Positions 1 through 64,000 of a stretch of 64,000 nt of DNA are shown piece after piece. The notes under the pieces were generated by a model. The model was not told the origin of the DNA. It ran no database searches and saw nothing but the letters and a program-made list of their open reading frames with translations. The DNA is from a virus. Position 1 is the first letter of the stretch, and each line of letters starts with the position of its first letter. Location: positions 72,740 through 136,739 of the IMG/VR virus record IMGVR_UViG_3300036399_001951. One strand, written 5' to 3'. Made by a program: the position numbers and the translations under genes.

Positions 1-21
1 GCATCTTCTCAAAATCCTCCA

Positions 22-243
22 ATGATAAGCAGAGGGGACGCTAATTCTTCAACAGTAAATAATATCACTAGTCAAAATGAAGGAGATCAGACTGCGGGTA
101 ATGTGACTAATAATACAGATAATTCAATGTCAAAGACTCCAATTATTCAAAACAATATCGATATGTCTGAGATGATTAGTCGACTTAAAAGAATTGAGGA
201 GGCCCTATTGAGTCCACTAGAAGTTAAAATAATAGACGCATAA
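22..243 (+). CDS. C-terminal part of a hypothetical protein (probably begins before the window; possible tail/tape-measure-like C-terminus)
   Basis: N/T-rich ORF at the window edge ending RLKRIEEALLSPLEVKIIDA. Confidence 0.5.
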   Translation: MISRGDANSSTVNNITSQNEGDQTAGNVTNNTDNSMSKTPIIQNNIDMSEMISRLKRIEEALLSPLEVKIIDA

Positions 244-244
244 T

Positions 245-493
245 ATGAATATAAAACCCGAGCTAATTAGCGAGATGATCCGTTTAAGTAATGAATATAA
301 TCACCTTCATTCTCAAATGATGGAATTAGAAACAGAACTTATAAATTTATCTAATAAGAGAGAAATTTTAAGTTCTAAGTTAAATGATTGTCGATCCCTT
401 GAAAAAGTATTGATAAATAAGATTGAGAAGGATACCAAGCAAACGGTAACCGCTGATCTTTTAAATAATATATTATTAAATGAAAAATCTTAG
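245..493 (+). CDS. hypothetical coiled-coil protein
   Basis: 82-aa ORF with heptad-like Leu/Glu pattern, tightly packed with neighbours. Confidence 0.65.
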   Translation: MNIKPELISEMIRLSNEYNHLHSQMMELETELINLSNKREILSSKLNDCRSLEKVLINKIEKDTKQTVTADLLNNILLNEKS

Positions 494-1271
494 AGAAAAC
501 TTAACTTTCATTATTATCCTAGTCCTAGTCGCTGTGATTCTATGGATGAGATGGGAAAATCAATTAGCTCAAAAGAAGCTAATGGAAGAAGTCAATTCAG
601 CGAATCGAGAACTGGTAAAATTAGATAAGCTAAAAAAAGAATCAGACGGGCAATATGCAAAACTGGTTAATTATTTTAGTTCTCAACGAGAATTAAATCA
701 ACAGCTAGCTGAAGATAATAAAGATCTTAGTAAATTATTAAAAAAGCAGGATGAAAGACTACTAATGATTAACAAATCTATTATTTCATTAGAAGGAGCA
801 GTATCTGAAGGTGGAGTCACAGTTGATCCTAAAGATACTTCAATTATCAATCTTTCCCTAAAATATCCGAGCTCGGAAGAGGCATTTATAAATTGGAATG
901 GTAAGATATTTTCAAAAACCAAATCTTATCTTGGAGAATGGTCATTCGGTAAATTACCTTTACAAATCATATTAACTGAAACTAGCAGAGGATTATGGAA
1001 TTCTAGATTAATTGGACCTAGTTGGTTGAAGGTAGATAGTATGCAAATTAACAGTCTACCACCTGATAAAATAGTTTCCGTTGAATATCAAAAAGTAGGA
1101 TTCCTATTAGGAGGAGGATATTTTAAGTCGTTCTCTCAATCTCAAACCGATGCTTTCTCTATTACTGGCGGGGCTTATATTAAAAATCATAATCTATTAG
1201 TGAATTTAACTAGCATAGGTCAAGTTGGAGTAAGCTATGTATATAGATTTAATGCTAAAAAGAAAAAATAA
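480..1271 (+). CDS. membrane-anchored coiled-coil protein with beta-rich C-terminus (spanin-like candidate)
   Basis: N-terminal TM (LTFIIILVLVAVILW), long coiled coil, C-terminal alternating Gly/aromatic strands ending VGVSYVYRF. Confidence 0.5.
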   Translation: MKNLRENLTFIIILVLVAVILWMRWENQLAQKKLMEEVNSANRELVKLDKLKKESDGQYAKLVNYFSSQRELNQQLAEDNKDLSKLLKKQDERLLMINKSIISLEGAVSEGGVTVDPKDTSIINLSLKYPSSEEAFINWNGKIFSKTKSYLGEWSFGKLPLQIILTETSRGLWNSRLIGPSWLKVDSMQINSLPPDKIVSVEYQKVGFLLGGGYFKSFSQSQTDAFSITGGAYIKNHNLLVNLTSIGQVGVSYVYRFNAKKKK

Positions 1272-1273
1272 AA

Positions 1274-3307
1274 ATGACTCAAAGTAGATTTGTAAATATA
1301 TCGACATATTGTATTGCAGAATATATGTTTGAGCCCTTAAGCTCAACTAATTTTCTAAGCGAAGATTTTATATTATTAGAAAACGAAACTCTAGATATTA
1401 ATCAAATTATAAACACCGATGCTGCCTTAAATACTACTAGAAACGTAAAGGATTTATCAGTGGTACCGATAGGAAATAATAAGTTTGCATACTTAGATTC
1501 TGAAAAGATACCTGACTATTTATCATATGATACTAATATTGTTCAAACTAATGTAAATGGATATTCTATTCCATATGATAAGGTAAGATTTCACTTCATA
1601 TCTGGATTTACTCCAACTCAATTCGAGGGACTGATCTTAAGTATCCGACACCTTCAAAACAATGCAAAGACTAATGTTTTTGCAAATATAATTTTAACTA
1701 GAGAAACATTTGACGATCTAATAACATTTAATCCTAAGCCTCTATTTTTAGCAAATTCAACATACGATAGGTATGTGGATATTAAAATACCTTCAATTAA
1801 AAATATTAATGAAGATTATAAAACGGCTCTTAATCAGGCTAATACGTTTGCAGCTAAAATAACGCCATCGCCTAGTGGAGGATATAGTGGATTTGTTTAC
1901 AATAATCAGATTACTGTAAACCTGTCTGAATGTCGTAGAAGGTCTGTTATAAACACTAATGTCGGAACAACATACGATATATTTGAAGTTAGTGATAGCT
2001 TTGATGCTTCATTATCTCAAAGTAATGAATTTGACTCAGTGGGAGCATATGTTGGAGAATCTACAAATGGAGATTTTATTGAGTATTATTTAACATACGA
2101 AGGAGGATTTCCAGAGGATCTAATTGCTATTTTAAACCGAAGAAATCCGTCTAATGATTGGATTGTAATTCACCAACTTAGTATTTTTGAGCAATTAGGA
2201 AGCTCATTTGTAAATACAGGCAGACAGGTAATATTCCAAGAGGATAAATTTGATGAACCACTTGTTATTAGACCAGTATTGAGAAATGCAGGCCATGCAG
2301 TGAGTATGGCAATCGATCTAGTATGTAGATTAACTAATAGATTAAATGGGGAGCAGATAATTAGAGAGGCCTCATTTACTCTGCTTTCTCCTAAAAAATA
2401 CGGAAGAAATCTAACGGTCATTCCATTAACAGACGAGCCGCAAAGTCAAAAAATATACAACAAAATAATAAAAGCTAATTTTGAAGCTAGTAACTTATTT
2501 ATTGAGCCTTCATTTGCCCCTGGATTTGGAGTTACTCCAACTCAAGAAGAGGCCCCTGCTCAAAAATCAGTAGAGTATATTCCAATATTCTTTAGCAATA
2601 ATAACATATCTGCATCTAATTCTAATGGACTTTTACAGACTTCAGATACTGCAGATGAGGTTATATTTGGACCAGGACAATTAAGATTTATTGTTTCTCC
2701 ATTTGATAACGCAATCAAAATTAAACTATACAACGTAATCAATGAGGTTGCGATTCCATTAGATTTAAATTTAAATAATTCTAGATTTCAATTAGTCTTT
2801 GATTTAGATACTGGCAAGGTACCAATTTCTAATACAAACAGTGCAACTGAGGAGAACCTATCAACTGGTGAAATAATGTTTAAAATCTCTAAGGCTGATA
2901 GCCAAAAGATTGTAGAATCATCAAATAGATCAGTTTATATAACTTCAATTGCTCAAAACGGAACTGAAAGCTTAATGTATTCTGGAGAATGGAGATTATC
3001 ATCTGAGCAGTCTGAAATAGATGACCTTGTGAAGTCTATAAGAGGAGAAGTGACTAAACGAATTAGTGATGCTGAGCGAATTATAGAATTAGAAGAAGAA
3101 GTAGAAGAATTGAGGAAACAGATACTTAACTCCGCCGTAAAAGGAGCTAGAGATGCGATCAGGGGATCGATTAAACTAAAAGCAGTTGCTCCAACTGTAA
3201 ATAGAGTATTTACTAAAAATCCAACCGCAATAAAAACAAACGCTGGGAATTTAGATGATTTAGGATCCAATAGAAGAAAATTCGATCCATTCGATAGAAG
3301 AAAATAA
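1274..3307 (+). CDS. large hypothetical, probably virion structural protein
   Basis: 677-aa beta-rich N/S/T-rich ORF with C-terminal coiled coil, in the late region. Confidence 0.6.
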   Translation: MTQSRFVNISTYCIAEYMFEPLSSTNFLSEDFILLENETLDINQIINTDAALNTTRNVKDLSVVPIGNNKFAYLDSEKIPDYLSYDTNIVQTNVNGYSIPYDKVRFHFISGFTPTQFEGLILSIRHLQNNAKTNVFANIILTRETFDDLITFNPKPLFLANSTYDRYVDIKIPSIKNINEDYKTALNQANTFAAKITPSPSGGYSGFVYNNQITVNLSECRRRSVINTNVGTTYDIFEVSDSFDASLSQSNEFDSVGAYVGESTNGDFIEYYLTYEGGFPEDLIAILNRRNPSNDWIVIHQLSIFEQLGSSFVNTGRQVIFQEDKFDEPLVIRPVLRNAGHAVSMAIDLVCRLTNRLNGEQIIREASFTLLSPKKYGRNLTVIPLTDEPQSQKIYNKIIKANFEASNLFIEPSFAPGFGVTPTQEEAPAQKSVEYIPIFFSNNNISASNSNGLLQTSDTADEVIFGPGQLRFIVSPFDNAIKIKLYNVINEVAIPLDLNLNNSRFQLVFDLDTGKVPISNTNSATEENLSTGEIMFKISKADSQKIVESSNRSVYITSIAQNGTESLMYSGEWRLSSEQSEIDDLVKSIRGEVTKRISDAERIIELEEEVEELRKQILNSAVKGARDAIRGSIKLKAVAPTVNRVFTKNPTAIKTNAGNLDDLGSNRRKFDPFDRRK

Positions 3308-3330
3308 TTACTTTTTCAATTTAAATGAAG

Positions 3331-3337
3331 ATAAATA
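3331..3337 (+). promoter_or_regulatory. T4-late-like promoter ATAAATA (representative copy)
   Basis: ATAAATA about 20-30 nt before ATG. Also at ~7062, 10573, 16382, 19708, 26340, 29939, 44029, 57114 (+) and ~10562, 23211, 25885, 27717, 29316, 32941, 35429, 36977, 38578, 39255, 41902 (-). Resembles T4 gp55 TATAAATA. Confidence 0.7.
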
Positions 3338-3359
3338 AATTAAAATAATTAGCATAGAA

Positions 3360-5378
3360 ATGAAAGATTTCGTAAATAGTGTGTTACACGAATTGCAAAC
3401 TAATCCGGAAGTTAACTCAAATCAATTAATCGGACTTGTTATAGAATCTGCAAATAAATCTATCCAAACCGGAGAAAGATATGAAGTGATATATGAACAG
3501 GTAAAAAGAGGACTAATTGAAGTTAATAAACATGTTAAGAGTAACTCAGTTAAAAATATATTAGATCAATTTAGAAAAATAGATTTTAAACCAGAATCTA
3601 AATTAAAAGAATTTGCTAAAATAGCTAACTTAGGAGGAAAATTAAAAGGGATTAAGGAATCTACCGCGTATTCTCATCCAATGATTGCATATAAAGTAGA
3701 TGAATATTTAAGTCGAATTAATTCTGGAACTCCGGAATTTACTCTATATCCTTCTTTCATTCAAGATTTTAAACAGCATTCTGTTGAATCTTCTGTTGCC
3801 AATGCAGTTAAATCAGTAAGTAAAATAGTAGAATCAAACTTAGCAGATTTTGAGATGCTAAACACGATCCAATTAATGGAATCTTACAATTCATCAGGTA
3901 TGTATGCTAACATTATTCCAGACCTTACTGATATGTTGTTGGAGAATACTTACACATCAGATATTATTAACTTTAAGTATGGGCAAACTGGATTACCTAT
4001 GATAACGGGTCTAGTTAATTCTCTTAAGTTGATAGAGTCTAAATTAGATGATACTTTTAATTTGGGAATTGGCGATTCTACTACTACTGTTAGAAATGCA
4101 ATTGCTCCTGCTATTAAAAGTAGTAAGACATCGGTTTTAACTTATATGGACAATAGATTCATTAGAGTTACTGAATCAAACAATTTAGATGGTAGTGAAG
4201 TTGAAGTATTCGTTAAAAAAGGAGGATATAGTATTTCTGAAATTGATCCTAATTGGGTTAAAGAAAATCATTCAGATTTCTATTCTTTTTGCGAATCTTT
4301 TGCATATTTAGGATTCAAAGAAATGGGTCTATATGAAGGTATTGAAACTTCTTCTATTAGAGGATTTAAATTAGGCCTTGTTCCAAATCAAAATAAAGAA
4401 TTGGATTTATATTTAAATGAATCAAAGGTTCAAAACGTTCATAATATTAATTTAACTGAGGCTCTTGCCCTAGTTGATGATCGAACTAAGAGAGCAGTTA
4501 AAACAGTATTTGAAAATATCAGATCAGTATTTAATTTTGAATTTATCAAGAATATCAAGAATGACATTACCTTAGCTGAATCTACCGTATTTAATTTAGG
4601 TAAAAACTATTTCTTGTGCCAAAAGCCAAATGTAGCTGAAAGAATTTGGGATCCAGTTGATGAGGCTAAATTATATGAACATTTTGCTACTAACTTTAAT
4701 TATGACATCAGCTCAATATTTAAAACTAAAGTTAATGAATCTTTTAAAAATAAAGAGGCAATTGAATTTAGAAAAAGAGAAATATTAGAAAGCGTTGAAA
4801 AATTAGAAGCAACTGTTAAAAAATTAGACGTTACCATTAATTCTGATGATGTTGACATCTCTGATATTTCTAGATTAGAAGAATTAAAAGAATCTATTGA
4901 AGGTACTATTGAATCCTTAAAATTAGAATATATTGATACTGATCTATTAAAAAGAAGAGTAAACGAAAAAAAGAAGATAGATCAAGACGGAGACGGAGAT
5001 AATGACTGGGATGACGTTAAGATTGCTAGAATGAAAGCATCAGCAGAGGCTGCTAAGTCTAAAAAAAAAAAGGAAAAAAAGTTAAATGAAGAAGCTGAGG
5101 GATTTGGCCTATCTAGCGAAGGTCAAGTAACTGGCTCAACTCAAGTGTACTATCTATCAGGAACCGAAGTTCCTATGGGAGATAAAGCTAAACTTAAATT
5201 ATCTAAAGACGGATCTGGCTCACCTATGATGCACAGCGAAGGCGTTTATGTAGTTGAAATTATAGAAGCACTACCTGAATTTCCATTTGGACCTGGAGAA
5301 GCATGGATCCACCAGGCAAAGAAGGTAGACGGAGACAACAAATGGTATTTAACGAGCAGCGAAGGAGCTGGAGAATAA
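3360..5378 (+). CDS. probable head/prohead core-associated protein
   Basis: late promoter; many (I/L/V)xE sites (VIES, IKES, VNES, LNEE); DQDGDGDNDWDD acidic loop; coiled coil. Confidence 0.5.
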   Translation: MKDFVNSVLHELQTNPEVNSNQLIGLVIESANKSIQTGERYEVIYEQVKRGLIEVNKHVKSNSVKNILDQFRKIDFKPESKLKEFAKIANLGGKLKGIKESTAYSHPMIAYKVDEYLSRINSGTPEFTLYPSFIQDFKQHSVESSVANAVKSVSKIVESNLADFEMLNTIQLMESYNSSGMYANIIPDLTDMLLENTYTSDIINFKYGQTGLPMITGLVNSLKLIESKLDDTFNLGIGDSTTTVRNAIAPAIKSSKTSVLTYMDNRFIRVTESNNLDGSEVEVFVKKGGYSISEIDPNWVKENHSDFYSFCESFAYLGFKEMGLYEGIETSSIRGFKLGLVPNQNKELDLYLNESKVQNVHNINLTEALALVDDRTKRAVKTVFENIRSVFNFEFIKNIKNDITLAESTVFNLGKNYFLCQKPNVAERIWDPVDEAKLYEHFATNFNYDISSIFKTKVNESFKNKEAIEFRKREILESVEKLEATVKKLDVTINSDDVDISDISRLEELKESIEGTIESLKLEYIDTDLLKRRVNEKKKIDQDGDGDNDWDDVKIARMKASAEAAKSKKKKEKKLNEEAEGFGLSSEGQVTGSTQVYYLSGTEVPMGDKAKLKLSKDGSGSPMMHSEGVYVVEIIEALPEFPFGPGEAWIHQAKKVDGDNKWYLTSSEGAGE

Positions 5379-5399
5379 TTAACATTCACATACATTACT

Positions 5400-5429
5400 A
5401 AAGGGCAAATATTTTATTTGCCCTTTTTT
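5400..5429 (+). terminator. intrinsic terminator
   Basis: AAAGGGCAAAT-loop-ATTTGCCCTTTTTT hairpin with U-tract after the stop codon. Confidence 0.8.
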
Positions 5430-5483
5430 ATTTTAATTTAAATCTTAGTATATTTAATTTAGTATAATAGAATAAAATTAGAT

Positions 5484-5768
5484 ATGTCAGAAAAAGAACA
5501 AGAGGAGAGTCTATGTCAAAGAGCACATCGCATCGTATTTGACCGAACAGAAGAAACAGATCGAATGTATGGCCCTTTCTCAGAAGGAATGGATAGAGCT
5601 GCTGCAATATTCACCGCAAGTACCGGAATTAAAATAGAAGGTAGACACATGTATTTAGCAATGGTTGCCCTTAAATTATCTAGAGAAAGCTATAATCACA
5701 AATCTGATAATTTATTAGACGCAATAGCATATTTACAAGGATTAGAAAATTATGAAAATAAAAAATAA
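5484..5768 (+). CDS. DUF6378-like small helical protein (putative nucleotide pyrophosphatase-fold)
   Basis: motifs R..YG.F, MVALKLSR, H.DNLLD.IAY typical of this phage family. Confidence 0.6.
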   Translation: MSEKEQEESLCQRAHRIVFDRTEETDRMYGPFSEGMDRAAAIFTASTGIKIEGRHMYLAMVALKLSRESYNHKSDNLLDAIAYLQGLENYENKK

Positions 5769-6779
5769 ATGAAGAGAGTAGCTATAACCTCAGTATTTGC
5801 CAATCTTACCTATAATGATAAAAATCATAGAGGGCTCGAGGCAATGTTTTTTAAAAAAATGATGGAGGAGAATGGGGCCCATGTTGATTGTGTTGGATAT
5901 AAAAACCGTAATGTTCAAGACCTTGACTTTTACATTGATTATAATGATACTGATTTTTCTGAATACGGAGCAGTTATACTTCAATTAAGTACTGCTAATT
6001 TTTTCGGTGGACAGATGGGAGAACATTGCGAAAAGATATGTAATGATCTTGCTAAATATACCGGAAAGATTTATATGCTAGTAAATGATCCTAGAATTCC
6101 TCCTATGAATTATGCTAAAGTGATTAGCGAAAGATTTAATCTATGCAATGATTCAGTTGAGGCATGGGATAAAATTATCGAAAATGCAACCTATCTTTTT
6201 TCAGGTAAAGATGTATCTAAGTATCTAGGGTGGAATCCTAAGAATTGGAAGCAATTGGATTGGTTTACTTATATATTCAAGCATCGATTCACTCAGGATG
6301 ATTCTATTGATCTCTGGGAATCTTCTAATCAAGATTCAGATAAAGAATGGGATCTTGTCTATTATGGAGATAAAAGAGGATCCTTTAGAGAAAATCAAAT
6401 TAGAAAATATTTTCCATCTGATACCAATAATTTATTAATTGGATATAAATCAGATAAAGTTCCGGCTACATTCATGAAGAAGCTGCAACACTCCGACCTA
6501 ATGAAAGAATTAGACAAAGTAAAAGTATCCCTAATAACTGGCGATGAGGAACATCTTAATAATGTCACTACTTATAGATTTTATGAGACCCTTGCCTCTA
6601 ATTGTCTGGCTGCGATTCAAATTGAATATGATCCAGAAAAAAGACTAATTCAAGACCCAGTTTTAAGAGATCTATTATATGTTAAGAATCAAAAAGACAT
6701 TAAGAAACTAATTGATGCATGGTCTCCTGAATTAATTAATAGACAAAAAGCAGAACTTAGAAGAATTTTTAATATATAA
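5769..6779 (+). CDS. bgt: T4-like DNA beta-glucosyltransferase
   Basis: LSTANFFGG and KYTGKIYMLVNDPRIP match T4 BGT NSSINFFGG and KYKSKIYYLFTDIRLP; DLVYYG...FR and T.RFYETLAS in the GT-B C-domain; similar length. Confidence 0.8.
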   Translation: MKRVAITSVFANLTYNDKNHRGLEAMFFKKMMEENGAHVDCVGYKNRNVQDLDFYIDYNDTDFSEYGAVILQLSTANFFGGQMGEHCEKICNDLAKYTGKIYMLVNDPRIPPMNYAKVISERFNLCNDSVEAWDKIIENATYLFSGKDVSKYLGWNPKNWKQLDWFTYIFKHRFTQDDSIDLWESSNQDSDKEWDLVYYGDKRGSFRENQIRKYFPSDTNNLLIGYKSDKVPATFMKKLQHSDLMKELDKVKVSLITGDEEHLNNVTTYRFYETLASNCLAAIQIEYDPEKRLIQDPVLRDLLYVKNQKDIKKLIDAWSPELINRQKAELRRIFNI

Positions 6780-6852
6780 CAATAATAAATAACTGAGATG
6801 AAGATAAAAATTAATCCATCTGGTTCTCCGCCACATAGCTTCTTGTTAAGTT

Positions 6853-7047
6853 ATGAAAATGCGAGAGCATCGTTGGCTTTGGAGAGTCAACTGGGTCCAT
6901 CTTAATGGATACCAAGCCCCAACTAGGACGGTTGAGGCTAAAACCAGAAAGGAAGCAATGAAACTTGCTAAAGAATCTTCTAGACTTGCGGATTTTCCGA
7001 AGAGCTGGAGATTCATCCTAACTAAACTATGGAAAGGGGACGAATAG
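6853..7047 (+). CDS. hypothetical protein
   Basis: 64-aa ORF with VEAKTRKEA motif common in small phage proteins, ends in a terminator. Confidence 0.5.
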   Translation: MKMREHRWLWRVNWVHLNGYQAPTRTVEAKTRKEAMKLAKESSRLADFPKSWRFILTKLWKGDE

Positions 7048-7059
7048 TCCCCTTTTTTT
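7033..7059 (+). terminator. intrinsic terminator
   Basis: AAAGGGGAC-GAATA-GTCCCCTTTTTTT. Confidence 0.75.
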
Positions 7060-7089
7060 AGATAAATAATAAAAATACTGTTTGTTCAA

Positions 7090-9042
7090 ATGCGTCATAT
7101 ACAGCCTTATGCAAATGATTTTATATTCGAATCAAATAATTTAGATAAATATTTTCCGGGCTTACCTGCTCTATTATATAGAGCGTCCAATGTTGATATA
7201 ATATTAGAAGAGGGTAGAAATTTAAATCATATTGAATCCGTTATTCCAGAAGATATTCTACTTGAAGCTGAATTAAATATGCTTCTTCATGAAGGATCAG
7301 CTGCAGTTACTAATTATCATAAAAATCTAGCGATTGGCAAAAACGTATTAGTTGAAAGCCTGGCTAATTCTATTCCGAAAGAGATAAAAGAAGCCTTTAA
7401 TAAATTACAAAGAGAATTTAAAAAACTAAATAAAAGTCAGGTAAATAAAATATTTGAAGAGGCTGAGGCTAAATTAAATGCATCAGGCATGGATATCCCA
7501 ACTGATTTTAAAGGAAAAGACGCGGCATTAAATGTATCCGGAATGGATATCCCAACTGATGCCGATGATGTTTCATCTGAATTCGAAAAAGATTTCCAAG
7601 ACGTCATGAAAGGCATTGAATCAAATCACGACTTTGCTGCTCAAGTTCAACCTGGAGAGAGACCTATATTATCTATTTTAAAAAATTTATGGAATGCATT
7701 AACAGAAGGTGGAAGTGCTATTGGAGTATTCCAATTTATATTAGATATAGTTGGCCTAGTAGGTAGCTTTTTTGAACCTATTGGAATGGTTGCTGATGCA
7801 ATCAACGCTATCATCTATATGGTTAGAGGAAAATGGATGCTTGCTATAATCTGTGTAATTGCTGCAATAATTCCATTAGGTGGAGATATTATTAAAGGAT
7901 TCTTTAAAGCAGGAACTAAGGCAGCTAAGCCGGTTATGGACATTGGCACCGTATACTTCTCAGCTGCAGGTAGAGCAACAGTCGGTTCAGCTACAATTTC
8001 TAAGGAAGTAGTTGAACTGGCGGCCAAAGCCTCTCCGGATAGTATTAAGGCTCTTAATTATATCGGAGCAAGTACAGGTCCTGCGGTTACTGGATTTATG
8101 AAATACGTAAAAGGTTTCTTTGATAAGTTTTTAGCATCAGTAGTTGGATGGATTCCTTTCATTGGTAAGCCGCTAAGGTCTTTCTTTGAAGGAATTGGAA
8201 ATATAATTGCTCAATTTGCAGGTAAGGCTACTAATTTTGCAAATGATATTCCTCAAATAACAGCACAGGCACAGGCTAAGGTGCTAGATGATTTCTTTGC
8301 TGCAACTGCAGTTCAAGGTGCGGAAATTACAGCAAAGGGAGATAAATTAGTTGTTAAGAATGCTAACGGAATCGTGGAGCTACCTGGAAATGTATTGAAG
8401 CATTCTGATATGTTGGCTAGCCGATATGGTAATCAACTATCTAACAATATATTAAAGCAGGTAGATAACAACGTTGCCGCTTTTTATACTTCAATGTCAA
8501 ATGTTATTGGAAAAACAAGTAGTCAATATGGAAACCTTCAGAGATTTGGTAGAGGGGCAGTTAATACCTTTGTATTTACTAAAAAATTGCCTCTATTCAT
8601 AGGTAAACAGGTTTTAAAATGGATTTCAGGAGATCCTACTCAGCAATTTACGGATTCCGAATATGAGGCATGGGGAACTGCTGCCTTAAGTGATATGGCT
8701 CGTCAAAGAAGAGATAGGAACTTGGAAGAAAACCCAGATGCGTTTTATGATGTTCCAGTATTCGATGGATTAGAGGACGATGAATTCACTAGAGTTGGAA
8801 CTAAAGTCTTAAATGACTATGCTGAGAAATTTAATCTTCCAAGCATAGGCATGGTTGGTTACTATACTCGTGGAGAAAAGGATAAATTACCAGAGGATGT
8901 AGAGAAATTCTACAATTCATGCTATGCTGATAGAGTAGGAAGTGGAATGTTACAGGATATGGAAAATTTTAGAGACGAAACTGGTATATTTGAATCTAAG
9001 CGTTCAGCTGGGATGAAGTATATTAAACCTTTTATTATTTAA
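7090..9042 (+). CDS. virion/ejection protein candidate with pre-toxin (PT-TG-like) hydrophobic segment
   Basis: late promoter; leader MRHIQPYANDFIFES; LDIVGLVG..PIG.VADAINAIIY..RGKW..A...IP.GGD. Confidence 0.55.
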   Translation: MRHIQPYANDFIFESNNLDKYFPGLPALLYRASNVDIILEEGRNLNHIESVIPEDILLEAELNMLLHEGSAAVTNYHKNLAIGKNVLVESLANSIPKEIKEAFNKLQREFKKLNKSQVNKIFEEAEAKLNASGMDIPTDFKGKDAALNVSGMDIPTDADDVSSEFEKDFQDVMKGIESNHDFAAQVQPGERPILSILKNLWNALTEGGSAIGVFQFILDIVGLVGSFFEPIGMVADAINAIIYMVRGKWMLAIICVIAAIIPLGGDIIKGFFKAGTKAAKPVMDIGTVYFSAAGRATVGSATISKEVVELAAKASPDSIKALNYIGASTGPAVTGFMKYVKGFFDKFLASVVGWIPFIGKPLRSFFEGIGNIIAQFAGKATNFANDIPQITAQAQAKVLDDFFAATAVQGAEITAKGDKLVVKNANGIVELPGNVLKHSDMLASRYGNQLSNNILKQVDNNVAAFYTSMSNVIGKTSSQYGNLQRFGRGAVNTFVFTKKLPLFIGKQVLKWISGDPTQQFTDSEYEAWGTAALSDMARQRRDRNLEENPDAFYDVPVFDGLEDDEFTRVGTKVLNDYAEKFNLPSIGMVGYYTRGEKDKLPEDVEKFYNSCYADRVGSGMLQDMENFRDETGIFESKRSAGMKYIKPFII

Positions 9043-9521
9043 CTAATTCGATCTAATATAATTAATTGTTCCCTGTGTATTAATTCATATGCCTTCATGA
9101 TAGGAACAAAGCCTGCCCAATCAATTTCATGTAATTGAAGTTGTTCTTTCGGAACTCGATCTTCAATCATACCTAATTGTCGAGGATCTTTAATATTTAG
9201 ATAGAAATATATTAATTGATGGCTTAGTCTATTTCCTTTATAAATATCAATTACATCAGGTGAAGGATTTAAATCTGATGCTTCTATGATTATACCTGTT
9301 TCTTCTCTAAGTTCCCTAACTGCGGCATCAATAGGTTCTTCTCCTTCTTCTATTTTTCCCTTAGGAATTCCAAGAGCACTCTTTCTCCAACTAGCTCCAG
9401 TTGGGTGAACTAATAATATCTTACCTTCCCAGGATATCGCAACCCCTGCGGTATTTCTTCTAGCTGGACCAAATGCCATGTCTAGAGAAGATGAGCTATA
9501 TTCATCAAATCCCTTTATCAT
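9039..9521 (-). CDS. NUDIX hydrolase
   Basis: Nudix box GKIEEGEEPIDAAVRELREETGI. Confidence 0.9.
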   Translation of the reverse strand: MIKGFDEYSSSSLDMAFGPARRNTAGVAISWEGKILLVHPTGASWRKSALGIPKGKIEEGEEPIDAAVRELREETGIIIEASDLNPSPDVIDIYKGNRLSHQLIYFYLNIKDPRQLGMIEDRVPKEQLQLHEIDWAGFVPIMKAYELIHREQLIILDRIS

Positions 9522-9690
9522 ATCTATTCTTGTATTTAGCTCGATTTATTTCTTCTCGTCTCTTAACTGACTTCTTTTTAAATGTTTTTCTCTCCTTAAG
9601 CTCTTTAATTGTGCTTAATTTATCAACCTTTTGTCGATATTCCTTTAGCGCATATTCAATTTTCTTATTACCAATTGGAATAACTATCAT
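9505..9690 (-). CDS. rpsU: ribosomal protein bS21 (Bacteroidota-type)
   Basis: 61 aa, basic; IEYALKEYRQKV...ELKERKTFKKKSVKRREEI matches the bS21 pattern ALK.F.RK...ELR.R..F.KPSV.RR. Confidence 0.85.
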   Translation of the reverse strand: MIVIPIGNKKIEYALKEYRQKVDKLSTIKELKERKTFKKKSVKRREEINRAKYKNRYDKGI

Positions 9691-10538
9691 AAATATTTTG
9701 AATAATTTAAAGTATGTTTAGATTTAATTAGAGCAGAATCATAAAACTTTCTTTTGTAATATGATTTAGTGTGCTCCTCATTAATTTTATTTTTAACCCA
9801 ATTAGGAAGTCGACTCTTATAGAAATCTCGATAAATAGACTCATATAATAATTTAGATTCATGAGGATTTAAATCTAAATTTCGGTCAATTGATTCTACA
9901 AATATTTTTCCATTAATAGATTCAATTATATTTACATTATATACGTCTAAATTAAATTTCTTATTTATGGATTCACATATATTTTCTAGATCTTTAGAAT
10001 ATTGAAATCCGGTTAATTCTACGTCTAATGGAAATTTATTAATCCATTCAACTACACTAATTGGATTACCTTTAAATCCTAAAACTTTAAATCTGGTTCT
10101 AGCAACTGGATTCTCTCTAAATTTAGAATATATCTTTTCTGCATTCCTTAAAGATCCAATTGATTTATGTTCGTCTTTAAAATTTTTACCTATTGCAGTT
10201 ATTGGAAAAGTCAATGATTTTACATTTCTAATGCTATCCACTTCGCTTGGCAAATATCCAAGATCTTTAAATGATTCTAAAACTGATTCCTGATTTGGAA
10301 GCATTGTAGAATTGTATTTATGAGTTAGGCTCTCATTTATAATTTGAGTGGTCTCATTAAAGGTATCAGTGATAATAATTGGAAAGTCTATTGCAGCCTC
10401 CATTAAATCAAACTTATTCTTTATAACTTTAAAATAGGAATGATTAAAATTTTCACTCGTGGCTATTCCAATCTTATTTAAGAAATTAGAAGGATCCGAA
10501 GAGAATTGAGACGAATACTGATCGAAGCTCTTAATCAT
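9687..10538 (-). CDS. degenerate ATP-grasp (RimK-like) protein
   Basis: FPI.A, RFKVLGFKG, LENICESINKKFNLDVYNVNII..NGKIFVESID follow the RimK ATP-grasp layout, but the canonical D and ExN residues are altered. Confidence 0.5.
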   Translation of the reverse strand: MIKSFDQYSSQFSSDPSNFLNKIGIATSENFNHSYFKVIKNKFDLMEAAIDFPIIITDTFNETTQIINESLTHKYNSTMLPNQESVLESFKDLGYLPSEVDSIRNVKSLTFPITAIGKNFKDEHKSIGSLRNAEKIYSKFRENPVARTRFKVLGFKGNPISVVEWINKFPLDVELTGFQYSKDLENICESINKKFNLDVYNVNIIESINGKIFVESIDRNLDLNPHESKLLYESIYRDFYKSRLPNWVKNKINEEHTKSYYKRKFYDSALIKSKHTLNYSKYL

Positions 10539-10560
10539 ATGATTTTTTATAAAGTTTTTA

Positions 10561-10580
10561 TTATTTATTCAAATAAATAA
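10561..10580. promoter_or_regulatory. back-to-back divergent late promoters
   Basis: TTATTTAT followed by ATAAATAA between divergent genes. Confidence 0.65.
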
Positions 10581-10598
10581 AATAAAAGCTAGCAAAAG

Positions 10599-11696
10599 AT
10601 GAATTCATTTAGCACATGGCAACAATTAAACGAAGGCTTATTCAACCCAGCAAATAAAGGAAAAGAGGTCATGCTTACTCCGGACGGAAGAAAGCAAATT
10701 GTTAAATATAAAGTTCAAGGAGATAATAAGTTTTTAATAAAATTAATTAAAAATGCAAGTATTATCGACGAAGGAGGAAATCTAACTAAGACGGGTGCTT
10801 CTAAAATGTTTGAATTTATTAATAATCAATTTGAGATTACTGATGTAATTGGAACATTAAGTGACGCTTGGTTTAAAGATAAAATTTTAATTTACACAGT
10901 TAAGAAGGATACTCAATACTCGGAAGGGGAAGGAGAAAAGGGAAGAGAAAAGGTTCAATTTACCGTAGCAAATAGAGCAGATTTTCCAAAGCTTCCACCT
11001 GACGCTAAGTTTGTAAATTCGGCAATTGCCGAGACCGCGGGATCTGAAGAAAATGCAGCTGTTGTTACTCAAATTGTTACAGATAATAAGGAAACTGTCG
11101 TTAAGGATGATACTAATGAGAATCCAGAGGAAATAAGACAGGAAGAAACTCAAGATGTTGAAGTAGAAGAAACTCAAGATGATGCTCTTATTGGAAAGAA
11201 ATTTAGATATTCCATGAGAACTAATGGAAAACTATATCTAATGGAGTTTATGAATAGTGGAGCTCTACAGGCTGATATAATTGGAGAAAGTAATCCGAAC
11301 GGAGTAGTTAGTTATGAAAATAATGAATCAGGAGGAACCATCAATTGGACAACTGATATTGATGATACGCAATCAAGCGTATCCTGGCTTAAAAATTGGG
11401 GATCAGGCACTCTATTTACAGATCAAGAAATCACTAATAAAGTTGATAGAGAATTTTTTCTTAAAATATTCACAGATGAAGAATATAGAAATAAGATCAT
11501 TGCGGATTATGAAGCAGAGTGGGGAGGTTCAGAAATGACCGTTGAGAATCTAAGAAAGATGCTTTATTACAAGGACAATACTAGGATATTCCCTGAAGCA
11601 GGTAGTGTTGCAAGTAACGAACCTTCAGCAGAAGAAAAGGATTTACCTAGTGGATCCTACGGTGGAGGAGGAACTTATACAGGTCAAATCATTTAA
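10599..11696 (+). CDS. hypothetical virion (internal head) protein
   Basis: leader MNSFSTWQQLNE; late promoter. Confidence 0.6.
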   Translation: MNSFSTWQQLNEGLFNPANKGKEVMLTPDGRKQIVKYKVQGDNKFLIKLIKNASIIDEGGNLTKTGASKMFEFINNQFEITDVIGTLSDAWFKDKILIYTVKKDTQYSEGEGEKGREKVQFTVANRADFPKLPPDAKFVNSAIAETAGSEENAAVVTQIVTDNKETVVKDDTNENPEEIRQEETQDVEVEETQDDALIGKKFRYSMRTNGKLYLMEFMNSGALQADIIGESNPNGVVSYENNESGGTINWTTDIDDTQSSVSWLKNWGSGTLFTDQEITNKVDREFFLKIFTDEEYRNKIIADYEAEWGGSEMTVENLRKMLYYKDNTRIFPEAGSVASNEPSAEEKDLPSGSYGGGGTYTGQII

Positions 11697-11713
11697 AAAA
11701 TAAAATAAACGTT

Positions 11714-13288
11714 ATGTACAACCCGAAATTATACATGAATATTAAAAATTATGGGAATTATATTGCTGAAGCAAGCGCTGTCTTGTCAGAGGAATTGAAC
11801 CCTAGATTAAAGCAATATCTAGAGGATGATCCTTTTCTTGAATATTTAGCAACTAAGTTTTCTTCTCTTGAATCTGGAGAAACATATGAATTAACTGATC
11901 TTCCAAAATCAGAGTATGGTCTTCGAGAAGAGGATAATATTTGGGTAAAAGTAGATAAGTCTGATCCTAAAATTCCTAAATTCATGATGTGGATTATGAA
12001 TGATGAGTACCTATACGGTGGAATAGATTTCAACTTAGCTGCAACTATATTATATGAAGCAGGTAACGTAGGAAGTGCTGTTGGATACGTTGGAAATTTA
12101 ATAGGCGGTTTATTCGGTAAAGGGGATCCCGGAGATTCTGGAACTGATGAAGATACTGTAGTGGCAGTTTGTGGAGCAATGGCTGCAATTGCAGCTGAAA
12201 AATCAGTTGATCCTAAATTATATTATGATAAGCTAGCAGAGGCATTCAATCAAAAATACGGAAGCTTAACTGATTTTTTAGAAACTGAATTTTCAGGTAG
12301 AGCAGAATCGGCAGCATTAGCTGCATTTAGACAACCAATTGACTCTTCAGTTTCTAGAGGTTTAAATCTTGGAAGTATTTTACTTGATATCGGACTTACT
12401 ATTGTTACATTTGGAGGTGGAACCGTAGTAGCAAGTGCTTTAAGAGGAGCTGGAGCTGCCGCTAAATCTACTAGAATAGGAGCCGGGGTTGTAAACGTAG
12501 GAAGTAAACTTCTCAAAGGACCTGCAGCAATTGCAGCTAGATTTGGAGGATGGGTAGGACTAAGTGCTGCGCAAAAAACAACTTATTTAGGATCTGCGGT
12601 TAAAGTTGGAGAAGAAATAAGCTATATAACTCGAACTGGTAAAAATGCAGGAGCTGCAAATGCATGTAAAATAATAGACATAACTGAAAACGGAGTTCAA
12701 TTACAAAACGTGGCTAAAGGAAATACTTTTATGGCAAGTCTAGATGATTTTATATTAGGAGCTCCTGCAGCAACAGGTAATCGTATTTTAGATGCAGCTG
12801 GACTTACAGCTACTGCAGCTGGACTTGCATTAGCTACTAAAAAGACATCAGATATAGTTGGAGCATCTTCAAGTGATGTAAACGCAGACGGCGCAAATTG
12901 GGCAGAAAAGGGAGCTGAGATTATGGGCTGGTATGATACACTAGCCGCTGATCCAAATCAATATATGGCATCTTTAGGAGGATCCGACGCAGCTGGATTG
13001 GCTCAAGCAATATTAGATTTAAAGAAAGGTTCTGGATTATTTGGAAATACTACCGATCAAGAAGAACTAGCAATGGCTCTTATTATATTAAGCTTAACTC
13101 CAGAAGGAGCAAAGCAGGTAAAAGATGAATATGCTAAACTAGACAATGTTCCGGTATATGCAGTAATCGACGACGAATTAGGAGGAGATATGGGTCTCTT
13201 TGCTAAATCTTACTGGTCAGCTTGTACTGGAGAAGGAAACATGACAGGGCCAATTAAAGGAATCCTTACTAAGATTAGAAAAAAATAA
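11714..13288 (+). CDS. annexin-repeat-like virion protein with central hydrophobic hairpin
   Basis: SGTDEDTVVAV...AFNQKYGSLTDFLETEFSG and TTDQEE...KQVKDEYAKL...VIDDELGGD resemble annexin repeats; leader NIKNYGNYIAE (start may be 11735). Confidence 0.6.
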   Translation: MYNPKLYMNIKNYGNYIAEASAVLSEELNPRLKQYLEDDPFLEYLATKFSSLESGETYELTDLPKSEYGLREEDNIWVKVDKSDPKIPKFMMWIMNDEYLYGGIDFNLAATILYEAGNVGSAVGYVGNLIGGLFGKGDPGDSGTDEDTVVAVCGAMAAIAAEKSVDPKLYYDKLAEAFNQKYGSLTDFLETEFSGRAESAALAAFRQPIDSSVSRGLNLGSILLDIGLTIVTFGGGTVVASALRGAGAAAKSTRIGAGVVNVGSKLLKGPAAIAARFGGWVGLSAAQKTTYLGSAVKVGEEISYITRTGKNAGAANACKIIDITENGVQLQNVAKGNTFMASLDDFILGAPAATGNRILDAAGLTATAAGLALATKKTSDIVGASSSDVNADGANWAEKGAEIMGWYDTLAADPNQYMASLGGSDAAGLAQAILDLKKGSGLFGNTTDQEELAMALIILSLTPEGAKQVKDEYAKLDNVPVYAVIDDELGGDMGLFAKSYWSACTGEGNMTGPIKGILTKIRKK

Positions 13289-13300
13289 AAATTCTAATTT

Positions 13301-15703
13301 ATGAATTTTAATTTATATTTAAATAGATTATATGAAGTGGCACCGGCTTCTCCAGAATCTTATGGAACAAATATTGGAATCACTGATAAATCTGATAGTT
13401 CATATAGAAACAGTCTTGAACAGCCGAAATCAGGCCCGATTGGAAATTTAGTAAATTCTGCATGGGCAAATCTGAATGTCCCGACTAGAAGCATTCCAGA
13501 CACCAGTAATGGTAACATGGGATGTGCTGCCGCTACTTCAATAATCTTTTATAGAGCAACAGGTTTACCTATTATTCCAGGTAAAAAGATAGTATTGGGT
13601 ACCAGTACTCTATGGTCTTCCTTTACTAGCCGACCTAATGAATGGCAAAAAATATCTAATTGGCAAACTGATTGGCAGCCTGGAGATATAATCTTGACAT
13701 CTAAGGGAAGTAAAGCTGGTCATGTTGGTGTAATAGTCGATGGTGGAAAGATAATATCTAATTCATCAGGAGGATTTAACGGAGATAAGAAAGGACAAAT
13801 TGAACAGAATTATTCAAGCGTCACATCTTGGCAATCAATTGCTAAGAGAAATCCAAAACAAACTGCATGTTTTAGATATATTGGAAAATGGAGAGAATCA
13901 TGGGGAGGTCCTATATATGATAAACCTCAGGATCCAAGTAGACCAGGTGAAATGGAAATGAAGCATATTGTTGGTGGAAACTCATTTGTAATGGGACCGG
14001 GTCCAGATCAACATGCAGGGTATGAAGGATGGATGAATCAAAACGCATGGGATATAATGGCCCCTGTTGGAACTCCAATATGCTCTGTGTTTTCTGGTAA
14101 AATAAATAAAGTTACTCTCTTAAGTGATAGCGAAAATACTTTTGGCTGGAGTGTCTTAATTTTATCTGATGATAATAAATATCAAGCATTTTATGCTAAC
14201 TTTGGAGAAGTAATGCCTGAGATTAAAGAAGGATCAACTATTAAAGTTGGAGATATAATAGGATATATAGGAAAACCTAAGAGCAATCCTGATTGGAGAA
14301 CTCACTCGCATATATCAATAGGTCCAGATTCTGGATCGAATCTAAAGAATTTTATAGATAATTCTGGAAATATTAAAGGAACTGGAGATGTTCCAGTTAG
14401 AACAATAATCCCGGTTAAATCAACTCTAAGCGAGCTTGAATTAATAAAAGCTGAGGATTTTGTCGGAGATCGACTAATCTTAAAAATGGGATCTACTGGA
14501 GAAAAGGTAAGGGATCTACAGTACACACTAAAAACCAAGTATGGTTATCCTCTTCCTCAAAGTGGAATAGACGGAGAATTCGGACCCGAAACCAGAGCTG
14601 CAATTAGAGATTTTCAAAGAAAGAGAGGATTATTAATAGATGGAGAAGTTGGAGAGGAAACCGCATATGCTCTAGCCAATAATACTCCGATTGATTTAGA
14701 TAGAAAATCTAGTAAATGGTTAGATCAAACTAAATTTAAAATCTACGACAGTAAACATCGAAAGATTTTAATTGCTAAATTGGAATCAAAGACATATATC
14801 AAAATTAAAAATAGATATGGAACTGAGATAGGAGACGCTCGACTTGAATCCGGTAGAATTTCAATAAATTATCGAGTTAAAGGAGATAATATAAATCTAG
14901 ACGGATCTGATCCAAAAGACTCTGTTTATAAGGGAATATATAACATATTTAATAGAATATCAGGTGGAATAATATCAGAGATACCTACAAATACTGAAAA
15001 AGAAATAATTACTCCTGAAACAGAGGAAGAAGACGTAGTTAGCGGAGATTTTAAAATATCGCATAGATATTCTGGAGTAAAAGCTACTAATATCCAGGCT
15101 TTAATAAATGAAATGAATCGCCAGGGGGTAAAAAATCCATATGCTCAAATTGCAATATTAGCGGTTATTGGCAAAGAATGTGGGTTTGTTCCAAAAAATG
15201 AAATTATGAGTTATTCAAAGGAAAGACTGCCTGAAGTATGGGGAGTTTTTTCAAAAACTGGAAAACGAGTAGAAAAAGGACAGGGTAAATATAACTGGAA
15301 TGCTCTAGCTGCTCAGCATGAACGTCAACCTGAAAAATTAGCAAATTTTGTATATGGAGGTCAATTTCATAATAACAGAAGTGGTGACGGTTGGAAATAT
15401 CGTGGTAGAGGATTTAATGGAATAACATTTAAATCTGGATACGAAAAATATTCTAGTATTACTGGAATAGATCTTGTTAGTAATCCCGATAGATTGAATG
15501 ATATTAATGTAGCATCAGAAGTAGCAGTAAAGTTTTTAATAAATGGAGTCAAATCTTTAGGAAAAGACCCTATGCAGTTTACAAATCAACAGGATGCAAC
15601 GTATTATGCAACCAAAGCAAATGCAGGTGGACGCGAAATAAAATATGATGAAACCTATGCAAAGGCTAAAGAAGTAGAGAAAAACTTTTTAATCACAGCA
15701 TAA
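13301..15703 (+). CDS. multidomain peptidoglycan hydrolase: NlpC/P60-CHAP-like + M23 + PG-binding + GH19
   Basis: GCAAA..PGDII..GHVGV; WDIMAPVGTPI..HSH; LKMGSTGEKVRDLQ..IDGEFGPETRAAIRDFQ; GDGWKYRGRGFNGIT..NPD.L. Confidence 0.85.
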   Translation: MNFNLYLNRLYEVAPASPESYGTNIGITDKSDSSYRNSLEQPKSGPIGNLVNSAWANLNVPTRSIPDTSNGNMGCAAATSIIFYRATGLPIIPGKKIVLGTSTLWSSFTSRPNEWQKISNWQTDWQPGDIILTSKGSKAGHVGVIVDGGKIISNSSGGFNGDKKGQIEQNYSSVTSWQSIAKRNPKQTACFRYIGKWRESWGGPIYDKPQDPSRPGEMEMKHIVGGNSFVMGPGPDQHAGYEGWMNQNAWDIMAPVGTPICSVFSGKINKVTLLSDSENTFGWSVLILSDDNKYQAFYANFGEVMPEIKEGSTIKVGDIIGYIGKPKSNPDWRTHSHISIGPDSGSNLKNFIDNSGNIKGTGDVPVRTIIPVKSTLSELELIKAEDFVGDRLILKMGSTGEKVRDLQYTLKTKYGYPLPQSGIDGEFGPETRAAIRDFQRKRGLLIDGEVGEETAYALANNTPIDLDRKSSKWLDQTKFKIYDSKHRKILIAKLESKTYIKIKNRYGTEIGDARLESGRISINYRVKGDNINLDGSDPKDSVYKGIYNIFNRISGGIISEIPTNTEKEIITPETEEEDVVSGDFKISHRYSGVKATNIQALINEMNRQGVKNPYAQIAILAVIGKECGFVPKNEIMSYSKERLPEVWGVFSKTGKRVEKGQGKYNWNALAAQHERQPEKLANFVYGGQFHNNRSGDGWKYRGRGFNGITFKSGYEKYSSITGIDLVSNPDRLNDINVASEVAVKFLINGVKSLGKDPMQFTNQQDATYYATKANAGGREIKYDETYAKAKEVEKNFLITA

Positions 15704-15749
15704 AACCTAGTAATTCTACAGTTGTATAATAAATAAAAATTATATTATT

Positions 15750-16331
15750 ATGCAAACAATGGGAAACAATTTAAATCCGGAAACAATTTCAGAAGTAGTT
15801 GAGGAAACAGTAGAAGACACTGTAGAAAATACTCTTGAAGATTTAGTTGAGGAAACAGTAGAAGACACTGTAGAAAATACTCTTGAAGATTTAGTAGAGG
15901 AAAAAACTGAAGAATTAGTAGAAGAAGAGAACCTTTCTCCAGCTGATAAGTTAGCTAAGCTTCAGACTGAAAGAATGGGAAATTTTAACGTCACTCTGTC
16001 TTATGACGACGCTTCTTATCTTAAAAATCTCTTAGATAAAGTTGAATTTAAAGGACCTCAACAGGCATATTTATTGATTATTTCAAAATTAGAAATGACT
16101 CAAATCTGTGAAACCATTAAAGGTCTACCGAAAGAGAGCCGACATAGTGTTGAAATCTCTGCTGCCGCAATTGAATCTATAAGCTTCTTCATTAATTCTA
16201 AAACCGGGAAAGGAATAGATTCTGCCCAAAGATTATTCTCTGCATCTATGCAATTAAGACCTGCTATTTCACATATCAATAGAATTGAAGATGAGATCGA
16301 TGCTCTTAAAAAAGAGAACGGTATTTCTTAA
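15750..16331 (+). CDS. hypothetical protein with acidic repeated N-terminus
   Basis: 193-aa ORF preceded by AAAC-N17-GTATAAT. Confidence 0.65.
   Translation: MQTMGNNLNPETISEVVEETVEDTVENTLEDLVEETVEDTVENTLEDLVEEKTEELVEEENLSPADKLAKLQTERMGNFNVTLSYDDASYLKNLLDKVEFKGPQQAYLLIISKLEMTQICETIKGLPKESRHSVEISAAAIESISFFINSKTGKGIDSAQRLFSASMQLRPAISHINRIEDEIDALKKENGIS
15797..15895 (+). repeat. 48-bp tandem duplication (VEETVEDTVENTLEDL x2)
   Basis: agttgaggaaacagtagaagacactgtagaaaatactcttgaagattt repeated in tandem. Confidence 0.9.
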
Positions 16332-16405
16332 ATAATTGTATTTTGATAATATTTTTTTTGAAATTTTCATTTATCTCATAGATAAATAATAAAAAACAAA
16401 TTAAA

Positions 16406-16759
16406 ATGAAAGTTAAGAATTTTTCAGGATTCATGAGATCTAAGTTAAATGAATCAATGGGCGAGGAATACGATGAAATGGGAATGGGCATGTACGGTGC
16501 AAATCCTGAAGACGCTGATGAAGCTGACGAAGACGCTGATGCCTCTGACGAAGATGGAGCTGACGAAGAGCCACTTACTTTAGAAGATCTTAAAGCTATG
16601 ATCGACGAACTTACTGAAAGAGTTGAAGCTCTTGAAGGAGGAGGAGACGAAGATGGAGCTGACGAAGATGGAGCTGACGAAGAAGGATCTGACGAAGAAG
16701 ATCCTGCTGCTAATGAATCTTGGAGATTTAATAAATCTAGAAGATACAAGAGATATTAA
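16406..16759 (+). CDS. small, very acidic prohead-core/internal protein candidate
   Basis: leader MKVKNFSGFMRSKLNES; DEDGA repeats; late promoter. Confidence 0.65.
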   Translation: MKVKNFSGFMRSKLNESMGEEYDEMGMGMYGANPEDADEADEDADASDEDGADEEPLTLEDLKAMIDELTERVEALEGGGDEDGADEDGADEEGSDEEDPAANESWRFNKSRRYKRY

Positions 16760-16800
16760 TCTTAAGTATTCTAAAATAAATATTATCTAACTAGAAAGGT

Positions 16801-16830
16801 AAAAGGGCGAATTTATATTTGCCCTTTTTT
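16801..16830 (+). terminator. intrinsic terminator
   Basis: AAAAGGGCGAAT-loop-ATTTGCCCTTTTTT. Confidence 0.75.
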
Positions 16831-16847
16831 ATTTAAAATCTAATAAT

Positions 16848-17285
16848 ATGCAATATAATAATTCAAATAGAATGATTCCTCTCTTTGAGAACTATTGTCG
16901 TCAAAATCAGATTGATGGTAAAATGATCACCGCGGACATTGATGGCAAATCGCTTAAATTAAAGGTGGCCTCTACTCCAGATAGTATGATGAAAGGATAT
17001 TCAAATTCAGATGAGCCTAAAGAAGGGGAAGGAATGATCTTTATTTATCCAGAATCTGCTCCTCTCTATTTTTGGATGAAGGGAGTAGATTTTCCTCTTG
17101 ATATTATATTCTTTGATTCTGCAATGAATATGGTTGAATATCTTACAATGGAGCCTTGTGGATCTGCTAGGGAAGAGGATCTACCTAGATATCAATCATC
17201 TAAGCCTGCTAGATTTGCAGTCGAGGTGCCTGCAAACTGGTGTGAATCTAATAAAATAAGCAAGAATTGTAGGCTTAAATTTTAA
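16848..17285 (+). CDS. DUF192 family protein
   Basis: VASTP..MMKG, GMIFIY, FWMKGVDFPLDIIF, PARFAVEVPA. Confidence 0.85.
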   Translation: MQYNNSNRMIPLFENYCRQNQIDGKMITADIDGKSLKLKVASTPDSMMKGYSNSDEPKEGEGMIFIYPESAPLYFWMKGVDFPLDIIFFDSAMNMVEYLTMEPCGSAREEDLPRYQSSKPARFAVEVPANWCESNKISKNCRLKF

Positions 17286-17329
17286 TACCCAGGTTTAATA
17301 TAGCTAATATATTTTAGTATATTAAACCT

Positions 17330-18721
17330 ATGAAAATTAAAGAAATATTCGATGAAATAAGATTAGAATCTGGAACTAATCTTAAAATGGAAATTCTTAA
17401 AGAGAATTCTAAAGCAAATCTTTTAAAAGAAGTTCTATATAATACTTATTCAAATAAGATTAAGTATCATATCAAGCAAATACCAGAATATTCTCCTAAT
17501 TCCGGAGAGGAATTTATGGATCTATCGTCTGCCTTAATTATATTAAAATCAATCTCAGATCGTAAGGTAACTGGAAATGATGCGATCGAATGCTTAAGAG
17601 CAGTTTTACAATTGCTTCACCCAGACGATGCTCATGTAGTAGAAAGAATCATTGAGAAAGATGCAAAAATTGGGATGGCCCGAACTAATATCAATAAAAT
17701 ATTTCCAGGTCTTATCGAAACAACTCCATACCAAGGAGCCCAATCCTTTAGCGAAAAACGAGCAAAAGATATATTAGCAGAGGGTCCAGCGTGGAGCCAG
17801 ATTAAAATGGATGGAAGGTATTGTAATGCCATTATTCAAGAAGGATCTGTATTTTTAGAGAGTAGATCAGGCGAACCTACTAATATATTAGGAGCAACTA
17901 TTATAGGGGAGCTTTCTAAATGGGATGACTGTGTTCTAAATGGAGAATTAACTATAGATGGAGTCGATCGAAATACTAGCAATGGTATTATAAATTCTAT
18001 CATATCAATGAGCAATAAGATTCAACAAGGTGAAGATATAGATTCTGATATTGAAAACATTAAGGATCGCCATAGCATTTCATATGAAGATGCACTTGAC
18101 CTAATTAGATTTACTATATGGGACCGAATTGAGATCGATGAATATTTTGAAGGAGAATCTAAGGTTCCGTATATGGATAGATTTAGTAAACTCAAAAATC
18201 GAATAGATATACACGAATGTTCTATGGTTGGATTAGTAGAGACTCAACTTGTTTTAACATATGAAGAAGCTATGAACCACTTTATTTCTGTTTTAGGAAG
18301 GGGACTGGAGGGAACTATATTAAAATCAATTACTGCCCCTTGGAAAGATGGTAAGCCTAAATGGCAAATTAAAATGAAGCTTGAAATAGATCTCGATATG
18401 AAAATAATCGGATTTAATTATGGTACACCAGGAACTAAGAACGAGAATGTCATATCATCACTCACGGTGCAATCTTCTTGCGGTAAAGTAGTAACACGTC
18501 CAGGTGGAATAGATGAATCTACGATGACCTGGATCACTCAGAATCAACCAAAATTGATGGGAACCATAGTATCAATGAAATGTTGTGGACTATCTCACGA
18601 TAATGAGGGAAATTACTCCACGCTACACCCGGTTTTTAAATCTTTGCGTGACGATAAGCATGATGCCGATTCTCTAGATAAAATTCTAGAGATTGAAAAA
18701 ATGGCAAAATTTCTTTCATAA
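17330..18721 (+). CDS. lig: ATP-dependent DNA ligase (T4 gp30-like)
   Basis: motif I QIKMDGRY, LNGEL, EGTILK, KMK, C-terminal OB-fold with HPVF..LRDDK. Confidence 0.92.
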   Translation: MKIKEIFDEIRLESGTNLKMEILKENSKANLLKEVLYNTYSNKIKYHIKQIPEYSPNSGEEFMDLSSALIILKSISDRKVTGNDAIECLRAVLQLLHPDDAHVVERIIEKDAKIGMARTNINKIFPGLIETTPYQGAQSFSEKRAKDILAEGPAWSQIKMDGRYCNAIIQEGSVFLESRSGEPTNILGATIIGELSKWDDCVLNGELTIDGVDRNTSNGIINSIISMSNKIQQGEDIDSDIENIKDRHSISYEDALDLIRFTIWDRIEIDEYFEGESKVPYMDRFSKLKNRIDIHECSMVGLVETQLVLTYEEAMNHFISVLGRGLEGTILKSITAPWKDGKPKWQIKMKLEIDLDMKIIGFNYGTPGTKNENVISSLTVQSSCGKVVTRPGGIDESTMTWITQNQPKLMGTIVSMKCCGLSHDNEGNYSTLHPVFKSLRDDKHDADSLDKILEIEKMAKFLS

Positions 18722-18774
18722 GAAAACCCGTAAATTATTTAGCTGTATAAATAATCGTTTTAAATTATATAAAA

Positions 18775-18978
18775 ATGAGATACTATTTAGGAAAAATTCA
18801 ATTTGAGACCATTGACGACAATAATGGCAGAACTAGAAAAACCAAAGAACAATATTTGGTAGAAGCATTTGATATTTCAGATGCCGAAAAAAAGCTAAAA
18901 GATATGTTTAAAGATAGCATGTCTGATGTTTCAGTAATCAGCGTAGCTGAATCCCCAATCATGGGAATTGTTAGATAA
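18775..18978 (+). CDS. DUF4494-like protein
   Basis: KIQFETID..GR.RK.KEQYLVEA.D...AE pattern of the Bacteroidota DUF4494 family. Confidence 0.6.
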   Translation: MRYYLGKIQFETIDDNNGRTRKTKEQYLVEAFDISDAEKKLKDMFKDSMSDVSVISVAESPIMGIVR

Positions 18979-18980
18979 CT

Positions 18981-19232
18981 ATGGACAGATTGCCGACTAA
19001 AGTTGCTGAGGATATTTACGACGTATTGGTAAAATATGCCGAAGTTGATTCTGATTACTATCACAGAGAATTATTTGTCTATCACTTTGGATTAAAGAGA
19101 GGAATGAAATCATTCAATCTCCATTGCATGGATGGAAAAAACAGATGGTTTGTGAGAGAGCATGAAGAATATAAATTAGTTGGAAAAGGAGAAAATAAAG
19201 TAAACTCCATTATAAGAGGAATGTTAAAGTGA
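18981..19232 (+). CDS. hypothetical protein
   Basis: 83-aa ORF in operon. Confidence 0.6.
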   Translation: MDRLPTKVAEDIYDVLVKYAEVDSDYYHRELFVYHFGLKRGMKSFNLHCMDGKNRWFVREHEEYKLVGKGENKVNSIIRGMLK

Positions 19233-19678
19233 TGCAGTCTCAATTTAGAGTTCCTTTAGAGAAAGACTCTTTTTTCTATCAGGATTTTTTCATGTTGATG
19301 TCTAATTCAATGCAGGAGCTTCTAATAGATTATCAAGAATGGCCTGATGAAATTCAATTTATTGGCAAATTAGGGAAAGAATTAAAAGATATTATTGTAG
19401 ATAAGGGATGGGATTTCTCAAAATTCAATATTAAATGTTTTAATTCTTCTCCCTTAAATAAAATAGTATTTAAATATTCTAAGCCATTAACTGTATCTGA
19501 TTTCAAAACCGAGGATGGATCTATTCCTCACATTAACGCAGATAGTTTAAATCAAAAGATGATTAATGGTATACCTGGCCCTGAAACTATGAATAAAATA
19601 ATTTCCAATTCTATTGGCCGAGGATTCAATATTGAAAAAACTGTTCGACCGGAGTTAGAAATACTCTTGATTCGATAG
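19229..19678 (+). CDS. hypothetical protein
   Basis: 149-aa ORF overlapping the upstream stop. Confidence 0.6.
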   Translation: MMQSQFRVPLEKDSFFYQDFFMLMSNSMQELLIDYQEWPDEIQFIGKLGKELKDIIVDKGWDFSKFNIKCFNSSPLNKIVFKYSKPLTVSDFKTEDGSIPHINADSLNQKMINGIPGPETMNKIISNSIGRGFNIEKTVRPELEILLIR

Positions 19679-19737
19679 TTTAATAAAAAATATCTAATCT
19701 TATTGGAATAAATAATAAAAATAAATGATTTATTCTA

Positions 19738-20898
19738 ATGAAAAATTTTAGTTACCTTAGAGGATTTGATTCGTTTGCCGGTCGTTATAGATTAAACGAA
19801 ATGGCAAGTAATCTAATGTCAATTCCTGAATTTAAGAAAAAGCCCGAATTGATGAGGTTTATTCACACTCTTTCAAGTGAATTAGTTGCCAGAGGATCTG
19901 GTAAAGCTGGTTTAAGAAGAGGTGGTAAATTTAGAACTCAACAGCAGGATTCAAGCAGACCTGGTGGATATTATGGTGGAGACTGGCCGGAGCATCAAGA
20001 TTTTAGATTATCCCATGACGTTATGATTAAAGGAGAGAAAACCGGAAAAGATAGAATATATCAGTGGTTGGATAATTTGAATAAGCAAAAAGATACAGAT
20101 CCTCATGCAATCCTAGTTAGTCCAGATTCAGTTGCACCTCAACTTTGGTATTTAACTAAGAAGACAGGAACCCTTAATCCAAAGGAAAGAATGGCAAGAT
20201 TTGGAACAGAAGACAGATCTGCTGCCTGGAAAGAGGGTATTTCAGTTAAAGCTGGTTATTTCATGAGAGCTATTACGATTGATGCTGAGACAGGAGAACC
20301 TATTTCAACATGGACAGGTACCTTAGGTCAATTGATGGATCACGTATCTGAATATTCAGTTCTTTATATTTTAGAAGATGAAAGAAGAGCCGTTGAAAAG
20401 GCAGAAAAGAGAAGAAAAGAAGCTGAAATTAGCAAAGATAAATTCTTAGATTATTTTAAAGGAGAATATATAAACGTTCTTAATAAAGCATGGCAGAAAA
20501 AATCAGGAAATAGAGCATCTGAATTTGAACAAATGAAGAGCCAAATGTCTCCTGAGGATTTCGCTGACCCTGTAAAATTACAAGAATTAACGCAAAAGGC
20601 AAATGAAATAGGCGGCGGCGGATTTAATCCTAGTGATCTTTCAGTTTATTATGATAAGTGGTTAGAATATATGGCCGAAGCAGGCCATTATAAAGCATCA
20701 GAATATTTGCACGATAAGAAAGCAGATCTTGCCGATGTTCTTAAGAAACATACTATAATGGGAGCATGTAACAGATTTATGCAATATATCTTAACTGGAA
20801 AAGTAACCGGACCTCACTTAGATGTTCTAAAAGATTTAGGTATCGATACTGAAGGCATTGATTCTGGAGATATTGATCTTTCAGATTTAGATATTTAA
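19738..20898 (+). CDS. hypothetical virion (internal head) protein
   Basis: late promoter; leader YLRGFDSFAGRYRLNE; C-terminal IDLSDLDI tag. Confidence 0.6.
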   Translation: MKNFSYLRGFDSFAGRYRLNEMASNLMSIPEFKKKPELMRFIHTLSSELVARGSGKAGLRRGGKFRTQQQDSSRPGGYYGGDWPEHQDFRLSHDVMIKGEKTGKDRIYQWLDNLNKQKDTDPHAILVSPDSVAPQLWYLTKKTGTLNPKERMARFGTEDRSAAWKEGISVKAGYFMRAITIDAETGEPISTWTGTLGQLMDHVSEYSVLYILEDERRAVEKAEKRRKEAEISKDKFLDYFKGEYINVLNKAWQKKSGNRASEFEQMKSQMSPEDFADPVKLQELTQKANEIGGGGFNPSDLSVYYDKWLEYMAEAGHYKASEYLHDKKADLADVLKKHTIMGACNRFMQYILTGKVTGPHLDVLKDLGIDTEGIDSGDIDLSDLDI

Positions 20899-20917
20899 TC
20901 TAAAGTTATATAAAAAG

Positions 20918-20948
20918 AAAAGGAGAATTTTAAAATTCTCCTTTTTTT
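20918..20948. terminator. bidirectional intrinsic terminator
   Basis: AAAAGGAGAATTTT/AAAATTCTCCTTTTTTT between convergent genes. Confidence 0.75.
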
Positions 20949-20968
20949 ATGTCATTTAAAATTTAGAT

Positions 20969-23191
20969 TTAAAGAGATCCAAATGCTCTTAATTGCTCTT
21001 GGAATGTTTCTGAGAATGGCTTCATAATTAAATTAATTTTTCTAGCTTTATCTTCAGTTGTTCTACCTGCTTTAAAATCTTCTGAGATTTTATATAATTG
21101 TCCTACACTTTTAGCAAAATTAGGAGCAACCTCAGCTGTATTAGCGACTGCAGTTGCTAATAAACCTACATCTTTAACTTTCTTGGTTTCCCATAATTCC
21201 TGAATCCATTTACACCAGTATAAAGTTCCTTGTACTTTAAGTGTATCATCTGAATCTTGAATATATGAAGTAATTAAACTCAATATTGCTTGTAATTCAG
21301 AAGTTTCTTTAACCGGAGGTATATCAGAAAGAGGTCTAGGAAGACTCGGATCTTTAAAAATATTTTCTATTTTTTCATATAGAGTACCGTTGTCATCTGT
21401 ATATTTAGCGATAATTTTAACCCAGCTTAAAAACTCTTGAGCTGCTGATCGGCCGATAATTCTACCTAAAGTAGTTCCAATATCATATCTACCATCTTCA
21501 TCCATCAATGCATATTTAAATGCGCCAGATACCTTCATATTAGGTTCAGTCGCATCAGGTACTTGATTTAAGTATTTAGGATCCATTAAGATTTGACTTG
21601 AAATCTGAGCCCATGCAACTGTCCAGCTTCTAGGGTTTGGATATCCAAAGAAAACTCCTTCTTCTGCGGCTTCAGCTTTAGATTTATCTAAGAAATAAAA
21701 TGCTTTAAAATCAGTTTTAATCGGCTCTCCTTTTCTATCGAAGTATTCAACCTTAGCTGGCGTGCCATCTATTGTTCTCAGGTAACTTAAAAATTCTTGA
21801 GGTATGAAATATTGTTCAGATCCATCAATCATTAGAGGGGCTCCTTGTGATCCCTGTCTCATTATACCATTCTTAGGACTTCTAGCAACTTGCTCAATCC
21901 AATTTTGAATAGTTGGAACTAGGTGGAAATGACCTCCTGTAAATCGGCTACCTACTGCAGCTTCTAATTCAGTAACTGGACCATCTGATCTACGGTTACC
22001 TGCTGCCATTACTCTCCATCCCCATGGCATAGTATATCTTCCACTTGCAGTTTGTCTATCTAACAATAGGGTAAGAGAAGCTCCTAGCATCATAGGATCA
22101 GCACGGTTAATCTCATCAAAGAATAGGATTCCTTCTTCAGCGTCTGCCTCTCCTGGCAACCATCCTGGAATTGTCTGTTCCTGACTAATTTTACCTCTCA
22201 TTGAAGCAGGTAGGATAACTTTATCAGTTCCTGAAAGATCTCCTAAATCTAATTCTTCTCCTGGTTTATCTTGATATATTTTTGCTTTCTCAACTGATCC
22301 GGTTTGAAATAGTAGAGGAACTCCACCTAAATCAGTCGGAGTAAAGTTAGCTAATGTAACCACCATTACCGGAAGACCTTGTTTTAATCCCTTCTGATTA
22401 GCAATAAGTTGAGCTACTGATCTTACAATAGCAGTTTTACCAATACCTGGAGCTCCCCAGATCATTGGCATATATCTACCGCCGTCGTCATTATAGATTC
22501 TAACTAGCTGTCTAATTAGTTCATCCGGGGTATATACTTCAACTTCGCTCTTTCCAGAACTAGGTGGAGCAACTGCTCCTGAAGCATCCATAGTTGCTTC
22601 AAATATACTTTTAACATATTTAAATTTTCTACTCTCAAATGAAGCCAGTTCAGGTTCTCCTAATAGTTCTTCCATTCCTTGAGAAGATCCACCTTGAGGT
22701 AGATCCATCATTTCTGGTTTTTCTAATTTGGTGCCTTGTTTAGCATAATCCGATCCTCCAGATACTAATTCTGGGAAAAAGTTTTGAAGTATTTCTTCTT
22801 GAAGAGGATCTGACCATTCCATCCATGCTGGTTTCATTCCTAATTTTATAGCCTTATTTGAGTTTATTCTCCATGCACCTTTACCGATATACCATTCTCC
22901 AACTCTTCTAAGTTCTCCTTTATCGACACCTGCAGATTTTCTAGCTTCCCATGCATCTTGCAAATATTTTAAAGCAGATTCACCTGATGTAACTAGTTGT
23001 TTTCCCTTAGATATTGCCTCTGGACTAGATGACTTTTCCATCAATTCATCTGCATATCTTTGCATCTTTTGTGCAGATTCTTGAGACCCATCATGGTGTA
23101 ATAGAAGACCCATATTACTTGAATCAATAGACCTAACTGCCTCGAACATCGGCATCTGGCTATAATCTAAAAAGTTTTTTAAAAATTTCAT
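20969..23191 (-). CDS. MoxR-family AAA+ ATPase with long N-terminal extension
   Basis: Walker A GAPGIGKT, DLGGVP, Walker B ILFFDEINRA, AAGNR sensor, SRF arginine finger, PNPRSW. Confidence 0.9.
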   Translation of the reverse strand: MKFLKNFLDYSQMPMFEAVRSIDSSNMGLLLHHDGSQESAQKMQRYADELMEKSSSPEAISKGKQLVTSGESALKYLQDAWEARKSAGVDKGELRRVGEWYIGKGAWRINSNKAIKLGMKPAWMEWSDPLQEEILQNFFPELVSGGSDYAKQGTKLEKPEMMDLPQGGSSQGMEELLGEPELASFESRKFKYVKSIFEATMDASGAVAPPSSGKSEVEVYTPDELIRQLVRIYNDDGGRYMPMIWGAPGIGKTAIVRSVAQLIANQKGLKQGLPVMVVTLANFTPTDLGGVPLLFQTGSVEKAKIYQDKPGEELDLGDLSGTDKVILPASMRGKISQEQTIPGWLPGEADAEEGILFFDEINRADPMMLGASLTLLLDRQTASGRYTMPWGWRVMAAGNRRSDGPVTELEAAVGSRFTGGHFHLVPTIQNWIEQVARSPKNGIMRQGSQGAPLMIDGSEQYFIPQEFLSYLRTIDGTPAKVEYFDRKGEPIKTDFKAFYFLDKSKAEAAEEGVFFGYPNPRSWTVAWAQISSQILMDPKYLNQVPDATEPNMKVSGAFKYALMDEDGRYDIGTTLGRIIGRSAAQEFLSWVKIIAKYTDDNGTLYEKIENIFKDPSLPRPLSDIPPVKETSELQAILSLITSYIQDSDDTLKVQGTLYWCKWIQELWETKKVKDVGLLATAVANTAEVAPNFAKSVGQLYKISEDFKAGRTTEDKARKINLIMKPFSETFQEQLRAFGSL

Positions 23192-23213
23192 TGTAGTGAT
23201 TTATTTTAATTAT

Positions 23214-24731
23214 TTATCTATGTTTATTAAACATATTTGTATCTAAGAAGATTCCAATCTTCTCTCCGGGTAGATCCCCAGTTAAGGATTCCCACTGCTG
23301 ATATTGCATACCAGTTGAAGGCTGAATTATTCCCCAGATTAAATTATTGACATCTAGGGCTTCAGTTGCCTTATTCATTGCCTTTGATCCCGGTGCATGA
23401 TCTTCTACATATCCATCTGTAAAGATAATGGTAAATTTGTTTTTCCACTTCTTTTCTATAATCTTATCGTATGCAGAAATTACTTCAGTACCTCCGCGCT
23501 GCCAATTTTTCTGAATATCCTCATTAATTTTAACAAAATCTGTCTTACTTACGCTAGTATATGATCCTGTCCAATATGCAGCGCTATGCCACAATATTAC
23601 ATTTAATTTTTTAATTTTTGCCTCTTGTAAAGCTGCCTGTAGCTCAGTTAAAATAACCGATAATTCAGAGAATGACATACTGTAACTAGTATCTATTGCA
23701 ATATTGGTTTCAGGTAACGTATCTTTAGGAGGAATTCTGCTTGGGATTCTGGTTCTAAGCATTGGGTTACCTGCGTATCTTTTATCCCAAGGTTTCCATT
23801 TACTTAATTCATTTGAATAAGCAGATAGTCTCTTTTTAAATATTTGACCCCAATCAACTGATGCGATTTCTTCCATTAAGATTCTATCTCTAAAAGATCC
23901 GCCGTCGCCAGAGCCTTTACCTTTCTGTTTTGATCCTTTTGCATTTGTTATCGGATCAGTTGGAACTCCTGTTGCAATTTTTTTATTAATTTCATCAATT
24001 TTTCTAACAGTATCAGGATCGGTCCAAATTCTTTCATTATCTTCTCCGCCGTCTAATTGACCTCCAGGTTCACCACCAGGTTCACCACCAGGATCAGATT
24101 CTCCAATGTTCCAAGTTCCTTCGGGACCTTCTTTAGATTTCAGTGCCTCATCTATCTTTTTAAGAAAATCTTCAGGTAAATCAGCTTCCCCTGATGTTAG
24201 ACCTCCCGGCTGTCCTTGACCTCCAGGCTGACCTTGTCCTCCAGGTTGTCCCTGTCCTCCAGGCTGACCTTGACCTCCCGGCTGTCCTTGACCTCCGGGC
24301 TGACCTTGTCCTCCAGGTTGTCCCTGTCCTCCAGGTTGTCCCTGTCCTCCAGGTTGTCCTTGTCCTCCAGGCTGACCTTGACCTCCGGGCTGACCTTGTC
24401 CTCCAGGTTGTCCCTGTCCTCCAGGTTGTCCCTGTCCTCCAGGTTGTCCTTGTCCTCCAGGCTGACCTTGTCCTTGACCTCCAGGCTGTCCCTGTCCTCC
24501 AGGTTGACCTTGTCCATCTTGACCGTCTTGACCGTCTTGACCTTGTCCGTCTTGACCTTGTCCATCTTGACCGTCTTGACCTTGTCCGTCTTGACCGTCT
24601 TGACCTTGTCCATCTTGACCGTCTTGACCTTGTCCATCTTGACCGTCTTGACCTTGTCCATCTTGACCCTGCTGATCTTGCTGCTTTTTATCTAATTTAA
24701 TTAAGTCTTTGACTTTTACTATTGTACCCAT
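23214..24731 (-). CDS. vWA-domain protein (DUF2201 C-terminal-like) with G/Q/P low-complexity N-terminus
   Basis: MIDAS motif IAIDTSYSMS, RGGT, IIFTDGY. Confidence 0.85.
   Translation of the reverse strand: MGTIVKVKDLIKLDKKQQDQQGQDGQGQDGQDGQGQDGQDGQGQDGQDGQGQDGQDGQGQDGQGQDGQDGQDGQGQPGGQGQPGGQGQGQPGGQGQPGGQGQPGGQGQPGGQGQPGGQGQPGGQGQPGGQGQPGGQGQPGGQGQPGGQGQPGGQGQPGGQGQPGGQGQPGGQGQPGGLTSGEADLPEDFLKKIDEALKSKEGPEGTWNIGESDPGGEPGGEPGGQLDGGEDNERIWTDPDTVRKIDEINKKIATGVPTDPITNAKGSKQKGKGSGDGGSFRDRILMEEIASVDWGQIFKKRLSAYSNELSKWKPWDKRYAGNPMLRTRIPSRIPPKDTLPETNIAIDTSYSMSFSELSVILTELQAALQEAKIKKLNVILWHSAAYWTGSYTSVSKTDFVKINEDIQKNWQRGGTEVISAYDKIIEKKWKNKFTIIFTDGYVEDHAPGSKAMNKATEALDVNNLIWGIIQPSTGMQYQQWESLTGDLPGEKIGIFLDTNMFNKHR
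24200..24670 (-). repeat. coding tandem repeats (GQPGGQ)n with 18-bp unit, plus (GQDGQ/GQG)n
   Basis: about 17 GQPGGQ units and about 12 GQD units visible in protein and DNA. Confidence 0.95.
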
Positions 24732-24740
24732 ATCGAAAAA

Positions 24741-25865
24741 TTAAATATCCATATCTTTTAATAAGTTGTCCCATTCACCGGACCTTGTTGAATTTTCTGT
24801 TCCCTCAACATCTATATCTGCAATTTGAATTATATCTTGGCCCCCAGCCGTTTTTTGCATTGCTTCTTCTTTGGTTATAGGATTTATTTCAACATCCATG
24901 TTATCAGGATCACTGTCATCTCCAATAACGCTAACCACTTCTCCGTATTCTCCAGGTTTAGATTTTAATTCTACAATATCACCAGGAGAAAGAGGTACGT
25001 TTTTATTAGGCTGAGGTGTTGATTGAGGCGGCGTCGGATCAGGGGCCTTCTTTCCTGCTCTAGCTGCTTCAATATTTCTTAATAATCTATAGAAAATTCT
25101 TTCACTAGAACTAGCTCCAAAGAAGTCTTCTTCTCCGGCCGGGGCTTTAAATCCTCCAGCTTCATGATCCACTCCTCCTGGAAACATTTCTACCATGTCC
25201 GCCAACATAGATTTAATGATTCTATTGATCTCATAATCTTGAGCTAGATTCCATAATCTATGTATTTCATATGGAGTTAAATAAGGTGAAACTACATTCT
25301 GTTGACGAGTTCTTAAAAAATGCTTTAAACTATTATGCATTATTTCGTGTATAATTACAAAGGTAGCATAATCATTAAACCACTTTTCTCCATTTCTCAT
25401 TATTTGCCAAGGGCTACCTTTAGCTGCCACACCCTTCATATGCTTTCTTGCAAATTCAAAAGTGTACATAACAAATCTAGGACAATATCTGATAGAACTA
25501 CCATTCGTGTCCATTGTTCCAATCTTTGGAGTTAGTGAAGATCCCGCTAAAAAGAATGGCACAGGTGGCATGATATCCCAATAGGGCTTAAACCATTCCA
25601 ATCTTTCGAAGATTTTTATTCTACATAGAATAATTATATTCTCAGTCTTCTTTAAAACGTCTGCGTCCGACATTGCTTCAACCCTTGCTATAACTTCAGG
25701 GTCCCATCCAAGAGAAGGATGTGCTTGTGATGGATCCAATCTACCTTGAGATCCTCCTACACCTGCTTCTTGTTCTAAACCTTCATTTAAATACCAAAGA
25801 GATGGATTGAGCCTAGATTCATAAATTTGACCAGACCAGTCTCTAAATCCTTTTATAATAGTCAT
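24741..25865 (-). CDS. zincin metallopeptidase (DUF2201 N-terminal-like) with C-terminal SH3/KOW-like segment
   Basis: TMDTNG..I.Y.P.F, FVIIHEIMH..LKH..R, WNLAQDYEIN; LSPGDIVE...GEVVSV. Confidence 0.85.
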   Translation of the reverse strand: MTIIKGFRDWSGQIYESRLNPSLWYLNEGLEQEAGVGGSQGRLDPSQAHPSLGWDPEVIARVEAMSDADVLKKTENIIILCRIKIFERLEWFKPYWDIMPPVPFFLAGSSLTPKIGTMDTNGSSIRYCPRFVMYTFEFARKHMKGVAAKGSPWQIMRNGEKWFNDYATFVIIHEIMHNSLKHFLRTRQQNVVSPYLTPYEIHRLWNLAQDYEINRIIKSMLADMVEMFPGGVDHEAGGFKAPAGEEDFFGASSSERIFYRLLRNIEAARAGKKAPDPTPPQSTPQPNKNVPLSPGDIVELKSKPGEYGEVVSVIGDDSDPDNMDVEINPITKEEAMQKTAGGQDIIQIADIDVEGTENSTRSGEWDNLLKDMDI

Positions 25866-25941
25866 TAAATCATAGTATTTTTATTATTTATCTTAAATAG
25901 TACTTATATTTTAAGTATTATAAATAATAAAAACCGAAATT

Positions 25942-26277
25942 ATGAATTCGAATAGCTTTGAAGGAAAACACTCTAAGCTCTATATAGAGATTCCTGATAC
26001 TGAAGAATCTATTGAGAATAGACTTAGAGAATTATCAAAACGGGATCAATATTTAGCAATCATTGGATGGAGGGAATGTTTAAACCAATACACTTCATTT
26101 AAACCAGAGGGAGCAAAGATATTAGAAAGAATTTGGAAAGAAATCCTATTTGAAAAAGGAATAAGCAAATGGGATGGAATTACCTATCTATATTATCAAT
26201 TATGCGATATTGTTGCGATTGAGACTGCTATAAAAAAGATTAAAGAAGAGCCGGATAATAGCCTGGATTTTATTTAG
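25942..26277 (+). CDS. hypothetical protein
   Basis: 111-aa ORF after TATAAATA. Confidence 0.6.
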   Translation: MNSNSFEGKHSKLYIEIPDTEESIENRLRELSKRDQYLAIIGWRECLNQYTSFKPEGAKILERIWKEILFEKGISKWDGITYLYYQLCDIVAIETAIKKIKEEPDNSLDFI

Positions 26278-26362
26278 ATAAGAGCCAAAATATTTATGGA
26301 AGGAACAGGGACCTACTGCAAGAGGTCCCTGTTTCATTTATAAATAATAAGAAACAACTGGC

Positions 26363-26671
26363 ATGAAAAAATTAAATTTTAAATTATTTAAAGATATATT
26401 GATGGAAAAAGGATTCTATTCACAAGGAAGAATCTATCTATTTATTTCTATTATTGCATACTATGCTGCACTTGCAATATTGACTTGCACTGGATTGAGC
26501 CATAAGAAAGCAAATATAGACATCAATAATTTTAAAATAATCATCGATGGTCTACAATATGCAATGGTGTTATTTGCAGGTTATGTGTTTGGTGGAAAAT
26601 TCGTAGATGTGTTTAAAGAGGCTAAATATTTAAAGGGAAAAGATAATTCAGCTGAAGAATCAAATAACTAG
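26363..26671 (+). CDS. two-TM membrane protein (holin-like candidate)
   Basis: YSQGRIYLF..TM1, TM2 ending GYVFGGKF, charged tail; late promoter. Confidence 0.5.
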   Translation: MKKLNFKLFKDILMEKGFYSQGRIYLFISIIAYYAALAILTCTGLSHKKANIDINNFKIIIDGLQYAMVLFAGYVFGGKFVDVFKEAKYLKGKDNSAEESNN

Positions 26672-27700
26672 TCCAACATAATCTTCTCCTGAACTAATAG
26701 ATCCTTTTGATATATCAGATTTACCAACATACCCAACGCTAGGTCTTTCCAATAGTATTATATATCCAGAGACAGCTGGAGTATCAGGCCCTCTTAGTTT
26801 ATGAATTGCAACTGAATCTTTATTCTTATTAAATAAATCACTGTGCTCCTCGGTATTTTTTTCCCAATCTTTTAGAATATACTGTACTCCTGAATAAGAT
26901 TCCATTGAGCTACGTGCATCCGACGTAAGTCCTGATAAAGATTTTTCGTGCATCTTGACATATACAATATCCCCTGCTTTAAAAGTATTTTTATTATTAG
27001 AGTTTGAGGTGTTTGTAAATCCGTTCACTACTACCTTTTTATCAGAATCCGATTTAGAAATAACCGGATAGAACATATTATCATTAAAGAACCATGAAAC
27101 CTTACCTGAAAATTTTGAAGATTTTACAGGTTTAAGTTTAAATTTTTGAAGATTAGAGTCAACTGGGACCCAATCAAAGATCCAAGTTTCCTTTCCGTCT
27201 TCAGAGAGAGGAGAGAGGGACCAATCTCCAGAGCTAAACTTTTTATAAGCTGAAGTCCTATCTACTCCCTCGCCTTTACTTAATCCAATTAAAAAATCCT
27301 TAAGATCCCCATTATTCATCTTCTGTATATCGATTATATAATCATTTGAAGAATTTAATAGATCCTCCGTTAAAACCTCATTATTATATTTTGTAAATGC
27401 ATCAAACGCCGAATTATTTAAATTGAGAATTCCAGATTTTACATCGTCATATATTTTACTTGGAATCTTATTGCCAAATGAGGATGATGCATCGGATGAA
27501 GAGCTAGACTCTCCAGTTGACGCAGGTGCTGTACTCGGTGCTGCGGCACCTGAGGAAACTGCTCCGGCACCTGAGGAAGCTGCCCCGGAAAATGCAGAGG
27601 TTGAACTAGATGAATTAAAGGTACCAAAGTTAGGTGCTCCAATAACTGACTGCTCGTTAACTAATTTCCAGCCTTTATATGACTTAATGTATCGATTCAT
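26660..27700 (-). CDS. hypothetical virion protein with Ser/Ala-rich linker
   Basis: leader MNRYIKSYKGWKLVNE; late promoter. Confidence 0.6.
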   Translation of the reverse strand: MNRYIKSYKGWKLVNEQSVIGAPNFGTFNSSSSTSAFSGAASSGAGAVSSGAAAPSTAPASTGESSSSSDASSSFGNKIPSKIYDDVKSGILNLNNSAFDAFTKYNNEVLTEDLLNSSNDYIIDIQKMNNGDLKDFLIGLSKGEGVDRTSAYKKFSSGDWSLSPLSEDGKETWIFDWVPVDSNLQKFKLKPVKSSKFSGKVSWFFNDNMFYPVISKSDSDKKVVVNGFTNTSNSNNKNTFKAGDIVYVKMHEKSLSGLTSDARSSMESYSGVQYILKDWEKNTEEHSDLFNKNKDSVAIHKLRGPDTPAVSGYIILLERPSVGYVGKSDISKGSISSGEDYVGLVI

Positions 27701-27768
27701 TAAAAAACCTTTTAATTATTTATTCAAATATGGTATAGTATTATTCAATTTTAATTAACTTACATTAA

Positions 27769-28677
27769 ATGAGACAGTTTAAAATTTCAGAACGATACAC
27801 TATTCGCCACAGCGATAGTTTAAATAGATATCTATCTGAAGTATCACAGTATCCTCTTTTAAATTTAGAAGAAGAATTTAAAGTATCTACTGCAGCAAGA
27901 TCCGGAGATCAGGCTGCCCTTGAAAAATTAGTTAGATCAAATCTAAGATTTGTAATCAGTGTTGCCAAAATGTACGGAGGCAGAGATGCAGTCTTATTAG
28001 GTGATTTGATAAATGAAGGCAACATGGGCCTAGTTGAGGCAGCTCATTTATTTGATCCAACTACTGGTTTTAAATTTATATCATATGCAGTATGGCATGT
28101 TAGAAAGAACATGACTAAATATCTAACTGATAATTCCAGAACTGTAAGAATTCCTCAAAATAAAGTAAGCGCATTAAATAGAATTAAAGATATTGAATCT
28201 AGAATGGCTACTAAATTAGACCGAGATCCTACTCGAGATGAGGTTGTAGAAGAATATGTAAAGACTTCTCCAGAAATGATGAAGCTTAAGAGCACAGATG
28301 GTGCATTTGATTCAATTAAAGAGGTAATGGAAATGGGATCCAAATCGGTTCCACTTGAAGGAGACTCTAGTAATCCAGATCAAGACTTTGGTCCAATTGA
28401 ATATCTCAACGGGGACTCAGATGGGGCAGATCACTTGGTGCTTAAAAACGATTCGATTGAAGTTTTAAATACTCTACTCTCTTTTCTTAATAGTCGTGAA
28501 CGTGAAGTCATAAGCAAAAGATTTGGAATTGGAGGAGCACACCCTGAGTCTAGAGATTCTCTTGCTGATCAATTTGAAGTCTCTATAGAAACTATTAGAG
28601 GTTGGGAAACTAAGATTATTAGAAAGCTATCTAAGTTGTCTAGGAAGACTGGGATCAATCAAGATATGTTATCTTAA
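27769..28677 (+). CDS. rpoD: sigma70-family RNA polymerase sigma factor (Bacteroidota SigA-like, no region 1.1)
   Basis: SLNRYLSEV (1.2); NLRFVISVAK, DLINEGNMGLVEAA..FDP..GFKFISYAVW (2); RTVRIP (3); LNSREREVI..RFGI HTH (4). Confidence 0.9.
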   Translation: MRQFKISERYTIRHSDSLNRYLSEVSQYPLLNLEEEFKVSTAARSGDQAALEKLVRSNLRFVISVAKMYGGRDAVLLGDLINEGNMGLVEAAHLFDPTTGFKFISYAVWHVRKNMTKYLTDNSRTVRIPQNKVSALNRIKDIESRMATKLDRDPTRDEVVEEYVKTSPEMMKLKSTDGAFDSIKEVMEMGSKSVPLEGDSSNPDQDFGPIEYLNGDSDGADHLVLKNDSIEVLNTLLSFLNSREREVISKRFGIGGAHPESRDSLADQFEVSIETIRGWETKIIRKLSKLSRKTGINQDMLS

Positions 28678-29298
28678 TCCCATTAAGAAAGCAATTTTAA
28701 CCATGCTCTTAATATATTCTGGGTCCTCTTCGGATCGATCGAATATATCCTTGGATCTTTGATCAAATTCTATTTCTTTTAATTTTGCTTTTAAAGAATT
28801 TAGAACTGAAGATGGAATATTCATTTGTTTTCCCATTTTCTTCATTCTCATAATTTCAAGATATTCTGGAATTTGAAATACTTTGCTATATAAATTTTCA
28901 AAGGCAATATATTCTGAAGACTTATGATGGTGTTTTCGTCCAGTGCCTGGGGTTAAGATTACAACTGGCTTGCCATGAGACAATTCACTCCATAAATATC
29001 TTAAACCTCGAGTGTCATATTCTTCAAATTCTGGAAGTCCTTCCCAGCCTTCAAATTCATTTGGGGAATAAAAGATGTGATAGTCGTAGTTTTCAACCCC
29101 TTTAGAGATTCGGGTTTCTCCTCGAGCTGCCCAATATCTATCGGCTCCAATAAATTCTCCTGCCTTAAATTTAGCATTTTGAGCAATTATTATACCCATA
29201 TTAAAGGACCCCTCTGATCCAAACTCAGTCTCATGATCTATTTTAGATTCATATACCTTTTTCCACCATCGATCATATGAGGCAACACTAGAATTCAT
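28669..29298 (-). CDS. hypothetical virion protein
   Basis: leader VASYDRWWKKVYE; late promoter. Confidence 0.55.
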   Translation of the reverse strand: MNSSVASYDRWWKKVYESKIDHETEFGSEGSFNMGIIIAQNAKFKAGEFIGADRYWAARGETRISKGVENYDYHIFYSPNEFEGWEGLPEFEEYDTRGLRYLWSELSHGKPVVILTPGTGRKHHHKSSEYIAFENLYSKVFQIPEYLEIMRMKKMGKQMNIPSSVLNSLKAKLKEIEFDQRSKDIFDRSEEDPEYIKSMVKIAFLMGLR

Positions 29299-29340
29299 AC
29301 TATATTCTTTTTTATTATTTATCTTCTACCGATAGTAAAA

Positions 29341-29907
29341 CTATCTGGTTTTTAAAATCCAAAGATTCCACCATATTACAAGAGCAGAATGTACAATCTC
29401 AGACGGTGCCATGCCTTTCCAGATTGGAATAAGTACAAGTGGAAAGATTATCATAGAAGTACTGATGAGAATCATTTGAATCCAATGTGACCATTTAATG
29501 TGCGCTCGATTTAGATATGCTATTACAAAAATAACCAGGGGATATCCAAGAAAGTAGGAAAATGCAAATAGGTTATGTAAAAATTCCCAATCCATATTGA
29601 ATGCACCGGTTAATATTAGGCATGCTGAAACGATCGAACATAATATTTTAGGCACTGACTTGATTGGCATCCTAGAATAATTTTCAAGCCACATCCATTG
29701 ATTAATCCAAGTACTAATTCCTATTAAGATAAGGGCCCCGTTCCAGAAATAGGAAATACCTTCTATTTTACTCCAATAACTTAGTTGAATTTCAGTTATT
29801 TTAAATCCAGTAACGGCCCAACATAAGGCAGTAATTAATATAAAAATTAAAACACTAAATATAGTCTGAAATTTTCTAATTGTGTTTACTACTGCCTCCC
29901 GATCCAC
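29341..29907 (-). CDS. multi-pass membrane protein (DUF998-like)
   Basis: about 5 TM segments; QLSYW, LHNLFA..YF. Confidence 0.6.
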   Translation of the reverse strand: MDREAVVNTIRKFQTIFSVLIFILITALCWAVTGFKITEIQLSYWSKIEGISYFWNGALILIGISTWINQWMWLENYSRMPIKSVPKILCSIVSACLILTGAFNMDWEFLHNLFAFSYFLGYPLVIFVIAYLNRAHIKWSHWIQMILISTSMIIFPLVLIPIWKGMAPSEIVHSALVIWWNLWILKTR

Positions 29908-29967
29908 ATCATTTGATTTTTTATAAATTTATTTATAGATAAATAATATTAAATATAGATAATTGAA

Positions 29968-30810
29968 ATGAATTCTGGACGTATTTTAAATTTTAATTCT
30001 TGGAAAATTAAAGCCCTTAATGAAAACATCGAAGACGAAGTGGTACAGGATCAGTTAGCACAAGGAGAATTAATGGATCCTGATATGGGACCCAGTAAAG
30101 GATGCGATAATTGGTCCAGTACGGTAACAACTGCAAACACTCCATATCAAACTGGAGTGGTATCATCAATTTGGAATGGATCTGGAAAACCTAAGATAAC
30201 TATAGATAAAGCTGATAAAGATGGATTTGTCTTAACTTATTCTGGAGCGCCAAGTGGATCGATATTAATTCATGGAAAATGCGGAGGTGGAGATACTATA
30301 CATCAGGCTTGCATTGTTTTAGAAAGAGAATTAAATAAGCATTTTAAATGGTTAGCAAAAGATGGAATCTTAGTTAAGCCAGATCATAGCGGAATTAAGT
30401 TAGATGGACCTGTTTCTGAGGGAGCCGGAAAAATGAGATTGACTATGACTATTCCTCTTCTTCCAGCAACTGAGGCAGATGCAATTACTAACTTTAAAAG
30501 AAGAGGAGGTTGGGGACATCCTCAATTAGCTGGATTTGGAGAAATGAAAACTGAAGCATCTACTAAGAGTAGCAAAGGATGTGACGGCGTACACACTTAT
30601 ACCTATCCATCTCAATACCAATCAGATCAAAGCCAATGGTCAAAGGCAAAACTTACAGAACATTTTATATTCTGGAGAGATTTAGCTGGCTCCGGATACG
30701 TAAAGAAAGATGCAACAGATTTAGATATTCCTAAAGTTAATGTCGATATCGATAATACCAGAGTAGATAACATATATGTTGCCCCTACAATTGATTTACC
30801 TAAAAATTAA
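29968..30810 (+). CDS. hypothetical virion protein
   Basis: leader ILNFNSWKIKALNE; late promoter. Confidence 0.6.
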   Translation: MNSGRILNFNSWKIKALNENIEDEVVQDQLAQGELMDPDMGPSKGCDNWSSTVTTANTPYQTGVVSSIWNGSGKPKITIDKADKDGFVLTYSGAPSGSILIHGKCGGGDTIHQACIVLERELNKHFKWLAKDGILVKPDHSGIKLDGPVSEGAGKMRLTMTIPLLPATEADAITNFKRRGGWGHPQLAGFGEMKTEASTKSSKGCDGVHTYTYPSQYQSDQSQWSKAKLTEHFIFWRDLAGSGYVKKDATDLDIPKVNVDIDNTRVDNIYVAPTIDLPKN

Positions 30811-30913
30811 ATTTTATAGATGAGAATACTAGAAGCCGCGTTCTGTTTATTAATTATAGGGCCGATGGCAATAGTAATCACTTCTATTGTATGTGTATTC
30901 GAGCATCTAGGAA

Positions 30914-31129
30914 TTGATGTATAATGAGCTTATAAATATCTTAAATATAAGCAATAAGAAATTTTCTATATGCGAAGCTCAAGGAGCAAACGTTAAAGTT
31001 GAATTAAGTGGTAAACTCTCTAGTCGACTTAGACTCCAATTAATTAAGGCCGGAAGAATTCAAAAGGATACCATTGACTGGGATCCCACTGAAGGTAAGA
31101 CCAGGTTTAATATAAGAATTTGGATATAA
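30914..31129 (+). CDS. hypothetical protein
   Basis: 71-aa ORF ending before the hairpin at 31154-31180. Confidence 0.5.
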   Translation: MMYNELINILNISNKKFSICEAQGANVKVELSGKLSSRLRLQLIKAGRIQKDTIDWDPTEGKTRFNIRIWI

Positions 31130-31219
31130 TCAACTTTAATTGCATATAAAAATAAAAGTGCATCTTTAGGATGCACTTTATTCGTTCAATTGAACATTTG
31201 CCTAAGGTAGCAGGCAATT

Positions 31220-32920
31220 TTAAAACTCTGTTCCTTTATCAGATTTAGTTATCTTATTTCCAGATATAAATCTTTCTCTTTTAATAGTTATCTTATTTCC
31301 AGATTCAGTTTCTATCACAGTTCCATTTTTATCTTTAGATATAACAGTTCCAGTCTTTTGTATGTTATCTGAAATATTTCCATTATCATCTTTTCCTTTA
31401 TATACAATCTTATCTCCTTTTATAAGTCGATCATATGATACCGTTGTTTTTCCTATTAATCCACCGGTTGCCTTCTTTAATTTACTATCTACATTTTTCC
31501 CTACCGCAGAATTATCAAATTGAATAACATATTGATGTATAGAAATACCTACTCCCTGGTCATTTGACTTATTTAAAAGTTTATTTATAACATACTCATT
31601 ATCCTTAATTGGAGAAGGAGCTGTGTTTTTACTGACGATATTATATGATAGATTAAATTCGTTTACTGGACTTTGCTTTTTGATGTTCCACAATATTTCA
31701 ACTGCTCCTTTTTGTATCCTAGATCCAAGAGAATTATATATCTCATCTTCAATGCATTTACCTCTTCTCCAAGCTAACCATTGATTTCCAAGAGCGGTTT
31801 TTTCAGCTTTAAATGTTTCATCCGTTAATTTAGTCCCATCCTGTTTAACAGGCTCGCCTGTTCCGTCTCCAGATGTTTGAATTCCTTGCCAAGTTGGACC
31901 TATCGTAGAAGTCAATTGCAGTTTGGTAATAACATCATTGGGTCCTAATTCCTTAATTATATTTTTAGCAAATTCAATATAATCTGGGTAATCATCATCG
32001 ACAACTTCACCTTCCTCATCGTAATCATAATCCAAATTTTTCCAGGATATCCAAGTTCCCTTTTTTATTATTGGAGCGTCAGCCACTGGAGCTCCCTGTC
32101 CTTCTTCTTTACCGGGCTGTCCCTCTTTAGATATACTATATAAATATAAAACGTCGCTCTCCTTTTTAGCAGCGTCCTCATCTCCACCTTGTCGAGCAAA
32201 CTGAAATCGTTTATTAAGTGATCCACCGGGTTCCATTAATGAATCGTATAGATTAGAATATTGCAAAAAACTTCCGGTTGCCCAATTAGTTAAATTAAAA
32301 GTGTTTAAATATCCACAAAAATCAATTATTTTAGATATACCTTGATCCCATTTCTCAACACTTTCCAATTTTCCATCTGGTTTTAATTTTTCAACACTAT
32401 GTATTATTCCGTTTGCTCCTGGTAAATTAAAAGTTTGACTAAATTCTACCTTTAAAGATAATTCTTTAAGAACATTTTCGTCTTTAATTATGTTATCTGC
32501 ATAATTTTCAGCGCTAACGGAATTACCGATGCCCGCTAATACTAATTTAAATACATCTAATTTTGTGACTGTATCATTACCTATCTTTTTAAATTTACTA
32601 TCTATTAAGAAGGATACGTCTGGAATTTTATTAGTTAATTTCATTGCAGTTTCATACTGTAAAAAATTGTCAGTATTGTTAATTTCAAGATTATCACCAA
32701 AATCTCCAATTGATCCCCGTAACCCATTTCCTATTTTATATCCATCAGCTAAGCCTTCCGGTATGGCAACCTTAGTTTGAGGAATGCTTGCTTCAAATAT
32801 TCGATTAAGTCCTTTATACATATGAGACTCCAGAATTCTTTGAGATTTTTCATAATTACGACCAGCAGATTCATAAACTCTGAACCAGTCTTTAAACGGC
32901 AAGATTGAAGGTTTACTCAT
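31220..32920 (-). CDS. virion protein with OmpA-like domain (paralogue of 33628-35412)
   Basis: start MSKPSILPFKDWFRVYE at 32920; ITKLQLTS...ALGNQWLAWRRG resembles OmpA NxxLxxxR; C-terminal SH3-like. Confidence 0.55.
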   Translation of the reverse strand: MSKPSILPFKDWFRVYESAGRNYEKSQRILESHMYKGLNRIFEASIPQTKVAIPEGLADGYKIGNGLRGSIGDFGDNLEINNTDNFLQYETAMKLTNKIPDVSFLIDSKFKKIGNDTVTKLDVFKLVLAGIGNSVSAENYADNIIKDENVLKELSLKVEFSQTFNLPGANGIIHSVEKLKPDGKLESVEKWDQGISKIIDFCGYLNTFNLTNWATGSFLQYSNLYDSLMEPGGSLNKRFQFARQGGDEDAAKKESDVLYLYSISKEGQPGKEEGQGAPVADAPIIKKGTWISWKNLDYDYDEEGEVVDDDYPDYIEFAKNIIKELGPNDVITKLQLTSTIGPTWQGIQTSGDGTGEPVKQDGTKLTDETFKAEKTALGNQWLAWRRGKCIEDEIYNSLGSRIQKGAVEILWNIKKQSPVNEFNLSYNIVSKNTAPSPIKDNEYVINKLLNKSNDQGVGISIHQYVIQFDNSAVGKNVDSKLKKATGGLIGKTTVSYDRLIKGDKIVYKGKDDNGNISDNIQKTGTVISKDKNGTVIETESGNKITIKRERFISGNKITKSDKGTEF

Positions 32921-33011
32921 TAATTTGTATTTATTTTTATTATTTATCAGCAAATTAATTAAAATATATCATTTACGTTAGTATATTATATTTAACTAAA
33001 ATTTAAAAATT

Positions 33012-33599
33012 ATGAAAACTTTATTTTTTATATTCTCAATCTTGATCTCAAGAATCGCCATTTCTCAAGATACTATTACAATCAGTTCATCTGAATTAGA
33101 TTCTTTAATTTGGAAAAAGATTAATATTTATAGAAAACAAAAAGGATCTCCTGAATTAACTATATTCGAAAACTCTAAACTGAGGGAATTTAGTAAAAAG
33201 GTCACACTATCTAATTCTAGTTTAAATTTAGGTAAACACTCATATGATAGTATAGGATATTCATTTAACGGCGAATGCTTATGGCAACTCGTATCTAGTG
33301 GAAACTCAAAATCATTTATTGAAAGAATTAATAATTTATTAAGCGGTGATTACATGTATTGTGTAGATAAGGCGGTTAATGATTGGATTAATTCTCCAAC
33401 GCATGAAAAAATATTATCTAGACCGGAATATACAATATCGACAGTATCTGCGATTATAACTATCATAAAAAACAAAAATGGAGAATTTAGTCTTAGAATA
33501 GATGCATCGTACCATACATTTTCAAATCGCCCAGGAGCTTGCTATAGTAAGGAAGCAAATGAATACGTGGCTCAATTGATAAAAAAAGGGAAGAAATGA
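33012..33599 (+). CDS. secreted CAP/SCP-domain protein
   Basis: signal peptide; INIYRKQKG, H..GE, AVNDWINSPTHEKIL. Confidence 0.8.
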   Translation: MKTLFFIFSILISRIAISQDTITISSSELDSLIWKKINIYRKQKGSPELTIFENSKLREFSKKVTLSNSSLNLGKHSYDSIGYSFNGECLWQLVSSGNSKSFIERINNLLSGDYMYCVDKAVNDWINSPTHEKILSRPEYTISTVSAIITIIKNKNGEFSLRIDASYHTFSNRPGACYSKEANEYVAQLIKKGKK

Positions 33600-33611
33600 T
33601 CTTCCCTTTTT
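33583..33611. terminator. bidirectional terminator
   Basis: AAAAAGGGAAGA-loop-TCTTCCCTTTTT between convergent genes. Confidence 0.75.
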
Positions 33612-33627
33612 TGCTTTAATTTAATAT

Positions 33628-35412
33628 TTAGAATCCTCCAGTATCAGTATCTTTTTTACCTACAGTTGCCAAAGATTTAACAAATTGAGCATCACCAGGT
33701 CCTTCAGTTACTTTTACTTCAGTTCCATCCTTTTTAGCAATATAAAGCTGATTCGTATCAGAGTCCCTTCTAACAATTTCCTTTTCAATTTCTAGGAATT
33801 TTCCGGTCTTTTCTCCCCTTGCCATTTCTGGAACTTTAACTATGATTTTATCTCCTTTATCTAAATCTCCAAATCCAACCTTATCTTTTCCGGCTAATCC
33901 GAATGTTATTTTTTTCATCCAATTTGCCTTTAAATCAGTTAGAGCCTTAGTATCCCAAGTATATCTATATCTATAAAGAACTAGGCTTTTAGTTGATCCA
34001 GTAACAGTTCTTTTAGCTCTAACAAATTCAGTATCTACTATTTCTTTAGGAGCAACTCCAGCAGAATTAACTGTATATTTTAAATTTTTACCTCCAGCAA
34101 GACCTTGTTTTTTAACTTGCCATTCGATTGTAATAGCATCTGCAGTAATTCTATCTTTTAATAATTCCCTAAGAGCGTTTTCAAATTGTTTACCTCTTCT
34201 CCAAGCTAACCACTCATTTCCAAGAGCAGTTTTTTCAGCTTTAAATGTACTGTCAGTCAATTTTCCACCACTAGGATCTCCAGATCCATTAGATTCAGGT
34301 ACATTTGCAACTCCTGGCCATGATGGGCTTGCTCCAGTTACTATTGTCATTGATGTAATTTGATCTCCTTCTTTTAGATTCTCTACAATTTTTTGAGCAA
34401 CTCCTTGAATTTCTGGAAAACTAGAATCTACAGGAAACGGGCCATCTCCTTTCGCGGTCTTAGCATTCGCAAATTCAAAATCATTAAATTGTATTAATAT
34501 TTCCTCACTTAGTCCCTCAACCCCTTGTGTAGTTGTAGTTGTAGTTTCAGTAGTTCCTGCCTCAACCCCTGCTTTAAAAGGAGAATAGATATAAAAAGAT
34601 GACTCTGCCTTTTCAACTCCCTTTGCTTCTATTCCAAACTGAAGTATCTTATTCGCATCGAGACAGTTTTCAAGATCAACATATTGAGTACAATCTCCAT
34701 TTGCAAAATTAATAATATTAAAGGTATTAACGTAGTTACATACCACCTTTGGATTATTAACTGGAATTGTTGATTTTCCCTGTCTAGTATTTAACTCTGT
34801 TCCCCCATTTTCTATCTTTGCGCTACTACTAATCCATCCGTTTTCTCCCACGGTTGCTCCACTGAATTGAACTTCCCCGGCGGGTACTACCTTTAGTCCA
34901 AGCTCTTGAATTCTTTTGATTGCAGATTGAGCATCATTTTTAGGATCAAGTCCGTCTATTAATTGATCCCCAAAATATTCAATGCCGTGATATCTTCCAA
35001 TTCCACCGATCATAAGTTTAAATACATCGAATAGAGCATCCATACTGCTAGACTTGCTCCAAGCTGGATTGTCAGTATATCTTCCTGACATGATATATAA
35101 CGCTGGCATTGCCTGCCAACCAATTGCCTTATTCATTACCTCAACTAAGATACCATCTTCTGCTTGATCTACCCATCCCCATGCAGGTGTAACGGAACCA
35201 TCGGATATATCATATATAGCATTACCCTGTTTTACAGCCGGCACTTCGCCAACTCCATTTTGTTTTGAACTATTGCTTCGTTGTTCAAATATTCTCTGAA
35301 GGCCTCTATAAGATCTGGATTCCAGAATCTGTTGAGATTTTTTAAAATTTCGACCAGCTTGCTCATAAACTTTAAACCAGCTTCCGAAAGGTAAAATTTT
35401 TGGATCTTTCAT
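33628..35412 (-). CDS. virion protein with OmpA-like domain (paralogue of 31220-32920)
   Basis: MKDPKILPFGSWFKVYE leader; LTDSTFKAEKTALGNEWLAWRRG shared with the paralogue. Confidence 0.55.
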   Translation of the reverse strand: MKDPKILPFGSWFKVYEQAGRNFKKSQQILESRSYRGLQRIFEQRSNSSKQNGVGEVPAVKQGNAIYDISDGSVTPAWGWVDQAEDGILVEVMNKAIGWQAMPALYIMSGRYTDNPAWSKSSSMDALFDVFKLMIGGIGRYHGIEYFGDQLIDGLDPKNDAQSAIKRIQELGLKVVPAGEVQFSGATVGENGWISSSAKIENGGTELNTRQGKSTIPVNNPKVVCNYVNTFNIINFANGDCTQYVDLENCLDANKILQFGIEAKGVEKAESSFYIYSPFKAGVEAGTTETTTTTTQGVEGLSEEILIQFNDFEFANAKTAKGDGPFPVDSSFPEIQGVAQKIVENLKEGDQITSMTIVTGASPSWPGVANVPESNGSGDPSGGKLTDSTFKAEKTALGNEWLAWRRGKQFENALRELLKDRITADAITIEWQVKKQGLAGGKNLKYTVNSAGVAPKEIVDTEFVRAKRTVTGSTKSLVLYRYRYTWDTKALTDLKANWMKKITFGLAGKDKVGFGDLDKGDKIIVKVPEMARGEKTGKFLEIEKEIVRRDSDTNQLYIAKKDGTEVKVTEGPGDAQFVKSLATVGKKDTDTGGF

Positions 35413-35514
35413 TTTTAAATCTTTTTTATTATTTATCTGGTCAAAAAAGAAAAATTTTTAAAAATTTATCTTATTAATTACATTTAGACCAGTTTTGCTC
35501 TACTAAATTTTATA

Positions 35515-36363
35515 TTAAACCGGTCCGGATCCCCAAAATATTTTATAGATCCACAGATCACTGAGTTCCTTGTGTTTAGGCTCTGGTTTTAGGTGTCTGG
35601 CATCAGATTCAAAATCTTCAATCCTTGCCCCTCCACCAGGAGAAGTAATCCAGTTGAAGTTAATAAAATTATCTCCATAGGTATCGGTCTCCCATTTTAC
35701 TAATTTTGCCAGTTCCTTCAATTTATTTTCCTGTGAGGTCTTTTCTTTTTCAGGAACAGCAGGGTCCTCCTTCTTTTTTTGAACATATAATTCTTTACTC
35801 GGTGGAGAAATAACTACTGCTCTGGCACCGTGATCAGTAGCCATTTGCACAAGGGTCTGAATATTAGTTTTTACATATTCAGCAGTATGATCCCCTCCCC
35901 AAATATCATTGCTACCCCCTAAGATAGTAATGATATCATAGTAGTTAGCCCCTTTTTGAGACAATCGGGTCCTTAAATTATCAATCATCCAGGTAGTACC
36001 TTCCCCTCCTTTAGCAACTCGATCTACGGTTACTCTAGGTTGAGATTGAGAGATATCAGCATTTAATCTTTGGCCTGCCCACCAGCCATAGAATTTTCCG
36101 CCAGTTGTACTTGCAGTATTACTGTCCCCCACAAATAGGAGATTTAGGACCTTACCTTGGGCCAGGTTTTCCAGATTTTCTTTTCTCCCCTCGACATCCC
36201 CCTTTATAAGTTCAACAAATTTATTGAGCCCGGGTCTCTTTACTTGCCAGCCTCCACTTGGTAATTTACGATAGATTGAATCTGGCAAGGTAGGATAGGT
36301 ATAGTAACCGGATCTTTTATCCTCGAATACCCGGTTCCAGTCTTGATATTTTTTAATCCACAT
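35515..36363 (-). CDS. SGNH/GDSL hydrolase (esterase/deacetylase)
   Basis: blocks FVGDSNT, AKGGE, LGGSND, DARH. Confidence 0.85.
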   Translation of the reverse strand: MWIKKYQDWNRVFEDKRSGYYTYPTLPDSIYRKLPSGGWQVKRPGLNKFVELIKGDVEGRKENLENLAQGKVLNLLFVGDSNTASTTGGKFYGWWAGQRLNADISQSQPRVTVDRVAKGGEGTTWMIDNLRTRLSQKGANYYDIITILGGSNDIWGGDHTAEYVKTNIQTLVQMATDHGARAVVISPPSKELYVQKKKEDPAVPEKEKTSQENKLKELAKLVKWETDTYGDNFINFNWITSPGGGARIEDFESDARHLKPEPKHKELSDLWIYKIFWGSGPV

Positions 36364-36374
36364 TTAACTTAATT

Positions 36375-36956
36375 TTATTTTTTATTAGGATTGGTCCATC
36401 TGCCGTAGCCTCTGATTGGTCCCCACCAGCCTTTGGCTTTTACCCCAGTCACTTCCTGAATTCCCTTGGAACTGGAGGCATGGATCATAGTAAAGTCTCC
36501 ACCTTCAACTGCAGAAACAATTCCTACGTGACCTGCACCATTGAATCCAGGATCTGATTTAAAGAACACCAGGTCCCCTGGTTTAAGATCTGTAAATTCA
36601 ACCTTTACTGCCCTCTTCTCCTGACCTGGAGCATGACCTGGAAATCCACTATATAGAGCCGTATCCAGGGTACCATCGGCCTTATTAAACTGACCAGTTG
36701 ACTTTAGTACCCATTTTACAAAGCCGCTACAGTCAAAGCCCGGTGAACTGTTTCCGCTTACCACAGGATCTGTTGAAGCCTTAGGTCTTTGGCCTCCCCA
36801 CTTATAGGGCACCCCAATCTGGGACTTAGCGTATTTTAGTACTAGTGATGCGGTGCTAGCCTCAGGACTGGACTCTGGAGTACTCGGATCCCCTGGGATT
36901 CCAAACAGGTCCTCTGATACCTGACCCCATCGTTGATAGTTTTTAATCCATTTCAT
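36375..36956 (-). CDS. NlpC/P60 cell-wall endopeptidase
   Basis: GVPYKWGG, GFDCSGFV, LKPGDLVFF, GHVGI, MIHASS. Confidence 0.92.
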   Translation of the reverse strand: MKWIKNYQRWGQVSEDLFGIPGDPSTPESSPEASTASLVLKYAKSQIGVPYKWGGQRPKASTDPVVSGNSSPGFDCSGFVKWVLKSTGQFNKADGTLDTALYSGFPGHAPGQEKRAVKVEFTDLKPGDLVFFKSDPGFNGAGHVGIVSAVEGGDFTMIHASSSKGIQEVTGVKAKGWWGPIRGYGRWTNPNKK

Positions 36957-37066
36957 TTCTGAACCTTTATTTAGTTTATTTATCCGATCCAGTCACTAAT
37001 AATTAAAACCCGGGGTCAGGATCGGGTATAATATTCTGGGTCTCACCCTAAAAAAATAAAAAGAAT

Positions 37067-37498
37067 ATGGAAATAGAATCATTCGTTTTAGGTCTAATTT
37101 CGGCTGTCTTACTGGCAAGTCTAGTGAGTCTGGTCTCAGATTGGCTTAGGATTAGAAAATTAGAAAAATCACATCGGAGCCTAGAGCTCCTAATCAAGGA
37201 AGAACTGGAGAACATCTGGCGCAGGCGGGATGAAGACTGGCGCGAAACCCAAAGATGGCTGGAGGCACACAGTAAAGATGCCACTATGATCGAACGCACC
37301 CTTGGCAATCAATTGGGCGAACAATGGGCCAAAACAATACATGAACTGCAGCATCGGGACCGGGCTCTGCAGGAGCAGAAAGAACATCTTATGAAAAAGG
37401 TAGATGAAGCCTTTAGCTATACGGATTCCCGGATCGATCGTGCAATTCAACCTCTCACTCGAAAAGAAAGAGAAAAAGAAATTAATGTAGAAAAATAA
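37067..37498 (+). CDS. membrane-anchored coiled-coil protein
   Basis: N-terminal TM, coiled coil, YTDSRID; GTATAAT promoter. Confidence 0.65.
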   Translation: MEIESFVLGLISAVLLASLVSLVSDWLRIRKLEKSHRSLELLIKEELENIWRRRDEDWRETQRWLEAHSKDATMIERTLGNQLGEQWAKTIHELQHRDRALQEQKEHLMKKVDEAFSYTDSRIDRAIQPLTRKEREKEINVEK

Positions 37499-37604
37499 AG
37501 GTCCTCTAGAGGAACCCAGTGAGACCCGGAGGGGAGCCATTAAGGTTCCCCTTTTTTTTATCTTGGGCCAGGGGCCTTAATAAATAGAATAAAAATCAAT
37601 TGTT

Positions 37605-37970
37605 ATGAATAGTAACGTTAAATCTGTCACGGTATATACCACGAGCGATGGTAAAAAGTGGAGAGATGAAAAGAGTGCAGTGGGTTGGGAAAGGCAAATA
37701 TCTATTGAAGATAATTCTGATCTAGTAATGGAAGCCGTAGTGGAGGCAATTAAAGAATCAGCAAGTGACCAGCTGCCAGAGTCAACCTTACAGATCCTAG
37801 ATGAATTAATCGACAAGGCCCCGGCAGATTATACCACTTCGCCTGGGGAAAAGATCGAGGATCTGATGCTGAACTATATCGACCAGATGTTGGAAATCCT
37901 GAATGCCACTATTCCTAAATCAATCGAGGCATCCAAGGACCCGAGAGAAGATGGTGGCAGCGGCAAATAA
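37605..37970 (+). CDS. hypothetical protein (paralogous N-terminus with 37988)
   Basis: VKS...YTTSDGKKW.D...A..W. Confidence 0.65.
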   Translation: MNSNVKSVTVYTTSDGKKWRDEKSAVGWERQISIEDNSDLVMEAVVEAIKESASDQLPESTLQILDELIDKAPADYTTSPGEKIEDLMLNYIDQMLEILNATIPKSIEASKDPREDGGSGK

Positions 37971-37987
37971 AAATAATTGATTATAAG

Positions 37988-38287
37988 ATGGAAATAGTAA
38001 AATCAACCTATTACGTAACAACAGATGGAAAATCATGGGACGACTCTAAAGAGGCAGGGATCTGGCAGGACGAGATCGATCTTCAAGAGGCCTATTTAAA
38101 ACAGGTCGAGCCTTGGAGAGCAGTAAGAAGATTCCTACCGGTATACGGAGAGGATCTTAAATTAAATGCAACCGAGTGGAAACAAAAGAGGGGCAATATT
38201 CCTTTTAAAACTATATTTAAAGAAATATTTGTTAATAACTATTCTACTGCAAGGGATATCCTAATTGCATATTCAAAAGAGATCTAA
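37988..38287 (+). CDS. hypothetical protein (paralogous N-terminus with 37605)
   Basis: VKS.YYVTTDGKSW.D...A..W. Confidence 0.65.
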   Translation: MEIVKSTYYVTTDGKSWDDSKEAGIWQDEIDLQEAYLKQVEPWRAVRRFLPVYGEDLKLNATEWKQKRGNIPFKTIFKEIFVNNYSTARDILIAYSKEI

Positions 38288-38388
38288 CCTAAAAATTAAT
38301 CTGATACGAAAGGGACCCAAGTGGTCCCTTTTTAGGGTCCTAAAAAAAGGGACCCTACCGGACCCCTTCTACTTAATTAAGATAAAGA

Positions 38389-38559
38389 TTATTTCTTGGC
38401 AGCAATAGACCAGATAGCACCTACTAGGGTAATCACACCACCAGAGATCTCGGCCCATACACCCTCATCAATCAAGCCTTTGGTAATTAGGATACCTCCA
38501 CCAAAAGTCAAGACGTGACGTAGAATACCCATCCATTGTTCTTTAGAAAGATTTAACAT
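38389..38559 (-). CDS. small two-TM putative holin (not in the ORF track)
   Basis: 56 aa MLNLSKEQWMGILRHVLTFGGGILITKGLIDEGVWAEISGGVITLVGAIWSIAAKK; TATAAATA at 38578-38585 upstream. Confidence 0.65.
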   Translation of the reverse strand: MLNLSKEQWMGILRHVLTFGGGILITKGLIDEGVWAEISGGVITLVGAIWSIAAKK

Positions 38560-38645
38560 ATCAATTGGATTTTTTATTATTTATACCCCCGGATTCTTCC
38601 TAGGTTTTGGCCCTGCCTGAAAAATTTTTGGGGTGCACTCCTGTA

Positions 38646-39239
38646 CTATCTGAAACGACCCCTATAGAGACGACTCTCGTTTGTTGGAGGTGTCTGCTGC
38701 TCTATCGGAGATTCAGTACCTGGTAATCCTCCTAGGATCTGGGTTCCTTCTAGATTAATTTTAACCGTGAGCTTGCCACCTTCTACGTTACCAACTAGCT
38801 GAAATACTATTTGCTTGGCGTATTGAGTTACAGCTTTTCCTGGACCAGTTATGACTCTAGGAATATTGACCATTAAATTGCTACTATTAAAAGTTATAGT
38901 ACTGCAGTTGAGAGCAGAATCCCATTTTAAATTTGCAGCATCAATATCAGTAGGGTTCTTGATTAATGACCAGTCTTTCACTGCAATTGTAGTTGCAGCC
39001 ATGGATCCGCTAACCACCCGAAATCCTCCTGAAATTTTAAGCTGAAGAGTCTCAGCTTCGCCAAAACTAGTTGATTCAAGCCAGGCTGTCATTGACTTGG
39101 AATCAGCTTGATTAGCTTTTACTAGATCCTGACCCTGCTTGTCCATAAGACTGATTTCAAGATCTTCGGGTTTTACATTAATCACAGACTCGGTCGCTTC
39201 ATTTACGAACTGTCTGAAATTTTTAATAAATCTTGCCAT
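38646..39239 (-). CDS. hypothetical virion protein
   Basis: leader MARFIKNFRQFVNE; late promoter. Confidence 0.6.
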   Translation of the reverse strand: MARFIKNFRQFVNEATESVINVKPEDLEISLMDKQGQDLVKANQADSKSMTAWLESTSFGEAETLQLKISGGFRVVSGSMAATTIAVKDWSLIKNPTDIDAANLKWDSALNCSTITFNSSNLMVNIPRVITGPGKAVTQYAKQIVFQLVGNVEGGKLTVKINLEGTQILGGLPGTESPIEQQTPPTNESRLYRGRFR

Positions 39240-39290
39240 ATCGCTTTTTTCTTTTATTTATCCCATCCAGTGGTAAATTAAAAAGAAAAA

Positions 39291-39599
39291 ATGATTAAGT
39301 TACAAGATTTCCTAGGGGATCCGGAGCTGGAGAGGAAGTACGGTCCAGAACTAGTTAAGAGAATGCAGGATCCTGCCCAGGCAGAATGGTTAATCCGGGA
39401 ATACTTAATGCAGGCAGGGGACTGGATCCAGATAGAAGAGAACCCAGTACCGCATGGGATCCAGATCTCCTATACAGTAACTGAACCTAGCGGTAAATGG
39501 TACCGACTTCATTTCTTAAAGAGGAGTCAGGCAGGGGACCCTAGGCCGGAAGAACTGGAATGGTTAAAGAGGGAAAGAGGAAGAATAGGTATCCAGTGA
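39291..39599 (+). CDS. hypothetical protein
   Basis: 102-aa ORF with A-rich leader. Confidence 0.5.
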   Translation: MIKLQDFLGDPELERKYGPELVKRMQDPAQAEWLIREYLMQAGDWIQIEENPVPHGIQISYTVTEPSGKWYRLHFLKRSQAGDPRPEELEWLKRERGRIGIQ

Positions 39600-39612
39600 T
39601 AGCCCGGGAGTA

Positions 39613-39703
39613 GATCCGTACCCGGGAAAATTTTTTTCTACCCGAGAAATCACTAGGGCCAGGATTGGGTCCAGGTAAGGATCCGTACCCGGGAAAATTT
39701 TTT
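39613..39703 (+). repeat. direct repeat GATCCGTACCCGGGAAAATTTTTT x2
   Basis: copies at ~39613-39636 and ~39680-39703. Confidence 0.85.
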
Positions 39704-39854
39704 GGCCCGTGGGATTTTCATCAGTTTCCCCCGGGCCCTTTAGTTCACAAAAATCAACCTATCTGTCCTAATAGTCATCCTGGTACATATATAGTATAGG
39801 CCCCGGAGGGCTGTCCTGGTAGGCCCCGGGGTGACTTTTTTCACCCCTAGGCCC

Positions 39855-40601
39855 GGTGGGGCTCCATACCGGCACATATAGGTAAAAATAGGTAATAAAT
39901 CTAGTAGGTGGAGCCCCACCCGATACCGCTCCAGCACTTATGGTCGACTTCTCACTTCAGACAGTGAGGGCTCAATGGCTCCGATACTACTAGCAAACAG
40001 TGGCTTTACTTCGCAAGGGAGCTTGAAGTCTTAAACCGCTCCTGGAACTTTAAGCCCAGTTTGCCACCTTTGCACGTGGTGGGAAATCTCGCTCCGCATA
40101 GGATTAAAGATTTCTAAATCTGTAAACCTTAGCAAGAAGTGGAAGTTATGGCTCCGCCTGGAGTGTTGACCTGCATACGCTGATATTTAGGATTTCAATT
40201 GGATCCTCGTGGATCTTCTCGCTCCTGCTTTTGCATTCACTTGCTAAGACGGGTAGACGGGAAATCTCGCTCCCGGGACTTCAGTTACCGGTTATGCGGA
40301 TAGCCGGAGCGGTTCTACTTGAAAGCTATGCAAAAGCAGGCGGCTCAGTGGGAAAACTATAGGTTCTCTATGGACTACTAGAGGACTACTTTTTTCGCTC
40401 CGCCTGGAGTGTTGACCTGTACAACTGCTGCCTCTTCAAACTTTAATACTATTGCAGACTACTGTTCCCGCTCCCGTGGTCTTTTAGAACTTTAAGTCCC
40501 GGAGCGGATTTAGTAGAGGACTTAAGTAAAGTCATCGGTACTCTTGAGATTTACTGAGGATATAGAGTCCGGAGCGGGAAAGCCCTCTGGAATTCGGCTC
40601 T
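39855..40601 (+). repeat. non-coding array of GCTCC boxes
   Basis: GCTCC at 39861, 39928, 39978, 40038, 40091, 40151, 40221, 40269, 40397, 40470; GGAGC at 40306, 40501, 40571; 23-bp duplicate at 40151-40173/40397-40419. Confidence 0.8.
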
Positions 40602-40683
40602 TAAATATATTCCATCTAATTAGTAAATCTAATCTTAATAATTATTATATTTACTATATAACAATAACTTAAAACTTAAAGAG

Positions 40684-40824
40684 ATGAGAACGGTATTAAT
40701 TGGTATGGCAGGTATAATAATTACTACTTTTGGAATGTGTTCGCAAATACATGTAATAACAGTAATTGGTTTATTATATATTGGAGCCGCCACCTACTGG
40801 ATAGCTAAAAATACAATTAAATGA
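40684..40824 (+). CDS. small membrane protein (not in the ORF track)
   Basis: 46 aa MRTVLIGMAGIIITTFG... directly after the promoter at 40646. Confidence 0.55.
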   Translation: MRTVLIGMAGIIITTFGMCSQIHVITVIGLLYIGAATYWIAKNTIK

Positions 40825-41114
40825 AAAAGTCTAAATTATTAATTATTATTGCTGGATGGGAGGCCCTAGTTGGGGGCTTCCTAATTAATAAATCTTTTAT
40901 CCTAGCTGGGATACTGGTTTTAGGTATTGCCCTTCAACGGGTCCTAAATGCTGTTGAGCCAGAATACAGTTGGGCAAGCGCAGCTAGCGGACTTGGGATC
41001 CGATTTGGAATACTGGTTTGGTTACCATGGAGCGGGTTGGAATCCTACCTTATGCTGCTTGTACTATTGGAGTCCGCCATTTGGATTCCTCCTCTTTGGA
41101 AACTATTAAAATAA
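40821..41114 (+). CDS. membrane protein
   Basis: 3-4 hydrophobic segments. Confidence 0.55.
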   Translation: MKKSKLLIIIAGWEALVGGFLINKSFILAGILVLGIALQRVLNAVEPEYSWASAASGLGIRFGILVWLPWSGLESYLMLLVLLESAIWIPPLWKLLK

Positions 41115-41132
41115 GAACCAGTATAAGAAGGT

Positions 41133-41348
41133 ATGGCACTAGATGATAACGCAAAACGAGAATTTATTGAAGGTATGGTGGAAGATTTTAAACTTCAATT
41201 GGAAGGTAATAAGATCGATCCTAAAGTATTAGCAGGTCAGGTCAAGTGGGCCTCCGGTCTCTGTAATCGCATTATAACATTGATTCAAAATGGAGAAGTT
41301 ACCTTTAACCTTGACGGAACGGGCACACAAACCAAGAAGGTCAAATAA
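41133..41348 (+). CDS. hypothetical protein
   Basis: 71-aa ORF followed by a terminator at ~41375-41399. Confidence 0.6.
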   Translation: MALDDNAKREFIEGMVEDFKLQLEGNKIDPKVLAGQVKWASGLCNRIITLIQNGEVTFNLDGTGTQTKKVK

Positions 41349-41419
41349 GTTTCCCCCCAACTGTTTGACCGAAAAAAAGCCAGCGAAAGCTGGCTTTTCT
41401 ATTTTATAGATTTTAAGAT

Positions 41420-41881
41420 TTACATCCCCTTAGATCTCCCGCTCGGGTCGATAAATTTTCGGCCAATTCCAGTAAATCTATTATCTTTTTTAGCTTCAAC
41501 TTCAAACGGTCTTGGCTCGTCAGACGTTACATATGTATCGTAGAACGATTCTACATCTTCACCTGTCTGATCATGATACCAATCTAACATACTCATGATA
41601 TCATTTGCTTGTCCTCTAAATGTAACCTCAGGATTACCTCCACCTGGACCATATGGAACAAGACCAATAATTTGCAAATCAAATTGTTCGCAAATTTCAT
41701 GTAACATTTGTAGAAAATCATTAGCTGATTCAGAAGGATCATATCCCAAATCGATGCTAACTTGCTTTAATCCACCTCTGGATCTTTCCGCTCCGGCAGG
41801 ATCTACCATTGAGCGCATATCCTCACCGCCTTCAAATTCTTCGCTTTCACGAATGAACGTAGAAAATTTCTTTACTCTCAT
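41420..41881 (-). CDS. late protein with capsid-targeting-like leader, paralogue of 45337-45675
   Basis: true start MRVKKFSTFIRES at 41881 after ATAAATA; GPGGGNPEVTFRG. Confidence 0.7.
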   Translation of the reverse strand: MRVKKFSTFIRESEEFEGGEDMRSMVDPAGAERSRGGLKQVSIDLGYDPSESANDFLQMLHEICEQFDLQIIGLVPYGPGGGNPEVTFRGQANDIMSMLDWYHDQTGEDVESFYDTYVTSDEPRPFEVEAKKDNRFTGIGRKFIDPSGRSKGM

Positions 41882-42091
41882 TTCTTTTTTAATTTTTATT
41901 TTATTTATTTTTCCATGTCCCAAATTTTGCTTATATTTATAGATTGCAGTGACCTGAAAAATGGACACCCAACTGGAATCTAAAATAACACTCATAACCG
42001 CTCCGCTAAAATTCAGAAAAAAGTTTCCAAATAATTTTTTAGATTCCCAAATTCTTCTTATATTTACTATATAACTTAAAAACAAAAAGAA

Positions 42092-42235
42092 ATGAATTTT
42101 GGAGAAAAGATTTTTTTAGGGGTTTTACAAACAATTTCATGGTGTTTAGGAGCCACAGTAATGATTGCGTTAAGTTACGCATTTTATCAAATTGCAACGG
42201 GTAATATACACGGAACGGCATCATTTGAATTTTAG
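42092..42235 (+). CDS. small single-TM protein (not in the ORF track)
   Basis: 47 aa MNFGEKIFLGVLQTISWCLG... after the promoter at 42059. Confidence 0.55.
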   Translation: MNFGEKIFLGVLQTISWCLGATVMIALSYAFYQIATGNIHGTASFEF

Positions 42236-42470
42236 GTTTTAGTTTATATTTTATTTAAAATTTAGAAAGGGGCTCAAAAGGCCCCTTATTTTTTTAATCC
42301 TATTTTTAATAATAGTTTAGGATATCTAGTTAGGACTCCCACTCCCGGAGCGAGACTGTATCCAAAGGATTCACATAGTGAGAGGCCCGGCTCCGATAAT
42401 TATTATTTACGAAAGGTACCCAATTGAAAAAAAAGTATTATATTTATATAAGAATTTAAAACATATAAAG

Positions 42471-42659
42471 ATGAAGAAAAGAATTTTAGATGGATTAGAT
42501 GCGGGATTATTTATCGGAATGATAGTGTTCGTATTTTCCGGTATCATAATGTATTTTGGTAATCCGATTGGAGATTACTTATTACCTAGAACCGCGATTG
42601 TAGTTGTGTTGATAAGTATTATCCGGGAAGGGTTAACCCTAAAGTCCAGCCGAACTTAG
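42471..42659 (+). CDS. small two-TM protein
   Basis: start MKKRILDG after the promoter at 42439. Confidence 0.6.
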   Translation: MKKRILDGLDAGLFIGMIVFVFSGIIMYFGNPIGDYLLPRTAIVVVLISIIREGLTLKSSRT

Positions 42660-42737
42660 CGGAACTTAACAGATTTTAACAATCAGAGCCAGATCTTAGT
42701 CTGGCTTTTTAGGTATATTAAAATAAATCAAAATAAA

Positions 42738-42920
42738 ATGAACATGAAAAAAGCGTATTTATTAATGGTTCTTTTAGCATTTGCTGGAATGACCTCATGC
42801 GGAGAAGCAAAATCTGATTCTGACACAACTGGCGAAGCTACTATTGAAGCAACTGGGGAGTGTACCTCAGCTGCGGACTCTCTAGAAGTGGCTCCAACTG
42901 AAGAAGCTACCGCAGAATAA
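42738..42920 (+). CDS. small lipoprotein
   Basis: MKKAYLLMVLLAFAGMTS-C lipoprotein signal; acidic T/A/E tail. Confidence 0.65.
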   Translation: MNMKKAYLLMVLLAFAGMTSCGEAKSDSDTTGEATIEATGECTSAADSLEVAPTEEATAE

Positions 42921-43103
42921 GATTTTTCTGCCTCCCAAAAGGGCCCTCAATAGAGGGCTTTTTTTTGGTCTGGGCCCGGGGCGATGGAGGTCCGTAAGAA
43001 ACCGCTCCGTAGTAGGCCCGGAGCGAGGCAAGCCTCTAGCAAGTGGTTCCAGGCCTTGCTATATTATTATCTAAAAGTTAGTATTATATCTAAAAACAAA
43101 CCT

Positions 43104-43340
43104 ATGAGCAAATTAACCCGCCCCTTGCTATTGGAATTATATACAGATTGGACTAAACGTTGGGGCTTGAGCCGCAATAGCGAAGAGATACGGTTCGGAC
43201 AGTGGGTTTGGATCCATTGGAATACTCAGTTAAGGGAACTAAAGGAGCGGTTCAAAGATTCCTCAAGCTTGCTAGATGGATTTTATGCTGAATCCCCAAA
43301 GACCGCATATGACCAGATTTACCGATTATTGGAATACTGA
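43104..43340 (+). CDS. hypothetical protein
   Basis: start MSKLTRP; RFGQW...DGFY motif. Confidence 0.6.
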   Translation: MSKLTRPLLLELYTDWTKRWGLSRNSEEIRFGQWVWIHWNTQLRELKERFKDSSSLLDGFYAESPKTAYDQIYRLLEY

Positions 43341-43452
43341 GCGATGGGATCTTGATCTTCCGGCTCTTAAAGAATGTTGAAAAAAAGTGATAAAAAGTTT
43401 TTCGGATTCCAAAATTCTTATTATATTTATATAAGAATTTAAAACAACAGAA

Positions 43453-43659
43453 ATGAAAAAGAAACTTGTAAATGGAATTGACCTTAAGACCTTAATAAAT
43501 CATCATAGACCGTTGCACGATATGCGAGATGATGTTTTATTACCAATGATGTGGACCTCAGTACGAATGATGGAGGACCCTACAGTTCCAACTGCATTTA
43601 AACATCACGCCGTGGAAATGTATCAGGACGCGGAGCGAGAATTAGCGATACGTAACTAA
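43453..43659 (+). CDS. hypothetical protein
   Basis: follows the promoter at 43422. Confidence 0.6.
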   Translation: MKKKLVNGIDLKTLINHHRPLHDMRDDVLLPMMWTSVRMMEDPTVPTAFKHHAVEMYQDAERELAIRN

Positions 43660-43671
43660 ATAAATTTAAAT

Positions 43672-43872
43672 ATGAATAATAATGAATTAATTCCTGATGA
43701 AGGAAGAGTTTGGAAAACCACTAGTGTAGCTATACAGAGCCGATGGTGGACCAAGGAATCAAGCGCATGGGATCGTGGAGGTAGCTTTAATATGGCATTA
43801 TATCTCAGATTCTGTGAAGCACAAATGAGTAAGGACCATGAAGAGCAAGTTGAGAAAACAAATCGAAAGTGA
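43672..43872 (+). CDS. hypothetical protein
   Basis: 66 aa, RGGSFNMALYLR. Confidence 0.55.
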   Translation: MNNNELIPDEGRVWKTTSVAIQSRWWTKESSAWDRGGSFNMALYLRFCEAQMSKDHEEQVEKTNRK

Positions 43873-43873
43873 C

Positions 43874-44005
43874 ATGAGGGAAGACCGTAAAGCGGCTGGC
43901 TATTTTGACGGCCGCTTTCGGACCCAAGTGCAACCTAATAAGCGCAAAAAGGAGGAACTGAAGCGGACTCGCGGAGCGAAAAAAGACTGGGAAAACGAAA
44001 CTTAG
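43874..44005 (+). CDS. small basic protein (not in the ORF track)
   Basis: 43 aa MREDRKAAGYFDGRFRTQVQPNKRKKEELKRTRGAKKDWENET. Confidence 0.5.
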   Translation: MREDRKAAGYFDGRFRTQVQPNKRKKEELKRTRGAKKDWENET

Positions 44006-44058
44006 GGCAGGTCTTGAAGTATATTAGAAATAAATAATAAAGAAAAAACACTACTAAA

Positions 44059-44385
44059 ATGGAGACACTAGAACCTATATTTAATCCGGGATTAATTGAC
44101 TTTATTAACTCCGTAGATGGTGACCTGGGACGGGACCCAGATAGCTTAGAGCTTTTTCAATGGATTGTTGAAGACCACTATGATGCGATCATGGAGGATA
44201 TGTTAGATTATTTTCAGGACCGACCTGACATGCAAGCTATGCAAGCAGAGACCGCTCTTCTAGAATTAGGAGCGATGTTGAAATACTTTGAAGAGAAGGA
44301 GGAATATGAGAAATGTTCTAAATTGGTAAGTGTCCAAAAGGAAATGAAGACCAGTTTTATAAAGGCTGGCCTTGTAAACCCATGA
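44059..44385 (+). CDS. acidic protein with C-terminal UVR-like EEYEKC motif
   Basis: LKYFEEKEEYEKCSKL; ATAAATA upstream. Confidence 0.65.
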   Translation: METLEPIFNPGLIDFINSVDGDLGRDPDSLELFQWIVEDHYDAIMEDMLDYFQDRPDMQAMQAETALLELGAMLKYFEEKEEYEKCSKLVSVQKEMKTSFIKAGLVNP

Positions 44386-44664
44386 TTCTCAAGATTTATA
44401 GGATATAAAAGACCCGGTTTGCCGGGTTTTTTTATGACCTTTTGCCCGCCATCTTTGACAAGAAGAAGCCGCTTCTCGCTCGGGATCCTATTTGATCTGG
44501 ACATCTCTTGGATTCAGTTAATCCGATCTCGCTCCCGAGCCAAGTGAGATCCAGAATCCAGAAGGCTGAGCAAATCCAGCTTCGCTCCGATAATAATTAT
44601 CCCAAACATAGTATCTAATTGAAGAAAAAGTATTATATTTATATAAGAACTTAAAACAATAAAG

Positions 44665-44883
44665 ATGAAAAACAAAAAAGAATGGGATGGCTTTTGCCAT
44701 CGATGCTCACAGGCCTCAATAGGCTACACTATGAGCTGGTTTAATCAGGAATTGATATGTCCGGATTGCGATAAGAAGGAACATCAACATCCCAAGATTG
44801 AAGAAGCTAAAGGAGCGGATTGGGAAGCTTGCAAGCAAGGTAACTTTAACTTTTCAGGAATCGGTAAACCTCACGACCTATGA
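44665..44883 (+). CDS. small Zn-finger protein
   Basis: CHRC...MSWFN..ICPDC. Confidence 0.7.
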   Translation: MKNKKEWDGFCHRCSQASIGYTMSWFNQELICPDCDKKEHQHPKIEEAKGADWEACKQGNFNFSGIGKPHDL

Positions 44884-45152
44884 TACGCCCAAGATCAGAA
44901 ATGTCCCCGCAAATCGAGATTGATTTGAACGGACCTCAAGGAAATGCATTTTGCCTATTAGGTATGGTGCCTAACTTGTGTAGAAATTATGGAGTAGAAG
45001 TAGAAGGCCTGGACGGGATGCGGGATCTAGGATTCGTTACCGCAAAAAACAGTGCAGAATACATACAGGACCAGATGAAAAGCGGAGATTATGAGAATCT
45101 CTTATCTGTATTCGATTCCTACTTCGGGGAATGGGTAATCCTATATAGATAG
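44880..45152 (+). CDS. conserved phage hypothetical protein
   Basis: IDLNGPQGNAF.LLG...MKSGDYENLL. Confidence 0.7.
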   Translation: MIRPRSEMSPQIEIDLNGPQGNAFCLLGMVPNLCRNYGVEVEGLDGMRDLGFVTAKNSAEYIQDQMKSGDYENLLSVFDSYFGEWVILYR

Positions 45153-45336
45153 GATATTAACTCCGTAGTTGATTGATTTGGAGGGGAACTTGTTTCCCCT
45201 TTTTCTTTTTCCCAAGCTTGGAGCCGCTTGCTAGAGGCTTGCCTCGCTCCGCAAAAATGTTTAAAATAAATTTTCAAAATTGTATTTTATATTTAAAAAA
45301 TGATTATATTTATATTATAACTTAAAAACAAATAAT

Positions 45337-45675
45337 ATGAAAAGAGAAATTGAATTAGTATTTAGCTATGATGCTATGGAAGAAACTTCTAATTTTTTTG
45401 AATTTCTTCAAGAAGTTATTGAAGAATTCAGAGTGGAAATAATTGGATTTTGGCCAATGAGCGCATCTGGATGTTGGCCCGAAATAACATTTAGAGGTGA
45501 AGATGATGATCTCTATAGATTATGCTTAAAATATCATGGTGATGATGAAGAAGTAGCTAGAGATTATTATGATGAATATTCAATAGAGAGTTCATCAAAT
45601 GAAATTAATATTCTTAAAGATGATCGATGGCCATCAAAGAATAAATGGATTGATAAAGATGGCAACTTCATTTAA
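45337..45675 (+). CDS. early acidic protein, paralogue of 41420-41881
   Basis: IIGFWP..ASGCWPEITFRG..KDDRW..KWIDKDG. Confidence 0.7.
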   Translation: MKREIELVFSYDAMEETSNFFEFLQEVIEEFRVEIIGFWPMSASGCWPEITFRGEDDDLYRLCLKYHGDDEEVARDYYDEYSIESSSNEINILKDDRWPSKNKWIDKDGNFI

Positions 45676-45846
45676 AAATTAAAATTTAAAATTAAAGAAA
45701 TGAGCAATGAAAGTTGCTCATTTTTTTTTGATGTTTTGCTAGAGCCGCTTGCTAGGGGATCTCCTCGCTCCGAGATTAATTTATCCGCATTGGTAACGGA
45801 TTCCCAAAAAAGTATTATATTTATATATAACTTAAAACAAAAGATC

Positions 45847-46002
45847 ATGTACAGTTTAGATTGTAATTATTACGAGAAGCAATTTTCCTCCATTGACCAA
45901 CTCATTGATGATGTGATTCAGAGCGGGATGGATCCGAACTATGAGATTACCTACAATGGCAAAGGCATTGGGGACCGGGCCATTGACCTAATCCAATTTT
46001 AG
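45847..46002 (+). CDS. hypothetical protein
   Basis: start MYSLDCNYY after the promoter at 45816. Confidence 0.6.
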   Translation: MYSLDCNYYEKQFSSIDQLIDDVIQSGMDPNYEITYNGKGIGDRAIDLIQF

Positions 46003-46250
46003 AAATTAAAAATTTAAGTGAGGAAACCGGCTAACTGCCGGTTTTTTAGGGTCCGAACTTTCGCAAACCTTGACCTTGGCAGAGAGTGGGCTCTCCCGCT
46101 CGGGAGCGAGTTAAGATCCAGAAATCAGTTGGATTCGGGATCGGCATTCGCTCCGAAAAATGTTTGCAATTTTTTTACCCAAAATGATACCAATTGGGAA
46201 ATATGTATTATATTTATATAAGAATTTAAACCAATTAAAAAACAAAGATT

Positions 46251-46928
46251 ATGAAAAATGTAGTTTTAAGCAGAACGATTACGAACAAAGATTCTAATTG
46301 TGTAGACCGTTACTTCCAGGACATCCAGGAATACGTTCCCCTAAGCGCTGATGAGGAAATCATCATAGCACGTAAAGTTAAAGAGGGTGACCCGAGCGCA
46401 CTGGAGCGATTAGTGAAGCACAATACTAGATTCGTTATTTCGGTAGCAAAGAAGTATCAGGGACGGGGCACACCCTTAAGTGACCTCATCAGCGAAGGTA
46501 ATGTGGGTCTAATTGAAGCAGCAAAAAGATTTGACCCAGAACGAGGACATCGCTTTATCACTTATGCAGTATGGTGGATTAAACAATCTATCTTAGCATC
46601 TATCGATAATGGTATTAAAAACTCTCACACTTCAATTGATGCTACAATTGGTGGCGGAGAGGATGAAGACTGGACAATTGCAAATCAATTGCGTTCAGAT
46701 TCTCCCAGCACTGACCACATCGTTGAGCAAGATTCAATTAAAACTCAAGCCAATCGAATGCTATCACAATTAGCAGAACGTGAAAGAGAGATTATCAAAT
46801 CACTATTTGGAATTGAGTGTAGAGCAATTGGAATTGATGAAGCTGGTAAGAAGTTTGGATTAACTCAACAGCGAATTGGACAAATCAGAGATAATGCTTT
46901 AAAGACCTTACAATCTAAGGTTAAGTAG
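46251..46928 (+). CDS. sigma70-family factor lacking most of region 3
   Basis: DRYFQDI, NTRFVISVAKKY, DLISEGNVGLIEAAKRFDPERG.RFITYAVWWI, ERERE..LFGI..GLTQQRIGQI. Confidence 0.88.
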   Translation: MKNVVLSRTITNKDSNCVDRYFQDIQEYVPLSADEEIIIARKVKEGDPSALERLVKHNTRFVISVAKKYQGRGTPLSDLISEGNVGLIEAAKRFDPERGHRFITYAVWWIKQSILASIDNGIKNSHTSIDATIGGGEDEDWTIANQLRSDSPSTDHIVEQDSIKTQANRMLSQLAEREREIIKSLFGIECRAIGIDEAGKKFGLTQQRIGQIRDNALKTLQSKVK

Positions 46929-47317
46929 AACCAAGCAACTCCGTAGTAAGGCCCTCCTTGTGGGGGCCTTTTTTATTTGCCAGGTCTGGAGCGGTCCTCA
47001 CCCGGACCTCATGCAGGTCATGGGGTAGGAGATCCGCTCCGTAGTGGCCGTGCCCGCCGAGGAGCGGCGTCGTCTTGGATGCTCTCGAAGCGGGGTCGCC
47101 CTGGAAAATGGGCAAAAAAATAATTCTAAGATTTTTATATTTAATAAATTATTATTACTATAGAGCTCGAGAAATTCGGGCTCTTTTTTGCGCCCAAGCT
47201 TGGAGATGTACCTTCGTGAATCTTCCCGCTCTGGAAAAGGAGCGAGAAAAGATCCCTTGGATTTTCAGGTATCTAGAATTATATGTATATTTACTTATAC
47301 TTAATAACTTAAACAAC

Positions 47318-47542
47318 ATGGAAACAACAGTGTTTATTAAAATCTCAGGTCGCAAGGAGCCAGGGTATCCGACAACATCGCATCAGGTAACATTCGATGG
47401 GGACCTTACCGTATTTGAAAACCTAGTAGATGGGATTATAGATCAATTAGGTTATCGTAAAGCAGATGTATACATCGATAATCCTGAGGAATTTAACGAG
47501 GACGAGCAGGAGACCCTAGAAACTATGGGATTCATATTATGA
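47318..47542 (+). CDS. hypothetical protein
   Basis: start METTVF after the promoter at 47286. Confidence 0.6.
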   Translation: METTVFIKISGRKEPGYPTTSHQVTFDGDLTVFENLVDGIIDQLGYRKADVYIDNPEEFNEDEQETLETMGFIL

Positions 47543-47769
47543 ATTGGCTACCGGTATCTGATCGACATCAACAGGGACAAACCTCAATTGGAAATGTCTG
47601 GATACGATTTACCCGGTCAGGAGCGATAGATGCATGGTACACCTGCTTTGGAGAGACACGGAAATGGTGCGCACAGGAAGGGGATACTGTGGAATTAGTA
47701 AGAGAGTTAATAGAAGAAGAATATCAACGGGTTCTGTTCTCCCGTCAGTTAGCTGAGAAAAACAGATAA
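47539..47769 (+). CDS. hypothetical protein
   Basis: ATGA overlap with the upstream gene. Confidence 0.55.
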   Translation: MNWLPVSDRHQQGQTSIGNVWIRFTRSGAIDAWYTCFGETRKWCAQEGDTVELVRELIEEEYQRVLFSRQLAEKNR

Positions 47770-47790
47770 TCTTTGTTTTAAGTTCTGATC

Positions 47791-47822
47791 AAGCCGATTA
47801 CTCCGTAGTCGGCTTTTTCTTT
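47791..47822 (+). terminator. intrinsic terminator containing CTCCGTAG
   Basis: AAGCCGATTA-CTCCG-TAGTCGGCTTTTT; similar hairpins at 49245-49278 and 50406-50437. Confidence 0.8.
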
Positions 47823-47948
47823 GCCCAGTTCCCGGAGCCACTTAACAGGAGCTCGCTTCGCTCCGAGAAAAGCTCAATAATAAATCAGCAGGATTTTTAG
47901 TTGTGGTAAATTTTGATTATATTTACCTATAACTTAAAAGTAGAAATC

Positions 47949-48182
47949 ATGAATGTATTTGAATTTGTATTAAGCGGCAATGAAATGACAATTGCAGTAG
48001 TAGTAGGAGCAGCCAGCCGAGAGCGAGCCCTTGTTCTTCTAAAGGAGAACTATGAAAACTTTGAAGAAGAATATGATTACGATAATGAAGATGCGATAAC
48101 ATCATATCGAGATTCAATTATCAGTAACACTACATGTACTGCTGAATTTGTACGTGAAATCTTTTCAACCGAAGAACTATGA
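47949..48182 (+). CDS. acidic hypothetical protein
   Basis: start MNVFEF after the promoter at 47918. Confidence 0.6.
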   Translation: MNVFEFVLSGNEMTIAVVVGAASRERALVLLKENYENFEEEYDYDNEDAITSYRDSIISNTTCTAEFVREIFSTEEL

Positions 48183-48499
48183 GAGCCTATCATGCAACCC
48201 AGGCTAGTAATATACCTAGCATCCTAGAGGAAGGATTAAAATCTATGTGGGAAGGAGTATATCTAACTGATTCAGAAGAGAGCGCATGCCGATGGATGGG
48301 ATTCAGATTGGCTGCAGTAGGGGAACCAGTAATGGCCGTGATAGAGGTCGAGGTTAATGAATACGATACAGTTGAAGGTATGGACCATTCCCCTCTAATG
48401 GAACAGATATTCGGAGTGGGAAAGAGTATCCTACATCCAAAGAGTATAAAACCTGAAAAAATTATAAACGTTAATTACTATCGATTAAATCAAAAGTAA
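48179..48499 (+). CDS. ADP-ribosyltransferase-fold protein (Tpt1/KptA-like)
   Basis: YHAT...I..EGL, GVYLT, AVIEV, I.PEKI. Confidence 0.6.
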   Translation: MRAYHATQASNIPSILEEGLKSMWEGVYLTDSEESACRWMGFRLAAVGEPVMAVIEVEVNEYDTVEGMDHSPLMEQIFGVGKSILHPKSIKPEKIINVNYYRLNQK

Positions 48500-48741
48500 A
48501 GGTAATCTAATCTTCTCTAGAAGCCGGCCCAATAAAGGTCGGCTTTTTTAGGGTCCCAACTAAGAGGACCTCCGCTTCGGCAGGGAGCGGGCATTCCCGC
48601 TCCCGAGCGGATCTGGATACTTGACCACCGGGATTCCGGTATCCAAGCTCGCTCCGAAAAGATTGATAAATTTTTTCAAAATAATTTTCAAGATTGAGGT
48701 ATTCTTTGTATATTTACTATATAACTTAAAACAAAAGAGAA

Positions 48742-48990
48742 ATGGTATTACAACCAATTAACCCGTCAGAATTGAGAGCGCGATTAAATCGTGGAACTGT
48801 TCAGTTTGCGTACAAGAAATTAGATGGCACTCTACGCACTGCCATTGGAACCACTTCACTGGAGAATGTGCCAGTTGACCATCAACCTAAAGGTGGAGAG
48901 AGTAGCCCTAAAGTTGTGGTTTACTTTGACCTTCAAAAAGGTGAATGGAGAAGTGTAAGTATTAATCGTGAAATCTTTATTGCAGAATAA
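48742..48990 (+). CDS. WYL_2/SH3-fold (DUF2693-like) protein
   Basis: L..GTVQFAYKKLDGTLRTAIGT...YFDLQKGEWRS. Confidence 0.75.
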   Translation: MVLQPINPSELRARLNRGTVQFAYKKLDGTLRTAIGTTSLENVPVDHQPKGGESSPKVVVYFDLQKGEWRSVSINREIFIAE

Positions 48991-48991
48991 G

Positions 48992-49222
48992 ATGGGAACG
49001 AAAGAATTAAACATGGTGGAAGGGCCGGATGGCCTAACCACCGTATCCGGAAAATGCGTATTTACAGGGGAAGAGTATTCCTGTCAAGTACCAACAGATG
49101 GAATTAAGATGTGGCTCAACGGGGAGCGGATTCAGCGTGCTCTACCGGGCGTGAGCCTAGACGATAGGGAATTCCTAATAAGTGGAATTAGTCCTAACGG
49201 CTGGAAAAAGACCTTTGGTTAG
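48992..49222 (+). CDS. conserved phage hypothetical protein
   Basis: W.NGE.IQ.ALP..S.DDREFLISGI.P..W...F. Confidence 0.7.
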   Translation: MGTKELNMVEGPDGLTTVSGKCVFTGEEYSCQVPTDGIKMWLNGERIQRALPGVSLDDREFLISGISPNGWKKTFG

Positions 49223-49405
49223 GTTGTTTTAAGTTAGATAAGATAAGGGTCGACTCCGTAGTCGGCCCTTTCTTTTTTCCCTAGCCCGGAGCGGATTACC
49301 AAGGGCCGGCCTCGCTCTGAGAAATGTGCAAAAATATATCTCATAGGATTTTCAAGTTAATGATAGAATGCCTATATTTACTTATAACTTAAAACTTAAA
49401 ACAAA

Positions 49406-49660
49406 ATGAAAAAAGAAAAATTAATTGAGAAACTAAATGAGTTTGAAAACGGATTCGAGCGGGATCCAGAAGTAATTGAACTTGTTTATAAGATAAAAGA
49501 GAAGTTTGATTCTCATTTTAATAAAACATTCTCGAGCAAAGAGATTGAATCTGATGAGTTTGATGAGATGAGCGAAGAGTATTATTATGCCCTGAAAGAG
49601 AATGATCCTGATGATGCATCGATTTTTCAGGTAATGTGGTTTGAAAATTGGTTAAAATAA
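49406..49660 (+). CDS. acidic hypothetical protein
   Basis: follows the promoter at 49373. Confidence 0.6.
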   Translation: MKKEKLIEKLNEFENGFERDPEVIELVYKIKEKFDSHFNKTFSSKEIESDEFDEMSEEYYYALKENDPDDASIFQVMWFENWLK

Positions 49661-49665
49661 TAACT

Positions 49666-49875
49666 ATGGAAGCAAACTCAAAACAAGAATGGTGGGATCT
49701 AGTAAGAGCGGATCTCGCTAAGTGGAATAGAGAGAACCACCCAGAAGATCGCATGGGTATTCAAGACTGGATCGGCGAAGTTGGACCTAAGATTCATGGA
49801 TGGATCGCGTTCAGAGACGAGTATGGAGATTGGGATGCCTCATTGAGCGGATTCCCAGACGATGAAGATTATTAA
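49666..49875 (+). CDS. hypothetical protein
   Basis: start MEANSK. Confidence 0.55.
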   Translation: MEANSKQEWWDLVRADLAKWNRENHPEDRMGIQDWIGEVGPKIHGWIAFRDEYGDWDASLSGFPDDEDY

Positions 49876-49982
49876 AGATTGTGGCACGTGTCTCTTGTAA
49901 AACTTTCAAAAAAGTTTCCAAAAAATTTTCAAGTATCAAAAATTCTTTGTATATTTACTTATAACTTAAAAACAAAAAAGAA

Positions 49983-50381
49983 ATGAAAGCAGGTAAGTAT
50001 TATGTTGGTGACCTATGTTATGTACTAGGTGATCGTTGGGACGAAGTTTGTGATCTTATTATTAAGGATCATGTATGCTTAGATGGTGTGTTTGAATTAA
50101 AGGACGGAACCCAGTTTGCAATATATGGAACAGCTTATGGAGATGGATTCTATAGTGACCAATATGCAAATGGATATCCAGTGGATTCAGGTTCAATCGG
50201 CTGTGTGTTAGTGGACTCCATAACTTCAGGTGAATTAGATGAATCCTTAGGAAATGTTATAGATTTCGATGATGATTTTACTACAAGTTCAGATAGTGGA
50301 ATAATCTATATCGGAGAAATTGAAATAGATACTGAAGGGAGCGAAGGAATAGATGATGAATCAATCAATGATATTTGGTAA
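49983..50381 (+). CDS. conserved phage acidic protein
   Basis: GKYYVGDLCYV, TAYGDG.Y, VDSGSIG. Confidence 0.7.
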   Translation: MKAGKYYVGDLCYVLGDRWDEVCDLIIKDHVCLDGVFELKDGTQFAIYGTAYGDGFYSDQYANGYPVDSGSIGCVLVDSITSGELDESLGNVIDFDDDFTTSSDSGIIYIGEIEIDTEGSEGIDDESINDIW

Positions 50382-50565
50382 GAAGTTGTTTTAAGTTAGG
50401 TAAAGAAAGGTCAACTCCGTAGTTGGCCTTTTCTTTTGCGGTATCCCCGGAGCGGGTAGCATCCCTCCCGCCTCGCTCCGAGAAACGTACAAAAATATAT
50501 TATCTAAAATTTTCAGGATTAAGGAATTCTTCTTATATTTACTTATAACTTAAAAACAAAAAGAA

Positions 50566-50931
50566 ATGAAAAATGTAACAGTATTAGCAATTGGAGTAGT
50601 TCAACCTGAAAACGGAAAAACTTGTTATGATTGGAATATGTATGATTCTGTGCCAGGAGTGATCTCCTTGACCTCAAGTGGATTCTTAATGTATCATGCT
50701 AATGAAGATGATTTTACACCGGGCGATCAATTACAATTAATCGCTAATGATTCAAATAGAAAATTAAAAACGGCAACAATCGTTGAATCATGTAGCGCAA
50801 ACCGAGAGGATGTCCTAGCAATGTTATTACGTAACCAATATGATTATTATCCAGCTAGAGCATTTAAGAAAAAGAGATTCTCTCGTAAATTGAGTACATC
50901 ATATTCAGTAAAAGGAATTTATATTAGTTAG
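50566..50931 (+). CDS. hypothetical protein
   Basis: single-gene cassette (promoter 50534, terminator ~50958). Confidence 0.65.
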   Translation: MKNVTVLAIGVVQPENGKTCYDWNMYDSVPGVISLTSSGFLMYHANEDDFTPGDQLQLIANDSNRKLKTATIVESCSANREDVLAMLLRNQYDYYPARAFKKKRFSRKLSTSYSVKGIYIS

Positions 50932-51131
50932 TTGTTTGTTTTGTTTAAGTTCTGATTAAGCCGGCACCAGCCGGCTTTTTCTTTTTAGGTGGCCATGCCC
51001 GCCCGGAGCCAGCTCTCCTCGGGCGCTCTCGAGGCGGGGCCGCTCCGGAAAATGTACAAAAATATATTCTCTAAAATTTTCAAGATTAAAGTATTTTGCC
51101 TATATTTACTTATAACTTAAAACAAAACAAT

Positions 51132-51386
51132 ATGATTGATGTAATTTATGTGGCAGTTCTAGACTTTAATCTATGCAGCGTTAGCCTTTATGAGATTGAA
51201 AAGCAAGAAGCATTGGATATTGCAGATGACCTAGATATTGAGTTTGAGATTGACACCTTAGATGAGATAGTATGTGAATATATGCATTCAAACCGCGGTC
51301 ACCGAGCAAGCGAATGTCAGTATATGTTTTCAACTGAACCAATTCCTCTCCATATCCCATATCAAATAGAATTAACTGAAGAATAA
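51132..51386 (+). CDS. hypothetical protein
   Basis: start MIDVIY after the promoter at 51101. Confidence 0.6.
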   Translation: MIDVIYVAVLDFNLCSVSLYEIEKQEALDIADDLDIEFEIDTLDEIVCEYMHSNRGHRASECQYMFSTEPIPLHIPYQIELTEE

Positions 51387-51559
51387 GTTTATTGATTATT
51401 ACCGCAGGGGCCAGGAGACTGGCCTTTTTTAGGCATTCCTCTCGGAGCGGGTAGCCAGAAGAGAAACCCGCTCCGAATAATTGACAAAAAAATTTAAAAT
51501 AAATTTTCAGGATTAAAGTATTTTGCCTATATTTACTATATAACTTAAAACAAAACAAG

Positions 51560-51919
51560 ATGAATATTGATGTTAACTTAATCTTACCTGAAGGTAAGGA
51601 TTATCAGAGAGCCAAGGAGATGGACTTCTATAAACATGGCATGAGGAACTGGTTCTATGGGAACGGTGCGCCAATTCAAAGCCTAGCAGAGAAGCAAGCT
51701 AAACTTATTAAAGACCCTGTTAAATTAGTGCGCAGAGCCAAGGCAGTTGCAGCAGTGTGGGGCACTAGAGATTATCATGGGTATGCAAGTGGAGTACCGA
51801 AGGAGGAAAACGTTTGGAATCCCTTTGAGAATGCCCTACGTGCAATGGGATTTACTCATGAACAGATCAATTCAATTAGCTCGCATAGAGAATCAGATGA
51901 AGTATTAAGAAGAGCTTAA
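51560..51919 (+). CDS. hypothetical protein
   Basis: follows the promoter at 51528; AKLIKDPVKLVRRAKA. Confidence 0.65.
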   Translation: MNIDVNLILPEGKDYQRAKEMDFYKHGMRNWFYGNGAPIQSLAEKQAKLIKDPVKLVRRAKAVAAVWGTRDYHGYASGVPKEENVWNPFENALRAMGFTHEQINSISSHRESDEVLRRA

Positions 51920-51922
51920 GAC

Positions 51923-52399
51923 ATGGAACTTATTCTAAAAATCAAGGACAATCTGCATATCATAGGGAATCGGATCTATAGCTACGAAACTGAGGTTGCC
52001 TCTATTGGCAAACACATTATCACTGCATACTCCACATACAGCAGAACTACAGGTAAACATGTAAACTTTATTTCACACCTATTAAACCTGCCAATCGTAC
52101 ACTCTACTCGTAAAAAGGCCGCCTATTCTAAATTGCAATATGGAGCCAGATGTAAGTATGATGGCAGCTTATCAAGCAAGGCTAGCATCTCCGTAGTCAA
52201 TGAACTCAAGTCTGGAGCGAATCTCATGACTGCTTGTGCAAGATGCTGGAACAGTATGGGTAATCGAGACAGGTCAACAGTAAGAGATTATTATGGATAC
52301 ACTGGCAAGGGAGCGGAGTTCGACGACCTGATTGTAATAGCCGGGCTCGGGATTATCATTACAGATGAAGCAATTGATTTATCAAAAATATCAATTTAA
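51923..52399 (+). CDS. hypothetical protein with shared C-terminal tag
   Basis: IYSYET.VA, YSRTT.KH (DUF8033-like pattern); ends IDLSKISI. Confidence 0.6.
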   Translation: MELILKIKDNLHIIGNRIYSYETEVASIGKHIITAYSTYSRTTGKHVNFISHLLNLPIVHSTRKKAAYSKLQYGARCKYDGSLSSKASISVVNELKSGANLMTACARCWNSMGNRDRSTVRDYYGYTGKGAEFDDLIVIAGLGIIITDEAIDLSKISI

Positions 52400-52455
52400 A
52401 TTTTCAGGTCCCAAAGATTCTCTGTATATTTACTATATAACTTAAAATAAAAGTA

Positions 52456-53409
52456 ATGAAAGCAAAGCAAATAACTCTTAGTGCATCCTATATCAAATCA
52501 CTCAGTGTGGAGAATAAGATAAATTTCTTATCGAATGATATTTGCCCTGATGAAATTATTGAACTCTTATCAAATGATCGTAGCCATAGAGTAAGAGCCG
52601 CAATTGCTGCACACACTAATTGTCCAATTGAACTATTAATTAAGTACTCGAATGATGCGCACCCAGGGGTATTATGCGGTATTGCGAGTAATCCAAAAAT
52701 TCCATATGATATCTTAGTTAAATTGTCAGATTCTGAGACAGATATAGTGGTAGTTGGCGTTGGTGAAAACCCTTCAATTGATTCTAAATTAAAGAATAAA
52801 ATTCTAGAGCGATTGGCATTTGAATTTAATTGCTACTATAACGCGGTAGAGAGCCTAATCGCAAGTCCGGAAATAAAATCTTCTCTTATTAATAAATTAT
52901 CTAAACACTCTAATTGGAATGTAAGGAGAGCGGTTGCAAGGAAGCCTTATCTCTCTAATGATGTAGTGAATCGCTTAGCCGGTGACAACGACTGTGATGT
53001 ACAAGATGCGATTCTGGAAAATGAATCATTAGAGATTACATCGAAAATGTTAAACATTCTTGTTAAGACGGGAAGTTGGCAGAATCGTCAAATCATTGCA
53101 TCACGTATGGATTGTCCCCTAGATGTATTAATCTATATTGCAGAAACAGACGATGATACTGATGTATTGAATTCTATGTTGAAGAATAGCAAGTGTCCGC
53201 TTGAAGTACTGGTGATTGTTGTTAACCGAGCCGATAGAGGAGAATCGTTAGGTACAGCAAGTGCAGCAGCACGAAGAAAGTTAACCCAAGCTATAAAATC
53301 AGGAGGACTTTTGGTTAAGGAACAAATTGAAGGAATGAAGACAATGTTGGAGCTTGGATTTAAATTATCAGCAGGTGACTCCGTAGTCTTAAATGAAATT
53401 AATATCTAA
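52456..53409 (+). CDS. HEAT/leucine-rich-variant (LRV) repeat protein
   Basis: repeats L..LS.D....VR..IA.N...P. Confidence 0.8.
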   Translation: MKAKQITLSASYIKSLSVENKINFLSNDICPDEIIELLSNDRSHRVRAAIAAHTNCPIELLIKYSNDAHPGVLCGIASNPKIPYDILVKLSDSETDIVVVGVGENPSIDSKLKNKILERLAFEFNCYYNAVESLIASPEIKSSLINKLSKHSNWNVRRAVARKPYLSNDVVNRLAGDNDCDVQDAILENESLEITSKMLNILVKTGSWQNRQIIASRMDCPLDVLIYIAETDDDTDVLNSMLKNSKCPLEVLVIVVNRADRGESLGTASAAARRKLTQAIKSGGLLVKEQIEGMKTMLELGFKLSAGDSVVLNEINI

Positions 53410-53464
53410 AAGATTTTCAGGTCCCAACTAAACTTAGTATATTTACTATATAACTTGAATAAAC

Positions 53465-54271
53465 ATGTACTATCCAACACATCAAGAAATTTTAGACCTA
53501 CCTTCGGTAAAGAGAAATATTGCAGAATTTAAAAAGCTTGGCTTAGACGTTGCTGTGATCTGTAACACCGGGACCAGAGCCTATAATAACGGAACCAGAA
53601 AGATCCAAATGCCAGCATGGGTGTGGAGAACTAAGAGTAAATATATGTATGAGGAGTTTGCAATTTACCCAGATCGCGGAACGGTCATAAGCGTTCCGAA
53701 TGGATACACGATCAAACAAGTTGCACCCTTAAAAACCTTAGAAGATTGGGATAACTTATTTCAACTCCTGTTTGAACTTAAGTTCTCTCCTGATTTTTAT
53801 AGAGCGGAGATATCTACTTCAGTTGTGGAATTAGATGAATTGGCTAGATCTAAAGATACTCGTATAAAAGGACGAGTTGCTAATAATAAGCATACCTCCC
53901 CAGATACCTTACGTAAACTTTGGAAATCTTCTAAAGCTGAGGTGGTGTTTGATGGTTTACTAACTAATCCTAATTTACCCTCAGATATCCTAGCCTTAAT
54001 ATATAAGAAGAGGGAATCTTTTGCTTCTAGATACCACACCAGTGATACATGGATTGAGGCCCGTATAATGGAGAACCCCAATACTCCAATTGAAATTCTA
54101 TTGGGAGCAGATTGGAACGAGTATCCAACAGCCAGGGAAATCGTTGTTAACTCTGCAGATAAATTGACTTCAGAGCAGGATAGGAATAGGATACTTGGTC
54201 TAGTTACTATGAAAGACATGGGGATTCCAATTTCCAATGAACCAATTGATTTAAGTAAAATAGAAATATAG
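53465..54271 (+). CDS. LRV/HEAT repeat protein
   Basis: LDELARS...RVANN..TSPD.L, NPNLP, NPNTP; ends IDLSKIEI. Confidence 0.7.
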   Translation: MYYPTHQEILDLPSVKRNIAEFKKLGLDVAVICNTGTRAYNNGTRKIQMPAWVWRTKSKYMYEEFAIYPDRGTVISVPNGYTIKQVAPLKTLEDWDNLFQLLFELKFSPDFYRAEISTSVVELDELARSKDTRIKGRVANNKHTSPDTLRKLWKSSKAEVVFDGLLTNPNLPSDILALIYKKRESFASRYHTSDTWIEARIMENPNTPIEILLGADWNEYPTAREIVVNSADKLTSEQDRNRILGLVTMKDMGIPISNEPIDLSKIEI

Positions 54272-54501
54272 TGGAAGACAAGATAGATCGCATACTAAAC
54301 ATATTAAGCGAACGCAATAGATCCCTACAGGAAGAGCTTGATTCCTGTGGGGGGAGCGAGGATGAGGACGCAAGCTTGATCTTCGAGGTAAACTCGGCTC
54401 AGATCGCATTGCTGGAAGAATTATATGAAGAGATAAAAAGTTTAAAATAAATTTTCAGGTTTCAAAGATTCTTTGTATATTTACTTATAATTTAAATAGA
54501 G

Positions 54502-54735
54502 ATGAACAAAACTTTTTATTTATTAGTAACTGGACCCAAGGTATATTTACCAGGTGGGCGCAAACTTGAGAAGATAGAGATTACTCAAGAGGATATTGAT
54601 GATACTCGTGAAGGGGACGAGAGTGACGAAGATGTACTCAATTATTTTATTGAAGATGAGATATCTGCATGGGAACAGCATTGGTGTAAAGCAGTAGTAA
54701 TTACAGAAGATGAATATAATAAATTAAAACAATAA
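54502..54735 (+). CDS. acidic hypothetical protein
   Basis: follows the promoter at 54476. Confidence 0.6.
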   Translation: MNKTFYLLVTGPKVYLPGGRKLEKIEITQEDIDDTREGDESDEDVLNYFIEDEISAWEQHWCKAVVITEDEYNKLKQ

Positions 54736-54800
54736 TCTTAAAATTTTCAGGACCCAAGTATTCTTTGTATATTTACTTATAACTTAAAAACAAAGGAAAA

Positions 54801-55019
54801 ATGAAATTATCTAAATGCTGTGATGCAAAAGTAAGAGTAGTAATGACGGACGATGAGGTCGGACATGGGATGTATGAAACGACTGAATGCTCTGATTGCG
54901 GAGAGCTAGAACCTGAGGTATATGAAGCTGCTTGTAAACATGAGAATACATTCGTTTCAATACGCCACACATCTGGAATTGAATTAGTGAAATGTAAAGA
55001 TTGTGGTGCATCACTATAA
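54801..55019 (+). CDS. small Cys-rich Zn-binding protein
   Basis: SKCC.A, CSDC, CKH, CKDC. Confidence 0.65.
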   Translation: MKLSKCCDAKVRVVMTDDEVGHGMYETTECSDCGELEPEVYEAACKHENTFVSIRHTSGIELVKCKDCGASL

Positions 55020-55035
55020 TTAAAAAGAGAGAGAT

Positions 55036-55251
55036 ATGGAATTATTATTTAAGACATCCGAGCAAGTAACATTAAACACCGTAACCATGCAGCACCCGAC
55101 GGAAGGCGTGTTAGTGTACACGGAATGGGTTAATGACCAAGGCCGCATTATGGATTGTGAGATTCGCAGCAAAGACGGCCACCTCATTGAGGAATCAGAG
55201 GACCACTGTTTAGTATCAGAAGTATACCAGTTTGTAGACAGCTTAAAATAA
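55036..55251 (+). CDS. hypothetical protein
   Basis: in operon. Confidence 0.55.
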   Translation: MELLFKTSEQVTLNTVTMQHPTEGVLVYTEWVNDQGRIMDCEIRSKDGHLIEESEDHCLVSEVYQFVDSLK

Positions 55252-55257
55252 GAGACA

Positions 55258-55527
55258 ATGACACAGGAACAGGCGCAATCAATAGGTCAAATTATAGACC
55301 GATTTGATTTTCAAACAGTACATGATTACATGGTCCTAACAGGATGGAAATGGTTTGATGAGGTACCTACAATGGATAACCTAAAGGGAACCGCAACCCG
55401 TCTACTAGTTGAGGCCCAAATGGATCCACAGGAGGTAGTATCAATGGGAACCGGAGGATTCAGAGTATACAAACTACCATGGGGATTAGAGCTTGTCTTT
55501 GCAATGAAGAGGAGCGGCACTTTCTAA
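55258..55527 (+). CDS. conserved phage hypothetical protein
   Basis: FDF..VH..M..TGWKW..VP...TGGF. Confidence 0.65.
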   Translation: MTQEQAQSIGQIIDRFDFQTVHDYMVLTGWKWFDEVPTMDNLKGTATRLLVEAQMDPQEVVSMGTGGFRVYKLPWGLELVFAMKRSGTF

Positions 55528-55702
55528 ACCTATCGCATAATCTAAATAGAGGGGAACTGGTTTCCCCTTTTTTTATGCTCGGGCCTGGAGCGAGTAGCAT
55601 CTTGCTCGCCTCGCTCCGCAAAAAGATCTAAATTAAATTACAGATAATTTTCAAGTATAGAGGAATCTTCTTATATTTACTATATAACTTAAACATACAA
55701 AG

Positions 55703-56395
55703 ATGATGAAGCCTTTTAAAGAACTAAGTGAAGATAGACAACTTGAAATAGTAGAGAACTCAATGGGAGATGATTGGCACGAGTCAATAATCGAGGATAT
55801 CAAGGCAGAGCTTGAAGAGCTTGGAATCAGCGAGCCCGATATTCAGTTTAGCGGATTTTGGAGCCAAGGGGACGGTGCAAGCTTTACTTGCGATGGAGTC
55901 GACCTTATTCGCCTAATGAAGGAGATCCCTATGGATTTTCAGAGCGAGCAGATGGAGGCGGCAAACGGAGGTGTTCGAACAATGGTAGCCCTCTTGGGAT
56001 GGGATGCAGTTGGAGTAAAGAGACCCGTGCTTGATCTTATACTTGAAGACGAGAATCGGGATCTTATTACTTGTAGTATCTGGAGAAGTTCCCATCGATA
56101 TGTGCATGAAAATACTGTTGATCTTGGTTTAGAATTAGCCAGCCACTGGTGTACCGGAGACTATCCTGAAGAGAGAGACCTTGACGAATGGATCTTCTTA
56201 CCTGAGGACGTCAGTGAATTGAATGCTTTTGTAGAATGGTTAGAACCTAGATTAGAGGAATGGCTAAAAGATAAGTGCCGTGAAATCTATGGTAGATTAG
56301 AGGAAGAATACAATAACTATCAGGAGGGTATAATGGAGGATTTAATGGAGGAAAATAGTGAGTGGAGCGATACTAGCAATAGTAGATATTATTAA
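55703..56395 (+). CDS. conserved acidic phage protein
   Basis: FSGFWSQGDGASF, YVHENT, IY.RLEEEY motifs. Confidence 0.7.
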   Translation: MMKPFKELSEDRQLEIVENSMGDDWHESIIEDIKAELEELGISEPDIQFSGFWSQGDGASFTCDGVDLIRLMKEIPMDFQSEQMEAANGGVRTMVALLGWDAVGVKRPVLDLILEDENRDLITCSIWRSSHRYVHENTVDLGLELASHWCTGDYPEERDLDEWIFLPEDVSELNAFVEWLEPRLEEWLKDKCREIYGRLEEEYNNYQEGIMEDLMEENSEWSDTSNSRYY

Positions 56396-56419
56396 CTCCG
56401 TAGTGTAATAAATATTATT

Positions 56420-56629
56420 ATGGAACTAATTGATAACTCAGTCTTAGAGGTAACCTATATAGAAAACACCTTTAAACTAGACAGTGGAGTAATAGTACGC
56501 CACATAAAGATACTTCATGGAGAAGAACTCATTAGCGAGCGGATCGTAAACCAGCAGGACTACTCTCTTGATTCCGACCTGGAATCTAATCTTGTGGAAA
56601 AAATAAAAGAATTTTCTAAAAATTTATAG
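56420..56629 (+). CDS. hypothetical protein
   Basis: 69-aa ORF. Confidence 0.5.
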   Translation: MELIDNSVLEVTYIENTFKLDSGVIVRHIKILHGEELISERIVNQQDYSLDSDLESNLVEKIKEFSKNL

Positions 56630-56693
56630 CAAATTATTTTCAGGTCCCAAGGATTCTTTGTATATTTACTATATAACTTAAAAACAAAAGATC

Positions 56694-56870
56694 ATGATTA
56701 AAGTCAAAATCAAAGACCTAAGAACAAAGCCGAAAGCCAAAGTCGGCGACAAAGTAGAATTTCAGATAGGAGAGGAGACCCTCATGGATACGGTGACCTA
56801 CGTTATGGATCACGTTGTGGAAGGAGAGAAATACGATCTTACTTACGTAAACTTCACTATAAAGAAATGA
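56694..56870 (+). CDS. small SH3/KOW-like protein (not in the ORF track)
   Basis: 58 aa MIKVKIKDLRTKPKAKVGDKVEF... after the promoter at 56661. Confidence 0.55.
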   Translation: MIKVKIKDLRTKPKAKVGDKVEFQIGEETLMDTVTYVMDHVVEGEKYDLTYVNFTIKK

Positions 56871-57121
56871 AAGCGACAGAAGTAAATAGCCTATTACGAG
56901 TTGGAGCTTATGATAGGTTGCGTAAGAAGCTTAAGAGAATGGCAATCCCTGAAAGAATCGATTCTCTTAATGATAGCTTTCACCTGGTTGACATGGACCC
57001 AGGTAGCTTAAAGTTCTTTAAGGAAAACTTCTCAGTTGAGATCGGAGCCTTAATCGTTGCAGAGCGAGATTTAAAAAAGGCAGTGGAGCTCTATTCAAAA
57101 TCTAAAAAGTTGAATAAATAA
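56867..57121 (+). CDS. hypothetical protein
   Basis: ATGA overlap with the upstream gene. Confidence 0.55.
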   Translation: MKATEVNSLLRVGAYDRLRKKLKRMAIPERIDSLNDSFHLVDMDPGSLKFFKENFSVEIGALIVAERDLKKAVELYSKSKKLNK

Positions 57122-57133
57122 TAAGAAAGCACC

Positions 57134-57616
57134 ATGGAAGAGAGAGCACCTGAACAGAGAGGATACATAAAGCTAGGACCTTTTAAAACTAAAATCGAAA
57201 ATGCATGGATTAGCGGTAAGTTCGCAGACATGCCAATTGAACTGGAGGATCGTACTCTCTTAGACTTAGGGATTCATAAGATAGAAGATTATGAGGTAGA
57301 TACTGGTAGCTCAATGCCTCAGGTTCATCATATAACCTGGACAGTAGAGATGTATGCTGGATATGGAGATATTAAAAACGAAACCGTTGGAATATCATTC
57401 GGCGACCCTACTATTATAAGCATTGAGTCAAGTATAGATTTTGAATACTATGAGCCCCATTCTGATGATCAAAAGACTTATCAATGGGAGGCTACCTTGA
57501 ATCTGAGCGAGTGGAAAATTGATACATCTGATTTTGAATGGTCAAACGAAGGCAACCTTGCTATAGATAATGTGGAAATAAATTTTTCAGAAAAGATAAT
57601 CATAATACAATCGTAA
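57134..57616 (+). CDS. acidic hypothetical protein
   Basis: ATAAATA upstream. Confidence 0.6.
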   Translation: MEERAPEQRGYIKLGPFKTKIENAWISGKFADMPIELEDRTLLDLGIHKIEDYEVDTGSSMPQVHHITWTVEMYAGYGDIKNETVGISFGDPTIISIESSIDFEYYEPHSDDQKTYQWEATLNLSEWKIDTSDFEWSNEGNLAIDNVEINFSEKIIIIQS

Positions 57617-57617
57617 C

Positions 57618-57956
57618 ATGAAGGAGTATATTCATACCATGAAAGTTCTCAGCCAGGAAGGCAAAGAATTTGAAGTTAAATTTGGGATACCTCAATTTAA
57701 AGAACAAGGAGCGGAGTCCCTATTTGAGAATCATAAAGGCGAAGTATATGGAGCTATTGTTCTTGGAATTACCCGAATGATGAACATGAGAGAGGATCGA
57801 ATGGCATGCTTCACCATCGGAGATCTAGTCTTTGAATTAGGTAAAGAATCTTCTAAGGATAATTTACATAGATGTATTAAATATTACGAATCCATAGAGG
57901 ACTATGAAACTTGTTCCTTTATACTTAATCACTTACTTAAATACGTCGAAGGTTAA
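57618..57956 (+). CDS. protein with C-terminal UVR-like EDYETC motif
   Basis: NLHRCIKYYESIEDYETCSFI. Confidence 0.65.
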   Translation: MKEYIHTMKVLSQEGKEFEVKFGIPQFKEQGAESLFENHKGEVYGAIVLGITRMMNMREDRMACFTIGDLVFELGKESSKDNLHRCIKYYESIEDYETCSFILNHLLKYVEG

Positions 57957-58134
57957 TTGGTTTAACTCCGTAGTTAGAGGCCTTAGAGGGCCTCTTTTTT
58001 TGCTTCCTGCCCGGAGCGAATAGGATACTCCAGGTGGAGCGCCACCCGCTCAGAAAAAAGTTAAAAAATAATTCATAAAATATTTTCTTTATTGAAACTT
58101 TCTCACTATATTTACTATATAAAACTTAATCAAA

Positions 58135-58311
58135 ATGAAAAGAGCAACCGGATTTAAAAAGTTAAACTGCAAGATCTGCGGGGAAGAGGTTCCCAAGGTA
58201 GATGAAAAAGCCGACAAAGTAACCTGTTGGGAATGCGTACAGAAATCCCTAAGAGGGGTTATATGTATAGATGATAGAGAACCAATTAATGAACCAGAAA
58301 ACGAAAACTAA
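58135..58311 (+). CDS. small Zn-finger protein (not in the ORF track)
   Basis: 58 aa with CKIC...CWEC after the promoter at 58107. Confidence 0.65.
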   Translation: MKRATGFKKLNCKICGEEVPKVDEKADKVTCWECVQKSLRGVICIDDREPINEPENEN

Positions 58312-58312
58312 A

Positions 58313-59032
58313 ATGAACTACACAAGCAAATCACAGAGCCTAGTAAAGTACTTTAAATCAATTCAAGGATTTAATCCTTTAACTATCGAAGAAGAGCGGG
58401 AGCTCGTCTTAAACATTCAACAAGGATGTCGTAAATCCTTAGAGAAATTAGTAACGCATAATCTAAAGATTGTGGTGACTATCGCCAACAAGAATTCCAA
58501 CCGGGGTATCCTAGTAGATGACCTTATCCAACAAGGAAACATTGGATTATACGAAGCTGCTTTACGATTCAATCCTGATCCTACTACTAGAACCAGATTC
58601 GCAAGCTTTGCTCAGACTCGAGTTCTAAAGAACATGAATCAATTGATTGACGAATGTGGCCGTCCTGTAAGGATTCCAGTCAATCAAGAATACGAAAGAT
58701 ACTTGGCACTTCGAGATGGTAAGGAGGTAGAGAACATTAAACCAATTCAATTAGATGCCTATTTCGGAGAGGATAAAAAGAACACGGTAGGCTCTCGTAT
58801 CCTGCATAGTATGGAGGATGATGATTCAAATCAAGAACAAATCGATGCCCTGAACCAGTGCTTAAACATCTTAAACGATCGTGAAAGACTTGTTATAAAC
58901 TATGTATTCGGTCTAGAAGACGATGCTATCACTCAGCTTGAGATTGCAGAGAAGATGGGAACGACAGCAGCTACTATTAGCAATATCAAGAAAGCTGCTA
59001 TTGAAAAAATAAGAAAACACTTTGATGCTTAA
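58313..59032 (+). CDS. sigma70-family RNA polymerase sigma factor
   Basis: start MNYTSK; SLVKYF, NLKIVVTIA, DLIQQGNIGL.EAA.RF.P, VRIP, LNDRER.VI..FGL HTH. Confidence 0.88.
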   Translation: MNYTSKSQSLVKYFKSIQGFNPLTIEEERELVLNIQQGCRKSLEKLVTHNLKIVVTIANKNSNRGILVDDLIQQGNIGLYEAALRFNPDPTTRTRFASFAQTRVLKNMNQLIDECGRPVRIPVNQEYERYLALRDGKEVENIKPIQLDAYFGEDKKNTVGSRILHSMEDDDSNQEQIDALNQCLNILNDRERLVINYVFGLEDDAITQLEIAEKMGTTAATISNIKKAAIEKIRKHFDA

Positions 59033-59035
59033 GTC

Positions 59036-59368
59036 ATGAAAAAGACAGTAATCATATTCGACGGGGAGGAAGATCATGAAATTGGCCTCAGCTATTTCTA
59101 TCAGAATCCCCTTATCGAGTCGGCCAATCCAGATCAGATCGTTGAGTATTATATATCAACTACAATCCTGGCCGAAGTCGTTAGAGATATCGTACCTCTT
59201 ATCAAAGAAGGAACAGTTAAGACAATTAATGATAAAGCAATAGGACTCGACTATTTAAAGAAAGTAGAGAGCGGGGTATCGATCCTTGAGACGATGTTGG
59301 AAGATCTATTCGGCAAGGAATCGGCTCAATATATTATTGAAACTACTAAATCTAAAACTGATGAATAG
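59036..59368 (+). CDS. hypothetical protein
   Basis: in operon. Confidence 0.6.
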   Translation: MKKTVIIFDGEEDHEIGLSYFYQNPLIESANPDQIVEYYISTTILAEVVRDIVPLIKEGTVKTINDKAIGLDYLKKVESGVSILETMLEDLFGKESAQYIIETTKSKTDE

Positions 59369-59825
59369 AGTAATAATATTCCTAGTCTCCCTTGTCCTGC
59401 TCTGGTTTGGATTGAATCACTTTAAACCTAAAAAGGAGGCATGGCAAGTTGATGTATCCGATCCAGTAGTAAGATTCTATCTTATAGAATGGGAGAGAGA
59501 TATGAAGAACCACGGGCTAGATCCTGCCCCGGCGCTAGGTCGACTCCGTAGTATAACAGTTGTTAATACTACTGAATGGGCAGGTCAATATGTAACTAGC
59601 GAGAGAGTAATCTATATCTCTAGATATCAAGTTCAGCGGGGACCTGCCTCTGCCAGAGCCACGGTGTATCACGAGCTTGGACATATGGCTTTTAAATTAG
59701 AGCATGGAGATTGTGGTATAATGGATATAAACTCTGAGACGGAGGAATACTATTCTGCAAATTGGGGAGGTCTGTTAAATGAGTACATAAACAAATGTTA
59801 TGAAAGAAGATGGGAATCCCTTTAA
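59361..59825 (+). CDS. exported/membrane-anchored zincin metallopeptidase
   Basis: N-terminal TM; HELGH...LEH...IM metzincin-like motif. Confidence 0.75.
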   Translation: MNRVIIFLVSLVLLWFGLNHFKPKKEAWQVDVSDPVVRFYLIEWERDMKNHGLDPAPALGRLRSITVVNTTEWAGQYVTSERVIYISRYQVQRGPASARATVYHELGHMAFKLEHGDCGIMDINSETEEYYSANWGGLLNEYINKCYERRWESL

Positions 59826-60072
59826 AGGAGAAGAATCTAAAGACTGGATCAGAAAGATAGATGCTCTTAAGAAAATGGACTTAGGTCTATTTTACGAATT
59901 GGTATTCACATCAATTGTTAACTTCTCAGAAGAAGCAATTAAGGACGGCTCCCCTAAGAAGAATAAGATTCGGGCTCTAGACAGATTAATTGAGCATTTT
60001 CAAGACTTAGAAGAATACGAGAAATGCGCAGCCCTAAAGAAAGTATTAGATCAAATCAAGGAGAATGAATAA
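59800..60072 (+). CDS. protein with C-terminal UVR-like EEYEKC motif
   Basis: LIEHFQDLEEYEKCAALKK. Confidence 0.65.
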   Translation: MKEDGNPFKGEESKDWIRKIDALKKMDLGLFYELVFTSIVNFSEEAIKDGSPKKNKIRALDRLIEHFQDLEEYEKCAALKKVLDQIKENE

Positions 60073-60337
60073 GTTATTATTTCTTGGCATGGCAAGCCGT
60101 TCAGTAGACCTGAGCGGGCCTCCTGTCTCGGTAGGAGAAGAGCTTCGCTCGACAGTAGTAGCCGGAGTAATGTTTACTAAGGTCTATCAAGAAGCCTGCC
60201 GCCTGGCCGGAATCAAGGAGCCTGAGGCAGGATACCGGACCGTTCTGAATCGGGTGAAATCAGAAGGCCATGCACAAGTAGCGTGCAAGAAGGATCGCTC
60301 GGCTCAGGCAGTATTCACTATCATTCGAAGGCTCTGA
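60065..60337 (+). CDS. hypothetical protein
   Basis: 90-aa ORF. Confidence 0.5.
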   Translation: MNKLLFLGMASRSVDLSGPPVSVGEELRSTVVAGVMFTKVYQEACRLAGIKEPEAGYRTVLNRVKSEGHAQVACKKDRSAQAVFTIIRRL

Positions 60338-60431
60338 GCGGGTGGATCCCAACTGAAGCCCTCCGGCTTGGGTCCAAACAAAATTTATAAAAACATTTTC
60401 AAATCCCAAAATCAATTAGTATATTTACAAT

Positions 60432-60695
60432 ATGAAGAAGACAGCAATAGTAGTGGCGATGTTAATCTTAGTTAGTTGTGACACTAAAAGTAAGATTGAC
60501 CCTTATTCATTTAAGGCACCCTACGAAATTCAGAAACATTTTAGTCACGAAGTTAAATGGGATGCTGCAAAGCAAGAGAGATGGATGAACGGTGAATTGT
60601 GGGTAGATTCTACGAAAAACTTTAAATGTATCGTAATCCACCACAGTGATGTTCAAACTCCTGATCACGCATCCACTGTAACTATTGAACCCTAA
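60432..60695 (+). CDS. small lipoprotein
   Basis: MKKTAIVVAMLILVS-C. Confidence 0.6.
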   Translation: MKKTAIVVAMLILVSCDTKSKIDPYSFKAPYEIQKHFSHEVKWDAAKQERWMNGELWVDSTKNFKCIVIHHSDVQTPDHASTVTIEP

Positions 60696-61014
60696 TAGGA
60701 TGAGTATCTTAGATGTATGGTTCAAAGCTAAGGCTGCAAGGGATTCAGTTGAACAGGATCTAGCAGAGCAGGAGAGAACGAAGATTCTACCGGATCTTTT
60801 CCAGCAGAGTAATTCTAATGTTAGATACATAAGATCACACATCAACACTCTACGTGGAAATGCCAATTCCGTACAAGGAGCCACGGCTGCAGATACTAAA
60901 CGCCGACGGGACGGGGCAAAGGCCCAACTGGAATGGCTAGAGCGGAAGCTAGACGAGGAGATCTTTTATCTGCAACACTATGCTCGGCTCTTAGGAAAAA
61001 AGATAGAAATTTAA
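60685..61014 (+). CDS. hypothetical coiled-coil protein
   Basis: 109-aa ORF. Confidence 0.55.
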   Translation: MNPNRMSILDVWFKAKAARDSVEQDLAEQERTKILPDLFQQSNSNVRYIRSHINTLRGNANSVQGATAADTKRRRDGAKAQLEWLERKLDEEIFYLQHYARLLGKKIEI

Positions 61015-61080
61015 TCCCTAAAATTTTCAGGTCCCAAGATTTTTTCGTATATTTACCTATAACCAATTAAATTAAGAATC

Positions 61081-61296
61081 ATGAAGAAATTATTTTGCGT
61101 ATGTGTTACCGACCCTAACAATGTCTATGGATTAGAGAGTCCAATAATCTTTCACGTTAAATGCGAAGATTCTAATAAAGCAGACGAGGAAGTTCGAGTG
61201 ATGCTAGAAGAAGAGTACGAATATGAGAAGGAATGGATTAATGAATTAGAGATCTTCACATTCGAAGTAAGTGATTCCGAAATAATTGAAATTTAA
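61081..61296 (+). CDS. acidic hypothetical protein flanked by 42-bp identical repeats
   Basis: lies between duplicated promoters 61022-61063 and 61295-61336. Confidence 0.65.
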   Translation: MKKLFCVCVTDPNNVYGLESPIIFHVKCEDSNKADEEVRVMLEEEYEYEKEWINELEIFTFEVSDSEIIEI

Positions 61297-61354
61297 TTTT
61301 CAGGTCCCAAGATTTTTTCGTATATTTACCTATAACTAATTAAAACCAAAAAAC

Positions 61355-61786
61355 ATGGCAACAAGAAGCAGAATCGCAATTGAATTAGAAGATGGATCAG
61401 TAGAATCTATTTACTGTCACTGGGACGGTTATCCTGAAGGAAACGGTAGAGTCTTATTAGACCACTACACTCTTCCAGAAAAGGTACAAGACTTAATTAA
61501 TCTAGGAAGCATATCTTCCCTAGCCCCTATCTTGGAATCAACCGGTAAACATTCGTTTGATAACCCTGAACCAGGAGTAGTAGTTGCATACGGTAGAGAC
61601 CGAGGAGAAAAAGGAGTAGATAAAATAAAACACAAGTCAGTCTCAGATTTCTTTAATGGAGACATAGAGGAATACGGATACCTATTTACTCAAGAAGGGG
61701 AGTGGCTATGCAAGTCTGCCTATGCAGGATATAAGACCCCTGTTGTAATTGACTATATTCTCTCTGGAGAAATTAAATTATCGTAA
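61355..61786 (+). CDS. conserved phage protein (M.TRS.I...IYCHWDGYP family)
   Basis: MATRSRI, SIYCHWDGYP, LG.ISSL, YGRDRGE, EEYGYLF. Confidence 0.75.
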   Translation: MATRSRIAIELEDGSVESIYCHWDGYPEGNGRVLLDHYTLPEKVQDLINLGSISSLAPILESTGKHSFDNPEPGVVVAYGRDRGEKGVDKIKHKSVSDFFNGDIEEYGYLFTQEGEWLCKSAYAGYKTPVVIDYILSGEIKLS

Positions 61787-62018
61787 TCTTTGCTCTAATC
61801 ATAGGACCCGCTTCGGCGGGTTTTTTTGTGCTCTTCCCTGGAGCGGATGTTATTCACTGAATAGCATTCCCTTGGATCCTCACCCGCTCAGGAGCGAGCA
61901 GAATTCAGTGATGGGACGACACCCGTCCTGATAAAAATACGAAAATTTTTTCCCCGACATTTTCAAATTCCCAACATTCTTAGTATATTTACTATATAAA
62001 CCAATTAACATATTAACA

Positions 62019-62453
62019 ATGAAAAGAGCAGTTGTAGTTTTAAGATTTGGCATCAGTCAGCCTTCAGTTGGAGACATTGAAGCAATTAAAAGATTAACCA
62101 ATGGCACAATGGATGCTATGGGACAGCCTCATCCAATAGGGATGATATCAGTGTTATATACTGATATGGAATTGAGTGAAATCAAACAGGTCTTCAATGA
62201 TGTTGAAGAGGACACCAATGACTTCTTACCCGTGATGATATTCAACTGGGGAGATCCTAACGTGCAATTTGATCTTAAGACAGATGACATAGAAGATATG
62301 TTCAATCATGTACCTAACTTCTGCGAAGATCAGAAGGAAGTAGTAGTCCTCACCTTGGACGATATCCTAGATAAGATCTCTAGAACGGGTGTCGAGAGCC
62401 TAGAGCAAGAGGAGTTGGCCCTTCTAAAATCTTTTGCAAAAAGTGGAAAATAA
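62019..62453 (+). CDS. hypothetical protein with C-terminal DUF6576-like motif
   Basis: LDDILDKISRTGVESL.QEE..LL. Confidence 0.65.
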   Translation: MKRAVVVLRFGISQPSVGDIEAIKRLTNGTMDAMGQPHPIGMISVLYTDMELSEIKQVFNDVEEDTNDFLPVMIFNWGDPNVQFDLKTDDIEDMFNHVPNFCEDQKEVVVLTLDDILDKISRTGVESLEQEELALLKSFAKSGK

Positions 62454-62504
62454 TTTTCGTAACCCAATTATTCTTTGTATATTTACCTTATAAACAATTA
62501 AACG

Positions 62505-63665
62505 ATGATAGAGCTAAAAGGAACAAAAAAAGAGCAAGCCGTGAGAGCTTGGTTTAACCGAACAAAACAGGGCAAGGTACCTGTGAACGCTAAAGTAATT
62601 GACATCTTTAGAGAATTCGAACGGGACCATCCTGAAATCAGCTATGGCTGTCTCAATGGTACCATCAAGAAGATGATCGAAGAAGGTTACGGTGAAGTCA
62701 CAGCAGGTCCACCTAAAGAGAGAGTTAACTCCGTAGCCCGAGTTGAGCCTGTCGAGCCAGTCGAGCCAGAGATCATTACAATACAGGACATGGAATTTCC
62801 TGACTTTAAATTGCATCGCACTGGTAAAAAGCTGGATGATATATTCTCAGATCACGAAGAAGGTGGTGGACTCTATGGAGGTACGGTTAACATTGTAATT
62901 GGCGAGTCAGGTGTAGGTAAATCCACGGTACTCCTGGACATGTTGGCCTCGGTGCAGAAAGAGAACCCTAGTGCGAAGGTGTTATACGTATCAAGTGAAA
63001 TGACCAGGAATGATATCTTATTCTATTATAAGAAGACTCCTTCAATCGCACAGGTACCTACCCTACTCTTAATGGACTATGTGAAGACGGGTCAGTTGGA
63101 TCAGGTAATCTCTAAAACCTTAAATGGAGATTGGGACATCATCCTTATTGACTCTCATCAGGACATCCTAGTAAAGTTGAAAGAAGTGATGGGATGGAAG
63201 TCTACCTATGCTGAATCGTGGTTGACTAACATTATGATTGACGCCGCTGAAAAAGCAGGTACTGCAATCCTTGCAATCCAACACATGACCAAGGGCGGAC
63301 AGTATGTAGGCTCCACTTATCTAAAGCATGCCACTACCTCCATGATGGAGATACTATTCGACGATGCAGGTCAGCGATATGTTCGCTTCTCAAAGAACCG
63401 ACGCGGTGGATCAGCAGTAGGAAAGCGCCTCTACTTTAGACTAGAAGACGGTGAAGTAGTATACGACGGGGCAAGATATAAAGAGAACGAGGAATTGAGA
63501 GAGATCGAAGATCGCGAGTCTATCCGTCAGGTCGACCTTAGCCAAAAGTTCGAAGAGATCTTTATCGGTGCCAGACAAATCATTGATGAGAGCTCCGTAG
63601 CGGATGATGACGAGGAGGAGACGGATGGTATACCATTTGAAATCTATCAGGGTGAGGATAATTAA
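62505..63665 (+). CDS. radA: RadA/Sms-like RecA-superfamily ATPase
   Basis: GESGVGKST, VLYVSSE, IILIDS.Q, QH.TKGG..VGS..LKH, KNRRG (cf. RadA KNRFG); no Zn finger or Lon domain. Confidence 0.75.
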   Translation: MIELKGTKKEQAVRAWFNRTKQGKVPVNAKVIDIFREFERDHPEISYGCLNGTIKKMIEEGYGEVTAGPPKERVNSVARVEPVEPVEPEIITIQDMEFPDFKLHRTGKKLDDIFSDHEEGGGLYGGTVNIVIGESGVGKSTVLLDMLASVQKENPSAKVLYVSSEMTRNDILFYYKKTPSIAQVPTLLLMDYVKTGQLDQVISKTLNGDWDIILIDSHQDILVKLKEVMGWKSTYAESWLTNIMIDAAEKAGTAILAIQHMTKGGQYVGSTYLKHATTSMMEILFDDAGQRYVRFSKNRRGGSAVGKRLYFRLEDGEVVYDGARYKENEELREIEDRESIRQVDLSQKFEEIFIGARQIIDESSVADDDEEETDGIPFEIYQGEDN

Positions 63666-63725
63666 TTCCTCACCCAACTTAAAAAAAGAGAAAAGTTTAG
63701 TATAATTAATTAAAACCGAAAAGCA

Positions 63726-64000
63726 ATGATTATTAAAGAAGTAACATCAGACAAGTTCCAAGAACTTAGAGCTCAGCTCAACGAAGCAGAGTCAGTAAAG
63801 AAAGTAGTACCGATTGGAGCCATCTCCGTAGATGATGAGTCCCTAAAGCGAGGACAGATCCTAATCGGCGGACAACCTGTAAAAGTAAGCACAGGCTTCT
63901 TCTACAAATTAGGTTCCATGTTGAAGGTGAACGTAAGCCTTACCCGTAACATGATTGATAAAGGTGACCATCAAATTGCGGCTGCCCTCATCAATGCCCT
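63726..64000 (+). CDS. hypothetical protein, truncated by the window end
   Basis: open frame MIIKEVTSDKF... after AGTATAAT. Confidence 0.55.
   Translation, partial: MIIKEVTSDKFQELRAQLNEAESVKKVVPIGAISVDDESLKRGQILIGGQPVKVSTGFFYKLGSMLKVNVSLTRNMIDKGDHQIAAALINA

Follow-up and report, generated by a model that had tools for sequence, protein, structure and literature searches.

The early-gene block of a lake-water jumbo myovirus of ~250–270 kb, of which the record analyzed here is a fragment, carries a short, exact and strictly polar word, A-CTCC[G/C]TAG-T. The word may represent a strand-specific recognition site at the DNA level, of the nick-site kind present in T5-, phiKMV- and tf-like phages; this is the explanation that we favor, albeit tentatively and short of an even chance.

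The stretch analyzed (hereafter the window: 64,000 nt, positions 72,740–136,739 of record IMGVR_UViG_3300036399_001951) contained 16 copies of the 8-mer CTCCGTAG, every one of them on the + strand: all positions listed in the first-pass annotation were recovered (16/16), with no reverse copy. In 100 dinucleotide shuffles of the window the mean number was 0.68 and the maximum 4, and none of the shuffles (0/100) reached 16. A scan of the entire 136,739-base record returned the same 16 copies only, all in its last 21 kb and none on the - strand, and therefore the earlier remark that the word is missing before 43 kb extends to the 115 kb upstream. The word is nearly free of variants, since each one-mismatch form of the 8-bp core occurred 0–1 times. 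The trailing T, annotated as optional, was present in 12 of the 16 copies and absent from four. The complete 10-mer was counted 199 times on the + strand and once on the - strand; the flanking letters were AT at 199, TT at 18 and TA at 2 sites, position -2 was T at 113 of 253 sites, and only 10–14 letters around the word are conserved.

Placement of the word in the early-gene block

The block differs from the rest in its GC content (~0.39 vs 0.32 elsewhere) and has 17 exact copies of the promoter TTTTCA-N18-TATATT, two sigma-70-family genes and a strong host-type promoter already preceding every early gene. The RadA/Sms-like ATPase carries an N-terminal extension, while the conserved 372–393-aa protein matched neither a Pfam family above threshold nor a known fold. 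A gene for an ATP-dependent DNA ligase was present in 4/4 searched records, including 3/3 near-complete genomes; two HNH-like ORFs at 23214–25865 gave weak matches only. The features are as follows.

40646..64000, +, motif-bearing early-type gene block with small ORFs, running past the record end
62505..63665, +, RadA/Sms-like RecA-fold ATPase ("helicase")
43005..43012, +, copy 1, promoter-upstream spacer past a terminator; CGCTCCG pairs with a downstream CGGAGCG
44109..44116, +, copy 2, within ORF 44059–44385, read as ..C TCC GTA G..
45161..45168, +, copy 3, 9 nt past the stop of ORF 44880–45152, at the apex of a small hairpin; terminator 45180 downstream
46939..46946, +, copy 4, 11 nt past the stop of sigma gene 46251–46928; terminator 46948 directly downstream
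47037..47044, +, copy 5, intergenic; ORF 47075 begins 31 nt downstream
47801..47808, +, copy 6, apex of terminator hairpin 47791–47815
49254..49261, +, copy 7, apex of terminator hairpin 49245–49270
50415..50422, +, copy 8, terminator hairpin apex in a homologous module
52189..52196, +, copy 9, within ORF 51923–52399, read as ..C TCC GTA G..
53379..53386, +, copy 10, close to the 3' end of LRV-repeat ORF 52456–53409, encoding DSVV
56396..56403, +, copy 11, beginning 1 nt past the stop of ORF 55703–56395; next start 17 nt beyond
57966..57973, +, copy 12, 10 nt past the stop of ORF 57618–57956; terminator 57976 directly downstream
59544..59551, +, copy 13, within ORF 59286–59825, read as CTC CGT AG.
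62729..62736, +, copy 14, variable linker of the RadA/Sms-like ATPase gene; retained in L003, L004 and L005
63593..63600, +, copy 15, variable C-terminal tail of the same gene; retained in L001, L003 and L004
63824..63831, +, copy 16, 5' part of an ORF homologous to the conserved 372–393-aa protein; retained in L001

The ORF containing 43005 appears doubtful according to the promoter-module alignment. The anatomy described in the first-pass annotation was largely borne out. The copies at 47801, 49254 and 50415 lie in sequences folding as terminator hairpins (z -5.2, -4.9 and -4.2, respectively), those at 45161, 46939 and 57966 precede the terminator stems 45180, 46948 and 57976 by 9–19 nt, and the "six or more" copies within ORFs amount to seven (44109, 52189, 53379, 59544, 62729, 63593 and 63824). 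A list of terminator-like hairpins whose apex is the motif includes 47801 and 49254. From the suggested kinship with GCTCCG boxes, the literally common CTCCG core stood, but the GGAGCG/CGCTCC hairpins do not generalize: they were found in this phage and one other, its closest relative, but not in L004 or the C-variant clade.

Conservation in relatives

Relatives were collected using the RadA/Sms-like ATPase gene as the anchor. In 449 kb from 23 non-redundant relatives the 8-mer occurred 252 times on the + strand but only four times on the - strand, where 7.1 copies on either strand would be expected, and five close relatives showed the same strand exclusivity as the record, which strongly supports the earlier proposal of a directional signal. 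Control scanning of 53 unrelated sigma-bearing phage loci gave only 10 single matches, five per strand. The word was retained among relatives with merely 26–79% protein identity; inside a conserved gene its sites fall in variable protein linkers, and it is kept at the nucleotide level. With such exclusivity and conservation, the even, unconserved distribution over both strands that the first-pass annotation had named as its refutation was thus not what was found.

The word exists in two alleles: position 5 is G in one clade and C in a more distant clade, and some genomes mix the two. In complete genomes all copies are confined to a single block of 8–11 kb, the motif-bearing share of the genome being 3–15%. 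The dispersed copies are spaced more evenly than random in the G clade (CV 0.35–0.59, window P 0.014) and unevenly in the C clade (CV about 1–1.4).

The tandem array and the recombinase-like gene

The block terminates in a GC-rich non-coding array with one copy per 57–58 bp, followed by AT-rich DNA and located 2–5 kb downstream of the RecA-fold ATPase. The array adjoins a recombinase-like gene of the IS607 type, which was present, on the - strand, in 20 of the 22 loci reaching that place. The first array copy lies at a fixed distance upstream of the gene start: 116–136 nt in six of seven G-clade loci and 183–217 nt in seven C-clade loci. The best family of the protein was the IS607 transposase NF033518 (E 2e-26, below the curated cut-off), with HTH_17 and Resolvase domains. 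In 17 of 18 sequences A, G, P, N or D stands in place of the canonical RVS serine, and the DRLAR motif was retained, which suggests that a probably catalytically inactive protein was domesticated as a DNA binder. The gene itself includes internal copies of the word at conserved places and, despite its - strand location, the orientation of the word is unchanged there. Array RNA showed no folding beyond that of shuffled sequences (z 0.31 and 1.27). Both the kept orientation and the shuffle-like folding point to DNA rather than mRNA.

The word could be the binding site of this neighboring protein, which has an N-terminal MerR-type helix-turn-helix: the protein would nucleate on the array fronting its gene as well as on the co-oriented copies dispersed elsewhere, and would act as a polar barrier or silencer of a process that tracks through the early genes, such as read-through by transcription or the advance of replication forks that meet transcription head-on. 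Besides the gene position, the domains, the lost serine and the internal copies, this has the support of PMC6188088, where IS607-family TnpA proteins bind short 9-bp direct repeats at the tnpA-proximal element end and then spread. The likeness consists in short direct repeats just upstream of a gene with an N-terminal helix-turn-helix and a C-terminal serine-recombinase domain. However, the gene considered here is syntenic, vertically retained and not mobile, lacks an accompanying tnpB and has lost the canonical serine; its repeats have a period of 57–58 bp, in contrast to the helical phasing of ~10 bp given for IS607 motifs (PMC6188088), and copies are scattered across many kilobases. Moreover, regulator sites are usually degenerate and without kilobase-scale co-orientation, in contrast to this exact word with its 252:4 polarity, none of the dispersed sites overlaps an early promoter, and a look in the odd lineage L083 for residues that track the G/C allele gave no clear signal, with 4 of 40 clade-separating columns G-like. 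We regard this explanation as doubtful, although it keeps an appreciable chance.

Transcription, replication and recombination signals

A role coupled to transcription of the early genes, whether co- or post-transcriptional, is in our estimate rather unlikely, despite several facts in its favor. The word would serve either as an ops- or nut-like site for pausing or for the loading of antitermination factors, read on the non-template strand or in nascent RNA, or as an mRNA processing or protein-binding site at early cistron 3' ends. All early genes run in the orientation of the word, its first copy lies 1–2.4 kb past the first early promoter here and in G002 and G003, and six of the 16 window copies are within or directly before intrinsic terminators. 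Up to the ATPase gene, 60 of 137 sites were non-coding or stop-overlapping in a block that is ~88% coding, and the TAG of the word serves as the stop codon at 16 sites. Among 55 sites with both neighbors defined, 48 were nearer to the upstream stop than to the next start (median 10 vs 61 nt), a hugging of upstream stops for which a transcript-level signal accounts equally well. What we take to be the RfaH ops core, GGCGGTAG, has 5 of 8 letters in common with the word. As in the ops and lambda nut systems, polar copies occupy the sense strand of a transcribed region with multiple terminators, several of them by terminators, but here they are many per region and located at cistron 3' ends instead of a 5' leader. 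Against transcription stand the unchanged orientation in the - strand gene and its upstream array, the shuffle-like folding of the array, the absence of copies from + strand genes past the array, and two copies in L001 located after the terminator T-run. The C allele, furthermore, alters a letter central to the ops comparison. Neither a conserved hairpin nor covariation of the flanks was found around the word, there was no match to an Rfam family, and no NusG-like gene was found in G000 or four relatives (two of them near-complete), the control being positive in 11 of 14 genomes. The nut-like option of the first-pass annotation was thus not supported, for want of a conserved hairpin.

Signals read by replication or recombination enzymes share with the word its exactness, shortness and strict orientation, readable by a tracking enzyme, as in Chi (RecBCD/AddAB) and KOPS/SRS (FtsK/SpoIIIE). 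If the array were a replication origin or motor-loading region, and if the dispersed copies gave the RadA/Sms-like ATPase polar cues for loading or priming in the manner of KOPS or ssi, replication or DNA translocation would be kept co-directional with early transcription. The position of the GC-rich array between the extended RecA-fold ATPase and AT-rich DNA, four additional 22–23-bp iteron-like repeats in the array region of L004 and the even G-clade spacing agree with this, but the C-clade spacing does not. Because the rest of the ~250 kb genome lacks copies, the word cannot be needed for priming in general. Neither a primase nor an initiator was recognized, the 372–393-aa protein included. 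The proposed KOPS-like role was not supported, since in complete genomes there are no copies of opposite orientation beyond the block; overall, an origin or motor function seems improbable. Mimicry of the host Chi, with copies clustered beside a physical DNA end to stop RecBCD/AddAB entering from the right, is more improbable still, to the point of being hardly credible. On the + strand the word faces in what we take to be the canonical Chi direction with respect to an enzyme that enters from the right, copy density peaks at the right edge, and contigs L084, L086, L090 and L091 end within 85–460 bp past the array. Yet complete assemblies continue through the array, with start points varying by record, and no genome end could be placed. 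Chi would not be expected to recur with a strict 57–58 bp period or to keep a fixed distance from the recombinase-like gene, and Chi and KOPS are chromosome-wide and host-determined, in contrast to a word limited to one phage block with both alleles in single genomes and no opposed arm. T7-type and T4 late promoters are likewise strictly co-oriented conserved words, some within upstream genes and sometimes tandem near an origin. Unlike them, the word conserves only 10–14 letters, is found in terminator loops and after stops at no fixed distance to the next start, and accompanies early genes that all have a strong host-type promoter; a search for a T7-like polymerase gene, with a silent control, found none.

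Likeness to phage nick sites

None of the mechanisms named in the first-pass annotation was demonstrated, and its list lacked the closest analog, the strand-specific nick sites described in a few smaller phages, in accounts that leave them unexplained. Phage tf is described as having 14 nicks in the top strand only, at TACT/RTGMC, and its relatives as carrying a variant that differs by one base, in 8–9 similarly placed copies confined to one strand. For Rembedalsseter, 13 nicks at WACTRTGAC are mentioned, a motif given as enriched in 61 phages (9.0 vs 0.7 expected by chance) with sites concentrated toward one genome side; the site of phiKMV-like phages is given as CGACxxxxxCCTA/CTCCGG, nicked on the non-coding strand. 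The motifs of the tf/LUZ24-, phiKMV- and T5-like groups and the word have in common an exact sequence of 9–10 letters on a single strand, about 10–17 copies vs <1 expected, retention among relatives that share little nucleotide identity, variants differing by one base from relative to relative, copies in and out of genes, regional concentration and a phage ligase gene. With T at position -2, the word also shares TACTCCG with the phiKMV site, a 7-letter likeness that may be chance. In contrast to nick motifs, which spread over much of the genome, the word, known from assembled contigs, is confined to one early block of 8–25 kb in a genome of roughly 270 kb, and it is on the sense strand, opposite to phiKMV. 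A 57–58 bp tandem array beside an IS607-like gene has no precedent among nick sites, and such fixed-distance arrays fit better with a binding site. No nickase was identified.

For the preferred nick-type recognition site, we infer action on DNA, the marking of nicks and the identity of the reading protein as follows. The reader would be a phage-encoded protein with near-absolute sequence specificity, for which the apparently inactive IS607-type recombinase gene is a candidate source. Packaged DNA would contain a single-strand interruption in the + (early sense) strand at or beside each copy, and the phage ATP-dependent ligase would seal these interruptions following entry. Sites would be tolerated solely where they are costless, i.e., after stops, in terminator loops and in variable linkers, where they encode Ser-Val or Ser-Leu.

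The phage and its early-type gene block

Encoded on the record are a tail sheath and a tape-measure-like protein, endolysin-type domains, a ribonucleotide reductase and a GroEL-type chaperonin, as well as an ATP-dependent DNA ligase, which is present in 4 of the 4 records searched. This gene content, taken together with a CheckV-type completeness of 54%, relatives' genomes of up to 253–271 kb and near-identical DNA in 18 lake-water DNA runs, indicates that the record is part of the genome of a jumbo myovirus from fresh water. No near-identical DNA was matched in the phage collection searched, and a terminase domain search for placing the packaging genes gave nothing. A genome scan with the phage GroEL hit one contig only, L066 (8.9 kb, binned in a MAG titled Patescibacteria), whose GroEL fragment is 63% identical to that of the phage and which is probably mis-binned phage DNA.

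The motif-bearing part of the window, from ~40.6 kb to its end, consists of small + strand ORFs at a GC content of ~0.39 versus 0.32 elsewhere, and includes numerous intrinsic terminators and a RecA-fold ATPase with RadA/Sms as its best curated family. Judged by this anatomy, the block appears to be an early or host-takeover region. For 20 other proteins of the block, scans against Pfam and PHROG were uninformative. The tRNA scan of the window found none; two relatives have a tRNA-Arg(TCT) gene in their early blocks (contigs L001, 3466–3540, and L005, 3776–3850). The following features were recorded within the window:

23214–24731 and 24741–25865 (−): two large neighboring ORFs weakly matching HNH-endonuclease PHROGs, possible nuclease candidates
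39613–39636 and 39680–39703 (+): GATCCGTACCCGGGAAAATTTTTT, perfect 24-nt direct repeat, 67 nt apart, in a GC-rich stretch left of the block
40666–63684 (+): AACTTAAAA, in the whole record 19 on the + strand versus 5 on the − strand
42344–42396, 47831–47866, 49285–49320, 50446–50481, 51002–51048 and 51443–51476: CCCGGAGCG...CGCTCCG inverted repeats between terminator and promoter in a repeated intergenic module
46251–46928 and 58271–59032 (+): two sigma-70-family genes, only the second also in relatives
47262–61990 (+): 17 exact promoter-like TTTTCA-N18-TATATT(TAC) sequences, each before a small ORF
52456–53409 and 53465–54271 (+): adjacent leucine-rich-repeat-variant/HEAT-like repeat proteins

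The TTTTCA-N18-TATATT sequence was found on the + strand only and was absent elsewhere in the 137-kb record; the TATATTTA box of the early promoter was likewise kept in the blocks of relatives. AACTTAAAA stands mostly 10–20 nt before the start codons of block genes lacking a Shine-Dalgarno sequence, as a possible leader or translation signal, and three copies of its reverse, TTTTAAGTT, precede motif-bearing terminators.

Occurrence and strandedness of the word

The 16 copies of CTCCGTAG reported by the first-pass annotation were all recovered at their exact coordinates on the + strand of the window, with 0 on the − strand, the mean in 100 dinucleotide-preserving shuffles of the window being 0.68 and the maximum 4. 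The remark that none occurs before 43 kb could be extended to the entire 136,739-base record, which holds the same 16 copies only, all within its last 21 kb and 0 reversed, so that the 115 kb upstream is empty. The finer placement also stood: a trailing T follows 12 of the 16 copies, three sit at the apex of terminator hairpins that are homologous to one another (folding z −5.2, −4.9 and −4.2), a further three lie directly upstream of the terminators listed for the window, and seven, where six or more had been claimed, are inside ORFs.

Rather than an even and unconserved distribution on both strands, strand-specific counting in 23 non-redundant sequences of relatives (449 kb) gave 252 copies of the 8-mer on the + strand and 4 on the − strand, with 7.1 per strand expected from base composition, while 53 unrelated sigma-bearing phage loci used as control yielded 10 single matches, 5 per strand. 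The observation of a one-strand word is confirmed: its distribution is real, conserved and strongly non-random. The proposed link of the word to the GGAGCG/GCTCCG boxes proved lineage-specific: the inverted repeats are present in the window and its closest relative L001 and absent from L004 and the clade carrying the C allele. Among the matches listed by a full-text literature search, the word's strings were primers or had unrelated uses, which does not show the word to be unpublished.

A collection-wide scan for paired copies 44–50 bases apart returned 32 stretches, nearly all of this clade. The paired-pattern matches L117, L120, L123, L129 and L133 were rejected: their copies are merely 11–55 bp apart, with only L129 strictly periodic (27 bp), and they are regarded as unrelated because homologues of the clade's three proteins (recombinase-like, RadA-like and 393-aa) were not found in them. 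In L129, whose contig bears the label of a giant-virus MAG, the eight word copies at a 27-bp period (3330–3519) probably form a tandem repeat by chance.

Conservation and allele switch in relatives

With the ATPase as query five relatives were found in the viral collection, and an ATPase profile gave 33 loci. In the whole records of the five relatives the word was counted 0/10, 0/16, 0/7, 8/1 and 5/1 times (forward/reverse), always on the early-gene strand and always confined to one stretch. CTCCGTAG was kept in loci at least 57% identical and in L076, L083 and L089 (50–55%), with 6–12 copies on the + strand and 0 on the − strand. CTCCCTAG was the top strand-biased 8-mer of the more distant loci (+ 7–14, − 0–1), and both alleles coexist in some genomes.

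Copies of the word in complete genomes of relatives
Genome length (bases); copies within the stretch/all copies; stretch
270,962; 10/10; 255,208–263,394
271,290; 10/10; 117,958–126,144
253,137; 13/13; 173,700–184,736

In these 253–271 kb genomes the word spans 8–11 kb, and the reversed control pattern gave 0–2 matches. The suggestion of a KOPS-like signal did not hold up, the complete genomes having no opposed arms and only 0–1 reverse copies, in contrast to KOPS/SRS, whose two opposed arms converge on a recombination site.

Letters and placement of the sites

In 253 sites the position before the 8-bp core was A in 228 and the position after it T in 219; A was avoided at −3 and T at +2 to +4, and no letters beyond these are conserved. 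The ACTCC[G/C]TAGT 10-mer occurred 199 times on the + strand and once on the − strand, and each one-mismatch variant of the core 0–1 times; the specificity of the word is 'digital'. The flank-letter pairs (AT 199, TT 18, TA 2) did not covary in the 253 sites, which rules out the apparent ACT/AGT mini-stem as a selected hairpin.

Of the 137 sites that precede or lie in the ATPase gene, 77 were coding and 60 non-coding or overlapping a stop codon, the coding fraction of the block being ~88%. Non-coding sites hugged the preceding gene: of 55 with both neighbors defined, 48 were nearer to the upstream stop, 6 to the next start and 1 was tied, with median distances of 10 and 61 nt, respectively, and at 16 sites the stop codon was the word's own TAG. 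Coding sites were read mostly in the frame ..C TCC [G/C]TA G.., coding Ser-Val or Ser-Leu (78 versus 17 in the other open frame). Both sites of the ATPase gene lie in linkers of low conservation, of which little but 'DSV' is kept, and this retention points to selection on the nucleotides.

The dispersed copies of the G clade were spaced more evenly than random (CV 0.35–0.59, window P 0.014), and those of the C clade showed no evenness beyond random. Integron-like cassettes bounded by the word were ruled out, as the gene-order changes between the window and L001 miss the sites. The ends of contigs L069 and L075, each 22 nt before a copy, are regarded as chance.

The right edge of the block and its recombinase-like gene

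The record ends 335 bases past the ATPase gene. In relatives the order continues with a conserved 372–393-aa protein, a minus-strand gene and a non-coding stretch rich in GC, where the word occurs 2–5 times at 57–58 bp intervals; beyond this array the GC content drops and + strand genes without the word follow. The array folded no better than shuffles on either strand (z 0.31 and 1.27). For the conserved 393-aa protein, an AlphaFold model (pLDDT 79) had no PDB fold match at E <= 0.001.

Other repeats were seen near the array and elsewhere. In L004 four iteron-like direct repeats (GTATTGAGGTTGGC..., 14287–14391, period 22–23 bp) lie directly left of three word copies, and three paralogous ORFs starting with M(L/I)KSFK flank the array region (12926–13420, 14693–15235 and 15336 onward), their leaders having an AAATAA(A)TTAAAA box in common. 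In L078 (15753–20754), and also in L075, GAGTTTACC is repeated 26 times at ~63 bp; this tandem repeat is coding, of the leucine-rich-repeat type, and has no relation to the word.

The minus-strand gene combines HTH_17 and Resolvase domains, with the IS607 transposase as best curated family (E 2e-26, below cut-off), and its product matches solved IS607-family catalytic domains. It is syntenic and present in 20 of the 22 loci reaching that place; a wider search for the protein returned the same clade only. In 17 of 18 sequences another residue (A, G, P, N or D) stands in place of the canonical RVS serine, with the DRLAR motif kept, and none of the nearby alignment columns has Ser or Thr in all sequences, for which reason the protein is predicted to be inactive as a recombinase. 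Inside this gene + oriented word copies occupy conserved places; in five G-clade genes, for instance, a copy spans what was once the active-site loop (GTTES). The distance from the start of the gene upstream to the first array copy is 116–136 nt in 6 of 7 G-clade loci and 183–217 nt in 7 C-clade loci. No clear covariation of residues with the G/C allele was found in the protein.

Interpretation

A DNA-level signal is supported by the orientation of the word being kept inside the minus-strand gene and in the unstructured array, by the absence of the word from + strand genes past the edge and by its digital specificity. That it works instead in transcription or as RNA is unlikely. The word is co-oriented with the early genes, begins after the first early promoters and hugs stop codons and terminators, and antisense read-through of the minus-strand gene may occur; however, post-stop spacers and terminator loops are the sole free letters in short intergenic regions, so that constraint can also explain these transcript-type features. 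The nut-like RNA signal suggested in the first-pass annotation found no backing: flanks did not covary at the 253 sites, the array folded no better than shuffles, Rfam gave no family in the window, L003 and L004, and the word lacks the conserved RNA stem-loop of lambda nut/put. Unlike RfaH ops, a single 5'-leader element of a long operon, it stands at cistron 3' ends, in terminator loops and in genes; a NusG-like NGN domain was absent from the five genomes searched (G000 and the relatives G006, G008, G009 and G010; control positive in 11 of 14 genomes), a host paralogue being possible. T7-type promoters conserve about 20 letters versus ~10–14 here, and the search for a T7-like polymerase (PF00940) had no match, with its control silent too. 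Contigs of four lake RNA libraries over 43000–62999 were uninformative, being short, low-depth pieces: 4 contig ends fell within 8 nt of a motif, and several other contigs span motifs.

Among DNA-level signals, comparison with phage nick motifs suggests, tentatively, that the word may be a strand-specific nick-type recognition site, the nicks being putative here. According to the passages available from that literature, phage tf has 14 nicks, on the top strand only, at TACT/RTGMC, with only 17 near-sites, all on the same strand; in its relatives a variant differing by one base occurs 8–9 times, on one strand and at comparable positions. The same passages give 13 nicks at WACTRTGAC for Rembedalsseter, this motif being enriched in 61 phages (9.0 versus 0.7) and concentrated on one side, within genes as well as between them; in phiKMV-like phages it is the non-coding strand that is nicked, at CGACxxxxxCCTA/CTCCGG (Kulakov 2009, as quoted). 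Like these T5-, phiKMV- and tf-like motifs, the word is exact, short and on one DNA strand, with enrichment kept in relatives of low nucleotide identity and one-base variants between relatives, and it resembles the phiKMV site further in TACTCCG being shared when its −2 letter is T (113 of 253 sites). The known sites differ in being spread over much of the genome rather than one block and, in phiKMV, in not being on the sense strand; nor do they share the tandem array beside an IS607-like gene. That array favors a site bound by the IS607-like protein, which would serve as a polar barrier or silencer, a rather doubtful reading in which binding is putative and which does not exclude nick-type recognition. 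IS607-family TnpA is described, in the part of PMC6188088 concerned, as binding short direct repeats of a 9-bp motif close to the end of the element, with later spreading along DNA, and here too short direct repeats lie at the 5' end of an HTH plus serine-recombinase gene, but with the catalytic serine lost and the gene syntenic rather than mobile. An origin or motor-loading signal is improbable. The anatomy of the array would suit replication-origin iterons, which are tandem direct repeats in non-coding DNA beside replication genes and an AT-rich stretch; its period is 57–58 bp, the word is also dispersed across kilobases, and no replication initiator was recognised among the block proteins scanned. 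A Chi mimic is highly improbable.

The nick-type and IS607-like-protein readings would meet in a more speculative proposal, quite unlikely as a whole: the word may be a directional DNA code on the early block, read by a domesticated, inactivated IS607 transposase and nucleated from the edge array, marking sense-strand nicks or loading points as primers or motor-entry signals. The process would start from the 57–58 bp array at the block's edge, and replication or DNA translocation would be kept co-directional with early transcription.

As far as the passages cited go, nick-linked exact one-strand motifs are known from a few small phages, their purpose being unknown, and the function of phage genome nicks is still called unknown. 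What is added here is confinement to a single block with a coherent function in a large clade of uncultured phages, a clear allele switch between clades and a regular array beside a candidate reader gene. The anatomy of the word provides concrete handles (strand, sites, protein and edge) that are lacking in the known cases, and in metagenome assemblies of jumbo phages it could aid the annotation of early regions and of how the genome is organised. If true, the directional code would give a function and a reader protein to a 50-year-old phage nick puzzle.
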